Positions 1 through 64,000 of a stretch of 64,000 nt of DNA are shown piece by piece (position 1 is the first letter of the stretch; the number at the start of each line of letters is the position of its first letter). Origin of the DNA: Eledone cirrhosa. Its lineage: Eukaryota. Position numbers and translations under genes: made by a program. Below the pieces are notes generated by a model, which saw only the letters and a list, made by a program, of their open reading frames with translations, was not told the origin of the DNA and did no database searches. Location: positions 123,380,001 to 123,444,000 of the forward strand of contig OZ024740.1 in assembly GCA_964016885.1 (NCBI GenBank). The letters run 5' to 3'.

Positions 1-2359
1 CTCTTCTACTGGCGCTGATTGGCTGAGCTGAGCCAAATCACGCACGTGAGCCCGCGGAATGTAGGTCACTACATCACCTCCGAGCAGATTTTCAGCCGAA
101 AATCGTTAATGATGAAGCCGAGGACCCACAGATTATTGAATCAGCAAGAACAAATGCTGAAAGAGCACATCAGTGAAAAAATAATTGAGCAGAAAGATGC
201 ATGCAAGAAAAAAAAATGAGGCGCGACGGGCCGTGTTGAACCGCTGTCAAATGACTAGCTGTTTTGTAGTTTATACGTGACCACCAAAGGTCTACCAGAA
301 AACAGATAAAGTCTGACATTGGCGAAGTTGCTGTTCTTGCATTAAATGTTAATGGTAAGTGTTGTACCAGTAGCTGTGGACGAAGCTATGGTGGTAGTTT
401 ACCAGTGCTGGCAAGAAGATGATGGGTAGGCGAGAAAATGTTGGCCTCCCAGATGTATTGCCGAATGTGCTAGGGGGCCAGGAAAAAATGGCTGGTTGCT
501 TTGATAAGAAAAAAAGCAAGCTGAATCTGTAGGTGGGTTGCAGTCCCACAATTCGGGCGAATCCACAGAAGTGGTGGAAATGCTGACAAGTCCAGTTCTA
601 TTTGTTGTTTTCCCGGTGAGTTGGGTAAGATAACAAGATAGAGGTTGTTATGGACGATGAATATGCAACGAGATGCGAAACTGTTTGAGTTCAGCTGCAA
701 TTAGCATTCTCGTGTTGCGATGCAGGTGAATTAAGCTGCAAGTGTCGATAGCATGTTTTGGTACCTCTAGAAGGTGAAAAGAGATCTCGCAGAATATTAC
801 GACGCTTGAAGATCGCATACCATAGACAACAACATGTTGGTGTGTGTATATATGCAGGCATGTAATACAGCAAAGAAAATGTGTGCGTGCGGTCACATAT
901 ATAATGATAGAGAGAAATGAATTTTCATATAATACAGTTTTAAACAAATAAATCTCCAAAATAAATTCCTGAAACAAAAGGAAGAAAGAAAGAATTGTTT
1001 CTTTTCTTTTAACAAAAAGTCCGCTTCTGTTTTCTTTGGGATCGATCTTACTAGGAAGCTAGTAGAGTTGTTGTTGTTAAAGCAAAGTCACAATGAATCT
1101 TCTGTAGAGTCGAAGTCTAGCGTTGAAGAACCTATAGTCACCAACCTGGCAGCCACGTCTGACGCCATAATGGTGAGAAAACTAATGTCTTAATTTCTCG
1201 AGTCCTTGTGGTAACGAGACAGAAGATATGGTGGTTGCGTCGGTAAAGTTACAAGCCGTTTCCTGGTGTTGGTTAATAGTTAGTCATGTTTTGCTGATGA
1301 TGGCTGGTACTTGGTGGTAGCGGTTTTGAAATTTCCTCGTGGCGTAAAGTTTTGGAAATACTGCTAATTTTTTCTTTTATTTCTAAAATATTCTAAAGAA
1401 AATTTGAATAATAAAAAAAATTATTTTCTATGAAAATTATTCGCAAGAAAATCCAAGATGGCTGATTCAAAAATGAAGAAGCCGTCATGTGGCACGGTGC
1501 AGCCAATAAGACGGCTGGGATTGGAGAAGACAAGCTGTACGCGGGAAAACAAAATTCCTGAGTCTCCATTTGTAATTTCAACAGAACGCCGAAAGCAAAA
1601 TTCCACATCCAGAGAAATCCTTTTTTTTTTAATTAATTTTTTTTGTTGTAATTTTGTGTTCGTCTGTATGCGTGAGTTACTAGTGTTACCATGAAAGTTA
1701 TGACAGAAATATTGTGCAGGTCGCGTGCTTCAACAAGTGGAATATTATGAGTGTTATGGACTTATGCTAAGTGAGTCTAGCTACCCGATTCGAACATTCC
1801 AAATGTTAAGCCACTCTACATTGCCATTAAAACGAATGGCGAATTCAAATAGGCTGCGTTTTCATACTTAATCGTCGAGGGTCGCCAATTTTGTGTAGGT
1901 AGTGTATTTGTCACCAATTTAGCGGAGAAGTATTTAGAGAGTTGTAATGTCGCCACGAGGAACCAGGTTTGGTAGAAAGATATGATAGGAATATCGACAA
2001 CGACATTAGCTTGGTTTTACATTATTTATTAACAGAGGTTGAGCTGGCATGCCAAGAGAAATAAAACAAATCAATTAAGATTACAAGAGAAAATACGGTC
2101 GACTGGCTGAGGCGTTTAGCCATTTCCGTAGTAAAATTGTTGTGTCGTTACATATTGTTTGTGCTGGCGGAGCAAAAGAACAAGTGGTGTTTACGTTAGC
2201 ACGGTCTAGATGGAAGTGATAGCGTCCTCAAATCTTTGCGGGCTATTTCTCCCTCAGAACGCGTAGGGATACATCCTCTTCTACTGGCGCTGATTGGCTG
2301 AGCTGAGCCAAATCACGCACAGAGAATGTATGTGAACCCGCGGAATGTAGGTCACTACA
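1..2359 (-). mobile_element. Non-autonomous Gypsy-type LTR element, copy A (3' LTR runs off window start)
   Basis: Direct repeats 1-73 and 1918-2359 both end ...GGTCACTACA (minus-strand start TGTAGTGACC). On minus the LTR is followed by PBS-like TGGTGAC.. (1911-1916) and TGGCGACCCTCGACG (~1873-1887). ~1.8-kb internal region has no intact ORF and matches 51293-53024 in reverse orientation. Confidence 0.9.
1918..2359 (-). repeat. 5' LTR of copy A (~440 bp)
   Basis: Homologous to 50839-51291 and 53039-53491; starts TGTAG on minus; PBS follows directly. Confidence 0.88.
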
Positions 2360-2510
2360 TATATAAACATACGATCTTTATAAGATGTACAAGATTAAAG
2401 TTTAGCACAGCTTCTTTTCTCTTACGTTTTCAAATATATGTCTTGAGTTGTTTTTTGACTGTATGGTTTGGGTCATTTCCGTCATTTCTAAAGTAAGGGA
2501 GACATATATA

Positions 2511-2561
<51 letters not shown>

Positions 2562-2581
2562 TTTATTTTATATAGAATTGG

Positions 2582-2631
2582 CTTCCACAGGACTAAAACT
2601 GTTTCATTCATATGAAATCATCAGGAAAGTC
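2582..2631 (-). ncRNA. Degenerate hammerhead-ribozyme motif in a probable Penelope terminal fragment
   Basis: Minus: CTTTC-CTGATGA-tTTCatatGAAt-GAAA-CAG..CTG-TG-GAAG; cleavage triplet is GUG (non-canonical); flanked by (TA)n. Confidence 0.4.
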
Positions 2632-2734
2632 AGACAAGATTGGGTGGTATCATTATCTGTATCTTTTGGGGGCTTATGGCCACCTCCTGATACCTATTGG
2701 GAATCAACTAATTATATATATATCAGTTCTGTAT

Positions 2735-2832
2735 GAGCAAGACGTTGTGACTTAACCTAACATTGCCCACAACAGGACAACTCATCTACACCATCCAGAA
2801 TGGAAACATCGACATAAAACGATGATGATGAT
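2735..2832 (+). mobile_element. RTE-type LINE 3' tail fragment
   Basis: ..GAATGGAAACATCGACATAAAACGATGATGATGAT resembles the tails at ~42000-42040 and ~54095-54133. Confidence 0.55.
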
Positions 2833-3659
2833 ATATGAGAGAGACACAGACTCACAAACATTGTGATTTAAATGCATACACACCCACATAAACATATTAA
2901 AGCTAAATCCTAATTCCATTCTATTATAAGCTGAGCCAACTTATGCAGCTTCATATGCAAATGAGATTAATCACCTTATTTACACAGACGAGAATATATA
3001 TATATATATATATATATATATCCTCGACTGTTTCCAAATCCAGGAGTTTCAAGTGTGGGAGGGATCGTCCTGATGTTCGAAATGCATCAACGATTGTCCA
3101 CCTTGTTTCTGCTGGACACCACCAGAGGGCGTTATCTCTTGTGTTTCTTGCATAGCTACGGCTTTCTAAATGTTTACCTGTAAAGATATCGTATTTCTTT
3201 AGAAATACAAAATATCTATACATATCTGCCTGAAGCTAAATCCTACATCTATACACACACAATATATAAATATATATATATATATATATAAAACACAAGG
3301 TATATGTGCCAGTTCTCTCTCTCTCTCTCTGTATATATATATATATATATATATATGGGAAGGTAATTGTTACTGCTGAAAAGCAGTATACATGATAAGG
3401 CTTTCAATTTGTAATTAAACAAGACATTTTTTTAAATATGAATAGCTCATATCCCACATGAAAATTATATTTAAATATTCCATATCTACACTTTCAAAAA
3501 GAAAATTCAGTAATATACAAGATTGATTGAATCAAATGAAGCCATAATTTATTTCATAATATGGTTTTGTAGTTTTCTAAAACAATATTAATAATAATTA
3601 TTGCATGTGCTATCTGTTCACTATTTTGCTATGAGCTTAGTATATTTTCCAAAAATATG

Positions 3660-3960
3660 ATACCACTCAACTAATGTGATTTGAACCATAAACCTTTCAG
3701 TTAGTATTTTGAATAGCAACTTGGCAAAATTGTGAGAACATCAGAGTAAATGATTTGATATATGGTTTGTCAATCTGAGTTCAAATTTTGCAAAATGTTA
3801 ACTTTACTTTTCATCTTTTTGGAGTCAATAGACAAAGTAGCAGTCCAGCAGCAGTGAGTCAACAAAATTGTTAGAGCACCAGATGGGATGCGTTGTGGCA
3901 TTCTGTATTCAAATCTCACATTCTGTCGTGACTTTTTTCATGATCCTGCTGCCAGAAATT
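3660..3960. mobile_element. Cluster of old tRNA-derived SINE relics
   Basis: Degenerate TGAGTTCAAAT..CTTTACTTTTCATCTTTTTGGAGTCAATA..GTAGCAG, similar to the SINE at 60075. Confidence 0.55.
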
Positions 3961-4119
3961 CCAATTGTAACAGCAATAAAAAGATCAATGAAAACAGTTT
4001 TCTCGTTATTAGTTTTTAAAGCACATAAGTGAATTATTCACAGAAAAGTGAATCTAAGAAATGAATCATATTATAATATATATAATGTGTGAACATAATA
4101 TTGATGTGTGATTAAACGT

Positions 4120-4560
4120 TCATTTCACAATCTGGTTGTGAAATCAATCCCACACATGGTCTCTTAAACAGAACAATGGCAGTAATATTTCTTGCAGACG
4201 TTTGTTTCGTCAAAGTTGCAATTTCTGCTTACTACTGTGTTTGTGATCAAGGAAAAATATAGTTCTGATCATCAGCACTTTTCTCCTCCGTCTATAGAAC
4301 TTTTAACCATTCATGTTTTAATTAAATCACTTCTTTCTGATCATCATTGTTTTTGTTTTTCCTTGGAATGCGAAGACAACAGCATAGTTTTTATAAAGCT
4401 GTTAATGATTTGCAATAGGTTTGGTTTTGTTAAAATCGTTGAAATCAGTTCAGCAGAAAAATTAATCCTATAGGAATGTTGATTCTAAATAACAGTTTCC
4501 ATGCCTCAAAGTTTACATCTATTTTCTAAACTATAAGTAATACCCATTGTTGCAAAACGA
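4120..4560 (-). pseudogene. Possible heavily decayed hAT (Charlie-like) transposase fragment
   Basis: Broken minus-strand motifs (FEAWKL.F, SARNIT, ETMCGIDF) loosely resemble hAT transposase N-terminal motifs; many stops and frameshifts. Confidence 0.3.
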
Positions 4561-4937
4561 ACTGAAGTGAACTGATATTTTCTCACAGACAGTTGTAAAA
4601 AACACTTTCAAGTGCACGTTCACTACTTGACATAATGATAGAATTAATAAGAAAAAAGATAGCTCTTAAGGTAGAAGAGTTGACAGGTGTGTAACAAAGA
4701 ATATAGGTTTTTTAAATATTCTTTCCTACCAATGCAGCTTCACTGCTGTAGACTTTACACCATCTCATAAATTAATGCTTCAGAAAAAATAGAATTTGAA
4801 AAGAAATTACATATTTCATGGTTTTAACTTTTACGACCAACAAACGTGTAGTTAAGGAAATAAACATAGTATTTCTACGAGCACTGATTTATAAATATAT
4901 CATACAAAAACACATGACACTGCATTATCTAAATATG

Positions 4938-4976
4938 TACTGGGTAATTGCTGGCCTTGTGCCTAAAGTAGAAACA
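4938..4976 (+). mobile_element. ~40-bp 5'-truncated SINE insertion with 14-bp TSD
   Basis: TACTGGGTAATTGCTGGCCTTGTGCCTAAAGTAGAAACA matches the SINE 3' end at ~60218-60255; flanked by ATTATCTAAATATG at 4924-4937 and 4977-4990. Confidence 0.88.
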
Positions 4977-6009
4977 ATTATCTAAATATGGATATTATTT
5001 ATTTTGATGCCACTGTTGAAGCACACAACCAAATATAAATGGCATTTAAATAATTGCACCTACATGAAAGAAAGAACAAAACGTTGCGCTTCTAAGGTTG
5101 TTATCATGGTCTAACTGGCCATTTGAATACAGGTTACTTCATTGGCTATACCAAGTTGAAAGTAATTATCAAGCAGGCTATAGCTTGAGTCAATATCTGC
5201 TCAGTTCTTGAGCCAGCTTGATTATCAAATATTGATGAGACGGAGCTAAATTATCTTACAATTTACTTCTGGGTAAGAGTTATATGTCTCATATATGACA
5301 CCACAGTGACTCTTTTTCTCCTCCTAACATTCTGGATGCAGTGGTAAATGTGAGAGTTAAGTCATTCATAGAAAAACGGGATAATATTCTAAAATACCAA
5401 GAATGACTGGCAAACTACTTTTATCAGCAATTGCCATTTGAATGTTTGGAGGTGCAGGTCCATTAACAAAGAGATAGTTGATATTGTAGGCAGCTCACCT
5501 TACATATGTAATAAGTTATGCTCATGAGGATGCTTCCTTATTCCAACACTATAGCAACACTATCACCTACAGCAATGTTGTGAATTGGCTTGCCTTAAAG
5601 ATTTGGAGTGAAATTCCAGTAGCTTTTGTTGTGGAATAGCATTGATAGGACTTGTCTTCTCCTTTTCCTTTACTATTTTATATAACTTTAAAATATATAA
5701 ATTAGAATTATTTGTATGCATTCGATTGAAATAAATCTGATACCTAATAAATACCATAAGGCATTTTGTATATTTTAATATTTTTTTTAGTTTAGAATCT
5801 CATTTGTGGAATCACAATCTTAAAGGAAGAAAACAAAAATATCTTATTTGTTTCGTTGTATGGAATCGCGATTCAGTGCGTTTTCTTGTTGGTTAGGATT
5901 GGGGTTCATTGGGGCTTGGATAATTCTAAAATTTAAAACCTTTTTATTGACACCACTGTTGACATAATATTATATATTTTTATGAAGCACATCATTACGT
6001 AAGGAATGA

Positions 6010-7045
6010 GCTCTGCGTTAGAAATGGTAGGTGTGGCGGCTATTGCTGTCTGTCGCCCGTAACATTGCTTTCCTCATCATATCCGAGGGGCGCAGCAGCT
6101 AAGCTATATCGTCTAACCAAAGGTGAAGATTCTGGAAATACCCCATTCGATCCTCTGCGCATCAGAACACGTTTATTTTATCGTTTATCATTTTCGAATA
6201 TGACAAATTCCGAATTTGCGACTCGTTTTGCGACTCCAAAAACGTTGCTTCAGCCACAAGCCCGGTCTTCCATGTCCGCAATACAGAGGAGAGAAAGATA
6301 TTTAAACACCTGGGCCTGGTCGGTCGCTTTCTGTTTGTACTTGTCTCCGTCGAGATCTCTTATGTGCTTGGTACCCGCACTGCTGGTTTCCTCCATAAAA
6401 TCAGAAAGACAGCAGCCTGGGGTGATGTGGATGTTGCAGTGGGTGACTCCCGTTATTCTCCGAGATAATGTCTTTGCCACTGAAATCAACGCCAAGACAG
6501 GAGTGCAAAGTTTTCCCCCTACTTCTTTCTTTCGTTGCTTAATTCCTTGTTTCTTTTTTAATAGTACGTTTTGTTTTTGTATGAACAGCTTAGTTACCAT
6601 TGTAAAGATAAATGAGAATGATTCCGTTATGTCTTTCTTAAACAACAAAATAATGTTTCCTTTTCTTTTGAAAACCCTAAGAAAACATTTGTCACACTAT
6701 AAAAAATACATATCATGTAAGTGTTTCATCCGAATAACAACCCTAAGACACTTCTGACCTCACCAATAGTATAGTTTAAAGTTCACTCCTATCACTAAAC
6801 TTAGCAAATCAGTAATTTTAGGATCTACGCATTTGTTGCCATATTGGAGGTATTGAGTTATTTAAATTTATATTTAAATACCCTGGAGTGACTATGTATG
6901 GAATTATATACATTCTTCAATCAAATTTGTATTGGTCACCGTTATAAATTATGAACTGTTTCTAAATAAGTAAGTTGTCATCATCTTTTTAAACATCTAC
7001 TGTGTAACTAAAACAGACATATTCTTCAGTTTTCTTTTCTTCCGT
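6010..7045. repeat. Unidentified local repeat unit U1 (GC-rich block plus AT-rich block)
   Basis: Collinear similarity to U2-U4, e.g. TTTGTACT.GTCTCCGTCG.GATCTCT, AAATACCC.GGAGT.AC, GTAAGTTGTCAT. Confidence 0.85.
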
Positions 7046-8649
7046 TTTAACGGGCGTCAGTAAATAGTTATGAGAAAATTTCAATCAGTGAAATAAAGTT
7101 TATGACTTTAGGACGATGATAATTTAAACATTTATGACAGACCTCATTCGTTAGTGTTAACATATTTTATGAAGTGAGCATTAAATACCTCCCTATGAAT
7201 ACGTTTTGTGTCACGATTTGTTCTCCGCATCCAGCCTTATCACTTCGGCTACATTTCCGGTCTCCACAGTCCGAAATGCAGAGAGAAAGGTAGTTAAAAA
7301 CCGGGGCCTGACTGACCGCTTTATTTTTGTACAGGTTTCCTTAGAGATGTTTGGTGTGCTTAGGCCCGAACTGCTGATTTCCCTCGTGAAAGACAGCGAC
7401 TCGCTTGAGGAGGCATTCTCGTGAGGTGGCGTGCCTGTTGGTACGGGTGTTTCTGGCCATTCTCCTCTTTGGTGCTTTTGTCAGTTTGTCCACGGGGCGC
7501 AGCTGAAACACCACTCGGTCTAGAATGTACTATCTGTCCCTCCCCCTCTCTTACGTTGATTGATTTCTTTTTTTTCTGTTCCTTTTTTGCATATAATAAT
7601 GTAAATAATGTGTTTTGTTTTTGTATAACAACATAATTAAGATTATTCATATAATTGAGCATTTCCTTTATGTTTTTTGAATTACAATATATTTCCCCTT
7701 TCTTTTAAAAACTCTGATAAAGATTATGTCTCTCTTTAATTACATGTAAACACTGAAAAGCACACATGTATCGCGTCGTGAGTGTCTCGTCACAATATAA
7801 CAATCCTAAAACACTTCTGGCGTCACGAAGGGTACAGATTAACGTGAGCGGCTCCCAAGACAGTTAGCAAATCAGTAATTTTACAATCTAAATAGTTGAT
7901 GCCATATTGGAGATATTGAGAGTTATAGATTTATATATAAATACCCCGGAGTAACTACCTACGGAATTACATGCTTTAATCAAAATTGTATTGCTCACCT
8001 TTATCAACTATGAACTGTTTCACAAGTAAGTAAGTTGTCATTTTTTAAACATCTCTTGTGTAACTTAAACAGACATATTCTACAGTATTTTTCCTTTTAG
8101 CCACTGTTTTCAAGGAATGAATTTGGTTTTTAAATATTTCCAAAAATATTTAGATATTTCTTTCGTATACTTACCTGACCGTTATCTGTTATTAAAACAT
8201 GTAAATTTAAAATGAAACCAAAAAGATGTTTGTTCTTTCACCAACATTTCGTTAAACATTCAGAATCTGTTACTATAAATATACGTTTCATAATATTGCA
8301 TACGTCGTTCTGAAAACTTATTTCTTTGTATGTTAAATTCTCCCGGGAATTGGTTCCACAATAGTAGTGTAGCGACTAGCGCCACCTTGCCCGGGGAGAA
8401 AAAACTAATTGGAGTTACTTTCCGTTGAATTCTAGAAGATTCCTTGAACTTCCAGTCTAGGGATTATAAAGGAGGGAGAAAAGAGACATCTTAGCTTATT
8501 TGGCGACCGGCTCTCAGATAGTTCACTCACGAGGGAGTTTGTTAACCGTATTATATCTGTATCGAATTTAATTAGTGGTTGGCCTGCAGTGGCGTTTACC
8601 AAAGTAAATAACCCTGTGACCAATTCACTAAAGAGGTGACCTCGACGTG

Positions 8650-9149
8650 ATTGTTTCAGGGAGGTGGGTGGTGCGATATGCTGAATTGCTTCTACCTTAG
8701 ATGGCAAATGACGTATACCTTCTGAATCTATAATATGTCCAAATAATCCCAGTGAATCTGTACCAAACACACATTTAGCTGGGTTGATTCTGATTTGGTA
8801 CGATTGGAGACGCAAGAGAACACACAGAAAGACGAGATAATGCGTCCGCGGGTATGTTGGCAGCTCCAGCTATATGACGAATGTCACTGGTGTACTGGGA
8901 GATGAAATCCAAATGTCTGTATGCCCTTGGAGAGTATATGTCGGACTTGGTTTGAAGAGCGAATGTGAGTGGTTTATGGTCTGTGAATACCATGAACTCC
9001 CGACCTTCAAGATGGTGGAAGTTCCGGCTAATTAGCACGTTTAATTTTTGCTGTCTTTCCTGTACTCCGTTGACCGCAAAATACGCATCAAGTTGGGCGA
9101 ACCAAAATTTGGCATCGCCAGAATACGCTGGTAACGATGTCTTGCTCAT
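8650..9149 (-). pseudogene. Gypsy gag N-terminus, RNase H and RT-thumb fragments, fused out of order
   Basis: LPAYSGDAKFWFAQLDAYF (gag); EGREFMVFTDHKPL..RHLDFISQY..IRHIAGAANIPADALSR (RNase H); INPAKCVFG...GHIIDSEGI..LPSKVEAI (RT). Confidence 0.92.
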
Positions 9150-9238
9150 GATGAAATTTGGTCGAGAGAGATGATTTTCTTTTTCAAAACGTCGGTAGAA
9201 ATTATTTATTCAAACGTCGGTCACCAGTACCACATATA

Positions 9239-9612
9239 GTACCACATCCTTATCTACGCCTACTCGTAAATCTACCTCTACTGCTGTCAGTCCGTCCTTT
9301 TTTGTGGCTGCCGCTGGAAACCAGTTTCATGCACTCCTTACTTCGTTTCCCGAGTTAACGGATATTTCATTTAACCCTACTCAGGCAGCCCACTCGACTC
9401 AACACTTCGTAACAACAATTGGTCCACCTGTTTTCTCTCGTCCACGAAGGTTGGCTCCGGATAGATTTAAAAAAGCACGAAACGAGTTCGAGCATATGCT
9501 CCAGATCGGTCTTATACGACCGTCCACCAGCCCACTGGCATCTCCGCTTCACTTGGCTCGTAAGGGTAAAGCGGATTTTAGGCCTGTGAGAGATTATCGA
9601 CGACTTAATGCC
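9239..9612 (+). pseudogene. Gypsy pol fragment (PR-RT linker and RT N-terminus)
   Basis: GPPVFSRPRRLAPDRFKKARNEFEHMLQIGLIRPSTSPLASPLHL..K...FRPVRDYRRLNA. Confidence 0.93.
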
Positions 9613-10119
9613 GGACCGTTTGGTAAACGCAGTGGCGTTTACCAAAGTAAATAACCATGTGACCAATTCACTACAGTAGTTTGTCAATGTTGTTGGAACT
9701 AACTCACGGGAGACGCAGTCGAGGAACAATTACTCGAACCATCATCGATCAACTCTCAGACGATACAAATATCCGTAGGGAGCAGCTGCCAGGAGCATTG
9801 AAACATTGAGTTGTGGTACCACTTTGTGAGGAATATTCAACTGTGGTTGCGATAATGACGATGGTGGTTAAGTTGTTATTCTGAAAACATGTAGAGGATT
9901 TGGTTGTTATATTTTAATCTGGGGCGTTCCATGTTTGTCCTCTACGCCCAATTAAGGAAGAAAAACTTATGAAGGTAATGTATTCCCAAAGCAGAATTTC
10001 TTGTAGCATGTAATTGAATATCCACGTCTTTCGAATTGTTTTCTCTGAATAATGTCCATGTTTTACCGGATTAACGATTACCACCACCAAATCGGTAGGC
10101 GTGTATGTTTAAGAAAGAA

Positions 10120-12760
10120 GCCCTACGTTTGATATGGTGACTGTGGCAGCTATCGCTAGCTGTTCTCCGTGGCAATGCTTTCGTTATTGTATCTGCGGGG
10201 CGTAGCAGCTGAACCATATCGTCTAGACAACGCTGGAGATTCTGACAACATCTCAGCCGATCCTCGGCGCATTAAAACACATTGTATCCGCGGGGCACAC
10301 AGCTGAGCCATATCGTCCAGCCAACGGTAAAGATTCCGACAACACAAGAGATAATCCTTTGCCCCTGAAAACAAATTTTATCTTTTGTCACTTTCGAGGG
10401 ATGCAAATCCCGAATTCGGGATGCAAGGGCTGTGACTCTTTCACGGCGCCAACCTTATCACTTTGGCTAAAAGCCCGGGCGTTGCTGTCTGCAAGCAAGG
10501 GAATTAAAGATAGTTAAATGCCGGAGCCTGATCGACCGTTTTCTCTTTGTACTGGTCTCCGTCGGGATCTCTGTTTGCTTCGTCCCCGCCCTGCTGATTT
10601 CCTCCCTAAAGTCAGAAAGATAGCAGCCCGGATGAGAAAGGACCCCCCCCCCCCGCCAGGTGACCTGGATGTTGCAGTAGGTGTCTCGTTACTCTCAACT
10701 GTAACGTTTCACATAGCGCAGCTGACACAACGCTTAGACAGCGGTCAGTGTGTCTTCCCTACTCTCTTTCTTTCCTTGCTTAATTCTTTTTTTTTTTTTA
10801 CTTTTTCTTCCTTTATATAAACAGCGGGTGGAGGCCGAAAGGGTCCACGGTGGATCCGCTGCGACATTGGTGTGGCTCGCAGATCCGGAGGCCGAGCCTC
10901 AAGGAAACGCCAATGTACAGGCTATTATTGTCTAGTTGCGTGACAGTGGAGAAGGGCAGGGCATGGAGCCACTGTGAGTTTCGGAGGCCGGACGAAAACA
11001 GGCAAGGCGGTGCTGGTCGAGCTGGCGCGTAGGCCTGTCTGAGGCCAGGCTGCACTGGATGGCATCGTAAATGCTTTGGGGGGAGGGGGGTGACATAAAC
11101 AGGGGCATGAGGAGGAGGGACGTCTACTGTGCTGAGTCCCAGCTGGTCCCACGTCTCGCAGGCGGCCTCACGTTCTCTGAACACAGAGGGTTCTATTGTT
11201 TTGGAGAACCCTGCTGACGAGGATGCGGCACGAGGTTACCGACGAAAGATACGCCGGCAAAGCCAGTGAGATCGGGAACCGGAGGCCATGGCCGCCTTAC
11301 CTGAGAGGTAAGATGTGTGAGTGTAGCACGAAGCGCTGCGAAGGGTATAGAGGAGCTTCGGCATGGCGAAGCAGTTCCTCAACAGAAAGAGGGCTAGGTG
11401 GCCGTCGATCAAGCCCAGTCGGCTCGTGAGAGTCTGGAGTTGTTGAAGCCTGGACCTGATGGTGGCGCCGATGACCGGCGGGTGGATCGGTGACCCGAGG
11501 ATAAGGACATCCTCTTTAGGGGTGACCTGTACCTGGTGGAGAATGGGCCGCACGTCCGAGACGGATGCTGCAAAGCTCTCACCACCTCCGACTTAGCTGA
11601 GTTGACCTGGAGGCCGATTAACCTGGGTTCTGCTGCACGTCGGGCTGAGAAGGCTAAACTCCTCAAATACCTGTCGCTCTCCGACAGGTTTGCGGTTGTA
11701 CCCCTGGCAGTGGAGACTTCTTGTGTCCTTGACCCTAGGGCTACCTCCCTACTCACCACCATAGGCGCTAAGCTGGCCAGCCGCAGGTGTGATTTTTCCA
11801 GCGCGTCTCCCTTTCTGTCCTCCGGGGAAACGCCTTTCTCCATTCTGACCGCCGGGGCTGGAGCGGAGCCCGATCGCGTATCATTCCATATTTAGTTGTG
11901 GTCAGTGTGTGTGTGTTTGTATATATTGCTTTTGTTTTCATTCAGCATCATGTCATTCTTCATTGCTTTTCTCTACTAATGAATTATATTTGGAAAAATA
12001 AAATAATCTGTAGCTACCATTGTAAATAGAATTGAGAATGTTTCCGTTATTTCATTCTGAAATTAGAGTGTTTCGTCACATTAACAATTCTGACGTCACC
12101 AATAATACAGTCTCGCGTCAATTCCTTCAACGAAAGTTACGAAATCATTAAGTTTACCGTCGAAGTATTTGTTGTCTCAACGGAGGTATTGAGAGATATA
12201 AATTTATATATAAATACCCTGGAGTAACATTCTACGGAATTACATTTTTTAATCCGATTTGTAATGCTCACAGTTATCAAGTGTGAACTGTTTCTCAATA
12301 AGTAAGTTGTCATCTTCTTAAACATCTCTTGTGTAACCAAAACAGAGATATTTTACAGTGTTTTTGTTTTACTTTTAGCCACTCTTTTCATGGAACCTAT
12401 TTGGTTTTGATATATTTAAAAATATATTTCCTTCGTTTGCTTACCTATACATTTTCTTTTATCAAATTATGTATGTTCGTTCACCAAGATCTCGGGAAAC
12501 ATTCAGATTCTTTTATTTAAAAACATACGTTTCATAATGTTTTACATGTAGTTCCCTAAAGTTATTTGTCTGTCTGTTAAAATTGATATTCTGGAAAAAC
12601 TGGAGAGGGTGTTGTATTTTAATTTGGGGTTTTCCATTTTTGTCGGTTGGGCCAACTTTAGGAAGCAAAATTTATGAAAGTCATTTGTCCCACAGCAGAA
12701 TTTCATGTAGCATGTAATTGAATACGCACGTCTCTCGAATTATTTTCTCTGATGAATTCT
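10120..12760. repeat. Repeat unit U3, interrupted at ~10826-12008 by a CRE-like element
   Basis: Collinear with U1; U1 AACAGC/TTAGTTACCATTGTAAA is split here by the insertion; internal ~90-bp duplication at ~10187-10345. Confidence 0.85.
10826..12008. mobile_element. CRE-clade-like (restriction-like endonuclease) non-LTR retrotransposon, 5'-truncated with inverted 5' part
   Basis: Plus ~11625-11790: GSAARRAEKAKLLKYLSL..FAVVPLAVET, then 3' UTR and an A-rich end. Minus ~10826-11625: GLQVNSAKSEV, LLRNCFAMPKLLYTLRS, WLHALP..QLDNNSLYIGVSLRLG..ICEPHQC..VDPFGLHPL. Confidence 0.85.
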
Positions 12761-12983
12761 TATTTCTTTTGTAAATCATATTTATTATATGAATTGATTT
12801 GATATGTTCAATATTTTCGAGTAAATGTAAATAGTCATCAATTAATTATTTTGTTTTTCACTTTTACGTTTTATATATTTTGTAATCACTTTTTACATAA
12901 ACACAAAACATATATAATGTGATTTACAACAGAAGCAGATAAATAAATATGAGTCAGAAAGATAAGAAATTATTTTCATGTTA

Positions 12984-13169
12984 AATAATTGTTTCTACTT
13001 TTAGGCACAAGGCCAGCAATTACCCAGTGCATTACTGGTACTTTATTTTATCGACCCCGTAAGGATGAAAGGCAAAGTCAAACTCGGCGGGATTTGAACT
13101 CAGATCGTAAAGGGACGTAACTATGCTGGAAAGCATGGCGTCCGACCCTCTACCGATACTGCCAATCCA
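12984..13169 (-). mobile_element. tRNA-derived SINE, young family
   Basis: Minus: A-box-like TGGCAGTATCGG, B-box GAGTTCAAATCCC, central GACTTTGCCTTTCATCCTTACGGGGTCGATAAAATAAAGTACCAG; near-identical to the copies at 16579 and 60075. Confidence 0.9.
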
Positions 13170-13231
13170 AATGTTCAGACATCTGTCGTAAAGAAAACGT
13201 GTACAAGTAGATGTTTTCAAAATTCACATTG

Positions 13232-13410
13232 CTGTTGTTTAGCGAACCGTCAATCCTGATAAAAAGAGAGCGATATATGAACAGCGACTATCCATTCAAT
13301 TATTTTATTTAATCACTATCAAGGAATATATTAGCCAATATTACCCTCCTTTCTAAGACAGAAATATGTAACTTGAGACAGATTTGGTTGTTATTTCTAG
13401 CAAGCCAATT
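13232..13410 (+). repeat. Old dispersed short repeat family (other copies ~21765-21910 +, ~40540-40600 -, ~58088-58265 +)
   Basis: Shared GTTGTTTAGC start and GATTTGG(C/T)TG(C/T)TATTTCTAGCA end among copies within the window. Confidence 0.55.
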
Positions 13411-13529
13411 GTTTGTTGATCTTGTGAAGGTTTAACAAAATTTGGCAAAATTATCATTTGAAAAGTTATTTTATGGGGTATATTATTCCACTGGTAGTTG
13501 TTATCTTCCTCTTTTTAACCCACTTATTC

Positions 13530-14445
13530 ATGAGTCCTGGGGGCAGTCCTCAAGCACGCTTTCCAGTGGGTGCTGTCAGAAACAACCGTCTCCAATTGAT
13601 CCAGATTGATAGCCAAGCGAGACCAGCCGTGCTCATGGATGTTGTCTAACCAACTTGTTCGGAGTCTAACACTGGGTCTGTTGTCGGTTGGTTTTTCCCG
13701 TAAGATATGTCTAGCTATTCGTTTGTAGTTATATATATTATAACTACACATTCGTAATATCGGAGCTGTCATCACTCAATTCGGAGATGTAGCGGTCTTC
13801 TTGGAACAATTATCTGGTCTCGGGACTACATATTCTATCAAGTAACATTGCTCCCACGACCCTTCGGAAGAAACCCATTCCGGCCACTTTTATTACCCAA
13901 GATTCATGACCAGGGATAAGGTTGACCCGAATAAAGAATTGAAGATGAGTTTAGCTTTTATACCCACCACCCCTCTTCTGGTGGCGGATGGCTGCAGCTC
14001 GCTTATTACTGCAGCCCACCTGCAATTCTTGCACTTATTCAGCCTCACAAAGTCAATAACTCGTGAACACAGCCTCGAGAGCTTCAACGTCTCCACCAGT
14101 TTTAGTGGAAATCCACTCACACGTGATGTGCATTGTGTAGGCTTCCTAGCGTGCATATCATACCTGCCGTGTATCTCACGCCATCAAACCTATTAAGTGC
14201 ATGACAAAGATCACCTACAGACGAGTTAAGTAGAACCATGGCATCAGCAAATTCCAGTCGACTGTTCCTACACACTACTGTCTTGATACCAATTCCAGCC
14301 CGGCTGCGCAATTCAATCCTGCCCATAAAGATTATGAATAGAGGACGTGAAAATACGCACCTTTGGCAGAGTCCGACACCCACATTGAATGGTTTTGATA
14401 TAGCACCATTTATCGGAACAAATATACAACAGCATTTGTATTTAG
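13530..14445 (-). mobile_element. RTE-clade LINE (Rex3/Expander-like), decayed 3' portion
   Basis: VGVGLCQRCVFSRPLFIIFMGRI..SRLEFADAMVLLNSS..DL (RT core); RPSVRLRTSWLDNI..GWSRLAI..LETVVSD..W (C-terminus). Confidence 0.82.
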
Positions 14446-14694
14446 ACATGTATGTGAGAAGGAGAGTCTGCGTTTTACCGTTATTTTTTACGTCTTTGTC
14501 TTATCCGCCCCATTTTGACTATATATATATATATATTCTAACCCCAAATCTAGCCCAATCCCCACTAACCACCCTAACCTTCGTGAAGTACGGTTAACCA
14601 AAAAACGAATTTTCATCGGTTTTAAAAGTCAGATTTATTGAAATAGCAAAGAAAACTCCGTGAATTAGTTTCCATTTTCTAAAAGGAAGATTTG

Positions 14695-15017
14695 GAGGTC
14701 TGATGAAAGAACCTAGAGAAACGTCTCCCCGAACGGCAGACGGATGTTTTTCTATAAATTTACCTATATATTTACCGATAATGAACTGCTTTTGAATATG
14801 TATAAGTTGTCATCTTTTGAAAATCTCTTGTTCAGCCAAAACAGACATGTTTTACAATGTTTTTCCCGTTTAGCCACCATTTTCAAGAAATATATTTGGT
14901 ATGAAATATATTGAGATATTTAATTATTTCTGCTTTAACTAATTTGTGAGTTTTTTGTTATCAAAATGTTTAAGTGAACAACAAAAGCAATTATTAAACC
15001 TTGAAAATAATTTCCTA
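14695..15017. repeat. Repeat unit U4 partial (duplicated at ~15846-16168; resumes ~19056-19285 after the Penelope insertion)
   Basis: ATGAACTG..TAAGTTGTCATC..ATCTCTTG..AAAACAGACAT..TTTAGCCAC matches U2/U3; 19056-19285 matches ~8283-8340 plus 9866-10080. Confidence 0.7.
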
Positions 15018-15095
15018 TATATATATATATATATATATGAAATTGAAAAAGTGAACAATAACATGGTCAACAGTATAAACAAGGAAATTTCTTTA

Positions 15096-15201
15096 CAGTC
15101 TAACAATTGTTTCTATGATAGAGTTGTGTAAAAATTGCTAAACACTGAAGTTAGTGTCAATTTAAAAGACATGCAACCTCCATCATTTCGTCAGAGAACT
15201 G
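15096..15201 (-). ncRNA. Type I hammerhead ribozyme of the Penelope-like element (duplicated copy)
   Basis: Minus: CAGTTCT-CTGACGA-aATGATGGAGGTTG...CAACTCTATCATa-GAAA-CAATTG-TT-AGACTG. Intact core, long stem II, palindromic minimal stem III, stem I with one bulge. Confidence 0.75.
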
Positions 15202-16246
15202 AGAAAAAATACAAAATATATGCGTAACGGTAAATTTATAAATTCAAATTACTACATCAATAATAATATTAATAATAAAGATATAGAGAGAAATAAATGA
15301 AGGGGGACAGATGGAAAAGAGGGGGAAAAAGAACAACGAAAGAGAAAACGAAAATACAGTTAAATGCAAATTCCGGCAAAATTACGAAATCAAACTATCA
15401 CATCAAAATAAAGATAATATTAATAATTGTTTCTACTTTTTGGCACAAGGCCAGCAATTACCCAGTGCATTACTGGTACTTTATTTTTGAATAGAGGACG
15501 TGAAAATACGCACCTTTGGCAGAGTCCGACACCCACATTGAATGGTTTTGATATAGCACCATTTATCGGAACAAATATACAACAGCATTTGTATTTAGAC
15601 ATGTATGTGAGAAGGAGAGTCTGCGTTTTACCGTTATTTTTTACGTCTTTGTCTTATCCGCCCCATTTTGACTATATATATATATATATTCTAACCCCAA
15701 ATCTAGCCCAATCCCCACTAACCACTCTAACCTTCGTGAAGTACGGTTAACCAAAAAACGAATTTTCATCGGTTTTAAAAGTCAGATTTATTGAAATAGC
15801 AAAGAAAACTCCGTGAATTAGTTTCCATTTTCTAAAAGGAAGATTTGGAGGTCTGATGAAAGAACCTAGAGAAACGTCTCCCCGAACGGCAGACGGATGT
15901 TTTTCTATAAATTTACCTATATATTTACCGATAATGAACTGCTTTTGAATATGTATAAGTTGTCATCTTTTGAAAATCTCTTGTTCAGCCAAAACAGACA
16001 TGTTTTACAATGTTTTTCCCGTTTAGCCACCATTTTCAAGAAATATATTTGGTATGAAATATATTGAGATATTTAATTATTTCTGCTTTAACTAATTTGT
16101 GAGTTTTTTGTTATCAAAATGTTTAAGTGAACAACAAAAGCAATTATTAAACCTTGAAAATAATTTCCTATATATATATATATATATATGAAATTGAAAA
16201 AGTGAACAATAACATGGTCAACAGTATAAACAAGGAAATTTCTTTA

Positions 16247-16352
16247 CAGTCTAACAATTGTTTCTATGATAGAGTTGTGTAAAAATTGCTAAACACTGAA
16301 GTTAGTGTCAATTTAAAAGACATGCAACCTCCATCATTTCGTCAGAGAACTG
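16247..16352 (-). ncRNA. Type I hammerhead ribozyme of the Penelope-like element
   Basis: Same sequence as 15096-15201; same strand as and 3' of the PLE ORF. Confidence 0.75.
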
Positions 16353-16578
16353 AGAAAAAATACAAAATATATGCGTAACGGTAAATTTATAAATTCAAAT
16401 TACTACATCAATAATAATATTAATAATAAAGATATAGAGAGAAATAAATGAAGGGGGACAGATGGAAAAGAGGGGGAAAAAGAGCAACGAAAGAGAAAAC
16501 GAAAATACAGTTAAATGCAAATTCCGGCAAAATTACGAAATCAAACTATCACATCAAAATAAAGATAATATTAATAAT

Positions 16579-16760
16579 TGCTTCTACTTTTTGGCACAAG
16601 GCCAGCAAATACCCAGTGCATTACTGGTACTTTATTTTCATAAGGATGAAAGGCAAAGTTAACCTCGGCGGGATTTGAACTCAGAATGGCAAGGGCCGTA
16701 ACTCTATGCGTCAAAGCATGGCGTCCGACCCTCTACCGATACTGCCAATCCACCGCCATC
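16579..16760 (-). mobile_element. tRNA-derived SINE inserted in the PLE 3' region, 15-bp TSD
   Basis: GATAATATTAATAAT at 16564-16578 and 16761-16775; same family as 12984; partial copy at ~15422-15487. Confidence 0.9.
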
Positions 16761-17539
16761 GATAATATTAATAATAAAAATACATATAGAAAGAAAAGAG
16801 AGGGGATAGATGTATTAGAGGTAGAGAAGAAAACGAAGGATGAATAAGGAAAAATATAGAGGAAGATAAATAAAGAAAAAGAAAGCAGGTAGAGACAGTA
16901 ATTGTTGATGAATACAGTCAGAAATATGATGGGGAGAAGGAGAAAGATAAACAGACAGACGAAAATACATTAATACAAGAATGAAAGCGAGTGAAAAATT
17001 GAGATTTAAGTATAGAAACAAATAAATAAATACATAAATAAAAGAATAGATAAATAAATAAACAGATAGATGAGTGAATAAACAATTTACATCTATTGTT
17101 ATATAAAATAATATAATATCTGGAACGTAGAGATGAGAATAAATAAATAAATAAATGGGTTGAGAGACTAATAAGAGTAGTATTAATGTTGTTAATGTTA
17201 TTGCGAATAGTTATTGATTATTATTAAATATGGATAGATGTAAAGTTGAAAATATTATAATATTGGATATATTAATGTGTGTATTGGATATTTTAATAAG
17301 TAAATTACCTAGTTTAAGATGTATTGCATGATAAAATAAAATGATCGAGATGAAATAGGTTTAAGTAGAGAAATGCAAAGACAAAAGGTGAAAGATAGAG
17401 GTGTATAAAATAATAATGTAAATACAAGATGTTCTGATGTTGTTCTTTGGTAATTATTATGGTGACAATGGTGCTGATAATGTGATATCGTAATAGATTG
17501 TAATGTTATAAAAGGGATAAGGAATAGAAAATGGAATTA

Positions 17540-18990
17540 AGTTGGTCTAAAGTTCTCGAATTTCTTTGCTGATTTGTGCCTACGAAAAATAGTTCGTTCA
17601 ATTCTACTGTTAAGAAGGGTTTTTCTGAAATTAAGAATTTGGAAAAGCTCCATATTACAGAGCCTGCAATGGGACATACCAATTTGATAGGCTTTTGCTT
17701 TAGACAATATTGTCCAACTGATATCGTATTCAATGCTTCATTCCTGAGTTGCCAGATTTTGTTGGAGATAGTTGTTGTATTTGATTGATTCTTATTAATC
17801 ATCGAATGTCTGTGCACGTACCACCGTTTTTTAAATTCACCAGCTAAGGAACCAATGTAATACCATGCCAAGCTACCTAAATTTATAGTACACAGGTATA
17901 CTAAATTTTTCTCCAGGCATCTGTTTAGTAGAGGACATTTGTCAGGTTAGTGGCAGTTGCATAAAGATGCTTTCCTATGCGCCGTTTCTACTATATGATT
18001 TTGTAAATGATTATGTATGGGCTGCGAATTAGGTTTGTTGATGTATTGTGGTGTTGTGCTCGGGCGTGAGTTCGGTTGCCATGATGTAATATGCGTGTGT
18101 TCTGTATTTGGTGATATGGTACTTATTTGCGGGCTACTTGAATTATGAATTCTTTTGTAGTTAATTTTGTGAATGTGCGATTCTATGTTGTTGGCAGTGG
18201 AGTATGATAGTTTGATAGTTTTTCTATTAAAGATTTTATGATATTTATGAATTTTAGGGAAGTGTTTGTCAACTAATTTAAAGAAAGTGAAAGGAATCTT
18301 AGTTTTAATAGAGGAGTTAAACATTGGATTAAACCATAAGTAATTTCTATTTCTGCATCTTCTATGGCTAATAGTGGATTTTATATTAGCACTCTGTTCA
18401 TTTAAATTACGTGTATGCTGCCAATTTATGCGTTTAATTCTAGGTTTGTTGTTTCTATCGTTGAGGAAAGTATTACTAACATTAAGTGTGTTGCTATTTT
18501 TTGTGTCTGGTATGTATTTGAGTCGCTTTTTATGGCCTGCCTTAAGTAAAGCTAAGTTGTAGTAACTAGCGTGTTCGTTAAAATCTACTGGTTAGAAGAT
18601 AGGCGCGAGATTCTAAGGGATATACTATGCGCTATGGAGTTAAGTATGGATCTAGGATGGTTAGAGTTATAGTCAATGTAAGCTAACTTTTCATTATTCT
18701 TATGGAAGTGTTCTATTAGTCATGAGTTATGGTTAAACGATACGTCTAAGAAGTTGACTCGTTTACAGTTAGGTTCAAATGTAATGCTAAGGCCTAAATC
18801 GTTAAAGAATTTTCTAAACTTTTTCCTTAATCTTTCCAAGTTCTGGCTATTTAAGTTTCTAGCTAAATGTAGAGTATCGTCTCTATAGATTCCGCCTTGT
18901 AGGTTACCAAATTCTCTATGTAAGAAATATGATTTGGGCTGAGTCGCTTGATCCCATAGTTATATCGAAGTTATTCTGTCTATTTGTACG
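17540..18990 (-). pseudogene. PLE reverse transcriptase / GIY-YIG endonuclease, disrupted
   Basis: ORF track 17506-17871 and 17947-18324 plus RT motifs upstream; stops and frameshifts present. Confidence 0.9.
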
Positions 18991-19006
18991 CTCTCAGTAG
19001 CTGTTG

Positions 19007-19057
<51 letters not shown>

Positions 19058-19306
19058 TTCGTAATATTTTACTCGCCCCTTTCTGTAAACTTATATGATT
19101 GTATGTTAAATTTGACATTCTGAAGATACTGTTGAGTGTTGTGTCGTTGTATGCGAATCTGAGGTTTTCATTTTTCTCGTGTAGATGTAATATGTAGGAA
19201 GCAAATGTTTATAAAATTATAATTATTTCCAAAAGAATATTTTTGAGAGTGCACATTTTCTGGGGCCTTTTCTGATTAATTACCATTCGTATTTTCTCTC
19301 ATATTT

Positions 19307-19368
<62 letters not shown>

Positions 19369-19371
<3 letters not shown>

Positions 19372-20162
19372 TTTCAACAAATGATCAGACTCTTTCACTC
19401 AACAACAGAGAATTAAAAAAAATGCATTAACAAATACAAACCACTATTAAATATGTAATTTTTCCCCATTAGACAATAAATAGCGATCAATGGGTGTGAA
19501 TAACCAAATTTACACACACACACTCACGTCACAAAATAAAAATAAAAACCATAACTCCAAGGAATTCTCAACTAAAGACTGTTATTCTTCCCTTTCTTCC
19601 TTTTCTCTTTCTTTTCTTCCTTCAGTTCTCGATTTCTCTTCTTTCCTCTTATATTTATTATTTTATTATATATATTTTATTTATTATTATAGATTATTAC
19701 TATTAATTTTCTTTCTCTTCTGCAAATCCTCTAGGAACCCAGCCTCTGTGGACTTTCCTCGGGACCATTTTCAATCATATTTATGCCTATATTTTTTATT
19801 TATATTAGTAATGTTATCCTAGCTTTCATCTGTAAACCCTAAACATATTTTATCTTAATACAAGGGGCACACACATACACATCACAAGACATTAGAAAAA
19901 CTATATCCACACTTAACTGTTTTCATCTTTTACAATTGAACCCACATTAATTCCCACCCAAAACCCTTACATCAAAAATGCCATCTGGACTATTATTATT
20001 ATCTCCACCTTAATACCCACACAAACACCTACACATCAAAACCCCATTTGTACCATTATTATGAATGGTAAAACGTTTTATATTTTTGACCAAGTAAATT
20101 CAATTGTATCTTGACCTGTTGAACACCACTCCCATCTTCATCACTCTACCTTCATAAAGTAC
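19369..20162 (+). mobile_element. Possible second Penelope-like 3' fragment between (TA)n tracts
   Basis: SLNNREL..C.NKYK-like remnant near 19395-19440, then pyrimidine-rich UTR-like sequence; bounded by TA repeats. Confidence 0.3.
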
Positions 20163-20717
20163 ATATATATATATATATATATATGAGGAAATTTGACAAA
20201 TTCACATACATTCAAACTGTTCATAGAATACATCTAAAAAAACATTTGTCTCAGTCTTTGTCTGCTTGAAAAACTTAATATCTACCTATATATGTCAAGC
20301 TATCTATGTGCAAGATCTAATATAAAACAACTATTGTATCTCTACTTTAATGTTTTTCTACCATATCTCTAATGATATACACTGCCAAATTGTTTTAAGA
20401 AATTGAACAATTTAAGAAATTTACTAAAATAACTATTTCATTCTTAAGCTAATGAATAAAACGTTCTTGCATAAAATGAGGATAGGATGTTTTAGTATAA
20501 ACACTTTAAATCAGGCAGTTTGTTTTGCAGAACCAGAACTGTTGGGAATGTTGGTGTCAAAAGATCTTGAACTATAAAGTACCATAGTGACATAGTGTAT
20601 CTTCAGCATTTTGAAGCTGTCAGTATCCAACCACTCTATAAGTCTGAAGACAGCTGATTTCATTTAGAAGAGAGAGTGAGAGAGAAGTAGTAAGAGAGAA
20701 TTATAAAAGAAGAGTCA

Positions 20718-20860
20718 ACTCCAGTACTACGCTACTACTTTATTTATCGACCACAAAAGGATGAAAGGCATAGTTGATCTTGGTGGGCCTTGAACTGAGA
20801 GTGCAGAGAATCAGAACATATACTGAAAAATATTCTAATCACTCTGCCAATTCACCATTT
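20718..20860 (-). mobile_element. Older tRNA-derived SINE copy
   Basis: TACTTTATTTATCGACC..AAAGGATGAAAGGCA.AGTTGA..TTGAACT..CTCTGCCAATTCACC. Confidence 0.7.
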
Positions 20861-22689
20861 AACAAAATGATATTGCTAGTTGTCATAATCTCCTGAATAT
20901 TGGTAATCAGAAACCCAGTTATTACTTTCTGCTTGTCTTGTACTTTCATATTTTTATTATCCCTTTAAGATGTTTTTGCTATTACAAGATCTAAATCATT
21001 TTTTTTATATTTATTTATTATTTTGATTTTACTTAAAAAATTAAATGATGTTCGTTGTTTCTTAGATTTTTAAATGAAAATATTATAAATATTGATATTT
21101 CCTATGTTGTAATTTAGATCCCAATTCCCCAAAGAAAAAAAAAAGAAAAAAGTAAGTTGATAAACATTTAATAGAATACTCGGTTGGAAATTAAGCAAAC
21201 AAATAAAGCAATATATAAATGAAACTAGTTGAAACCATTGGCAAATATCAAACGTAACCTTAAGTAAATTAAACGTATCCCCACAGCTCTTGGTGGTTAC
21301 GATATAATTAGACTTTATCAAACATGTCATGTTTGCTTGTATTTTCTGTAGAATTCTGCTATAGATAGTGTAATACCCATAGTCTCTAAACAAATATATT
21401 ATTTGCAGTATCAATAGTAAAGGTTTAATATGTGTGAGAATAAAATAAAAACAAAAATAGGTAATGTAAAGTATATTACCATAAAAAGATAAAATAATCA
21501 AACATAATGATAATAAGGAAATCATGAAATTAAAAAGAAACATTTCTTTCTCCGAAACTTGCTGATCTCTGAACACCCTTACTTTAAACAGCTATAAACA
21601 TGGACACTTTATTAAAAAGGATAACTGAGAGGCGAGCAATGTACACAGGAATTTAAGGTGAAAATAACATTTGTTTCAATTATCAAATATTGTTATTGAT
21701 ACTTAATGTAAAATCTTCCTGCACGTGCAAATAAATACACCTGTTTCCTTTAGTCTGGATTTTCTATTTAGCCCTGAATCATAGTCTAATAGCTCCATGA
21801 TCAAGTGAATTCCAACCATAATAATTTTATCCTTGGATCATCTTTTAAGTTAGTGTGCTGGGATTTAAGGTCATTTGGCTGCTTTTATTAGCACATCGAT
21901 CAATCAAATAATGGCTAATACTTATTTACAGCTTAGGGGTTGAGGTGTGTACAATTTTAAGTAGTACGCATATATGCAATCTAATGTAAGTTCATTCTGT
22001 TGCATGAATGAAGACTAGATTACTTCACCAACATGGTTTGGGAGATATACCGAGATAAATGATATGGTTTTTGCCTGCACTTTACTTTGTATAGGGACTA
22101 TGTTGTTGGGGAGTGCAAATGGAAAAGGTTTTTCAGCCAGAGCTTGCTGTCACTCGAGATAGGCACCTGAATCTATACCATAGTAGGCAGCTTTATCAAC
22201 TGACACAAACATATAACCTCTTCTCCTTGGTGTGTGACTAGCAGCTCGGCTTGCATAGGATTTCGAAATACTGCCTAAACCTGGCTGAAATGCATTTACT
22301 CAAAGTTCTACTTGATCAGGTATATCCCTGGACTAAATGAGAACACCAACAAGACAAAACTCAAGTCATTGAAGGGGCTGCCTGCCACAAATATCAACCA
22401 AACCATAAGAAAAGGAAACATTATATAATGTGGGATAAGGTGGAATCAATAACAGGTAAATCTCCTTCAAATTACACACTACTGTCTTTAAAAATAGGAG
22501 GCATGGAGTTATGGTGTCCTTGATACTCCTGAATAAAACATTGGTTTGCTGTTGCTTGAGTGTCTAGTTTGTCTCAATTAGTTTAGATGTGAGATTAAAC
22601 AACAAAATTTGATGATGGGTGGGGTTTCCTCTGACAGGATTGAGAAGGCCCTGGATAAGAATGAATTGGAAGTAGCAACTGAATGTTTT

Positions 22690-22900
22690 ACAAAGATGCT
22701 TAATTTGTAGGCAAAGGTTTGATGACTTCAGACTTACGGTGACATTATTCTAACGCTAGTTTCACCAACATATTCATGTAATTCACTGTTTTCAGTGATG
22801 AAATATTTAGCTTGTATGATTATAAGAAAAACATTACTGCTGAGATAGTTCTCAAAACAACTAAATACAATACTGATATCAAGTACGTTATTTGTAGTGC
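22690..22900 (+). pseudogene. Possible hAT transposase C-terminal dimerisation-domain relic
   Basis: LVSPTYSCNSLFSVMKY resembles the hATC STYxCExxFSxMK motif. Confidence 0.35.
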
Positions 22901-25900
22901 TGCAGAAAACGTCATGTGTGTAGGATTGAAGATAATGCTATAAATGTTAATACTTCTTATTATGTTAATACTTCTTATTACATCTTAACATCTTGTAATG
23001 ATTTTGCAGAAAATGTCTAAAAACAGCTTGGTTAATTCGTTTCTTTATATTATTTGTTACTAGTGGAGCGACGGCTGTGAAAGTTCGTTGTATTATAGGA
23101 AATGCTTTACTTTTTAATGTTAAGGAGTTATTGTGCTGCTTCATTTTTACTTTTCAAAAATCTTTTGCTGTCACAGTTTCATCTGGCACTGAATGTTAAG
23201 TATCTACAGTGTAATACATGTTATATTTCCTATTGTCTCATTTAAAAACATTGATAATATTTTTCATCTTGATAATAAATTCAATATTGTATATTTTATA
23301 TTTTTTTCAACTTTTAATATTAATAATTGCTTCAACCTACATTCCACTACAATGCTGCTCATCTATTTCAATTCCTCTTGTTAACAGTAAAACATAAATA
23401 CATATCAAGACTCCTCCTTTTTCCTGAAAAAAAAATCCATTATTTAATCATTCATTTTATTTTTGTAAATTGTTTGTTTTAAATAAAACATGTAGTTCTG
23501 AAAAATAGATATCCCCTTTAAACAATTCAGAAGTTATTGTTTGAAGAGACATAAGGTTGCTTTAAGGAAAAAAAATAGTCTGCTGCTTAAATATTCTCTC
23601 GAGCACATGAGGGTATTTTCTTAGAAAATGGTCCCCAAATACGTTTACACCCTATAATATTGTAGCATAGCTTTTAATAGCCACAGTGGTATCATTTTTT
23701 AATTGCTCATGGGCTTTAGAACCCAATGATATAACATTTTCTATCTTCATTAGTCTCCTTGCTGCTTGCAACTTGACACTTAGCAGCAATTCAACATTTT
23801 CTTTTTACTTTTCTTTAAAAACATGTGATTCTTTGTATCATTTCCAACCAAAATGTATGTTCATGTATTTTCTTGCGTGTTCCTTATCTCAAAATATTTA
23901 AGTTGAATTATTTGCAGGTGTATTCTATATATAATTATATTTTCAATAAAATCTTAAACAAATTTCAGCTATAAATGATGGCAATAACGTTTCTCGTATT
24001 CCAATATTAAATCTAAAGAGTGTATATAAAATTCAGTAGCAAATAAAACCTTCCAAGAAGACATAAAATTTACAATCAATCTATATATTTGTCATCATTC
24101 ATCAGTTTGATTATTGGTAATATAAATCGTTGTTTTATGATTATTATAAAAAATAATTAATCTTTTTCAGTTTTCCCTCGATTGCCTATATTCAAGTAGC
24201 TTTTTGTAAATGTTGCACTTTTATATATTTTCAAAATTGAAATTTTAAGGACTTCTTGCTATTTCTGCTGTCATCTTAAATAATTTAGGGGTGTAAAAGA
24301 CATGAACATCCAGAATAACAACCAGTTTCAAAAGTTCACTTGAGTGCTCTATTTGCTGCTAACAATGTAGATGTAGTTGGAATAGATTATATGATGACAG
24401 AATGTGAAGTGCACTGTTGCATGACAGTGAGTCATAGGTATCAAGATGGATGCCTTGTGGTATCATTATGGGCTCTGAACAATCCGAGTTCCAATCCTAC
24501 CACTGGAAGATTTATGACATAAAATTGGAATCCCTTTACATTTTTTGTAACAGTTTTCCTAGTGTGCGTCATGAGCTTGTTATAGAACTTCTTAATTACT
24601 TTCCATTTTATATTTACCTTAATATTTGGTTCATTTAAATAGAATGTAAAATGTGTTTCAATCATACAATTTTGAATAACTATTCGTTTTAACCTTTTGT
24701 TCATCACAGATTTTATTTGCTGTGAATCTGTACCATTAAATTTCTACTTCAATGGCTTGAGTAAATTCACTTGCAAGTGTTAATTTCATGTGCTATTTTT
24801 TAATTCATTGACTGCATTGTTCCAATACGCTAGCCTGTCTTGTGTATCATACCTTGTTTTGTTCATATTCCTTTGATTTAGTGTCATATAAATCATTTGT
24901 CATTGTCCTTGGTATCATTGGGTCTATTTCTGTATTAGATCAGCTTTGCCTTTCATCCTTCCAGAGTTGAAAAAATAAGTACCATTTGAAATACCAGAAT
25001 TCAACTCTATCTCTCTCTCTCTCTTGATTGTTTGATACTTTTGTGGGTTGTGTTTGGTCAATAGCATAACATTTGAAGCAGTGTGTCATTTCACATATAC
25101 ACAACACCTAAAACAGAAACAAAGGCATGAAGAATGCTACTACCAATTCATAGTGAATGTTGATAGCTTAGTTATTGTATAATCATTATACTGATTAACA
25201 GTTTTTTTTTATTTATTACTGCTTGATTAAAAGAGGAAGGCTCGTGTTTCTGGTGCTTTTCAGGGCATCTATGACTGGGAAGAATGAGGATGTTTATCTT
25301 AATTCTGGACATCTGGCCCAAAAGCTTGCAACTGAGTGAACTCTGATGAAAGCAATTGAGTACCAGGTGATTGTATTAAAATAAGAGACATTATGTCTTC
25401 CAACAAAATATGAGAATTGTCTCACTGACAGATATTCTTAATTTTTTAATTACTGTCCATCACATTCAATTCAGAAAGTGTTGTTAAAACACAGTCTATA
25501 TCAGAAGATATATTCCCAAGATTCCATGTAATTGGATTGCAACGAAAATAACATAATTGCATAGTGAACTTTGAACTCTGAAAACAACCGTGTCTATACA
25601 TATTGTAGGAATTGAAAATATGTTCATGTATGCTTACACATGCACTCACACACACATGCACACACACTAACTCTAACACTCTCATACATTCACCCACATG
25701 CTCTCTTGCTTGCACACAGTCTCTCTCTACCTCTCTTTCTCTCTCACTCTTTCTCACTCTCTTATTCCCATATTTTCTCTTGCTCTCTCTATCACTCTCC
25801 AGAAAATGTTAACCAGCAAAGCAATATTTTAATTCTACATATTGTACCAAAAATTCTTTTTAAGCATTAGTTCATTTGATGTGATTTACCTCTAACAGTT

Positions 25901-27019
25901 TCTTGAAAATAATTTTTTTGTTAAATTTGAAATAAGCACTAAATATATATAAACAAATATATTGTAAAATGTTCCGTGTTTATGGAAGGATAGCCTATTA
26001 GAAAAATGTTTGTTGATTTCTACTATTTAATTAAATAAGATCATTCACAGTTATATTATAACCCTTTCAATGACATCTGCTATTTTTCGACAAATATATT
26101 ATGCATATTTATTTTTGTGTAGAAATCAATAGAACTGACAGAATATTATTGAGGTAGAAGTTATATATTGGTATATGTCAATTTGTATATATGTTTTGTT
26201 AGCTTCACCCGATGTATTTCTTTTTACAGTTGTCAAAACAACAAAAAAAAGATAAAAAATATCCAATGGGTAAAATTACAATGGAAATGAAGCATCTGAA
26301 ATTCTCTTTCAGCTGTTTCTCCACTTTAAAAATGCATATAAAATAACAAAAAGTGGAAAAAAATCTTAAGAAATATTTTACTATTTATATGCAATTTACA
26401 GCTAGTGAAGAACCTTTTTAACTATAAATATGCTTCCATCAAACATAAATGTTTTTTTTTTTTTACATTGATTTCATATTTAAGTGAAAAAGGATTATGA
26501 TATTATTGTCAAAAGGCATGGGGGAGAAAATAAGCTGTTGTCAGTAGCTGACAAAAATATGAGTTGTTGTTCTAGGTATAAAATTTCAGTTAAAGTCAAT
26601 ACTCTTTTTTTGCTCGGCTCTTAATAAAAAAAGTGATCCCACCAAGCTGCCAGTATTAACATAAGTTATAAGAAATATAACAAGAAATATAGTATTATAT
26701 GAGTGAATCTATTTAACAAATAGGAAAGGAAATATGGCAATGCAAACATATTACAATATGTCCCCTTTTGAAAGATGTAGTTCTATTTTTTTTTGTGAAA
26801 TTATTTTACTTCTCATACTAGATTTGTTATCCATATTGAGTGTTGTAAGTGTAATATACAGTCAATAAAACTGTTGTCAGTAATGTTGAATTTAGCATCA
26901 ATTACATCTACATTTGGTCATTTTTAAATTGTTTAAAAATAATTAAATAAGTAAGGAATAATTATAAAACATCAATTCAATAAAGAGATTCAATTTTCTT
27001 AAATAGATTGTGAAAATTC

Positions 27020-28345
27020 TCAAAAGAGGAAAACATTATCACATGCTGTAGCCTGTTTGTAAAATGAAAATATTTTCATAATCAGAAGCTTAATAATCTT
27101 TTCACATGTCTAAAGAATAAAATGTTTCATGCTAAAGTCTAGTCCTGAAAACAAAACTTTTCATGGATTAAAGACTTTTTCTCAAAAGAAAGAGTTTCTA
27201 CATGTTAAATAATATTCTGTAAGAATATTTTCTACATGTTAAAGCAGGCATGGGTAACATTTTCGAGCAGTGGACCACATAGGATGTCTCATCATATTTG
27301 TGGACTACTAAAAACTTCATGGTAGTTTTGAAATTAGACATGCCATTAAGAAAGCCATATGGGCCGCAGTTTGCCTGTGTTAAAGCCTATTTTTCCAATG
27401 AAAAATAGTTACTACTTGCTTCTCAAAACGAAACATTTTTTTAACCCAAATACTTTTTCTCAAAGGACAAAAACCATAGGCTAAAGCTTGTGCCGAAGGA
27501 AAAGGGTTTCCCATGCTGCAACTTCTTTCTGCCTGAAAACATGTTTTTAAAGAATGAAGATTATTTCTTAAATGAATAACCTTCCATAGGCTGAAATTCT
27601 ATTTCTGTAAAGTAATATTTTTTTCATATAGAAAAACCATTTCATATGTTGAAAGTTATTCCTCACAGGAGAAAATATTTACATGCTAAAACATATTTCT
27701 TACATGGAAGAATTTTGATAGTCTGAAGCTAGTTTCTGAAAGCAATAAAAATGCTATAGGCTGAAGACTTTTTCTCACAAAGAGAAAACAAATAATTTGC
27801 CACATACTAAAGCCAGATTTTAATTGGCACAATATAATCACATGCTGAATCTGTTTCTCAAAGGAAAAAGCAAATTCATACGTTGAAGCCTGTTTCTGAA
27901 AATAAGACAATCTTATAAACTGAAGCCTCTTTAATCAATGGAATACATCAACTGAAGGGGAAAATGGTTGCCTTTTGAATGCTTGGTTCACAAAAGAAAA
28001 ATGATGTTTCTTTGTTGAAAGCCTGTTTCTGAAGCAAACATTTTACATGCTGAAACCTGATTCTCATAAGAGAAAACCTTATGCTGAAATCGGTTTTTTA
28101 TAGGAAAAGAGTTTTACATGTTGAACACTTTTATTGATAGACATTTCATATCTGAAGCTTGTTTTTGGTTAAGTAAAATATTTTTAAAAGCTGATGTATC
28201 TTTCCCAAATGAAAATTCATTTACATGCTGAAGCTTTTTGTTCCAAAGAAAACCTTTTCTTATGCTGAAGGTTATTTCTAAAAGGAAAAACATTCAGATT
28301 CTGAAGCATTTTTCTTGAATGAAATATATTTGAAATGAGAAAATA
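27020..28345. repeat. Degenerate ~39-bp minisatellite array, roughly 30 units
   Basis: Recurring CATGCTGAAGCCTGTTTCTCAAA.GGAAAA...TTT(T/A)CA-like units, e.g. at 27841, 27880, 28045, 28223. Confidence 0.8.
27245..27377. mobile_element. hAT (Charlie-type) MITE
   Basis: Inverted ends CAGGCA / TGCCTG, subterminal GGGCCGCAGTTTG, exact 8-bp TSD TGTTAAAG (27237-27244, 27378-27385). Confidence 0.85.
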
Positions 28346-28734
28346 TTTATCAATACTGAAAGGGTAAAAGGTAAATTTGACCTCAAAGGCCCAAGGAATA
28401 AGAAATATGTGGCATTATATACACACAAAAGCATGCACACAATCTCAATGTTGCTTGCTAGTAATTATAATTATATATAATAATAAATATCCATTCTATA
28501 TAAAGTCATGCCCCTCTCTCCAGAAAAAGAAAATCATTGGCCATTATCATGGGAAATGTTCTATTGTGTGTGTCAAATGACAGATGACTGGTGACAAGAA
28601 GCTAGGATATATAATTCCTAGATAATGGAGAATGTAACAACCAAATTTCCATATGTACAAATGTTAATACAAGAAATATGAAACCAAAATACTTAGTCTT
28701 GTCTTAGACAATTTTTTTCAAGAGGGGGACGAAT

Positions 28735-28880
28735 TGACCCCCTACTATACCAGGAGTTTATCAACCTCAATAGGATGAAAGACAATACTGACCTTAGCAT
28801 GATTAGAAGTCAGCACTTAAAAAGCTGGAACAAATACCCAAAATAATTCTATCAGACAGTCTAATGCCTGCCAATTTGCT
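28735..28880 (-). mobile_element. Older SINE copy
   Basis: TTTATCAACCTCAATAGGATGAAAGACAA..GACCTTAGCATGATT is a decayed form of the SINE central domain. Confidence 0.6.
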
Positions 28881-30071
28881 GCACATTTAATATAATAACA
28901 TTAAAGATATATGTCATGTAAATATTAATTAATGTTTAGTATTCAATGTACTTTGAATCAGTGATTTTTATCCACACTCCTTTGAGAAGTGTGTTAAACA
29001 CCATTTCACCTACGAGGCCATAACATAGAAACATATCTGCAATTGTCTCTTGTGCTAGCTGATATAATTAAAATAATATTAGTAATTTACTAATATTGAT
29101 TTTTCCCTACTGCATAATTATTTCTAGTTAACGTTTTAATGCTCACTGCCTTAAATATGTTAACACTAATTTAAATCTAGTTTGCATAGGAATAGCATTT
29201 CTGAATTATTTATTCTCTATTAAGTGCCCATACTATCAGTGAGTTCAGGCTTCTTGTCAGATGAGAATACTATTATCTCTTTTCCTTTTGTCAGTTAACA
29301 TAAGTGTTGATTTCTTACAATAATACAATTCTTTGTAAAGCTGGTGAAGATCTCATTTCTTTTAGATAGATTTAACAGTAGAATATTTGCTAAAGGGAAC
29401 TGATTAATTGTACAATAATTGTTTTTCAGTTTGTGCATTGCAGTAATTTTACTTGAAAATAAACAATCTTTATTTCCCAATAAAATCTTTCTTTATGGTG
29501 CATTTTAGTTGTGGAGAAAAACAAGTTTTGTTTTTTTGTAATTATTATCAATTTACTGTTTGTTAGTTGATCTTTTCTTTGAGCAGATAATAAAATTCCT
29601 TCCATGCATAGTTGTCTTCAAGGTTTGTCTTTCACTGGTTAACATGCAATAAACAGATAAGAGAAACGTCTTTCTGTGGTTAGGACACAATTCTCTTGTG
29701 AGTTCATTTCAGAATAAATATATGTTGTATGCCACGATTTATTGAAGCAAATCAGTTTATTTATTTTAATTCCTGACAATGTTGCTTTAACTACAAAATT
29801 ACACCATCTCTAATCTCTCTGAGATTAGTCTAAAATTCTATTTAATTCTATTAATAAGATTTCAAACTTAACACACTATAATTATCATCATCAAATAAGA
29901 AAACAAATAAATACCAGATATTGCTTATCAAATTCATTTCAATGTAAATCTTATTTTAAGATGCCTTCATGTATAAATTTTCTTTTTTATGGACTATAAG
30001 CACAGGCATTGCTGTGTGATGAAGTAATTTGATTTACAACCAAATGGTTGTGATCAGCCCAGATATATATA

Positions 30072-30390
30072 AGGCGTATAGCTTAGTGGTTAGAGCATTG
30101 GGCTTGCAATCATGTGATTGTGAGTGCAATGCTCAGACTGGGTGATCTGTTGCGTCCTTGAGCAAGACACTTTATTTCAGTTTGCTCAGCTGTAGAAATG
30201 AGTTGTAATATCACTGGTTACAAACTTTATTGGCCTTAACCTTTCCCTTGTACAACATCAGTGGTAAGAAGAGGGGAGACAGGTGTGCATGGGTGACTGA
30301 TGGTCTTCCACACAAAACCTTGCATCTTGCCTTGGAGAAGAGCTTTCTAGGTGCAAATCCCATTGTCATTTGTGACTGAAGGAGGTATTT
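30072..30390 (+). mobile_element. Second tRNA-derived SINE family with CORE-like segment
   Basis: GGCGTATAGCTTAGTGGTTAGAGCATTGGGCTTGCAATC (tRNA-like head) followed by GTCCTTGAGCAAGACACTTTA. Confidence 0.7.
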
Positions 30391-30809
30391 ATATATACCA
30401 AGATTAAACCAGTATTAAACTAATAACACCATTATTCAACACAGTACATGGTACTTGGAGTGTGACTATATTAGAAAAAGTTAGGGTCCGGTGACTGAGC
30501 TCTTACCATTTCAACAGCTAATTCCAGACTTTCTAATATATATACATAAGATAGAGTGAATTGACAAGATCCCACACCTCCAATTATGGTGGAACAAATC
30601 AAATCATGTTTCCAATGGTCTTTCTATTGTTGATAATATCTGGTGGCAATTCTTGGCCGGAAAGTGAAGGGAAATAAAACGTTTTGCTGAAGGATGTAAA
30701 GCAATTCTCAGTCTGGGAATCAAATTTGCAGCCTCAGGATTGTGAATCCAATTCTCTCAACACAAAGCCATGTGTATATATTTGTCTGTGTGTATATATG
30801 ATATCTCTT

Positions 30810-32097
30810 GACTGGAAATTCTGAGAATCCAGGAATACATCCTGTGGGCCATGTCAACTTTGCTGTTTCTATGAGTGGCTTAGCTTATATTATCAACAAT
30901 TGCTCCCAGGTCTCTGATGTTGTTAGATGCCAAGTGGGTTTCACCTGAAAGAATGGAGTATGCGAGTTCCAGTGCATCCTCTTTTCCAAAGTGGATTAGT
31001 TCAAATTTATCCTTGTTCAGGAGCATATTTTTCCACACATTGGATAACAGCAAGTAGATCCAATTGAAGCATGTCCAATCTTGCGCCCATTTGATGACAT
31101 TTGCATCTCGGAATCATCTGCAAAGATTATGTTGTTGTGCTTGATGACATCAGAAATGTCATTGATATAAATAATGAAGAGATTTGACCCTAACAGTACA
31201 ATTTGTGGCACCACTACTGACTTTGGCTGGGCTTGATTGTACTTTGACTACATGTTGAGCTTTTTCAGGAAACAATTGATCCATTGCAGTAACTTTCCTG
31301 AGACACCAATGTTAGATAATGTTTTCTGTAGAATGTTGTGATAAACCCTGTCAAAGCCCTTGCTTAAATCAAGGTGTAAGACATTAGTTTGGATCCTTCT
31401 CCCATAATTCTAAAAATGTCATCAAAAGGATGCAGGAGCTGTGCTATGCTGTCTTTACTGCTACTGAAACCATGCTGGTTGGAGTACAGCAGATTGTTGC
31501 TTTCAAGAAAGTGAGTTATTTGTAATCTCACTATCCTCTCAAATACCTTAATGATATGAGAGGTGAGTAAGATTGGACAGCAATACACTGTAAGAGACTT
31601 GTTTCCCTTTTTGAAAACTTGGACAACAGACTGAAACAGAGTGTTCAGGTATATAACCAGTGACCAGTGAGTTATTCCACAGATTAACTGGAGGAGATGC
31701 AAGTTGGTGTTGACACACCTTCAGGATACTGGCAGGGAACCTACTTGGGCCTAATGTTGAGTTAAGTTTAATTTTGTTTATTGCCTCAAAGATATATAAC
31801 TTTATGCCCAATAATGTGTGTTGGGGATTAAGATAACTGGTACAGCCCAGATTACCCATATTAGGATTGCTGAAAACAGAACAGTATTGTTTCTGCAGTA
31901 TCTCACCCATGGCTTCAGCATTGTCTTGGAGAGTGCCCTGTTCATCAATCAGAGGGCAAACAGTGGAGAGAGTGATGTTGTGTTTTTTCATAAATGAAAT
32001 GAAGACTTTGGGATTGAGTTTGATTTTCAGAATGGCCCATTTTTCCTTAGCTATTCTTTGGTTATTAAGGACGGTTTTCAAGCATTATTGGAGAATA
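30810..32097 (-). mobile_element. CR1-like LINE ORF2, RT half, decayed
   Basis: IKLNPKVF..EILQKQYCSVFS; LLTSHIIKVFERIV..LESNNLLYSNQHGF; VPQ..LG..LFIIYINDI..IFADD. Confidence 0.88.
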
Positions 32098-35032
32098 TAT
32101 CATCATCATCATTTTACGTCCGCATTTGCCTGCTTGGGCTGGACCGGTCCTATTCAGCACAGCATCTCTCCACTTGTCACAGTCCTTCATCATCTCCTCG
32201 GTGAGTTTCAGTAATCTGAGGTCTGCTCTCACCACCTCCGCCCATGTTGTTTTTAGGTCTACCTCTACTGCGTCTTCCTTCTACTGGGATTTCTTGGCAC
32301 TTCTTTACCCAGCGGTCATGCTCCATGCGCATTATATATCTATACCATCTCAGCCTACTCTTCTGCACACTACAACTTATCCCTCTTATATCCAGTTTCT
32401 TTCTCAACTCGTCCATGCTCGGTCGTTCACACACATTGACATTGCACATCCAAACCTAGCATACTTGCTTCATTTCTCTCCAGCTGTTGCATATCCTCTG
32501 CTGTTGCTGCCTATGTCTCACTACCATGCAGCATCGCTCATCTCACGCAGGCATCATATAACTCTCCTTTCATATAACTCTCCTTTCATATGCAGGGAGA
32601 AACCCTTCTTTGTCAACAAAGGAAGCAGCTCCCTAAACTTCTCCCAACCCGTCCTTATTCTAGATACTATGGCCTTGGAACACCCCTTCCCATGCTAATC
32701 TGATCTCCTAGGTACCGGAAGCTATCAACCACTTCTATAGAGCCTACCTGCATTGGAAAAAATGTGTCTATCACTGAAATTAATACTGCCAACTTTCCCT
32801 GTAAATCAACTGCATACATAGTGTTCCCTACCTGTTAGTTTGCCTGCTATCCCACTACATCACTTGTGTACCCAAGATCAGCATTGCGTACATTTAATGG
32901 AATTTATGTCAGTACCTTTCCTACATATCGAACATGGCCATTTCCCTGATGGAATCGGAGTATTGTCCTATCTTCTACTTATCAACACTTTTGTCTTAGC
33001 TATGGTCACTCTCAGTCCTCTTGATTCCAACTGCTGTTTCCATAGCCAGAATTTATTCTCTAGCTCCTCTACTGATTCTGCTATAAGAGCCAGATCATCA
33101 GCATAGAGAAGTTCCCATGGGCATCCAGTCTTAAACTCCTCTGTTATGGCTTGGAGGACTATAATGAACAAGAGCGGGCAGAGGACCAAAACCTGATGTA
33201 CACCTACTTGTATCTGGAATTCCTCACTAAACTCCATACCTACTCTCATTTTACTGAGAGCATCCCTGTACATAGCTTGCACCCCTGTACATAGCTTGCA
33301 CTGCCCTCACAAGCCATTCCTCTACACCTAGTTTCCTTAGGTACCAGCAGATGACAGATTGGGGTACCCTATCAAAAACCTTCTCTACGTCAACAGAAGC
33401 TAAGTATAGTGGCTTATTCTTCTCTAGGAACTTCTCTTGTAGTTGCCTCACTAAGAAGAGAGCATCTGTTGTACTTTTCCGAGACACAAAACCAAACTGC
33501 ATCTCATCTAATTTGACTCTTTCTCTAATCAGTTGCGCTAATATTCTCTCTGACACTTTCATAACCAGATCCATCAGCTTTATGCCCTATAGTTGCTCCT
33601 CTCTAGAGAATTCCCTTTACCTTTGTAGCAATTTATGAGAATACTGCTGCACCATTCTTTGGGTATGACACCACCATATATAGCTTGATTAATGATGCGT
33701 GCAACTAGTTTACTGCTTACTTCTCCTGATGCGTTCAGCATCTCAGCAACTATCCCTGACGGTCCAGCAGCCTTACCATTCTTTATTTCCTTAATTGCCT
33801 CTTGTACCCTATATTTGTCAATCTCAATAGCTTGTCCCTCTGTCGGGTCTACTAGGGGTAATTTCTCTCTGTCTCATTCGTTCTCCACATTTATCAGTCT
33901 CTCATAATGACATTTCCAGGCCTCCTTTTTTTGATCATTCATGACACTAAGTACATTGGCATCATTCCAGACACACTTATCTCCAACAACATCCTGATTT
34001 GCACTGACACACTGCCTTGCAATGCGGAACACCGCACGTCTCTGATCTTCCCGTCGCAAACATTGGCAAATCTCCTACTCTCAGCCTCCCTGCGTGCTAA
34101 GTACACCTGACGTCCGGCTTCTCTTTTAGTGGCTGTGTATCCTTCTCTACTCCCACCGTTTTTCCAAGCCTTCCATGCCAGTCTTTTGTCTCTAATGGCC
34201 CTATCTACCGTGCTGTTCCATCACCAGGTCACTCTCTGTCTGGTTGAAGCTCTGCCCCAACCACAAGTTCATTAAGTAGCCTGCAGTAAGTTGTCACGCA
34301 AGAAATTCCAGTTATCATCTATGTCATACAACTCTAAATCTTCTTTTTTTTCATCTTACACATCTTGAAGAGTTTTGCTAAATTTATATTTTAATGAAAG
34401 GTATTTTAGCTTCCAGACCTTTCTTTTCCACACCTTCCTGTATGTCTCATTCTTTCTCTTGCTTACTAATGATGTCATTAACGACTAACCTATGCTGTGG
34501 GGTACATTCTTCCCTGGGGTATGCCTTAGTATTTGACACCATCTGTCTGTCACGCTGTCTAACGAGCAGGAGGTCAATCTGGCTTGTGTGCTCGCCTGAT
34601 TTGTAGGTTATTAGGTGGTTAGTAGTCTTCTGGAAGTTAGTGTTGCAAATGGTTAGTGCATGTGCATCACAAAATTCAAGAAGCCTCACTCTTTCATTTC
34701 TTGAGCCATAACTGTGCCCACCATGTACCCCAGTGTATCCATCTTGGAGCTGTCCAACATGTCCATTGAAGTCCCCCGCTAGCATATCGATGTCTCAGTC
34801 CTCTGTCATTGAGGCTGTTTGTAAAAGTTGCTCATAAAAACAGTCTTTCTCTTCTTTACCTAGGCCTGCCTGGGGAGCATAGGCAGAGATGATTGTCAGT
34901 AGTCTCTTGCCTACAACTAATCTAAGCTTAATTCTATTACTAACTCTAACTACCTCTATTGTCTTATTGATCCATCTCTCAGCCAGTAATATGCCCACCC
35001 CACCTAAACCATCATCATTACCCACCCAGAAT
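32098..35032 (-). mobile_element. RTE-clade LINE, near-complete disrupted ORF, nested in the CR1-like element
   Basis: APE motifs GVGIL, IISAYAPQ, AGDFNGHVG, SQID; RT ELLYADDLALIA; 3' tail GCGGACGTAAAATGATGATGATG. Confidence 0.95.
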
Positions 35033-36650
35033 GGCACAGTTGTACAATATACTCTAATGATCTTGAAGCACTCTTTAAAGCACAGTATGGGCGTTTAGGG
35101 TGACCTATAGAGCCCAATTACTATCAATCATTGGGCTTATTGTTCATGGTGACTGATTCACAGTAGCCATTGGAAAATATATTTCCATCTGCCATAAAGG
35201 AAATTTGCATGAAAATGGCAAGTCTTCCCTTCCTTCTGCCTACAGGATCCACATGGATGGTTGTAAAATTCATCACCTTCACTTCGGTTTCAAAGTGGGA
35301 GTTGTCAAGATGCGTCTCAGTTAGGATGAAGAAAGAGATGTGGTGTGGATGGTTGTCAATCCTCAATGAAATCAACTTTCCATTGTTGTGCATTGATGGA
35401 AGGCTGACATCTTGTACATTGAGTAGAAATATTGAGGCTAGAGTAGTGGCTGGTTTTGACTTTTTCAGGAGCCTTGTCTGTGTTTGCTTGTTAATGGCAG
35501 AAATGGGGTTAGTTGGTGCAGTGGGGTAATAGCATAGGATGGTGATGTGTGATAGATAGAATTATTTGTTTTATCTCTTTTGCCAGGTTTATCATGGCTA
35601 GAAAAGAGTTTTCTTGTTTAGGGAGCAGTTGTTGACTGGATTGTGGTTGCACTGTTAGAGATGGTTATATGTTTCACTTTTGGTTGTACTTTTGTGCCTT
35701 TGTGGAAAGTCTGGATCAGCATTACTGCAGCAGGGGGCATTTTACTGTGGTTTAGGTATTGTTTTTCTTGAGTCCCTGGAAGATTTGTGAAGGGTCAATA
35801 ACATTGCAGACAGTCTCTCATGGTGGGAATACTGGAAGATTTTAGGATTCTGGGTTACATGTGTTTTAGCATTTGATTTAGTATTTGGTGGTGTTGATGT
35901 TATAGTGGGATGCATGCTTTGGGTTTGGCTGGTAGTGTTCATATGAATTGTATGAATTGTCACAGATAGATGCGTGAGGATGCAGTCACTACATGTGCAG
36001 GGCCTTAGGCATAGGGAATGATGGCATATTTTAGGATATTTTGTTTTATGCTGTGAGGGGTACATTCTGCTTCATATATTTTGATAGGCTTTTCATAGTT
36101 CTGTAGTTTTGAGGTGGAAGAAAGTAGTGGTTTATTATTAGTTGAGGTGGTAGAAATTTTCAAAGTAGTAGCAGTAGAAGAGGAGGATAGTTGTGATGGT
36201 TGCTGCAGTTGGTCTCTTAAATTATTCAGTGAAAGTGGTGAATGAAAAAGTGCTGTGTCATTGAGTAAATCCACTATTGTGCTGATATTTAGGAGAGACT
36301 CTTCTCGTTGTTGTTTTGTTGTTACTGTTGCTGTGGCAGTTCTAATTGCTTTTTTGTTATTTGGTGGTGGTTGTTATTGATTCTCTTGACCAATATTTGG
36401 AGAAAAAATATGCCAAAGTTTTTCAAAGCGACTCTGAGTTAGTTTGAATATGACCTCGATGTGTTTAGTTTGCTTCGTATCTGCTTCACAGACTGTGTGG
36501 TGAATATTTGGGCTGTTTTTTTTAGCAATTTCTTTCAGACATAAAGCATCTATATTTTCATTTTGGGAGAGACAAAACCATGCATTTATGAGGGGCTCAA
36601 TTTCTTTCCGAGACCAATTTCGTTTGTTGTAAATGTGTTTATTACTCATG
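35033..36650 (-). mobile_element. CR1-like LINE 5' half (APE N-terminus and putative ORF1 remnants)
   Basis: ILTETHLD..EVKVMNFTTIHVD..GRRKGRLAIF at 35124-35393; Cys/His motif CHHSLCLRPCTCSDCILTH upstream; same strand as 30810-32097. Confidence 0.7.
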
Positions 36651-39600
36651 TTTGCCCTCTCTTATGTGTGTGGCTTTGTGGTTATATGTTTATTTGAAGA
36701 TATTAAAGAACAAGTGAATATAATAAAGGGAGGAGTGCGGAACAGCGTCTGTTTTATCATTTTTTACCCCATTAGTAAAATAAGTTGGATTACTTTGAAT
36801 AAATATTGAATGAATATTATGTAATTTATCTACTAAATTTCGTAGCTCTTGATTAAACATAAATATTCTTATATATAAAGTATTGCTTATTTTAAGATTC
36901 ACTTCTTTAAAATTTTCAAATATCAATACTTCCGGTTAACGTCTGTTATATTATAACAATTATTACATCGCTTATATAAACGTCCATATATTTGCATCGT
37001 TAAATAAGGTTTATATTTAGGTCACTAATTTTCTACTTTTTCGTTTTCATAACATTTTAGTTATTATATATATCGTCTTTTTTTTAATGTATCATGGATT
37101 ACTTTACTGATTACAGAAAAGAGTGTAACACAGACTTCGTTCAATTTCCGTGCATATTGTCAATTACGATTTCATTTGACGTATCATATCTACATGCATA
37201 TATATTTGCTCATAATATCAGTATGCACACTATACATGATAGCAGAAAACCACCCAAAGGGTGTTTTTTTCTGCAAGTATTTAATATACAACCTCAGTCA
37301 CACACTCATATATATGTGTGTGTGTGTGTCTATCTCTGTTTATGTCCCCTAAATTAACAGTGATAACAAACATAATTGATAAATACATACTGGGTGGATA
37401 TGCTGTAACATGGTTGCTGTCTAATGACTATAACAAATGGAAAGATATGGATTGATTGAAGGAAAAATTTAGAAACATTTTATTTGTGCATGGAAATTAT
37501 CGATTGAGAAATGTGTGAAAACTCTCATTGCTCCATATGCATGAAATCAAATACTTTTAATATTTATATGTAGTATTTAGCAGTATAATGTGGGTATTTG
37601 GTAGCATATGGTGGTACGCAATGCTATATAGGATGATATAGTGGTATATTTATATCATCAAGAGAATAAATGGATTATAAAATATTCTGAAAGACACAAG
37701 TCACATGATCTGTGTCAATACCGTAATATTTCTTTAGTCATTGACCATCTTGTAAAACCTAATTGAATAGCTATTTATATGTGAACCAATAACAAAGTCT
37801 CTACCTGACTGTTTGATCTGCTAGAAAGTCCAACGAAATCCTTGTTAAATCAAAAAAAAACAAAAACAAGCATTCTAGGATAATTTCCCTGCTAAAAAAG
37901 GTGTTTGTCTTATAGATGTTATTATGTTGTCCATTTTGAGACAAGGTTTGACAGCTTAATGCCCATTCAAGTACCAACACTTTTCATATCCTCTTATGAC
38001 AGACAGGAATATCATGTACCTATCTAAACAGGAGATACACACACATTGTATTAAGTTGGCAGTCAATAAAGTATAAGTCAACATGCTTTGTGGCATGTTT
38101 TATGAGCCTCTGCCTCCCCAACTTTGCCTTTCATTCTTTTGAGAAGATAACATTCTACCATAGAAAGTTGGTTTGCCAGAACACTGTTAGCAATGCCGTG
38201 AAGCATTTCCTCCAACTTTTTCTATTTTGAATTTAAATGTTGCTATCACCCTATTTTGATGGGAGACTTAATCCTTCACCCAGTTTAATAATACTATGGC
38301 CCTTGGTCGCCTTAAGGTGAGGCTACATTGTTGCAAGCGTTTGGACCAGGTCTCCAATCTCAGGATACTCTCCTCCATCTTGGAGGCTTTGAAAAGAATC
38401 ATTCCAATCTGATGAAACTCTAAATCCACCTCCTCCAAATAAACTTAAACACAAGGAGGGATCAATTAGGTAAAGTAGTTAAATGTACTCTTAAAAAACA
38501 GGATGATTATCTATGGCATAACTATGAACATAGCTCTGCTCAATCTAGGTCGATCTAGGAATAAACAATAGTAGTAACCATTTAAATCTATTTTTCCCTA
38601 AATCTGTCTGAATCTTTAATAAACTATTTGACAATTTGAAAATTTTCTGGTTTGTTATACCTTATAATGTTATGATATATTTTGTCAATTTTAAATATAC
38701 ATGAGGCCAGCGTAAACAAAATGAAGTTGCAACTAATAGAAGAATAGAGTAGAGTAACATATCTTGAATTATTTGATGTGATAAGAGTGAAGGCAGAACT
38801 GTATGAAATAAGTCCGAAGATGACATTGACAGATGCATGTCAATTCCAATTTATGAAAATGGTGGTTGAGAAGGAAACAAAATTTATTTCAGAATGAAAA
38901 TCAGGAGATGTTGAAATTCTATTCCACATTATAAACACCAGTTTGAGACAGGAACGAGCAGCAACTTCTTTGATGGGGCTTTAACTGCAAACCTATCACA
39001 TGGTTAGTAGTAAATATGTGAAAATGTTTGTTTGTTGTGTTTCAATCAAGAATTGTTGCATATATCTAATACGATTTACATTAATATTGTACTTGTTGAT
39101 TCATCATCATGTCTTCTTTTCCTTGCTCACATGAGTTGGATGAAACGTTTTAAGACAGTTTTTCTCTGGCTGGATGCCTTTGCTGAAGCCAACCCATACT
39201 TTCATTTATCCACTCATCTTTGTTGAACTGCTATGCTGCTTCAAACAATATTGGGCATTGTTGTTGTTCAGTTGTTGACAATATACAAGAAATATTTTCA
39301 CTATATGTAATATTTTGATTTGATAAAGGAAATTATAATACACTTAATAGTGCTTTTACAAGAAACCTTTTATATCTTTTCGTAAATAGAATAAAATGAA
39401 ATCTTCCTTAACGTAAATTTCAAACTTATCTTTTTACATTGTCTTCATCCACATTATCAGCTAACAAATCCATGCAGTAAAATCACCTATTCATGGAAGA
39501 TTTTATTGGACTCGTATTCCTTAACTTTACCGCATTGTATCACCATCAACAAGCATGTTAACACTTTGATGGTCATTGTTTTAACAAGTGTATATTGGCT

Positions 39601-41299
39601 TTGTGTTTTAATTATTGAAATAATTAATGATTATAAGAGATTTAGTAAAATAAGTAAGTTTCAACTTAATAACAAATGACATCTTTACCTACTGAAATAT
39701 ATTATCAGATATATAATTGAGATTTCAGTCAAAAGTTTACATTTAAATTTGAACACTTTTAACAGAGGTGATGTGATATTTAATGAGTTAAAGAGTTTTA
39801 GACTTGGTGATTACAAGGAAATCCAAGCAATAATAATTTGTCACAAACCTCATTAATACTGAATATTCCAGTTGACCTAATTTTATTCTGATATTTGATG
39901 TTGTGGCCCCTTAAATTATATTATATGAAGAGAAATTGCCCTATTAATTATCTTTAGGGAACATTACATTAATGTTGCTCATTATCATATAGGTATACAT
40001 ACACAAATTCAAGTATATAACTTCACATACTCACACACACAATGTAGTTACATAAGTACAGTTACACAATGTACAGTTACATAATCATAGTTACATGAAT
40101 GCTTACATACATTTATATACATATGCACACATATATTGCAAAGCATAATGTGTTACTCATGTTCTTTTAGATGCACTTAAGCTCTCACACATTTGCTCAG
40201 GAACATACACAACCTCAAACAAGTGCAGATACTGCTATTAAAATATGTATACATACTCATTCAAGAAAATAAGCACACATTCACATTCATGTACTCTGGT
40301 GCATATATACAAATGCAAAACATGTATGTATATATGTGCATACTTATGATTTTTCCTTCATGTAGAAAACATACAGAGAATGGTAGCATAGATTCACACA
40401 TATTTTAAACCCACCACCACACACACAAACACAATTTGTATAGCTCCACTTTCTAGAATTACACACACATAGTACATCATATTAGTATGTGTATTCAGTT
40501 ATTCATGACAGATTCTTCTTAAGTATATGAATGAAAATCAACCTACTAGAAATAGCAGGCAAATCTCCCTTGTAACAAAGAAGGAAGATAACATTGGATA
40601 TGATTCAACATTGTAGAATGGAGAGGAAGGAAATCCTGATGAGTTGCAAATACAAAATCTAGTTGGTTTGGTAGTCATTCCAAGTTGTCAAATGAATAAT
40701 TGTTTATTTGTAGGCCCTCATTTCACAGTGAGAATAACTATATCTCTAAATATTTTTACTGAATATGTCATGTATATTTAGAGTCCTGGTTAAATTGCTT
40801 GATTAGTTAATAATGACTGGGATACGCTTATGACAGATCTGCCTATTCACAACTCCAGAATAAAAGAAGGAAATCAACCAATACATGGTGGGTTGTTAAT
40901 GCATTACAGTTCTGTACATTCAGAATTCAAATTCTGTCTCCTGTCACTCACCAGAATTGTGACATGGTAGTATTGGGGAGGTTACCATTAGGCACTTATA
41001 AAATCACCTATAAAACACTTGTAAAATTGCCTCATAAAATGCTGACTAAACCTATGCAAGTGTGAGCCATAACAAGACAAATGCAGGCTCTATGAGAGAA
41101 GGGTCCAGCTGGTACTTTCTTCGGGGACCCAAGAGCTAAGAAGGCCTCACAGCAACAATGCAACATCCATTTTGAGCAAATTCTTTGCCTGCTTCAGGCC
41201 CCAAATTGGTCTTGAACTGCCTTGAACAATTTCTCTTGGAGGCCTTGGACATATGGCAATAAATAAAACTAAAAGGATGATTGAATATATTATATATTC

Positions 41300-42041
41300 G
41301 CAGACTGGAGAGGAACGAAGCGTGCATGCTCCGTTAGATGTGTAATAGTAATATACGTGAACGGCAAAGCATAAATGAAGTAAGTGAGAAATTAGGAATA
41401 AGAGGGATCAGATGCTGTTTACTCGAGAGAAGACTACGTTGGTGTGGTCACGTGATGCACATGAAAGATGACAGCTGTATAAAAAAGTGCAGGGCGATCA
41501 AAATAGATGGTAGCCAAGGAGTAGGCAGACCCAGAAAAACCTGGGACGACTTGATAAAATCCGACCTCACACACTTATACCTCTCCAAGACAATGTCACT
41601 GGACCGAGATCTTTGGCACTACGTAGTAATACAGAAGACCCGCCTTGCCTAAGTACAAAGCAAAACCTACAGTCAGTAGGCACCTCTTAACCAAAATACA
41701 CTCCCGTCCCACTACCCCTACCCCCACCGCCATCTACACCAACCCTTTTGATGTAAAGCTATGTTCGTACCACAACATTCAGTCCTAAATAAATGAGGTC
41801 GTGTAGGTGTCACTACAAAAAAATACACAGTCCACGCTGTAATGTGTCCATGTAGGTAACAGGATAAAAACTTCCAAGTCCACACTGTAAACATGGTTGG
41901 TGTTAAGAAGGGCATCCAGCCGTAGAAAACCCGCCAGACAGTCCTGAGCAAGACAACCAATCTTGCCTCAAGTGGGACAATTCCCGTCCAGACCCATGCT
42001 AGCATGGAAGATGGACGTTAAACGATGATGATGATGATGAT
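41300..42041 (+). mobile_element. RTE LINE 3' end with long 3' UTR
   Basis: ERRLRWCGHVMHM..GRPRKTW; ~43-bp UTR repeats; TGGTTGGTGTTAAGAAGGGCATCCAGCCGTAGAAA; (GAT)n tail. Confidence 0.92.
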
Positions 42042-45000
42042 TCTTTGTACATAAATTAAACATTTCATAATAATCATTTATCTATATAATTGATTAATTT
42101 CCTGTATCATTTTGCTCATCTAGACAGACATATACACTATAAACCAAGATTTAATTCTCACTATATCACTTGATGATTAATGTTGTGTAGTTAAGTTTAC
42201 TTCATAACCATTCTGTACTTTATTTGATCTCATTAAGGGCTTTGGAATAAAAATGCTTCAACATTTGTTCCGGCTCACTGCACTCTACATTCCAATCCAA
42301 CCAAGATCACCTTTGCCTTTCATCCTCTAGATGTCAAAAGATACCAGTTGAGTAGTGGTGTTTTATCTTCCTCTAGCTCTCTCACTCAATCTGGATGAAA
42401 TCGATTACATTCTAGAATGAAGTGAAATGAGCTCTGGCAGGGTTAAAATGCCCAAGACATGCACTGAATCTGAATGGTGACCTTATAAATCCAAATTTTC
42501 ATACTCTCTCTCTTTCTCTCCTTCTCGTTCTCTCTCTCTATCTCTCTCATAATCTTATCGTCTTTGTCTCTTGCTCTCTGCCACTCCCTCTCTCTTTTTG
42601 ATTTCCTCTTTCTATCTACAACTAGCACTCAGCTCATGCCCATATCTCTCTGGTTTACTTTCTCTCCCTCTGGTTGGCTCACTCTTGTTAGCTCACTCCC
42701 TCCCTTTTTTATCCTACTTTATTTTCCCTTCTCTTGTTCTTTCTTTTCCTATTGCTGCTCCATCAAGCCTCCTCTTTCTCTGGTTCATTTTATCATGACT
42801 CTTTTATTCTTTCTTTATCTCTCTCTACGGCTTTCTATTTTCTTCTTTTCCACTCTCAAGGTTCCTCTTTTTTCTACTTCTTTGTTTATCTGTGTGTGTG
42901 TGTCTTTGTTATCGTCTGAGGTGTGCATATATACACCTGTAGAAACCTGTGTGTATGTACATAAAAACTGTCTGTACTACATGTGTACACATACATATAC
43001 ACACTCTCACATGGATGACATTGTAATAAAATCAGTCTTATCTAGTCAATCAAAACCTGTTTTCCATCTTAATAATAGAATAACCTTATTATATAACAAA
43101 TAAACAAAAACAAGGAATATCTAAATCATCCAATTGTTCCCAATCTCTAGCCTATTTCTCTTTGAAATTACATTTGAGAGAATATGGATTGAAATATTCA
43201 TAGAATGTGTAATTCCCATTTTCCTGAAGTCAATAACATGATGACATTGCATAAATCTTTCAAGGCTCATCTAAATGTTAATTGAATGTATTTGAACAAT
43301 ATTTGGAAATAATGTTTCCACGTGTCGTTTAAGTTAAATATGCTTTATTTAAATAAAGCCTTTTTATTGTCAATTTCTAAGTTTTTTTCAGACTCTTTGC
43401 AAGTTTGTTCTATTCAAATTAGGTGGGAGTGTCTTTTGCTATATTAAAAACATTTTTTAGCTGATTTAAAAAAAAATGTATATATAATAATAATGTCTTC
43501 TAATAATTTGGAGAATGTGTGAATAAGAAAAACATATTTAATATTTACTAAGGTAAATATTGAACTCAAAATTGTTCTTGTTTAATGGTTTTCTGACTAT
43601 ATTTCAGGATTTTTTGCATACGATTTTATAATAATTTTGTTGCATCACATATTTTATTTATTCATACTGATAAATGTTAATAAGGTGTGCAAACGTTGTA
43701 GTTTTCAGAGATATCCTTTAAATAGTTGTTTGGTGAAGATTTTGGAAGATTCTCATTGATGCTTTTCCTAGCTGCACTGTAACCATGCAAATATTAAATG
43801 GAAACTAATTACAGATGCCTGTTACTTGTATTAATAACAGAAATTATTTAAATGGCATTTATGGAATTCTTCTTAGTGAAGCAATAAATTTATGACACCT
43901 TGTTTAAAGGCAATTATTGATAATAGAATTTTAAGGGTTTCACAATTATCTTAATAGATAATAACTCCAATTAGATATTTATTTGGTCGATGAAAACCTT
44001 CTAAACTATGCCATGGAGGAATGAAGGTTAAATGATGGTGTTATTGAGGATGTCAGAATATTTAAGAAGATACAGTGTTTTTGAATACTCTTAGCAAAGC
44101 AGGGGTTTGTTTGCAAACAGCTCTCGAGGGCATTTGTCACTCTATTCTAATCACACAATTATCTTGTTATTTTCATTTGTTTTTCTATTATTAAGTAAGC
44201 TAGTATAGATTTCACATAGTTTAGTGTATCTTAGAAACATAGGTGAAAGTAAAGGGTGTTGCTGAAATAAGAGGAATGGAATTTTCCATTTTATCTGAAG
44301 TAAGTTGTCCTAATTCTCACTAAGAAGAATTAATATTTTGATGTTGATTTATAGGAAAGTAATAGCTTACTTTTGTTTGTTTGTCTGAGGCATAGTAAAA
44401 GTGAAAATGTAGAGAACTCATTGGGGATAGCTCATTGTTTTATCACTGGAAGGTTTGTTTTAATGTATATATATATATATATATATATAAATTATACTTT
44501 CAAATACCTAGAACATAAATCAGTATATTTTTCAAAAATAATGTTGATTTATTTATTGATAGAAGTGGAAAAAATTGCTGTGTATGATGAAACTAATTTG
44601 TTGGATATTAGGTCCTTAAGAACAAATTTCTTACTTTAATGCTTACTATAAAGTTAGAACACTTAAATCTTAATGCAAAACTAATTTTGATTTATATTGC
44701 CAGTCTGTTGAAATATTTCCATTGCAGTTATTTTTATATCCATTATTGTGTTGGCTATTTGCCAATTTAAATCTATTTATAATATAAATATTCTGCAAAT
44801 CTATTCCATTAAATATTTTACCTTCCTATAAATTACCATCTTCAAAAATTGTTGTCTAACCAAAATGAGGTTTGGAATCAAATAAAAAATATAGAAAACA
44901 AAAGAAAACAAGAAATTAATTTCTTGTTTGTGGCCCAGATTAATCGTATTATGCCTTTTTTGCATTCAATTAATAATGGCTATCGAAGATTTAGAAGCTA

Positions 45001-48000
45001 TAGGTGCTAAAACCTCATTTTGATGGCAACACCTAAATAACATTTCCAGTAAGATCTATAGAATATTGTAGTCAATAAAACAAAGAAATATTGTTATATT
45101 TTATTAAACATAGTTACCTAGTTACATATAAGAAAATATCTGAATTTATCATTTCAAGGCAAAATGTTATGGTCAGGTGTCATATAAATCATTGTGACAG
45201 AATTTTCATCTTTTGGCCATGCCTTGTCATATTGCTACATTGAATGTAGGTTGCTGTCAGATTTAGTAACTGATATATAACAAAATGTCAATCCATTCAA
45301 AATCTTTACCAATCACTTTGAGTCTATTGCTAAGTTTTAGCTTTATACATTTATAATAAGTTAGATAGACATAAATATCATGTGATTAGCTAAATGATTG
45401 AATTTCTTATGGAGACCTTTCTGTTTTGCTTATTCATTGTAGCATTATCTCCTAAACGACTAACTCTAAGTTTCGAAAGCAAAGCGAGGTTGTATATAGT
45501 TTTCTTTACACAATTCATTACAGCTCACTTTTTCCATTACCTCTAATAAGAATCCAGTTGGTCTAATCTAACAATCAGCTCTTTTATTTTCTTATAAGGG
45601 CTGGCCTTATTAACATTAGCTATTTTTCTGTTTCACAATGCAAGTCTTTTAGCTGTACTGCCTTGCCACAAAAAGACAATAGCTTAATTATTCTCTTGCG
45701 TCTTGGTATTTATTACAATTTGCCTATCCAAGTTCCTTATGAGGATGAAGTTAATTTGGCTTGTATGCCAAATTGTAGGTAATCATGTGGCTGGCTGGAC
45801 AGTTTCCAGAGGTTTATATTTTAGAACTCTACAAGCATGTTGAAAATCATTAGAAATATGCTATCAAACGGGTTAATGTTTCTGTCAATTTTAAATAAAA
45901 TTTATCATTTCAAATCGCTAATGTGAAATAACGTTGCATTTACTAATATATAGTACACTTGTTTATTACATTGATTTAGGAAGGAAGGGGTGGCAGCATC
46001 CAACATTCACTACACCTATGTGTGTATCTGTATAGCAAATTGGCTACACACACTGGCTGTTATGATTATGTATGTGTGTGTAAATGTGTGTTTGTGTAAA
46101 TTATATTTATATATAGTATTTGTGTGAGTTTATTTAGAAATATACATAAACAATAGAATTACAAACACACATGAATCTACACATACATATATATAAACAG
46201 ACTCACTTGTAAAAACATAATTATAACATGCACACACATATATGATGACTGAGAAGGAGGGGTTAGAAAGTATTATAGAAGTCCAGCGTTCTAAGATTTG
46301 CCACAGCTGTATGCTTGTGTGTTTGTATCCCTTGTGTGAGTGAGCGTGAAGGAACTAACCAACAAACAAACACATCTCTTTTCATTATATTATCTATAGA
46401 TATGACAATAAGCCATCATTTTTTATGGCACGGGGCCAGCTAGTTTATTAATAAAAGCTTAGCTTCAATTTCAGTCATAAAGTGTTATGTTATACCTAAT
46501 TTTAATATGTATCAAACATTCAACATGTAAGTTTTGTATTTATCATTTTATTTTAGTGTTCATTCTTTAAAAATAAATTATTATGAAACAGATTTCGTCA
46601 GTATTGGATAAATTCATTGAAAATATATTCATTGAAACATATTTATAGAAAAGCAAATAGGTTAGGAAACAACTTGAACAAAAACATTCTCAACATCAAA
46701 TTTATCAAAAGAAATATTCAAGAAATAGAGAAAATTGTAATCATTGAAAAAAAGAACCCACCACATTCATAGCATTTATTGAAACTAGATGGATGTTTAT
46801 TATATGTTAACATATTTTAGATAAACATTTATTGATAAACTTTGATCTTATTCATGAGCAAGAGAGCAAAGTTATAACTGCATCCATGAACTTGATCAAA
46901 TGCACAAATTCATGTTTAATGAGTTGCCATTTGATTACACATCAATTTGATGTAAAGTGTTCAATATCATCATATGCACAATTATAATTTCTAATTGTTT
47001 TTACTTATGTCTTTAAAAAAATGTTAATATTTCAAATAGTATATTTTGATCAATTTGTCCTTCAAGTAATGTTTTTAGACAGTTATCTTTTCATAATGGT
47101 CTCATTACAAACACTTTTTGTCTAACTTATCTTTCTGCCAATAAACTTCCAACCAATGTGTATTACAACCGATATACTAATATGTCTTTAATGAATATCC
47201 CTGGAGTCTATTTATTCAGATAGGGCATCCAAGATTGTTGGGACTTCCTTGTGAATTTAAATGTGATAGATTCCCCCACATACACACACATGGATATATA
47301 CACATCTCTTAATGTTATAGTTAGACTTCAAGAGCTGTATCTGTTACCTTCATAGGCCATATGACATTGGTGATATGTGAGCTGTGGATGTATCTCTTAA
47401 ACTGCTACACACAAAATTTAGGTAGGATGAGAATTTCAGATGGGTATAGTTCTGGATTTGGGAGAACTGAGTGTAGTGATTAGTGTAAGGCCCAGACATG
47501 CAGATGGTCAAAATATAGGTGACTAGAAAATGAAAAAAAATCAGTTTGAGAGGCCAAAACCACTGTAGCAGTACTAGAAAAAAAAGTGAGGAGACACCCC
47601 AGATATGGGCCAGAGCTAAGAATATGATGGCAACTACATGTCAATTAGTTGAGCAGCTTTTAGTTATTTATTGTTTATTTTTTTATGCAATGTATGTGAA
47701 GTGGCCTCATTCTATAAGTGGGAGCTTTATATCATTGCAACTCTTACTTGAGCTTGGAATAGGATTAGTAATTATTGGCAGCTGCAATATTTTCCAACCC
47801 TAAAAGGGAAGCGCAATCATAATCGTGTACTGTTTGCTTTGTTGTGAATAGTTCGAGAAATGGAAGAATAATCTCTTTGTTTCTATCTCCTTCGATTTTA
47901 TTGCTAACAAACCCACCCCATATACATACTCAACAGATTTACAGGATTCCTTTCATGGTTAAATATTCATCATTAGCTTTTATTGAGTTGACATTTCACA

Positions 48001-48980
48001 GGTGTGTTGATTTCCAACTGAAAATTTAAATCCAATTTACACTCAAATATTCAATTGTATACGTTTTTAGATTCACTTTATTCTTATAGTGTTTCATAAT
48101 AAAAATACTGGCAATTTGCCTACAAGTATAGTAGGCAAGTTGGCGAATGTTTGAGATTAGCTTAATCTACATTGTTAGTATAAATAAATAAATAAATGAA
48201 TCATAATCTGTTCAATTTGTTGTTTTAAACTATTGACTTCTACTATATTGAAAATTAAAGCAAGAGACACTAGTATACTCTAGCATTTAAATTCAGTAAT
48301 GTTTTAATATATTGGAAAATTTCAACAAAGGAAAACGATTTTTATTGAAATCACTGGGTTGTTATATTTTCTCTCCCTTCAATATTCCAAGATATCAGAT
48401 ATTAAAGAAATAATCAATTTGTTTTCTGAAACACAGTGAAAACATACTTCATGCTAGACAAGTTTGAGAAACAGTTGTTGAATAAATCAGGCACCATATG
48501 ATAAATTATTCAGAAATGTTGATTTCTGATTGATTTTAAGAAACAAAATACAAAAGCAAAAGTCACCATAAAAATGCACAGGTGGTTAGTTGATAAATCT
48601 GTTAAATTTGTTGTGTTGTTGATTCTTTTGAGAAATGAATTATTGGGTTATATTTAGAATAAAATATGTTATTGACCTGTAAATAACAGATAAATGAAAA
48701 TAATAATAATAGAAACACTTTTTTTAATTAGCTTCTTAATGGATACTTTTCACTGCCAAAATGCATAACCATAATTGAATGCATTCAGACACTGTCATGA
48801 TTTATGACTGGATTGCATAAACTAAAAATAGTAATCTGACAGAAAATCTCCCAGAGATGCTTGTCTGGCTGAAGCATTCATTGTTAAGTGCAGGCTAATA
48901 TACAAAATGTATTTAGCTAATATTAATATTTAATCATAAAAATAAACTTGTTTAGGTTGTGTACTTTCCGTTAATATCAA

Positions 48981-49589
48981 CCCTCTCAGACCTGAGTTTC
49001 CGTGTCTAACTTTAACCACCACCTGGGGTCCTGAGCAAAAGATTACTCTTGGACTGAATCAACATATGGTGCAGTAAATGGGTCTACTCACCATTCATCT
49101 AAATTCACATACACTCCACCACCTCTATCTTTATCAGCTATGTGAGGGTCACACCAAATGTATTCAGCTGAATCGCGACTTTCTTTACGACATTGAAAAG
49201 TTTCATTGTCTGAATCACACTCGCTGTCTTTGTAAGAGTAAACTTATCAACATTCTTGCTCATCTTCATCCATAGAATAAATATAAATAATTTTGTTGAT
49301 TGTAAAGAGTTTAAGTTTTGTTCATTTACCAAAACAATTGCTGGGTTCATCACACACTCGTTTCATTGCAAACCTAAATTGATTAAAGCCAAAAGTAAAC
49401 AATAGCTACAAGGGACGCCATTAACAATGAGTTATAAACACACGTAACTACAAAGCTGTGACATGACCTGTTGTCTATGTTTAGTATTTTAACTTTTTCT
49501 ACGTGTTTTGGCATTAACATTTCAATGGAAAACCACTAGAGATTAAGTTTAGGCTAATACCACCCCAGTAGGAACATGATGCAACAGGG
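48981..49589 (-). mobile_element. Candidate decayed piggyBac-like element
   Basis: TCAA-CCCT...AGGG-TTAA ends; broken acidic frame MDEDEQE..DSECDSDNE on minus; inverted match is only 4 bp. Confidence 0.3.
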
Positions 49590-49989
49590 TTAACATCAAG
49601 TATAGTGCTTTTTACATTTAAGTAGTTTCTACCTGAAATCCAAATTAAACAGAGATGACAGAAAATCTCACTCAAATCACATATCTAAAAGGAAATGCAT
49701 CAAATAATATAGGCTTAGATGTTGTTTGCTTAACAAAAAACAGGTTGGTTGTTTGATCTTAAATCTGTTGGATCTGAGGTGATCTAGGTCTAACCAAGAG
49801 CAAAAACTGTTGTATTTCTTTCTACAAACACTGTTCTAGATTATATATTCTCTATAATCTTGAATTGCTCTTGAATAAAAAAAAATTCTCAAAGTAAACT
49901 GAGCAAAGAATAAAGTATTATTAAGCAGAAAAGAAGACAAAACGCTACAAAGCACCATACAGTGTATCCATTGTAAATCGTATGTACTA

Positions 49990-52900
49990 ATCAGCGATCA
50001 AGTAAACGTAGATGAGATGCAATTTGGTTTTGAGTAGGCTGGAGATATGACTGATGCAAACTTCCTTGTTTAATAATTGCAGGAGAAGTATGTAGCTAAG
50101 AGTAAGCCCCTTTACCCTGCATTCAGTGATATAGAAAAGGATTTTGACAGAAAGCCTTGCTCCATAACCTGGTTGGATCATTGGAAACTGAAGTTAAATA
50201 AGTGGCTTGTGAAGGCTATACAAGCTATTTACAAAGAAAGCAGTCAGAAAAGTGAGTTTGCAATAAAATGACCACCATGGCTCTGTTCATATCCCCCTTT
50301 TGTTATAGTCCTCAAGGACACGACGGGGAAGTTTAAGACTGGCATAATGCATGCATGATGGCCTAGTTAAATTCCCTGTGGAATTAGAGAAATTTCAGGC
50401 CTGGAAGCAAAGTCTGAAATCAAAAGGTCTCAGATATTCCTAGCCAAAAATAAAATCATATTAAGTTAAAAATTTGGCAGAACTCTGATACCACCAGAGA
50501 AATGACCATGCTCAATATTCAAAAAAGAAGCTGGTTGAAATTGTATATAGTTCTTCCTATATTCTGTAAAGGAAGACCTGAGAAAACTTAGTGATGAAGT
50601 GATAAAAGTTGACCTTGTCCAATTAAACCACACAAAGGAGATGGCACAGGATCGAGACCTCGTGTCATTCTGTACTGTAGAATAATCATCCACCACCACG
50701 TACACAAAGTGAAATGAAACTGCTGATTCAATAATCTGTATCGACTTCCGTCTAGAAGGGGGGGGGGGGTAAACTGTACCTTGTGGGTCCTTGGCTTCAT
50801 CGTTAACGATTTTCGGCTAAAAATCTGCTCGGAGGTGATGTAGTGACCTACATTCCGCGGGCTCACATACATTCTCTGTGCGTGATTTGGCTCAGCTCAG
50901 CCAATCAGCGCCAGGAGAAGAGGATGTATCCCTACTCGTTCTGAGAGAGAAATAGCCCGCGTAGATTTGAGAAATCAAAGACTCGCAGCTTGACCATACT
51001 AAGGTAAACACCACTTGTTCTTTTGCTCCGTAAGCACACAAAATATGTAACAACAAAACATTCCTACGGGCCTGGCCAAACGCCTCAGCCAGTCGACCGT
51101 ATTTTCTCTTGTAATCTTAATTGAATTATTTCATTTCTCTTGGCAGGCCAGCTTAATTCAGTTCTTAACCTTTGTTAATAAATTATGTAAAAACAAGCTA
51201 AAGTCGTTGTCGATATTCCTATCATATCTTTCTACCAAACCTGGTTCCTCGTGGCAACATTACAACTCTCTGAATATAACTCCCTGTTAAATTGGTGACC
51301 CTCGACGATTAAGTATGAAAACGCAGCCTATTTGAATTCGCCATTCGTTTTAATGGCTATGTGGAGTGGCTTAACATTTGGAATTTTCGAATCGTGTAGC
51401 TAGACTCACTTAGCGTAAGTCCATACAATTCATAATATTCCATTTGTTGAAGCACGCGGCCTGCACAATATTTCTGTCATAACTTTCATGGTAACACTAG
51501 TAACTCACGCATACAGACGAACACAAAAATACAACAAAAAAAAAATTAATTAAAAAAAAAGTATTTCTCTGGATGTGGAATATTGCTTTCGGCGTTCTGT
51601 TGAAATTACAAATGGAGACTCAGAAATTTTGTTTTCCCGCGTACAGCTTGCCTTCTCCAATCCCAGCTGTCTGATTGGCTGCATCGTACCACATGACGGC
51701 TTCTTCATCACAGACGCATTTTTAAATCGGCCATCTTGGATTTTTGTGCCGAATAATTTTCATGGAAAACAATTTTTTTTTATTATTCAAATTTTCTTTA
51801 GAATATTTTAGAAATAAAAGAAAAAATTAGCAGTATTTCAAAAACTTTTCGCCACGAGGAAATTTCAAAACGGCTATCACCAAGTACCAGACATCAGCAG
51901 CAACACATGGCTAACTATTAACCAACACCAGGGAACGGCTTGTAACTTGACCGACGCAACCACCATACCTTCTGTCTCGTTACCACAAGGACTCGAGAAA
52001 TTAAGACATTAGCTTTCTCACCATTATGGCGTCAGACGTGGCTGCCATGTTGGTGAGGCTAGGTTCTTCAACGCTCGACTTCTACTCTACAGAAGATTCA
52101 TTGTGACTTTGCTTTAACATCAACAACAACTCTACTAGCTCCCTAGTAAGAGAGTTCCCAAAGAAAATAGAAGCGAACTTTTTGTTAAAAGAAAAGAAAC
52201 AATTCTTTCTTTCTTCCTTTTTTTTCAGGCATTTATTTTGGACATTTATTTATTTTTTTTAAACTGTATTATATGAAAATTCATTTCTCTCTATCATTGT
52301 ATATGTGACCGCAGGCACACATTTTCTTTGCTGTATTACATGCCTGCATATATACACACACCAACATGTTGTTGTGTATGGTATGCGATCTTCAAGAGTC
52401 GTAATATTCTGCGAGGTCTCTTTTCACCTTCTAGAGTTACCAAAACATGCTATTGACACTTGCAGCTTAATTCACCTGCATCGCAACACGAGAATGCTAA
52501 TTGCAGCTGAACTCAAACAGTTTCGCATCTCGTTGCACATTCATCGTCCATAACAACCTCTATCGTGTTATCTTACCCAACTCACCGGGAGAACAACAAA
52601 TAGAACTGGACTTGTCAGCATTTCCACCACTTCTGTGGATTCGCCCGAATTGTGGGACTGCAACCCACCTACAGATTCAGCTTGCTTTTTTTCTTATCAA
52701 AGCAACCAGCCATTTTTTCCTGGCTCCCTAGCACATTCAGCAATACATCTGGGAGGCCAACATTTTCTCGCCTACCCATCTTCTTGCCAGCACTGGTAAA
52801 CTATCATAATAGCTTCGTCCACAGCTACTGGTACAACTCTTACCATTAACATTTAATGCAAGAACAGCAACTTCGCCCATGTCAGACTTTATCTGTTTTC

Positions 52901-54133
52901 TGTTAGACCTTTGGTGGTCACGTATAAACTATAAAACAGCTAGTCATTTGACAGTGGCTCAACACGGCCCGTAGCGCCTCATTTTTTTTCTTGCATGCAT
53001 CTTTCTGCTCAATTATTTGTTCACGTCGGGTTCACCAATTTAGCAGGGATTTATATTCAGAGAGTTGTAATGTTGCCACGAGGAACCAGGTTTGGTAGAA
53101 AGATATGATAGGAATATCGACAACGACTTTAGCTTGTTTTTACATAATTTATTAATAAAGGTTAAGAAGTGAATTAAGCTGGCCTGCCAATAGAAATGAA
53201 ATAATTCAATTAAGATTACAAGAGAAAATACGGTCGACTGGCTGAGGCGTTTGGCCAGGCCCGTAGGAATGTTTTGTTGTTACATATTTTGTGTGCTTAC
53301 GGAGCAAAAGAACAAGTGGTGTTTACCTTAGCATGGTCAAGCTGCGAGTCTTTGATTTCTCAAATCTACGCGGGCTATTTCTCTCTCAGAACGAGTAGGG
53401 ATACATCCTCTTCTCCTGGCGCTGATTGGCTGAGCTGAGCCAAATCACGCACAGAGAATGCATGTGAGCCCGCAGAATGTAGGTCACTACAAAACAAACA
53501 GGTAGGGGAGACACTAGCCTGCAGCAATGCGCCATACCCTACCTAACTTAATACCTCGATCACACCTATATATCCCATGCACCTAATCAATGTCAAACTC
53601 ACTCACCTGTCCCCCCCCCCCCACCGCACCAACAGTCATGATACACCTCACCTGCCCAGGCTATGAAAGCTAGACACACTTGACATCTTACCTCCAACAA
53701 AACCATGACAAAACACAAAATCTGTAATGTATGCTGATCTGGCAGCACAAAAACAAAATCACCCAATCCTTCCTGTAAAGTGATGGTGCTGGTGACATGA
53801 CAAAGCGCCTAGTCCAAATTGCAAGATGGTTGTGTTGGTGACACAACAAAAACACCCAGTCCACTTTGTAAAGTGGTGATGCTGGTGATTTGACAAAAAG
53901 TGCCCTGTTCACCCTTAAAGGTGATTGTTTTGGTGCTACAATGAAAAAAAACACTCAGTCCACACTGCAAAGTACTTGGTGTTACAAAGGACATCCAGCC
54001 ATAGAATCCAAGGCAAAATACAAATAAATATGAGCAAACAGTTATCTCTGAACCTGACTTGTTTCATAATGTGACTACCCATCTAACCAATGCAAGCATG
54101 GAAAATAGACATTAAACGACAATGATGATGATG
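49990..54133 (+). mobile_element. Old internally deleted RTE LINE split by LTR copy B (49990-50720 and 53492-54133)
   Basis: DEMQFGF, LQEKYVAKSKPLYPAFSDIEKDFDR before the insertion; ~43-bp UTR repeats (53690-53990) and (GAT)n tail after it, matching the layout of 41300-42041. Confidence 0.82.
50721..53491. mobile_element. Non-autonomous LTR element copy B with inverted LTRs and AAAC TSD
   Basis: AAAC at 50717-50720 and 53492-53495; 3'-internal piece 50721-50838; LTR(+) 50839-51291; PBS from 51293; internal to ~53024; tRNA-Trp-like 53021-53037; LTR(-) 53039-53491. Confidence 0.92.
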
Positions 54134-55260
54134 TACAAAATGTAAAATATAGGTACACAAGATATGTAGCAGGATCATGGTCAGACTAACAAGTTATGTA
54201 GGCTATATATCTAGAACTTGCACACGAGCAATAAACATCAAACCATGGAATAAAGCAGACATTATCAAATGCATTGATTGCTCCTTATAAGTGGTTGACA
54301 GTTTCTACTCCCTAAATGATTTAATAAGCAGTGGGGCAGGTGCTCTGAAGAAGAGTAGTTAGTATAAGAATCAGGTGGAAATGAAGAAGGAATACTGCAT
54401 TAAAATGTGTAGGGCACTGAAAATTGATGGACACTGGAAAAGCCTAATGCTGGAAAACTCATAACAGAGATGACACATGATTGAGTCTACTGGCAATATG
54501 CTGTACAAGAGAATATTTGCCTTCTCACACCTTTCCTCATAGCCTCCCCTCAGTATCTCCCACCAAAGCTATCTAGTCTTCTCTCCTAATACACTAATAA
54601 TTTCTCCATTCCTGAAAGAAAGTGGTCTGCCATTTTGTACTCAAGTTTTTTCCTTTTTGTTCTGAAGAGTTCTATGTGTTGGAGTTAAAATGCAATTACA
54701 ACCACTACTATTAGCTCAAACTTGCAGAATTCTTTCTACCACAAGAAATAACATGGCCAGGAATGGAAGAGCATATATTCTACACAAATCTAATAAAACA
54801 AAATTGCAGCCTACAAAGGAAAGTGGTATCCATTATGTTATAAAACTATCAAAAGCACAGTGGCAACTGAGGCAAAACAGTCACAGTACATATATCAATA
54901 CGCTTACCGAAATTAGTTTAAATAACCATTAAATTTGAAAAATATCAAATGAAGTTAATACGAAAATGCCAAACTACTGGAAGAATATTATAGTTAAATA
55001 CTGAATTTGTGTATGAAACAATTTGATTTGTAATCCAAAATGTAATGGATAGACTGAGTGGAAATGAGTTAACAAAGCAACTATTTATGTATTGGTGCTT
55101 CTACTGCTTGATAATGAGATAATAGTTATGGGTTAGATATGATCGGAATTGATACTATAGGTATTGAAAGTTATGGTGGTTGTAAGTGAAAGAGACAAAG
55201 AAAAATAAGAATACAGTCCGAGAAATAAGTTACATTCATTTGATGTCCAATAGTATAGAA

Positions 55261-55490
55261 CAGGTGTTAATAAACTATGGTCTGTAAACCAGTTCCAACT
55301 AGCATCTTCGTTTCATCTGACTCATGGACTTTAATATGATGTACATTGCATACAAAAATGCTTTTGTTTGTAAAAAGTACAATTCACTATTAAAAAGCAT
55401 CCTACTTTTGTAATGACCTCAAATGAATCAGTTATAAAACATAACATTTCCAATCTAGCCAACCTCCACAAAATTTAACAATCTCTTGCA
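55261..55490. mobile_element. Possible old hAT MITE (MER58-like layout)
   Basis: CAGGTGTTAATAAACTATGGTC start resembles Charlie-type ends; right end and TSD unclear. Confidence 0.3.
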
Positions 55491-55729
55491 TAAAATACTA
55501 AATATTACAGTAGGATGCAATATATCAATTGCCATCAATAAACGTGCTCTTATAAATGTAAGGAAGTGAAATTTTAATTTAATTTCTTCTAAATATTATA
55601 TTTTGGTTAAGATTTTAATTTTTGTAATTTTCAGTAAATTACAATGGTTGTATTGAATCAGATATGATGTAGAAATTACATTGTTTCTGCTGCTGCTGCT
55701 GTTTATCTGGCATGTTGGTAGTTTGTTTA

Positions 55730-57947
55730 ATGACAAGATGAGATTTTTAGATCTACAGCTAATAAATGGAATTTCTTACGTGACAACTTGCTGCAGGCTA
55801 CTGATGAAACTTGTTGCTGGAGCAGAGCTCCAACCAGACAGAGAGTGACCTGGTGGTAGAACAGAACAGTAGATAAGGCCATTAGAGACAAAAGACTAGC
55901 ATGGAAGGCTTGGAAAAAGGGTGGGAGTAAGGGAGAATATACAGCCACTAAGAGAGAAGCTAGACGTCAGGTGTACTTAGCACGCAGGGAGGCGGAGAGT
56001 AGGAGGTTTGCAAATGTTCTGCGATGGGAAGATCAGAGGCGTGCGGTGTTCCACATTGCAAGGCAGTGTGTCAATGCAAATCAGGATGTTGTTGGAGATA
56101 AATGTGTCCGGGATGATACCGGTGTACTTAGTGTCACGAATGATCAGAAAAAGGAGGCCTGGAAATGTCATTATGAGAGACTGATGAATGCGGAGAACGA
56201 ATGGGAGAGAGAGAAATTACCCTTAGTAGATCCGACAGAGGGACCAGCTATTGAGATTGACGAATATAGGGTCCAAGAGGCGATTAGGGAAATGAAAAAT
56301 GGTAAGGCTGCCGGACCATCGGGAATAGTTGCTGAGATGCTGAAGGCATCAGGGGACGTAGGCACTAAACTGGTTGCAGGCATCATCAATCAGGCTATGT
56401 ATGGTGGTGTCATACCCAAAGACTGGTGCAGCAGTATTCTCATAAATTGCTACAAAGGTAAAGGGGATGCTCTGGAGAGGAGCAATTATAGGGGTATAAA
56501 ACTGATAGAACAGGTTATGAAAGTGGCAGAAAGGATATTAGCACAACTAATTAGAGAAAGGGTCAAACTAGATGAGATGCAGTTTGGTTTTGTGCCTGGG
56601 AAGAGTACAACAAATGCCTCTTCCTGGTGAGACAATTGCAAGAGAGGTTCTTAGAGAAAAATAAGCCACTATACTTAGCCTTTGTTGACCTAGAGAAGGC
56701 CTTTGATAGGGTACCCTGATCTGTCATCTGGTGGTCCCTAAGGAAGCTAGGTGTTGAGGAATGGCTTGTGAGGACAGTACAAACTTTGTACAGAGATACT
56801 CTCAGTAAAGTCAAGGTAGGAATGGAGTTTAGTGAGAAATTCCAGATACAAGTAGGTGTACATCAGTGTTCGGTCCTCAGCCTGCTCTTGTTCATTATAG
56901 TCCTCCAAGCCATAACAGAGGAGTTTAAGACTGGCTGTCCATGGGAACTTCTTTATGCTGACGATCTGGATGTTATAGCAGAATCAGAAGAAGAGCTAGA
57001 GAATAAATTCTGGCTATGGAAACAGCAGTTGGAAGCAAGAGGACTGAGAGTGAACCTAGCTAAGACAAAAGAGTTGATGAGTAGAAAAGAGGACAAAACC
57101 CTGATTCCGTCAGGGAAATGGCCATGTTCGATATGCAGAAAAGGAACTGGCATAAATTCTATAAAATGCACACAATGCAGATCCTGGGTACACAAGAGAT
57201 GTAGCAGGATAGCAGGTAAACTAACAGGTAGGGAGAAATATGTATGCAGTAGATGTACAGGGAAATTAGACAGTAGAAGTCGCATTGATAGACACATTTT
57301 TCAAATGCAGGAGGGCGCTATAGAAGTGGTGGATAGCTTCCGGTACCTAGGAGATCAGATTAGCATGGGAAGAGGGTGTTTTCCGAGGCCATAGTATCTA
57401 GAATAAGGACGCGTTGGAAGAAGTTTAGGGAGCTGCTTCCTCCGTTGACGAAGAAGGGTTTTTCCCTGCGTACTAAAAGCCAGTTGTATGATGCCTGTGT
57501 GAGGAGCGCGATGCTGCATGGTAGTGAGACATGGGCAGCAACTGCAGAGGATATGCGACGGCTGGATAGAAATGAGGCAAGCATGTTCCGTTGGATGTGC
57601 AGTGTAAATGTCCGTGAACGACCCAGCATAAATGTGTTGAGAGAGAAACTGTGTCTGAGAGGGATAGAATGTAGTGTACGGGAGAGGAGACTGAGGTGGT
57701 CTGGACATGTGATGCGCATGGAGGATGACTGATGGGTGAAGAAGTGCCAGGAAATGCTAGTTGAAGGAAGACGTGGTAGAGGTAGACCACGAAAAACATG
57801 GGCGGAGGTGGTGAGAACAGACCTCAGATCATTGAAGCTCACGTTGGAGATGACGAAGGACCGTGATAAGTGGAGAGATGCTGTACTGAATAAGACCCGT
57901 CCCACCCTTGCAAGCAGGGAAAAGCGGACGTAAAATGATGATGATGA
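55730..57947 (+). mobile_element. RTE-clade LINE, 5'-truncated; same family as 32098-35032
   Basis: ORFs 55971-56630, 56768-57394 (ELLYADDL), 57376-57732, 57736-57933; tail GCGGACGTAAAATGATGATGATGA. Confidence 0.95.
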
Positions 57948-59273
57948 GCTCCAGATATACCTTGTTTCAATCTACTTGAAGTTCATATTGTGCACTCCGA
58001 CATGCAACAAGCATGTAGTATGTCTGTCAAAGCATATTGCTCTTTTCTTTATTTTTTCATGCTTACAGTGTTATTAACAGTGTTATTGTTGTTGTTGTTT
58101 AGCACTGCCTGAGAAGATTTGTGATCAGTCATTCCAGCCATATTCTTCTTTTTTATCAAGTATCTAAGAATACATTATATAATTTGCTTTGTGAATATTG
58201 TAGAGTGGGAGTCAAGGGTGGTTTGGTTGCTATTTCAAATGTGTAGAATGTAGAGACAGCCTATCTCAAGCTTGGAGAAACACCCTCATAAGCCTTTGTA
58301 TGTTTGTATAGGCTTTGTTCGTATCCAGAGTAGTAATATAAAATCTGACTTAGGTGGAGAACAACTGGTTCTCTATATGCTGCTGATGGGGATGATACCT
58401 GAACAATTTTCTGATTTCTGTGAAGCTGCTAATAGTGATACTACACTGATTTTTCATCCCTTTTGGGGTTCCACACTCATGCTGACATTTTTAGTTCTGC
58501 CAGCCTGTCATAATAATTCAGGGTAAATTCCTAAGAGCTTACCATCACATTAATAACTATTTTTTCTTCAAAACCTTTACCACAGACCTTTTGTTTATTT
58601 CTTGAAAACACATTATGAAAGTGATGTTTCTCTCCCTACATCAAAACTATATTAATATAAAAATGCAAATAAACACTGTGTTAAAAAGTTACTTGTAGCC
58701 ATTCTTGTATTTACTGGGTCTTTTAGAATTGTTACCTTTCATAGGAAAGGGTGATAGGCAAGGGAGGTAATTAGCACAACACAGCTTTGGATTAAAAAAA
58801 CATTTTTTTAAGGTAAGCTCTACATGTTTGTTCGATATTCCTGGAACAGTATCCATATTTCCTATAAATCATACTGTGAATAGTTTGGAAGCCATAACTA
58901 TCAAAATAACGAGTATAAGGTAGGAAATGAATTTTCCCAACTCATCAGAACTGCAACTGCTAACAAATCCTATATTTAGATGATTGCAAATGGCATTCAG
59001 TGTTGTACCTGTATTTTTGTATGTTTATGCTTTTGCACAAAAGGCTGGAAATATATTGTTGGAGTAATATTGGAATGCAATGTATGCAAAGGGGAAATAC
59101 AATCTTATACCTGATTTTATTTACTTTGGGAATGCTAGTTGTCTGTTTATGAACAGCAGATGTAAATAAAGTATATTGAATTCTTTCCCTGTATTTCTGT
59201 TGAGTAGCTTTTCAAATATTATGGATTTTTCATAAAATATTAAATATTTTAAATGATATTCATTGTATATATT

Positions 59274-59307
59274 TACACACACACGCCCCCACATACACAC
59301 ATACGTG

Positions 59308-59344
<37 letters not shown>

Positions 59345-59372
59345 CCACACACACATACGCACATACACACAT
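59274..59372. repeat. (CA)n microsatellite; (TA)n tracts also at ~2505, 2994, 3332, 19010, 19309, 20163, 44466
   Basis: Read directly from the sequence. Confidence 0.95.
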
Positions 59373-60074
59373 AGAGAGAAACTAAATTTTTCTAATTTAT
59401 AGAATAACTGCAAGATACTTTGGTTACTACTCACTGATATTTCAATATAAAAACAAAAATTAAATTATATTTTTCTACTATGATATCTGATATTTTGTTG
59501 ATATCCATTAAACCATGATAGTGTTGAATTTAATCTTGAGTGCTGTATTTAAAATGGTATGGTTCCAACACTAGCATTGCTTTATGGGGGGAATGCATTG
59601 ATATTTTAATACAACAAATCAATTTTAGAATGCTTGGTTTCAGTTAAGGAAAAAATATGGCATCGTTTGAGAACTATTTATTAATAAATCTGAAGTGGAA
59701 ACTGTAAATTGAAAATATATTCTCCTTCAAGAAATATTTGACAAGCTGTCAATTATTCTGGTGGCCAGCACGAGCAGATTAATTTGGGAAAGTGCTGATT
59801 TTAAAGAATGCTTATTTTCGTCTAGTTTTCTATTCTTATGTTGACAGCATTTTCCAGTTGGATTAATTGAATCAGCTAAATGGTAATTGTGGTTCTATGT
59901 ATCTCCTTGTTATACATCCCACTTTTACATTAAGGAAAGTCATACAGAAACACAAATTACACAGTTGTATTTTAGAAAAGGGAAGTTGTATGCTTTTGTT
60001 TACATCATAAACATACATTAGAGAAAATAACTTATTTAAACTTTCTGTATTCTGCTTTATTATTTAGACAGGAC

Positions 60075-60255
60075 GGTGGATTGGCAGTATCGGTAGAGAG
60101 TTGGAGACTGTGCTTTCCAGCATAGTTACGTCCCTTTACAGTCTGAGTTCAGATCCCGCCGAGGTTTACTTTGCCTTTCATCTTTACGGGGTCGATAAAG
60201 TAAATTACCAGTAATACACTGGGTAATTGCTGGCCTTGTGCCTAAAGTAGAAACA
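60075..60255 (+). mobile_element. tRNA-derived SINE with 16-bp TSD
   Basis: ATTATTTAGAC(A/G)GGAC at 60059-60074 and 60256-60271; B-box GAGTTCAGATCCC. Confidence 0.92.
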
Positions 60256-61119
60256 ATTATTTAGACGGGACTCTGTGTTTTTAATAGGTTAATAAATTCT
60301 AATAATACGTTTTTGTTTTTTGTTTTTTTTGTTTTTGCTATTAATGGTAATAAATATATCTGGAGTTAGTTGTTTAGTTATGACTTTAACAGGTTATCAA
60401 AGTCCAAGAATGAATTTATTTTGTTTATTTTACTGCTGATTATAGTAAATATATTTGAAATCATTTATATAGTTTTGTAAATTAATGTTAACCATGTCTT
60501 GAGCTTTTGAAAGCTAACTACAAATACAGTGTGTAAACAATAGTATAAGTTAGTGAAGACTGATATTAATTTTACTTTTCTGGTAAGTTTGTAAGACAAC
60601 TTCAGACATGATTTTATCTTATTCAGACCATGTCATCAAAGAAGCATAGCCTTCACCATACTTGCCAAAGTACTATCGTGAGAAACACATTCTACATGTA
60701 CAAGCTTGTGCATGTGTTGGCATAAAAATATCAAATGTTTAGAAAAAAGAAAATTAAAAAATACCATCTGCACAACTGTTTTGTGGTGTTTAATATGTCA
60801 TTTATCACAGAGTGTAATCAATCATACTAATAAATGTCTTGCAGAGATTCTGTAAAACATTGATATAGATTTATTGGTGATTTGTTTTGTAATCTAGCAC
60901 ATTATAGATAGTGGTGATTCTATAGCAATTTGTTATTTAGGGTGAAAACAATTGTTATTTCTTTAATCTAACAGCTGTTAATGAATCAAGGTTACTGTAT
61001 GTTGGCTGCCAAGTATAACTTTAGGAAATCTACAAGAAGTAAATAGAGTACTGAAAGTGTACTTACAGCAGAGATCAACTGATGTAATTACATCAAATTT
61101 CAAAGAATGAGATGAGTGT

Positions 61120-62500
61120 TAATATAATCATAATCATCTTACAATTGCTTTCCATACTGGCATTAATTAGATGGGATGTCAGAGAATAATATCATGCTAA
61201 TCTGTTCCATATATGGGCATGGTGTTTGTTTAGATTCCTTTCGTGACTCCAACCACTTTACAGAGCATACTGAGTGCATTTTATAAAAGCACCAGCATTA
61301 ATGCTTTACAGGATGCATTGAGTATCTGTTATTATGACACCAGCACTACCACCTTACAGATTGCAGCAGATAAATGTTATTTATGGTACCAACACAAAAT
61401 AGACAGTCATGAGGGTTTTTATGTGGGGATCAACATTTTTCAATTAATAAAATTAATGCCTTTGCAATTAAAATATAGAAGCATCAGCTAAATGAGTAAT
61501 ATTAATTAAACTTGGATAAAGAAAGCAGAGGTGTAGTCATTCCAAAATGTTACTCAATTAGAATTTAAGTTAGATGTACAGTTAGATGAAAATATAAGCT
61601 CAAGGACTTCAATTTATTTAACCCAATTTCACATATGACATACCATCATTGACATCGTTTTACATCCAGTCTAATATGCTGCTTTGAGCAGGACAACTCA
61701 CCATCTTACCAGTATATAATCTTTTCTGTGATGTCTAGCATCTTAAAATCAGACTCGAAAACTTCCTCCAACATCTTGTTTTTTCTTCAGGCATGTTTAA
61801 GTTGCCTTATTTTGCATTTCTTCACACATCTGTCTGCTTTCATATGCAAAACATGACCATGCAATTGTGTAAGTTTGCTTCTTGCATATTACAGCTGATT
61901 CCTATGTATTAGTCGATGCTGTGCTCTGGTCCTGCACCCTATATCTTATAGGACAATATTTACTGTTGTATTTTTATAATATATAAGATATAATTTCAGA
62001 TATGTGAATGAATTAGGAAAACTTTAAGAAGTTGATTTGATTTTCATTCAATACTGACAAATAGATAAGATTTGACATTTCAGATTTGTTTAATATTGCT
62101 GAGTAAGAAGCCTGTTATAGGGCTCACAAGTCTAACTGCAGCTTTAACAGGGACGAGGAATTTAAACATTTTGTTTTTTGTTTGTTTTAGCTGATCACAA
62201 ACTTATTTCGTTATAGAGGAATAACTACGCCGTTGTGATGCTTTTTGCATTTTAAGACTTTAGATGTGCACAGATGTGGATTGCTTGGGTGAAGATGTGC
62301 AAGGAAATCCCAGTGGAATGAAATCACAGTACAGATTAACAAAGAAAGACATGGGTAGGGTTGGTGAGAACTAATATCAAATTGATGAGACCCAGAGATG
62401 ATGATAAAGGAATGCAGCAGATGGAGAGATGCTGTGCTGAAAAGGACCAGTTCATCTCATGTAAGTATGGAAATATGGACATAAAATTAATAATGTTAAT
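61120..62500. mobile_element. Several old RTE 3'-end relics (61120-61420 -, 61640-61910 -, 62260-62500 +)
   Basis: UTR repeats CACCAGCA..ACTTTACAG; GGAGAGATGCTGTGCTGAAAAGGACC matches ~57871-57898. Confidence 0.6.
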
Positions 62501-63329
62501 GAATAGTGTAGTACCACAAATTACAAACTTCTAATCATGTTTCAAACTGTGACAAATTTCAGGAAGAAATCTGCTGTGTAATGTATATTTCTTTTGTTTG
62601 AACTTCTAGGACTGTATTATTAAGATGCAAACAAACATGTGAAACCGTTATTGGAAGTGGGGAATTAAGTATGGGTTGCAGTAAATGCAATTTTTCATGA
62701 AATATCAAATGCTTTCATGAAGCAAGTAAATAAAGGAAAATGTCTATATGAGTCAGGTAGCATGGAAAATCACATTTATTTTAAAGCATAATCTGGTAAT
62801 TTCTAAAACAAATGAGATTAAAACAGAGAGAAAAGGAAATTTTACTGTAATGTGTTTGGAATTTAACATGTTTCATGTAGTTAAATTGCTAATTGAGTGT
62901 CAGATCTCATAAAACAAGAACATGCTGATTAAGACATATCATGTATTGATGTTAAGGTCAATTAATTGATGCTAGAGGGAGCTTTTAAGTACTGAATTTG
63001 AAATCTATTGAAATGAACTTGATTAACAAAGTAAAAATACAAAAACAAAAACAAAATTATTTGCTGAATTATCCTAATTTATCAGTTACTTGCATGATAT
63101 CTACTCTTAGCTTTATGACATCATCAAAAGGAACATGATGCTGATGAGGATTATTCATATTATCCATTCTCATAAAGATCACCATTGTATTGATATTTAT
63201 GATGATCAATGTCTTCATTATTGACCTGTACATTCATACCATTCTTACTGTTTTAATTGGTGTTCGCATATAACTTCATAACCACATTGTTTTCACTTGC
63301 TGTGATGTTCATTTTGCTGTATTTGTCCT

Positions 63330-64000
63330 TCATACTGTCATCATCATTGATAAGGTTCATCAACTTGTTCATCATGTTGTTCATCTTCATCATCTCCTTC
63401 ATCTTCATCTTCATCTTCTTCATCTTCTTCATCTTCTTCATTCTTCTTCTTCATCATCTTCATCTCCATCATCTTCATCAACTTCATCTCCATCATCTTC
63501 ATCTTCATCATCTTCATCTTTTCATCTTCATCATCTTCTTCTTCATCTTCATCATCTTCTTCTTCATCTTCATCATCTTCTTCTTCATCTTCATCTTTTC
63601 ATCTTCTTCATCTTCTTCTTCATCATCATTTTCATCTTCATCTTCATCATCTTCATCTGCTTCATCTTTATCTTCATCTTCTTCATCTTCATCTTCATCT
63701 TCTTCATCTTCATCTTCATCTTCATCGTCTTCTTCATCGTCTTCTTCATCGTCGTCTTCATCGTCGTCTTCTTTGTCTTTTTCTTCGTCTTTTTCTTCGT
63801 CTTTTTCTTCGTCTTTTTCTTCGTCTTCGTCTTCTTCGTCATCTTCCACTTCATCTTTCTCTTCTTCTTCTTAATCTTCTTCTTCATCTTCATTATCTTC
63901 ATCTTCTTCATCTTCATCTACTTCATCTTCATCTTCTTCATCTTCATCTACTTCATCTTCATCTTCTTCAACTTCATCTTCTTCATCTTCTTCATCCTCT
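63330..64000. repeat. (TCA/TCT/TCG)n trinucleotide low-complexity tract
   Basis: Read directly; reading phase shifts repeatedly; continues to the window end. Confidence 0.93.

Follow-up and report, generated by a model that had tools for sequence, protein, structure and literature searches.

The window analysed here, a 64,000-nucleotide stretch of the Eledone cirrhosa genome (contig OZ024740.1, positions 123,380,001–123,444,000), contains a Gypsy copy of 1,308 bp at 8368–9675 that begins with TG and ends with CA (9674–9675). GTAG is present at both borders of the element (8364–8367 and 9676–9679; chance of a 4-bp match, ~0.005), which confirms the TG..CA ends and 4-bp target-site duplication (TSD) claimed in a sequence-only reading of the window. 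The start at 8368 was also set independently by reads of the family, which have loose ends at this position in 28 X1 contigs and 119 X5 reads. A 4-bp TSD was found by eye in 20 of the 21 relatives with a resolvable long terminal repeat (LTR) start (31 two-LTR loci were surveyed and 10 unresolved rows left out). The left LTR is full length (265 bp; 8368–8632, plus strand) and carries TATAAA at 8465 and AGTAAA at 8603; its inner end is AA rather than CA, which corrects an earlier note. At the right end, where the last ~47 bp of the LTR had been proposed, we find exactly the final 47 nt (9629–9675, plus strand), ending in CA and differing at 2 positions from 8586–8632. The left LTR is followed, after a 1-nt spacer, by an 18-nt primer-binding site (PBS) of the tRNA-Trp type (8634–8651, plus strand), the 3′ end of which is the first junction. 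This PBS matches that of one relative (L007) at 17 of 18 nt, the mismatch being nt 1, and the surrounding sequence (8611–8662) gave a weak match to Rfam RSV_PBS (E = 1.1). The fetched loci contain 74 PBS-like contexts, some of them duplicates or chance matches; 11 had the full 18-nt form and 8 had T at position 9, as in the left PBS. Searches of the window yielded no tRNA gene and no second copy of the element.

Between the two LTR portions, the top strand consists of the PBS, three minus-strand segments (B, C and D), a 10-nt duplication, one plus-strand segment (E) and a 12-nt fold-back, and all pieces have the order and orientation previously stated. Segment B (8652–8812, minus strand) encodes the C-terminal thumb region of the reverse transcriptase (RT), matching amino acids 370–425 of the protein P0004 (8812→8645; E = 1e-18), and family contigs leave the window sequence at 8812. 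Segment C (8806–9022, minus strand; a family contig leaves at 9022) encodes the C-terminal half of RNase H and the start of a linker (9035→8808 against P0004 amino acids 546–622; E = 6e-32). Segment D (9027–9226, minus strand; family contigs cover 9027–9221) contains a second PBS, a 5′ untranslated region (UTR) with repeat units of ~25 nt and the gag N terminus (9137→9048 against P0009 amino acids 5–34; E = 2e-6); the gag piece also matched Pfam DUF7041 under the cut-off (E = 0.002). The second PBS, which had been placed at ~9215–9226 on the minus strand, is indeed present, inverted and imperfect, and begins at PBS nt 1 (9226). Because it is imperfect and family contigs suggest similar UTR repeat units at 9221, this landmark is weakened, its first 5 nt carrying the argument. 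Segment E (9236–9620, plus strand; contigs start at 9236) spans the end of the protease, a linker and the RT N terminus, with 9238–9612 corresponding to P0004 amino acids 133–257, and a few codons appear to be missing near 9613, judging from the proteins of relatives.

The native order of these pieces was obtained by mapping them on P0004, P0009 and three intact relatives (L019, L033 and L038): counted from the PBS, D lies at 0–250 nt, E at ~1230–1600, B at ~1940–2105 and C at ~2490–2700. Deletions and the second PBS apart, no fewer than three inversions separate the observed order from the native one, which rules out a simple deletion with one inversion. In total, ~1.3 kb of a roughly 4.5-kb element is retained. 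Gypsy-type gag, protease, RT and RNase H sequences are present as fragments only, and the four translated pieces contain no stop codons. The copy lacks the integrase (no integrase match was found within the window), the polypurine tract (PPT), the catalytic RT core and the CHCC motif. The layout of an autonomous element (protease–RT–RNase H–integrase order, two full LTRs and a PPT) is absent, given the scrambled order and the 47-nt right LTR; 8368–9675 is thus a defective, dead Gypsy copy and not an autonomous element. Compared with the family contigs of greatest depth among those listed, the copy differs at 3 of 145 and at 6 of 123 nt (2–5%); together with the 2 of 47 positions that distinguish the LTR tips, this indicates that it is not fresh, and the contig differences leave time for later events.

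The nearest named sequence is P0009 (Octopus sinensis LOC115218783), to which the pol pieces are 55–81% identical, and for the forward coding piece the closest proteins with a name belong to O. sinensis and O. bimaculoides. In a ranking of 79 long proteins that had been selected by piece E, P0004 and/or P0009 came first for all four pieces, and segment scores correlated weakly across relatives (rho 0.12–0.28). On this protein-level comparison the pieces are likely to derive from one lineage, a single subfamily not being proven, and an origin from different Gypsy families, which was to be checked, is not supported. Reported features of CsRn1 elements are a tRNA-Trp PBS, a 4-bp TSD and a CHCC-type Gag (PMC2582038), and the clade was recorded in 9 of 12 cephalopods (PMC6238403). 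On the basis of its PBS, TSD and relatives, the copy appears to be a CsRn1-like Ty3/Gypsy element. It shares the tRNA-Trp-type PBS, the 4-bp TSD and a DUF7041-like gag start with the clade (CsRn1, Kabuki and PwRn1), and differs from it in the scrambled order and orientation and in the small portion kept. The CHCC motif was detected in 2 of 10 relatives checked (P0077 and P0111) and not in the P0009 model; the gag of the copy lacks that region.

A second Gypsy element inserted in reverse within a first one, with both eroded by deletions, would account for the two PBSs in opposite orientation, for the entirely minus-strand B–C–D block and for the differences between the LTR tips. The inner joints, however, carry no second LTR, LTR tip or TSD; RNase H precedes the RT thumb within the minus-strand block, an order that deletion cannot produce; and the four pieces occupy non-overlapping stretches of the polyprotein and have their best relatives in common. 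We therefore regard nested insertion as very unlikely.

The host unit around the element is locally duplicated in tandem. Given that the paralogous unit (12083–12752) aligns continuously across 7810–8337 and 9870–10048, with which it is collinear, 8338–9869 is inserted DNA. Within it, the Gypsy copy sits inside a piece (roughly 216 bp) of a different repeat, and the two halves of this piece form an 85% hairpin with each other across the Gypsy TSD. A neighbouring insert (~10816–11892) also appears to be internally inverted.

Junction borders were defined as the positions at which family contigs leave the window sequence. About five internal junctions had been claimed; we observe five junction zones, with more joints inside them. 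The extra joints comprise the 10-nt duplication, the 12-nt fold-back, a 4-nt filler and two inferred micro-deletions, located in the second PBS/UTR and near 9613. At junction 1, the crossover between the 18-nt PBS and the inverted RT thumb lies within 8650–8653. At junction 2, contigs of segment C reach down to 8806 and those of B up to 8812, so that the two segments have a 7-nt microhomology in common (8806–8812; chance of at least 7 nt, ~4e-4). Junction 3 contains 4 nt from neither neighbour (9023–9026), as gag contigs end at 9027 and the RNase H contig at 9022, and the gag and RNase H pieces share one frame across it. Junction 4 is a templated direct duplication, with 9226–9235 (plus strand) repeating 9238–9247 and segment E starting at 9236; of 300 shuffles, 6 produced a repeat of this type at any position in the element. 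Junction 5 is a perfect 12-nt fold-back copy (9619–9630, minus strand) of LTR positions 9635–9646 with a 4-nt loop, an arrangement found in 0 of 300 shuffles (hairpin z = −4.0). For junctions 4 and 5, we estimate microhomologies of ~1–2 nt.

One read-derived contig (X1 record 7; 185 nt, depth 11.1) spans 9578–9762 without differences and thereby covers junction 5, the LTR tip, the right TSD and flanking DNA, at a depth like that of contigs from the unique flank (10.3–12). Junction 5 and the right TSD therefore exist at the read level and as a single copy. The X1 sample may be the assembly's own source. No read-derived contig spans junctions 1–4 among the matches listed (24 of 1,792 pieces). 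The multicopy nature of the family (summed contig depth of hundreds to thousands, against ~10–12 for the unique flank), this lack of spanning contigs among those listed and the possible use of sample S1 as the source of the assembly would all be compatible with a high-copy repeat having become chimeric in assembly or amplification. The faultless contig across the right border speaks against such a chimera, and misassembly would not be expected to yield an exact TSD, flanks that pair and scars at the level of single bases; we consider this explanation highly improbable. There is no sign that the scrambled form has spread: the right junction is at single-copy depth and neither a gag–RNase H fusion protein nor any protein carrying the gag piece was found among the 120 listed of 312 matches. 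The RAD reads (X5) showed no sign of the junctions, and with 649 of 654 aligned only partly and sparse coverage they provide no evidence. Compared with an amplified TRIM- or LARD-like form, the copy lacks a PPT and a second full LTR, besides having its right junction at single-copy depth.

Junction 1 had been interpreted as microhomology-driven, with the tRNA-like end overlapping the antisense of the RT motif KQLRR (KQSRR in the window; CAATCACGTCG). This argument proved circular and was rejected: what was cited is the PBS itself in minus-strand reading, and such an overlap cannot bear witness to homology in an intact RT. Leucine occupies the corresponding codon in 82 of 84 relatives and serine in the window, indicating that the window serine is PBS-derived and that the PBS extends to at least 8649. 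Comparison of the RT codons of 86 distant relatives with 8 PBS-antisense bases gave 0–6 matches, mostly 2–4 and never 7, and the corresponding motif in the closest relatives is RQLRQF or RQLRHF. A KQLRR-encoded microhomology at junction 1 is possible. Searches for intact DNA of the same family with LTR patterns gave 0 matches in metagenome_contigs, genome_contigs and viral_contigs. The 127 fetched loci are distant relatives (25 blastn matches, 68–84% over 43–146 nt, none of them to the LTR), P0004 identified 1 distant locus in viral_contigs, and none of 10 candidates for longer proteins containing the RT-thumb piece was significant.

We next consider when the scrambling took place. The host-anchored left LTR portion ends at most 2 nt from PBS nt 18, and PBS nt 1 is where segment D starts. 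Reverse-transcription intermediates naturally have their 3′ ends at these positions, and the two ends should have paired with each other; such breakpoints thus favour an origin before integration. The chance of two PBS-end landmarks among 10–12 breakpoints is 0.001–0.006, a post hoc value for landmarks chosen by the analyst. All identified pieces are element-derived, and one breakpoint lies merely 47 nt from the right end, yet the flanks are collinear with the paralogous unit and pair with each other across the TSD. Taken together, the two breakpoints at RT intermediates, the duplicated PBS, the clade-typical 4-bp TSD and the undisturbed flanks favour pre-integration timing, and we consider it probable that the copy was scrambled by template switching during reverse transcription. 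Rearrangement of the cDNA before integration, as originally proposed, is therefore the best-supported reading, whereas the KQLRR homology offered in its support was not borne out. The 4-bp TSD is the integrase signature of the clade, and the scrambled product was likely inserted by the integrase of its family.

The main competing explanation is that an intact copy integrated first and that a chromosomal break arising inside it later was mended by template switching at microhomologies or by end joining of the polymerase-theta type, a process that may have captured cDNA pieces of the active family. The 7-nt microhomology, the 4-nt filler, the 10-nt duplication and the 12-nt fold-back match scars formed at DNA breaks; at chromosomal breaks, fold-backs are described along with short duplications of templated origin and inverted insertions showing microhomology (PMC11724301), and their strand polarity is the same. 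Those insertions resemble the present copy in their small scars, whereas the pieces here are 160–385 nt long and all derived from the element. Repair would also leave the ends and TSD in place, the copy is old enough for it (2–5% from family contigs), and the neighbouring insert is seemingly inverted inside. Repair, however, gives no reason for breaks at nt 18 and nt 1 of the PBS, or for a second PBS; no host DNA was identified inside the element and its flanks are intact. Break and rejoining alone would be insufficient because the PBS is present twice, and a post-insertion route would need at least three inversions, deletions and a copy of the PBS. Repair after insertion is accordingly judged unlikely.

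Template switching before integration could have proceeded in six steps. First, a tRNA-primed minus strand would have copied 47 nt of the LTR, halted, folded back and primed itself for ~10 nt; the loop of the fold-back is still that of the native plus strand, as would suit a bottom strand that was extended from the right LTR tip towards the interior. Complete strong-stop DNA was rejected as the identity of the 47-nt piece, given that TATAAA at 8465 suggests a transcription start near 8493. The strand would then have switched to RT-coding RNA, copying ~385 nt towards the protease (step 2), and slipped, copying 10 nt again (step 3). In step 4, it would have switched to a completed minus strand at its 3′ end (PBS nt 1), this strand likely coming from a second packaged genome, and copied PBS, UTR and gag in the sense direction. 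[quoted passage not shown] Given that both LTR tips survive, integration would be workable with enzymes supplied in trans. That minus-strand strong-stop DNA can prime itself is known, which is a precedent for this reverse-transcription path; self-primed products are described as dead ends that were not detected in HIV particles, which counts against it. The order, the orientation and the boundaries of the pieces were observed, as were the 7-nt overlap, the fold-back, the duplication and the TSD. We infer the order of the jumps, the use of two templates, the pre-integration timing and the making of the joints by RT or a host end-joining polymerase.

The last of these leads to a variant in which host alternative end joining (alt-EJ; polymerase theta), and not the RT of the element alone, would have joined plus-strand strong-stop DNA to the wrong partner in a failed second strand transfer, leaving the snap-back and templated-duplication scars; we regard it as distinctly unlikely. 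In a preprint on the Drosophila element HMS-Beagle, alt-EJ is reported to be needed for second-strand synthesis and is proposed to act through PBS homology (bioRxiv 10.1101/2022.09.25.509424). That work places alt-EJ at the PBS joint, which corresponds to junction 1 here. Auto-integration by integrase is a further source of inverted internal segments in LTR elements, and work on SISYPHUS and Ty1 reports inversion circles as common (PMC7197481). An inversion circle that later entered the genome is extremely improbable here and was rejected, as the map of the junctions contradicts it: in auto-integration, LTR tips become joined to sites inside the element, as in the SISYPHUS/Ty1 circles, whereas the Gypsy copy is a linear insertion with a host TSD in which both tips face host DNA and no inner joint holds an LTR tip.

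Template switching during reverse transcription has its closest parallels in HIV-1. In PMC9278108, asymmetric LTRs were recorded in 26 of 88 proviruses, for the most part with the 5′ LTR intact and the 3′ LTR truncated; two had inversions, and a two-genome model of reverse transcription was proposed for such defective proviruses. The Gypsy copy resembles them in being integrated with an intact 5′ LTR, a truncated 3′ LTR and internal inversion and deletion, so the error process may be regarded, by analogy, as already known in kind, with the copy a striking example of it. It differs from the HIV-1 cases in being a Gypsy element in an animal genome, with five junction zones within 1.3 kb, a PBS that occurs twice and joints that lie where strong-stop DNA ends; within an incomplete coverage of the literature, we found no description of a Gypsy insertion combining so many switches with joints at PBS ends.

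The copy is one non-coding relic, with no evidence of function, and its value lies in being an unusually legible trace of failed reverse transcription in an animal genome. Its LTR promoter would face antisense RT, RNase H and gag pieces, which makes it a putative source of small RNAs. The copy also suggests a screen for scrambled LTR copies with intact TSDs and breakpoints clustering at PBS ends, which would bear on the respective roles of RT and host alt-EJ. If the alt-EJ reading is true, such copies would form a genome-wide record of alt-EJ in the cDNA synthesis of mollusc LTR elements, beyond Drosophila. If the pre-integration timing is true, Gypsy integrase inserts even heavily scrambled cDNA, provided that both LTR tips survive.

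The scrambled Gypsy copy (8368–9675) is enclosed by an approximately 216-bp fragment of another multicopy repeat (8337–8363 and 9680–9866), itself bracketed by GTTAA at 8332–8336 and 9867–9871. Within this fragment, contig depth is approximately 1000 at 9706–9817, and a 20-bp hairpin (85%) spans the Gypsy target site. The window also contains an old, tandemly repeated unit of host sequence, present about three times (approximately 5960–7050, 7150–8340 plus 9870–10800 in two parts, and 12010–12750; mutual identity of 67–85%); a 264-amino-acid open frame in this unit (5963–6754) had no match in a Pfam search.

On the minus strand of the Gypsy copy, a single 144-codon open frame (8778–9209) joins the gag and RNase H pieces through junction 3, the joint between these two inverted pieces (9023–9026). 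No gag–RNase H fusion was found among the 120 matches listed, of 312, when related proteins were searched, and the shared frame is probably due to chance (1 in 3).

Approximately 1 kb from the Gypsy copy lies a GC-rich insert (10816–11892) with open frames at 11592–11239 and 11235–10816 on the minus strand and 11494–11892 on the plus strand. Judged on motifs, we take it to resemble a CRE/SLACS-type non-LTR element, in which the post-RT region is presumably inverted relative to the restriction-like endonuclease piece. A Pfam search with its frames yielded no match, and the best ESM Atlas matches were unnamed eukaryotic clusters (0.95); on this tentative reading, the insert looks like a second retro-insert with an internal inversion. 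Elsewhere in the window, we observed a near-perfect tandem duplication of approximately 1.15 kb (14332–15317 versus 15485–16468; 99–100% identity) and LINE-like copies in inverted pairs (32127–34320 and 55757–57916; 46–2360 and 50782–53491), which share 81–98% identity and lie 21–52 kb apart.

Among the fetched loci with distant Gypsy relatives, 46 (L082–L127) are on contigs classed as bacterial or archaeal, either from genomes or from metagenome-assembled genomes, probably reflecting eukaryotic host contamination. Several intact CsRn1-like relatives (within L012–L115; for example, L033 and L088) end both LTRs in TA, not CA, but still have perfect 4-bp TSDs. The related Octopus sinensis protein P0002 (LOC115212164) lacks a few RT residues following the YRRxNA motif, the same residues that appear to be missing from the window copy near 9613; this gap suggests either a site prone to deletion or a defective source common to both.

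What the first reader, a model, noticed from the sequence alone, without database searches (positions are those of the whole stretch)
8632..53037. Same signature in two unrelated LTR families: imperfect tRNA-Trp PBS paired with LTR+tRNA-copy inversions
Both rearranged elements have two facing PBS-like sites: one imperfect and followed by normal internal sequence, one closer to tRNA-Trp and directly fused to inverted internal sequence. Their LTRs look unrelated. Inference: a PBS that mismatches the primer copy destabilises second-strand transfer and repeatedly yields integrable inverted products, a possible route to inverted-LTR (fold-back, dsRNA-forming) elements. Two cases in 64 kb would imply it is common in this genome. 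I do not know whether this has been described.
Basis: inference. Interest (0 to 1): 0.78.

Follow-up and report, generated by a model that had tools for sequence, protein, structure and literature searches.

The report
Primer-tRNA copies seed inverted retrotransposons
Both elements are inserted retrotransposon copies in which a DNA copy of the primer tRNA's end is joined to reversed element sequence, likely because a copying intermediate jumped onto the wrong strand; the same join recurs at many other sites in this genome and sometimes yields fold-back elements that would make double-stranded RNA if transcribed.

Summary
Both elements carry an LTR plus an 18-nt copy of tRNA-Trp joined by microhomology to antisense element sequence, and both have 4-bp target duplications. 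Element A really spans 50721-53491 and is a circularly permuted copy missing 31 nt. Element B has no inverted LTR pair.

The join recurs. 12 of 80 exact tRNA-Trp sites on contig C1 continue antisense. In family B (11-nt PBS), 8 of 16 PBS-bearing LTRs carry the tRNA copy and none of the 8 resumes the normal leader; 0 of 45 C1 copies in four perfect-PBS families are inverted. Some copies read through tRNA position 58, often with a wrong base, which points to reverse transcription of mature tRNA.

PBS mismatch is only partly the cause. Family A is inverted in 1 of 28, and a perfect-PBS family also misjumps, mostly as deletions. It is not as common as two per 64 kb. The steps are known from Ty1/Ty3 and retroviral vectors; ten searches found no report of integrated antisense products. 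Two earlier scan notes on fungal elements are look-alikes only.

The parts
50717..50720 (+). Element A, left target-site duplication (AAAC)
   Evidence: the only left end in 50690-50760 that duplicates the 4 bases after 53491
50721..50838 (+). Element A: 3' end of the internal region with the polypurine tract; begins at an internal TG, likely used as a cryptic integrase end
   Evidence: matches positions 2172-2290 of normal copy L082
50839..51291 (+). Element A, central LTR (453 bp)
   Evidence: 98% identical to the terminal LTR; all 8 differences are absent or rare (at most 2 of 38) in other copies
51293..51309 (+). Family-A PBS (9 + 5 nt pairing to tRNA-Trp with a bulge), followed by the normal leader
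   Evidence: (25 of 28 family-A PBS are of this type)
51310..53019 (+). Element A: non-coding internal region, ending 31 nt short of where the 50721 piece begins in a normal copy (circular permutation)
   Evidence: contigs of one sample join 53018 to 50721 through 32 letters
53020..53037 (-). tRNA-Trp 3'-end copy, fused to antisense internal sequence through GTGA microhomology
53039..53491 (-). Element A, terminal inverted LTR (U3 end outward)
53492..53495 (+). Element A, right target-site duplication (AAAC)
8364..8367 (+). Element B, left target-site duplication (GTAG)
8368..8632 (+). Element B, LTR (265 bp)
8634..8651 (+). tRNA-Trp 3'-end copy; 7 of its last 8 nt match the antisense landing site
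8652..8812 (-). Antisense piece of pol, RT region (reference 2359->2191)
8806..9022 (-). Antisense piece of pol, RNase H region (reference 2931->2711); 7-nt overlap with the previous piece
   Evidence: weak RT_RNaseH hit below Pfam cut-off
9016..9226 (-). Antisense gag start, leader and family-type PBS (reference 501->269), stopping exactly at PBS nt 1
9236..9612 (+). Sense piece at the start of RT (reference 1478->1853)
9619..9675 (+). 12-bp hairpin and last 47 nt of the LTR, ending CTACA where 31 of 32 matching LTR ends read CTAAA
9676..9679 (+). Element B, right target-site duplication (GTAG)
1..2359 (-). Ordinary family-A copy with direct LTRs, used for comparison; its 3' LTR runs off the window start

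Best explanation
These are integrated Ty3/gypsy-type copies whose LTR-plus-tRNA-copy strand likely missed its normal second-strand jump and primed, by a few bases of microhomology, on a plus-sense template, so that antisense sequence follows the tRNA copy. Shown: the copy matches tRNA-Trp including CCA, stops near position 58 or reads past it, joins by microhomology, and the products are flanked by the family's 4-bp duplications. Inferred: (1) the strand is plus-strand strong-stop DNA; (2) in family B its last 7 nt have no partner because the PBS skips tRNA nt 12-17, so it cannot be extended at the PBS, and normal B copies probably arise by a tRNA-free route as in Ty1/Ty3; (3) the template is more likely the co-packaged RNA than plus-strand DNA (about 65:35); (4) a second integrable end is gained by a later switch back to sense, by copying into a U3 end (fold-back), or by a cryptic TG/CA as in element A. 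What matters is whether the 3' end of the tRNA copy finds a partner near the PBS, not mismatch as such (about 55% likely).
For: tRNA-Trp genes give the primer sequence and lack CCA. Read-through copies: 8 of 17 contexts have a non-T base opposite A58; 8 end at nt 38-42 around G37 and 5 at nt 47-49. Microhomology in 26 of 27 mapped junctions (1 dropped): 4.4 of the last 8 nt match, against 2.0 at random and at most 3.0 in 20,000 simulations. Duplications at 10 of 11 family-B tRNA-copy loci, one of them inside (TA)n. Family B 8 of 16 against 0-1 of 45. Mapped family-B joins are 9 antisense and 2 sense. Element B's antisense run stops at PBS nt 1, where an already-primed RNA ends. Element A is a full circle minus 31 nt, as an R-to-R jump would give. 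Nine loci have the 18 nt joined to an antisense U3 start through CGTGAT; in two of them the copy runs on through the PPT into antisense coding sequence.
Against: Family A has an imperfect PBS but only 1 of 28 inverted. Perfect-PBS family c0 also misjumps: 4 sense deletions, 1 foreign insert and 1 antisense capture among 6 odd copies, plus a fold-back in a relative. The rate contrast rests on one family, B, and families are not independent samples. The 26 junctions were hand-picked because they could be mapped. One genomic tRNA-array copy has A at nt 19, so A there could be templated; 2 of the 8 non-T cases are family-fixed. RNA and DNA templates are not separated by any search. L084, L202 and several singletons could not be mapped.
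Confidence: 0.75

Rival explanations
1. Same reverse-transcription origin, but the rate is set by the enzyme or particle that mobilises each family (strand displacement, RNase H timing, co-packaging), and family B's short PBS is coincidental.
For: Family A and c4 have imperfect PBS yet few inversions. Perfect-PBS c0 misjumps at an extrapolated 8 of about 53. Joins between different families occur (L122, L123, L272).
Against: None of the 8 family-B tRNA copies resumes the normal leader, whereas in A and c4, where nt 12-18 partly pair, tRNA copies do rejoin it (L218; 7 of 7 in c4). L116's 5' LTR also has a short 12-nt PBS.
Confidence: 0.17
2. Ordinary copies were inverted later by host repair (microhomology-mediated end joining), and the tRNA-like PBS are ancestral or back-mutated.
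For: Microhomology also marks host repair (PMC13427564, passages). Family A's PBS resembles a decayed 18-mer, and L152 has a perfect PBS before the A leader.
Against: Up to 49 nt of tRNA, absent from normal B copies, are present with CCA and wrong bases at modified positions. The duplication flanks the rearranged cryptic end of element A. Joins sit at the end of the tRNA copy in many loci.
Confidence: 0.04
3. Integrase-mediated autointegration (inversion circles) followed by genomic insertion.
For: Inversion products are known in particles of the Arabidopsis element SISYPHUS (PMC7197481, passages).
Against: Autointegration joins the LTR end itself to internal DNA; here the join follows the tRNA copy and uses microhomology.
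Confidence: 0.02
4. The two window elements are assembly chimeras of repeats.
For: No public contig bridged the element-specific joins with 31 or more letters on each side.
Against: Matching 4-bp duplications, private LTR differences, tRNA-specific bases and recurrence at many loci.
Confidence: 0.02

Closest known systems
Dead-end plus-strand strong-stop DNA of yeast Ty1/Ty3 (PMC5371799, section 2.2 read; Lauermann and Boeke seen only through this review)
   Same: The first plus strand copies the primer tRNA and is displaced; normal progeny keep the element's own PBS, as 25 of 28 family-A copies do.
   Different: In Ty that strand is described as a dead end. Here it is extended on a plus-sense template and integrated with a target duplication.
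Inaccurate plus-strand transfer in MLV vectors, giving deletions between the PBS and downstream sequence (PMC3185545, passage citing Mbisa 2005; Pulsinelli and Temin 1991 and Olsen 1990 recalled, not seen)
   Same: Join at the end of the tRNA copy; matches the sense deletions in family c0 (L279-L282) and in L185, L187.
   Different: Those described are sense deletions in single-cycle vectors. Here 9 of 11 mapped family-B joins are antisense, endogenous and fixed in the genome. RSV work recalled to include inversions could not be read.
HIV-1 strong-stop termination at m1A58, read-through to position 37, and the primer over-extension sequence (PMC13191261, passages)
   Same: Stops at nt 18 and near nt 40; families c0 and c2 carry a fixed tRNA-like extension behind the PBS.
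   Different: In HIV the position-37 product is described as not serving for transfer; here copies to nt 38-49 are integrated.
Autointegration inversion circles (PMC7197481, passages)
   Same: Inverted portion between LTRs, made in the particle.
   Different: Breakpoint at the LTR end and extrachromosomal; here after the tRNA copy and integrated.
DIRS-type elements with inverted terminal repeats (PMC7192593, listing only; features recalled)
   Same: Inverted long terminal repeats.
   Different: These have a tRNA PBS, a PPT, 4-bp duplications and normal direct-LTR siblings.

Membership tests
Ty3/gypsy LTR retrotransposon (families A, B) | Direct LTRs, PBS and PPT in normal copies | tested here: met
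   LTRs end TG...AA rather than TG...CA
Ty3/gypsy LTR retrotransposon (families A, B) | Target-site duplication of fixed length | tested here: met
   4 bp in normal, solo and rearranged copies
Ty3/gypsy LTR retrotransposon (families A, B) | pol order RT - RNase H - integrase | tested here: met
   Pfam order in tRNA-Trp-primed family c3, L093; family B's broken ORFs are collinear by eye and tblastn. Family A is non-coding and is assigned by structure only.
Ty3/gypsy LTR retrotransposon (families A, B) | RT phylogeny places it in a named gypsy clade | not tested
   no tree built
Mis-transferred plus-strand strong-stop product | Sequence after the LTR is a copy of mature primer tRNA (CCA; stop or wrong base at modified positions) | tested here: met
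Mis-transferred plus-strand strong-stop product | Microhomology between the tRNA-copy end and the landing site | tested here: met
Mis-transferred plus-strand strong-stop product | Intermediate seen in particles | not testable with these tools
   needs particle cDNA sequencing
Autointegration inversion product | LTR end joined directly to internal DNA | tested here: not met
   joins follow the tRNA copy
DIRS-type element | No tRNA PBS and no integrase-type duplication (recalled) | tested here: not met
   both present
DIRS-type element | Tyrosine recombinase gene | not tested
   element A has no ORF of 120 aa or more; no recombinase scan run
dsRNA-forming fold-back element | Transcribed into dsRNA or small RNAs | not testable with these tools
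   no RNA data could be laid

The most novel reading that the evidence does not exclude
In gypsy families whose PBS cannot pair the 3' end of the tRNA copy, the 'dead-end' plus strand routinely primes on the co-packaged RNA and is integrated. This makes up half of the PBS-bearing copies of such a family, builds fold-back elements with two U3 ends that could silence their own family, joins different families, founds subfamilies with a new PBS, and leaves a genomic record of tRNA modifications at positions 58 and 37.
Probability: 0.4. Interest if true: 0.75.

Novelty: new variant of a known kind. Interest (0 to 1): 0.6.

Why it matters
It gives a sequence signature by which rearranged LTR copies can be traced to one step of reverse transcription instead of to later host repair. 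It shows that a strand regarded as a dead end in Ty1/Ty3 can be integrated, at high frequency in one family. It offers a route to inverted-LTR loci that would produce family-specific dsRNA if transcribed, and to new PBS and subfamilies. The link between PBS length and misjump rate is testable in any assembled genome.

Tried and rejected
1. A tRNA-Trp isoform explaining the C-to-A in element A's copy: no match. Three other sites with that variant belong to family c4 relatives. A later point mutation fits the 8 private LTR differences.
2. Two-parent test: differences between LTRs within rearranged elements are private, so they do not show whether two RNAs took part.
3. Expression: no RNA holder listed.
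4. Contigs of 4 runs gave no bridge over the element-specific joins and no empty site among the joints shown; 32 joints were not shown.
5. Family c4 was first taken as a perfect-PBS counter-example; one search showed its usual PBS is imperfect.
6. In one search the last pattern letter accidentally excluded c0's normal leader, so the c0 denominator (about 45 normal) is extrapolated from C1, not counted. The same filter passes the normal classes and can only lose some tRNA-type copies.
7. CTTCTACA after L111's 3' LTR is a coincidence with its duplication GCTT.
8. Two paper look-ups failed. PMC3832253, PMC3187697, PMC13427564, PMC6934838 and PMC13570524 (passages) do not describe this join.

Full report
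1. Observation. The window (G000:C1:123380001-123444000, a 3.0-Gb eukaryotic genome) has exactly two near-matches to the tRNA-Trp complement, at 8634-8651 (+) and 53020-53037 (-), against 0.01 expected. Genomic tRNA-Trp genes confirm the primer sequence and do not encode CCA. Each site follows an LTR end after one spacer base and faces a family-type PBS. The two LTRs are not detectably related, although both families use tRNA-Trp, end in TG...AA and make 4-bp duplications.

2. Element A. Mapped on one normal copy (L082), the + strand reads: internal 3' piece with PPT (50721-50838), LTR (50839-51291), family PBS, internal region to 53019, then the inverted tRNA copy and inverted LTR to 53491. 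The two internal pieces are adjacent in a normal copy except for 31 nt. Contigs of one sample join 53018 to 50721 through 32 letters. AAAC is duplicated only if the left end is the internal TG at 50721. Read on the - strand, the element is an LTR plus tRNA copy, followed by one almost complete antisense circle of the family genome. The join uses GTGA. All 8 differences between the LTRs are absent or rare in 38 other copies, so the LTRs were probably identical at insertion.

3. Element B (8368-9675, duplication GTAG). After the LTR and tRNA copy come antisense pieces 2359->2191, 2931->2711 and 501->269 of reference L079, then sense 1478->1853, a hairpin and the last 47 nt of the LTR. Seven of the last 8 nt of the tRNA copy match the landing site. 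The antisense run ends at PBS nt 1. There is no inverted LTR pair.

4. Recurrence. The exact 18-mer occurs 410 times. I fetched all 81 sites on C1 as 80 regions. Forty-five belong to four perfect-PBS families (c0 14, c1 14, c2 10, c3 7); L116 and L161 were set apart as other subfamilies. None of the 45 is inverted, and one (L101) has a variant leader in sense. Of the other 35, ten continue antisense (L091, L100, L109, L111, L122, L123, L124, L139, L155, L162), two end in an 8-nt antisense U3 start (L102, L116), one jumps in sense (L141), and the rest are normal or unmapped. L123 and L124 share one join and may be one event. Scaling 12 of 81 gives about 60 exact cases genome-wide and perhaps a few hundred with mutated copies (my estimate). 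Two in one window is therefore luck, not the genome's average.

5. Family rates. A pattern needing only the LTR end and 11 PBS bases gave 25 hits. Nine were dropped as other subfamilies by LTR identity; L194 and L207 were kept on short but 97-100% LTR ends. Of 16, eight have the family PBS and eight the tRNA copy, and none of those eight resumes the normal leader (4 antisense, 2 sense, 2 unmapped). Against the 45 perfect-PBS copies, p is 3e-5 for any misjump and 0.003 for antisense. Over all family-B loci seen, mapped joins are 9 antisense and 2 sense. Results against a simple mismatch rule: family A has 25 family-type and 3 tRNA-type PBS (7 other rows dropped), and only the window's is inverted (p 0.38). 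Family c4 has 7 imperfect and 7 tRNA-type PBS, the latter all rejoining its own leader, with two inverted relatives on C1. Perfect-PBS c0 has 4 sense deletions, one foreign insert and one antisense capture among 6 odd copies, plus a fold-back in a relative. Its rate of about 8 in 53 is extrapolated. Family B differs in that its PBS skips tRNA nt 12-17 altogether.

6. The copy comes from mature tRNA. Seventeen distinct contexts read through position 58. Eight have a non-T base there, 8 stop at nt 38-42 near G37, 5 stop at nt 47-49, and 2 of 8 that pass nt 40 have a wrong base there. Arrest and misincorporation are the known signature of m1A (PMC4787781, abstract), and HIV strong-stop DNA ends at positions 58 and 37 (PMC13191261, passages). 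That this tRNA is modified at these positions is my inference. One genomic tRNA-array copy has A at nt 19, which weakens the A cases. Breakpoints in the 8 unselected family-B cases are nt 15 (1), nt 17-19 (3) and read-through (4).

7. Microhomology and integration. In 26 of 27 hand-picked junctions (L289 dropped for a poor map; L086 kept although off by one base), 4.4 of the last 8 nt match the landing site against 2.0 at random, and the contiguous match is 3.1 against 0.7. Four-base duplications flank 10 of 11 family-B tRNA-copy loci (none found at L084; L204's lies in (TA)n) and nine loci of other families; L155, L310 and L116 were not resolved. Fold-back products with U3 ends at both sides and a duplication include L039 (561 bp), L258, L271, L087 and L288.

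8. Mechanism. Shown: tRNA copy, microhomology, antisense continuation, duplications. Inferred: plus-strand strong-stop DNA whose 3' end cannot pair at the PBS primes on a plus-sense template. RNA is favoured because B stops at PBS nt 1 and A forms a circle as after an R-to-R jump; plus-strand DNA begun upstream of the PPT remains possible. A second end comes from a switch back to sense, from a U3 end, or from a cryptic dinucleotide. dsRNA from fold-back copies is predicted and untested.

9. Comparison and novelty. In Ty1/Ty3 the tRNA-bearing plus strand is a dead end and the primer is not inherited (PMC5371799, section 2.2). MLV vectors give PBS-adjacent deletions when plus-strand transfer is inaccurate (PMC3185545, passage). 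Inversion circles arise by autointegration (PMC7197481, passages). Ten searches returned no paper on integrated antisense products of this step in endogenous elements. The library lacks most older virology papers; Pulsinelli and Temin 1991 and Olsen 1990 are recalled, not read, and may describe single cases. No supplements were consulted. The scan's earlier notes hold two fungal look-alikes and nothing on this genome.

10. Verdict. A real and recurrent feature; a new variant of a known error in reverse transcription. Interest 0.6.

Noticed in passing
L225-L233 (9 loci): The 18-nt tRNA copy is followed by the same 8 bases, the antisense start of one LTR family, joined through CGTGAT. Some donors are other families. 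L288 has a 4-bp duplication; in L287 and L289 the copy continues through the PPT into antisense coding sequence.
   Followed up: partly
families c0, c2 (L092, L120); L195/L196: Perfect-PBS families carry a fixed tRNA-like extension behind nt 18, in c0 with a non-T base opposite position 58. It resembles the lentiviral primer over-extension sequence.
   Followed up: partly
family B leader, L079: The PBS is bipartite: 11 bp, a 6-nt loop-out of the tRNA, then 7 bp with the T loop (duplex -27.9 kcal/mol).
   Followed up: partly
family c4: L235, L239, L241, L247: Four copies share a perfect PBS and a short leader deletion. Possibly a subfamily founded by a near-target misjump that replaced the imperfect PBS.
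   Followed up: partly
window 1878-1917; L026, L111, L149, c3 leaders: PBS relics and duplicated LTR-end-plus-PBS units near LTR 3' ends suggest that U5 grows by absorbing old PBS.
   Followed up: no
L085 (G000:C6:44166250-44168816): One element holds two tRNA copies, facing each other, both joined to the same reference position 3204; duplication GATA.
   Followed up: partly
L194/L286: Family-B fold-back with a family-type PBS and expanded 25-nt leader repeats, so not every inverted product carries a tRNA copy. Left end not resolved.
   Followed up: partly
G000:C4:353.40-353.49 Mb; C14:21.37-21.46 Mb: A tandem array with about 35 tRNA-Trp matches, and a tandem array of c0 elements with multiplied LTR segments.
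   Followed up: no
window 32100-34315 and 55762-57947; 14332-16638; 63257-64000: An 86% identical inverted repeat pair of 2.2 kb, a 99% tandem duplication of 1.15 kb, and a long (TCA/TCT)n-rich tract.
   Followed up: no
earlier notes e1-7587810, e1-9523158: Fungal gypsy copies with an inverted PBS beside the 3' LTR might be products of the same misjump rather than a new priming mode.
   Followed up: no

Follow-up and report, generated by a model that had tools for sequence, protein, structure and literature searches.

An inverted-LTR copy of a CsRn1-type Gypsy family in Eledone cirrhosa, probably a single dead product of mis-primed reverse transcription

The CsRn1 clade of Ty3/Gypsy elements is common in cephalopods (PMC6238403), and its LTRs run from TGT to AAA or ATA (PMC2582038), as far as the available parts of these sources describe them. 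Inverted LTRs are the norm in DIRS-1-like elements, which, according to the available text of PMC3950715, carry a tyrosine recombinase in place of a DDE integrase. In yeast Ty1 and Ty3, the accessible portion of PMC5371799 describes a first strong-stop product that bears tRNA sequence and is displaced as a known dead end, the PBS not being inherited from the tRNA. Aberrant retroviral integrations and inverted defective proviruses (excerpts of PMC5041404 and PMC9278108) involve strand-transfer errors and inverted joined viral DNA, with bad ends joined by the host accompanied by long duplications or deletions, or with one-LTR deletions.

In a window of 64,000 nt of E. cirrhosa DNA (contig OZ024740.1), an LTR element with inverted LTRs had been predicted from the sequence alone. 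Sequence comparison confirmed the order of its parts (AAAC, 118 nt of internal sequence, LTR, PBS, internal region, 17-mer, inverted LTR, AAAC) and all of its coordinates, which are collected in Table 1. As can be seen, the layout departs from the canonical one, in which two direct LTRs form both ends: the LTRs are inverted and the left end is internal sequence. The 118-nt segment contains a G-run at 50754-50769, and GGAGGTGA adjoins the LTR. The internal region has no open frame of 150 aa, and a private G at 53019 is found in 1 of 27 copies.

Table 1. Features of the inverted-LTR copy, its insertion site and copy A (positions in the window)
Feature	Position	Strand	Evidence
Copy A, normal direct-LTR member for comparison; 3′ LTR runs off the left edge of the window	1..2360	-	LTR comparison
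Old host repeat to the left of the insertion	50570..50716	+	78-88% matches genome-wide
AAAC, left TSD copy (4 bp)	50717..50720	+	14 empty paralogs: two units versus three in the window
118 nt of 3′ internal sequence, in normal copies just upstream of the 3′ LTR	50721..50838	+	colinearity with L033
Left LTR, TGT...AAA, sense	50839..51291	+	LTR comparison
PBS TGGTGACCCTCGACGAT, family-type, degenerate	51293..51309	+	pairing with tRNA-Trp, family copies
Internal region, non-coding, sense, without gag-pol	51310..53024	+	no 150-aa frame; colinear with L033
Microhomology TCAC, common to internal sequence and tRNA copy	53021..53024	+	4 nt
Copy of the tRNA-Trp 3′ end, 17 nt (positions 76-60, with CCA)	53021..53037	-	host genes L113, L114
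Right LTR, inverted; U3 start (TGT) toward the host, as in the normal U3 outer end	53039..53491	-	contigs and tree
AAAC, right TSD copy	53492..53495	+	empty paralogs
Old host repeat to the right of the insertion	53496..53800	+	contiguous with left part in paralogs

The element carries no genes and derives from an abundant family of CsRn1-type Gypsy elements (1,462 candidates in a genome search), the other copies of which have direct LTRs. Copy A indeed has the normal layout, on the minus strand, and the locus L031 shows both of its LTRs and a TATA duplication. The family resembles CsRn1, PwRn1 and AgCR (PMC2582038, available part) in a PBS complementary to tRNA-Trp (nine straight matches, a 1-nt bulge and five more, the 3′ end being unpaired), in a 4-bp TSD (detected in 10 of the 12 whole family copies tested and in the inverted-LTR copy) and in LTR ends, which are TGTAG...GCTAAA in both arms and in family copies. 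On the right, copies of the family normally end in AAA and not in CA. The full-length but frameshifted copy L037 (LTR identity 93%) adds a CHCC Gag motif, C-x2-H-x9-C-x3-C, in one of its frames and the PR-RT-RH-IN order (Pfam RVP, RVT_1, RT_RNaseH, Integrase_H2C2 and rve, with the RVP match, at 20.5 bits, just under the Pfam cut-off); relatives occur in flatworms and in Octopus bimaculoides. The inverted-LTR copy differs from the clade in lacking genes (ca. 4.9 kb of L037 is absent, and with no gag there is no CHCC motif), in its inverted LTRs, in having one non-LTR end and in carrying two versions of the PBS.

The two arms are 98.2% identical (8 of 453 positions differ) and are sisters, with support of 100/97, in a tree of 70 LTRs. 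Four letters common to both occur in none of the 68 other LTRs, which bears out the suggestion that the two LTRs share diagnostic sequence; three of the eight sites at which the arms differ likewise carry letters seen in 0 of 68 others. Their divergence, 1.8%, compares with a median of 1.9% for 16 normal 5′/3′ LTR pairs. The sister relationship, the private letters and the median-level divergence together point to one copying event.

The insertion site was compared with 22 distinct paralogous loci of the host repeat, 14 of which are readable at the site. In paralogs the two flanks are contiguous, as expected if one repeat continues on both sides, and neither filler nor loss of host DNA is seen at the insertion relative to the 14. 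All 14 have two of the 4-mer units and none has three, whereas the window has three. Thus, the AAAC duplication stands, but the single AAAC expected at an empty site does not: the unit was already doubled there, a finding that had been named in advance as one against the prediction, and it is tripled in the window. The host repeat, labelled an RTE 3′ UTR in the original prediction, is a putative RTE: at the DNA level its left flank shows 67% similarity to sequence immediately preceding an RVT_1 frame in the window.

The right-arm 17-mer differs from the element's own PBS and was proposed to match tRNA-Trp better, at 16 of 17 positions. Host tRNA-Trp genes, which end in TCACGTCGGGGTCA in 10 of the 11 genes read, lack CCA; once CCA, present in the right arm, is added, the match is indeed 16/17, the sole mismatch being at 53031. 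The 18th tRNA letter is absent from the copy. The degenerate family PBS was found at 37 exact places and, among the top LTR matches, accompanies each of the 14 other 5′ LTRs that were read. A tRNA-type PBS following AAAT was found at 52 places, two of them on this family's LTR and both rearranged; besides the right arm, L130 alone among the family LTRs carries tRNA-type sequence, with 33 nt of tRNA read-through followed by host DNA, and none of the 41 places read (41/41) carried the 17-mer on another LTR of the family. Intact members with this PBS had been expected to count against the prediction. Half of this applies: TGGTGAACCCGACGTGA is the ordinary PBS of sister subfamilies with other LTRs, but copies of this family have the degenerate form. 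Two candidates for similar products were rejected: L092/L132 is no mis-transfer product but an ordinary sister subfamily whose PBS matches the tRNA perfectly, and L084, which had looked like a solitary read-through, is a member of an amplified family whose PBS is long.

Positions 50721-51291 are colinear, at 97.2% identity, with the 3′ end of the intact copy L033. The internal region follows L033 to its position 2445 and the left end resumes at L033 2472, so that the element, apart from its right arm, is circularly permuted, with 26 nt missing at the join. Of the ca. 1,800 internal positions, the left end occupies one that is 26 nt away from the priming site and does not overlap it, as one circularly permuted template predicts. 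The proposed microhomology at the inner junction is present, though as TCAC rather than TTCAC; the site ranks 8th of 13 TCAC sites by pairing energy, which consequently does not single it out. The left end was placed at an internal CA, and the TG with which the element starts at 50721 (CA-3′ on the minus strand), together with the 4-bp TSD, supports this cryptic end. TG occurs at 5.7% of internal positions, and the cryptic end bears little resemblance to either LTR end. In intact copies it coincides with the beginning of the 3′ arm of a TCAGCA-N8-TGCTGA stem-loop, which is weak (z -1.6) and was noticed after the fact. None of 29 copies inspected out of 93 other matches ends there, and the idea of a hot spot was dropped on this count.

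We conclude, with a probability of about 0.7, that the locus is a single dead insertion in which plus-strand strong-stop DNA carrying a copy of the end of the primer tRNA-Trp started antisense synthesis on a sense template, the product probably being integrated through one normal U3 end and one internal CA. The core of the original prediction, namely an LTR with a tRNA-Trp-like copy as the right arm, an antisense join at microhomology, one insertion with a 4-bp TSD and a left end at an internal CA, is thus supported. The individual steps, as reconstructed from the sequence, could be as follows. The first minus strand would copy U5-R, U3 and some 120-140 nt of 3′ internal RNA before stalling or running off a break. 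Strong-stop DNA made on it would copy 17-18 nt of the tRNA, and the 3′ end of this copy would be unable to pair with the degenerate family PBS. Once displaced, it may have used TCAC in the 5′ RNA fragment that was left as its priming site and copied back to the PBS. The left LTR with its 118-nt extension may be the retained first minus strand, or may have arisen when synthesis passed through R again and made the normal jump into U3 and the 3′ internal region, as originally proposed; broken RNA with a stalled first minus strand seems to fit the left arm as well as or better than the second R-to-R jump, and we slightly prefer it. The extension would then be made double-stranded, possibly by snap-back at the 6-bp stem-loop, and cut at the CA beside the loop, after which integrase would join both ends 4 bp apart. 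Integration was probably carried out by integrase, as suggested by the TSD of exactly 4 bp and the CA end; host-mediated joining of HIV ends usually gives much longer duplications or deletions, as far as the available text of PMC5041404 goes.

Among the alternatives, the same kind of reverse-transcription accident could have taken the 17-mer not from tRNA but from a co-packaged genome of a sister subfamily, the PBS of which would have been copied after a template switch within TAAATTGGTGA. The exact 17-mer is a PBS (17/17) in at least two sister subfamilies and follows AAAT in at least 21 other places, no tRNA-Trp gene with U at position 70, the mismatch letter, was found among the 41 places read (41/41), and two sister-subfamily loci (L125 and L274) show co-packaging of different genomes. 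Such an origin is nevertheless unlikely: two switches 17-27 nt apart would be required, the right LTR carries no sister-family letters, and single-letter PBS drift is common, with 34 variant places at the position beside the mismatch (most of them in PBS context among the 30 read), which makes a chance change at 53031 ordinary. The suspicion of a systematic C-to-A change at PBS position 7 was dropped, since the neighbouring position varies about as freely; the first 100 of the 752 hits of a one-mismatch PBS search were all exact matches. Distinctly unlikely, too, is one-ended integration or host break repair, whereby integrase, if it acted at all, would have joined the right U3 end, and host enzymes would have stitched pieces of cDNA together and joined the left end. 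The left end resembles neither LTR end, and a bad ASLV or HIV end is described in the available part of PMC5041404 as joining more viral DNA in either orientation. Against this stand the duplication of exactly 4 bp, the CA end, the intact host sequence at the site and the 26-nt circular permutation, which would be left unexplained.

An assembly or library fold-back artefact would suit inverted repeats of a high-copy family. The junctions were checked in Logan contigs of three runs (X1-X3) and RAD reads of two (X4 and X5), in which a coverage hole is no proof of absence: no contig or read spans the inner junction (53024-53039), the depth being 0 at 53028-53033 in all four runs, and no contig or read among those listed spans the left junction. 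However, the contigs also lack other single-copy words inside the element's LTR ends, which means that the gap is not peculiar to the junction, and contigs of X1-X3 link 27-29 nt of the right LTR to the right flank with the right arm's own letter. Fold-back gives identical arms, whereas these differ at eight sites, and could create neither the tRNA-type 17-mer nor the TSD; we regard an artefact as very improbable. Least credible is rearrangement after insertion, by two separate copies in opposite orientation or by a normal or tandem copy that was inverted or converted, even though the family is abundant and tandem three-LTR copies (L142 and L271) supply the order 3′-internal, LTR, PBS. The empty-site and LTR-tree evidence disfavours it strongly: two insertions would share neither one TSD nor four private letters, the ends of a repair tract would have to coincide precisely with the TSD and with the 3′ end of the PBS, and no single inversion of a normal copy yields the observed order, simple inversion being rejected on this anatomy. 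Autointegration products have LTR ends joined to an internal target, and this origin was rejected because the inner joint connects the PBS 3′ end, not an LTR end, to internal sequence.

The favoured reading, mis-primed strong-stop DNA, concerns a copy that gives no indication of function and has not spread: of 1,278 candidates 40 were scored, and none of the 39 other loci among them continues past 53024, which speaks against a self-propagating inverted-LTR subfamily, and no further copy with the same junctions was found among these matches. DIRS-1-like elements and Penelope, with its inverted pseudo-LTRs, also have inverted terminal repeats, but this is their normal form, whereas here it is a single accident in a family with direct LTRs, a DDE integrase, a PBS and a TSD; a DIRS-1-like identity was rejected in view of the direct LTRs and the rve integrase. 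In Ty1 and Ty3 the PBS is not inherited from the tRNA, and the Eledone family likewise retains a degenerate PBS; unlike theirs, its tRNA-bearing strand was apparently extended and integrated in the germ line, and the tRNA copy is 17 nt, not 12 (PMC5371799, available portion). The aberrant retroviral cases in the available parts of PMC5041404 and PMC9278108 include none in which two complete inverted LTRs go together with a tRNA copy and a TSD of normal length. Our literature search, thin on the older papers that first described retroviral strand-transfer errors, returned no account of the inverted layout.

Related accidents were found in sister subfamilies. Two loci have two U3 ends, L125 with the TSD TACG and a switch 39 nt from the same site, and L275 with a TSD matching at 3/4 positions; in L131 and L274 a tRNA copy is followed by an inverted LTR piece, and L270 and L276 are head-to-head loci without a usable TSD. 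The two further U3/U3 insertions and several tRNA read-through copies show that such accidents recur and that no new type of element is involved. Taken jointly, these loci allow a wider reading, which we hold tentatively and think somewhat more apt to fail than to stand: CsRn1-type elements of this genome may follow a Ty1/Ty3-like scheme in which the tRNA-bearing strand is normally discarded, synthesis may restart on a wrong template close to a fragile stretch of the 3′ untranslated RNA, and integrase may accept U3/U3 ends or hairpin-opened internal CA ends, giving a whole class of inverted-LTR fossils. Such fossils would record the order of steps, the modification of the primer tRNA and the tolerance of integrase for ends.

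The value of the copy lies in its being a record of reverse transcription. If our interpretation is correct, a tRNA-bearing strong-stop strand need not be the dead end that is known from yeast Ty1 and Ty3, since in an animal it can be elongated and become fixed in the germ line. It would also follow that a Gypsy integrase does not need a U5 end to produce a normal duplication of 4 bp. To our knowledge, the CsRn1 clade has never been studied biochemically; with the sister cases, the replication scheme of this unstudied clade becomes testable by genome census alone. Search tools that look for pairs of direct LTRs would overlook such copies or call them DNA transposons or DIRS elements.

Self-alignment of the window revealed an inverted repeat (50839-51307 versus 53491-53024, 97.9% identity) and a second family member, copy A, at 1-2360 on the minus strand. 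The parts of the inverted-LTR element were then assigned by base-level alignment. On the minus strand the element forms an unbroken series of LTR, tRNA copy, antisense internal sequence, PBS, LTR and a further 118 nt. It contains no frame of 150 aa, and ca. 4.9 kb of gag-pol is missing.

Coordinates of the inverted-LTR element (window positions) and of host tRNA-Trp arrays
Feature	Position	Sequence	Source
TSD, left	50717-50720	AAAC	base-level alignment
3' internal sequence, 118 nt	between left AAAC and left LTR		base-level alignment
Left LTR	50839-51291		base-level alignment
PBS	51293-51309		base-level alignment
Internal sequence	after PBS, to 53024		base-level alignment
17-mer	53021-53037		base-level alignment
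Right LTR, inverted	53039-53491		base-level alignment
TSD, right	directly after inverted LTR	AAAC	base-level alignment
tRNA-Trp arrays (L113, L114)	G000:C4:353394904-353483044 and C4:277407662-277440858

Both flanks are halves of one old repeat. Among 38 loci fetched by either flank, 22 distinct loci (25 rows) match both; 14 of these, three of them near-identical to one another, are readable at the insertion site, while the remaining 8 contain local deletions or align poorly there. All 14 paralogous empty sites carry two 4-mer units and the window carries three, from which it follows that the duplication is 4 bp long and that no host sequence was lost. The inverted LTRs and their TSD, as described in the original prediction, are real, except that AAAC is already doubled, not single, at the empty sites. 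A tree of 70 LTRs places the arms as sisters (support 100/97, with the bootstrap not fully settled), and they have in common four letters found in 0/68 other LTRs. They differ at 8/453 sites (1.8%), the median of 16 normal pairs being 1.9%. We conclude that the element is one insertion event.

Contigs of three sequencing runs from one sample (X1-X3) matched the left flank without difference and, on the right, continued from the flank into the inverted LTR for 27-29 nt, slightly short of the 31 letters required. Positions 53028-53033 had zero coverage by the contigs and reads compared with the window, and the assembly is the sole source for the inner joint. An assembly artefact is nevertheless unlikely, because the arms differ and both a tRNA-type sequence and a TSD are present.

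A search of the genome with the family LTR retrieved 1,462 candidates; among the best 40, which were scored, all LTR pairs 2-7 kb apart are in direct orientation except those of the inverted-LTR element. Family LTRs begin with TGTAG and end with GCTAAA, so that the normal U5 end is AA, not CA, and an exact 4-bp TSD was found in 10/12 whole copies tested. The 7.1-kb locus L037 (LTR 93% identical to the family LTR, frames broken) encodes, in order, a C-x2-H-x9-C-x3-C Gag motif, protease, RT, RNase H and integrase. The family thus resembles CsRn1, for which PMC2582038 describes a tRNA-Trp PBS, a 4-bp TSD, TGT...AAA ends and a CHCC Gag. Cephalopods are reported in PMC6238403 to commonly hold CsRn1, and the named relatives of the family integrase include Octopus bimaculoides and flatworms.

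Several other features of the family were observed. About 70 extra nt separate the G-run polypurine tract from the LTR (window 50754-50838); in sister subfamilies the tract directly adjoins the LTR, and all copies nonetheless begin at the same TG. In many copies the U5 end of both LTRs is enlarged by at least one unit of TTGGTGAC, ca. 12 nt and CCAAA (copy A, window 1890-1915; L035, L070, L212, L238, L271, L279), the units being PBS-like pieces captured into the LTR. L142 and L271 are three-LTR elements, i.e., tandem copies with a common middle LTR.

Host tRNA-Trp genes terminate in TCACGTCGGGGTCA in 10/11 cases examined, the remaining one having A at position 70; the genes, including the A70 variant, occur in tandem arrays of dozens of copies. 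As predicted, the right-arm 17-mer matches tRNA-Trp positions 76-60, with CCA added, at 16/17, better than the family's own PBS, which pairs with this tRNA by only 9 nt, a bulge and 5 nt, leaving the 3' end unpaired. The family PBS occurs at 37 exact places in the genome and follows all 14 other 5' LTRs examined among the top LTR matches. A tRNA-type PBS after AAAT is found on this family's LTR at only 2 of 52 places, all examined: the rearranged right arm and L130, where 33 nt of tRNA sequence follow the LTR before host DNA begins. Thus, the family normally does not inherit tRNA sequence and in this resembles Ty1 and Ty3, in which the strong-stop strand made first, with its tRNA copy, is a dead-end product that becomes displaced (PMC5371799).

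The 17-mer may possibly derive from a sister-subfamily genome instead of tRNA. Its one mismatch gives it exactly the sequence that sister subfamilies with other LTRs normally have as PBS; the 41 places with the mismatch letter were all examined and include no tRNA gene. However, the adjacent position varies to about the same degree (34 places, of which 30 were examined and most of these lie in PBS context), so a point change in the 17-mer would be ordinary.

The inner joint contains an overlap, as predicted, but of the 4 nt TCAC, not TTCAC; it is one of 13 such sites and ranks eighth by pairing energy. Intact copies have 26 nt between this site and the start point of the left end, and with the right arm removed the element amounts to a unit with a single LTR that was opened at one place and lacks 26 nt. 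With ca. 1,800 internal positions, joint and left end would lie this close by chance with a probability of roughly 1-2%, which favours their derivation from one template. The minus strand reads CA-3' at the left end, in agreement with the proposed cryptic end; TG makes up 5.7% of internal positions. This end lies exactly on the 3' arm of a TCAGCA-N8-TGCTGA stem-loop, noticed after the fact and weak in fold (z -1.6), which is present in 22/26 other copies; a comparable stem occurs at only 1-3 of 100-122 internal TG sites. The same stem with a different loop is present in 26/29 sister-subfamily loci, and 0 of the 29 inspected has an end there.

Strong-stop DNA whose 3' end was unable to pair with the degenerate PBS would have primed at TCAC on the sense template. 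The simplest account of the close spacing would be a break of the RNA within the missing 26 nt. The first minus strand would have run off the 3' RNA fragment, perhaps snapping back at the stem-loop so that its extension became double-stranded; the displaced strong-stop strand would have taken the 5' fragment, and both strands would have met at the PBS, as in the normal second transfer. The second full pass with an R jump originally proposed predicts the same sequence, making the two routes indistinguishable; we put them at about 55:45 in favour of broken RNA. The exact 4-bp TSD and the CA end argue that integrase joined both ends, whereas host-joined HIV ends usually leave long duplications or deletions, according to PMC5041404.

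Of 1,278 candidates 40 were scored, and none of the 39 other loci among these extends past 53024; the 17-mer is on no other LTR of this family. The inverted layout thus did not spread. Accidents of this type are also found in sister subfamilies; these loci and the tRNA read-through copies described below came from targeted searches and give no rate. L125 (G000:C4:286917000-286922600) consists of two inverted arms that stem from different genomes and meet near the 3' internal region; its switch point lies 39 nt from that of the window element, both outer ends are U3 and the TSD, TACG, is exact. L275 (2486-5217) combines a whole copy with an inverted U3 piece of 195 nt behind it and has two U3 ends and a TSD of 3/4. 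In L131 and L274 a tRNA copy precedes an inverted LTR piece; L270 (2953-5896) and L276 (3239-4938) are head-to-head without a usable TSD.

Read-through into tRNA of 30-50 nt was found in L130, L133, L097, L277 and L304, and L133 and L144 have a change or gap at tRNA position 58. In HIV-1, m1A58 is the stop limiting the tRNA copy to 18 nt (PMC8599865). Substitutions and one-base gaps at this position resemble the marks RT leaves at m1A58. In L130, L133, L097, L144, L274, L304 and L311 a copy of 30-45 nt of mature tRNA-Trp comes after the LTR; L133 then returns to the final 12 nt of its own LTR. L277 (2811-4325) is a further inverted or head-to-head arrangement from a sister subfamily, in which the read-through of ca. 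50 nt is joined to U3. Two amplified families (L084, L282, L288, L290, L299, L310, L312, L319; and L115, L123, L126, L151, L315) have a PBS region complementary to 25-33 nt of tRNA-Trp, well beyond position 58.

The element is real and was well interpreted originally; it is a single copy without function, whose value lies in documenting copying and integration in the CsRn1-type clade. Strand-transfer errors and aberrant integrations are known, and rare inversions are reported among HIV proviruses (PMC9278108); no integrated product that combines inverted LTRs with a tRNA copy was found in the literature covered, older subscription papers being mostly outside its scope. The error is of a known kind, and its inverted-LTR form with a tRNA copy is a new variant.

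Elsewhere in the window, 14332-16638 is a tandem duplication of ca. 1.15 kb (99.4% identity), either recent or an assembly overlap. A LINE-like element is present in two opposite copies (32100-34315 and 55762-57947, 86%), with a frame at 56720-57394 encoding RVT_1 and then a PHD finger.
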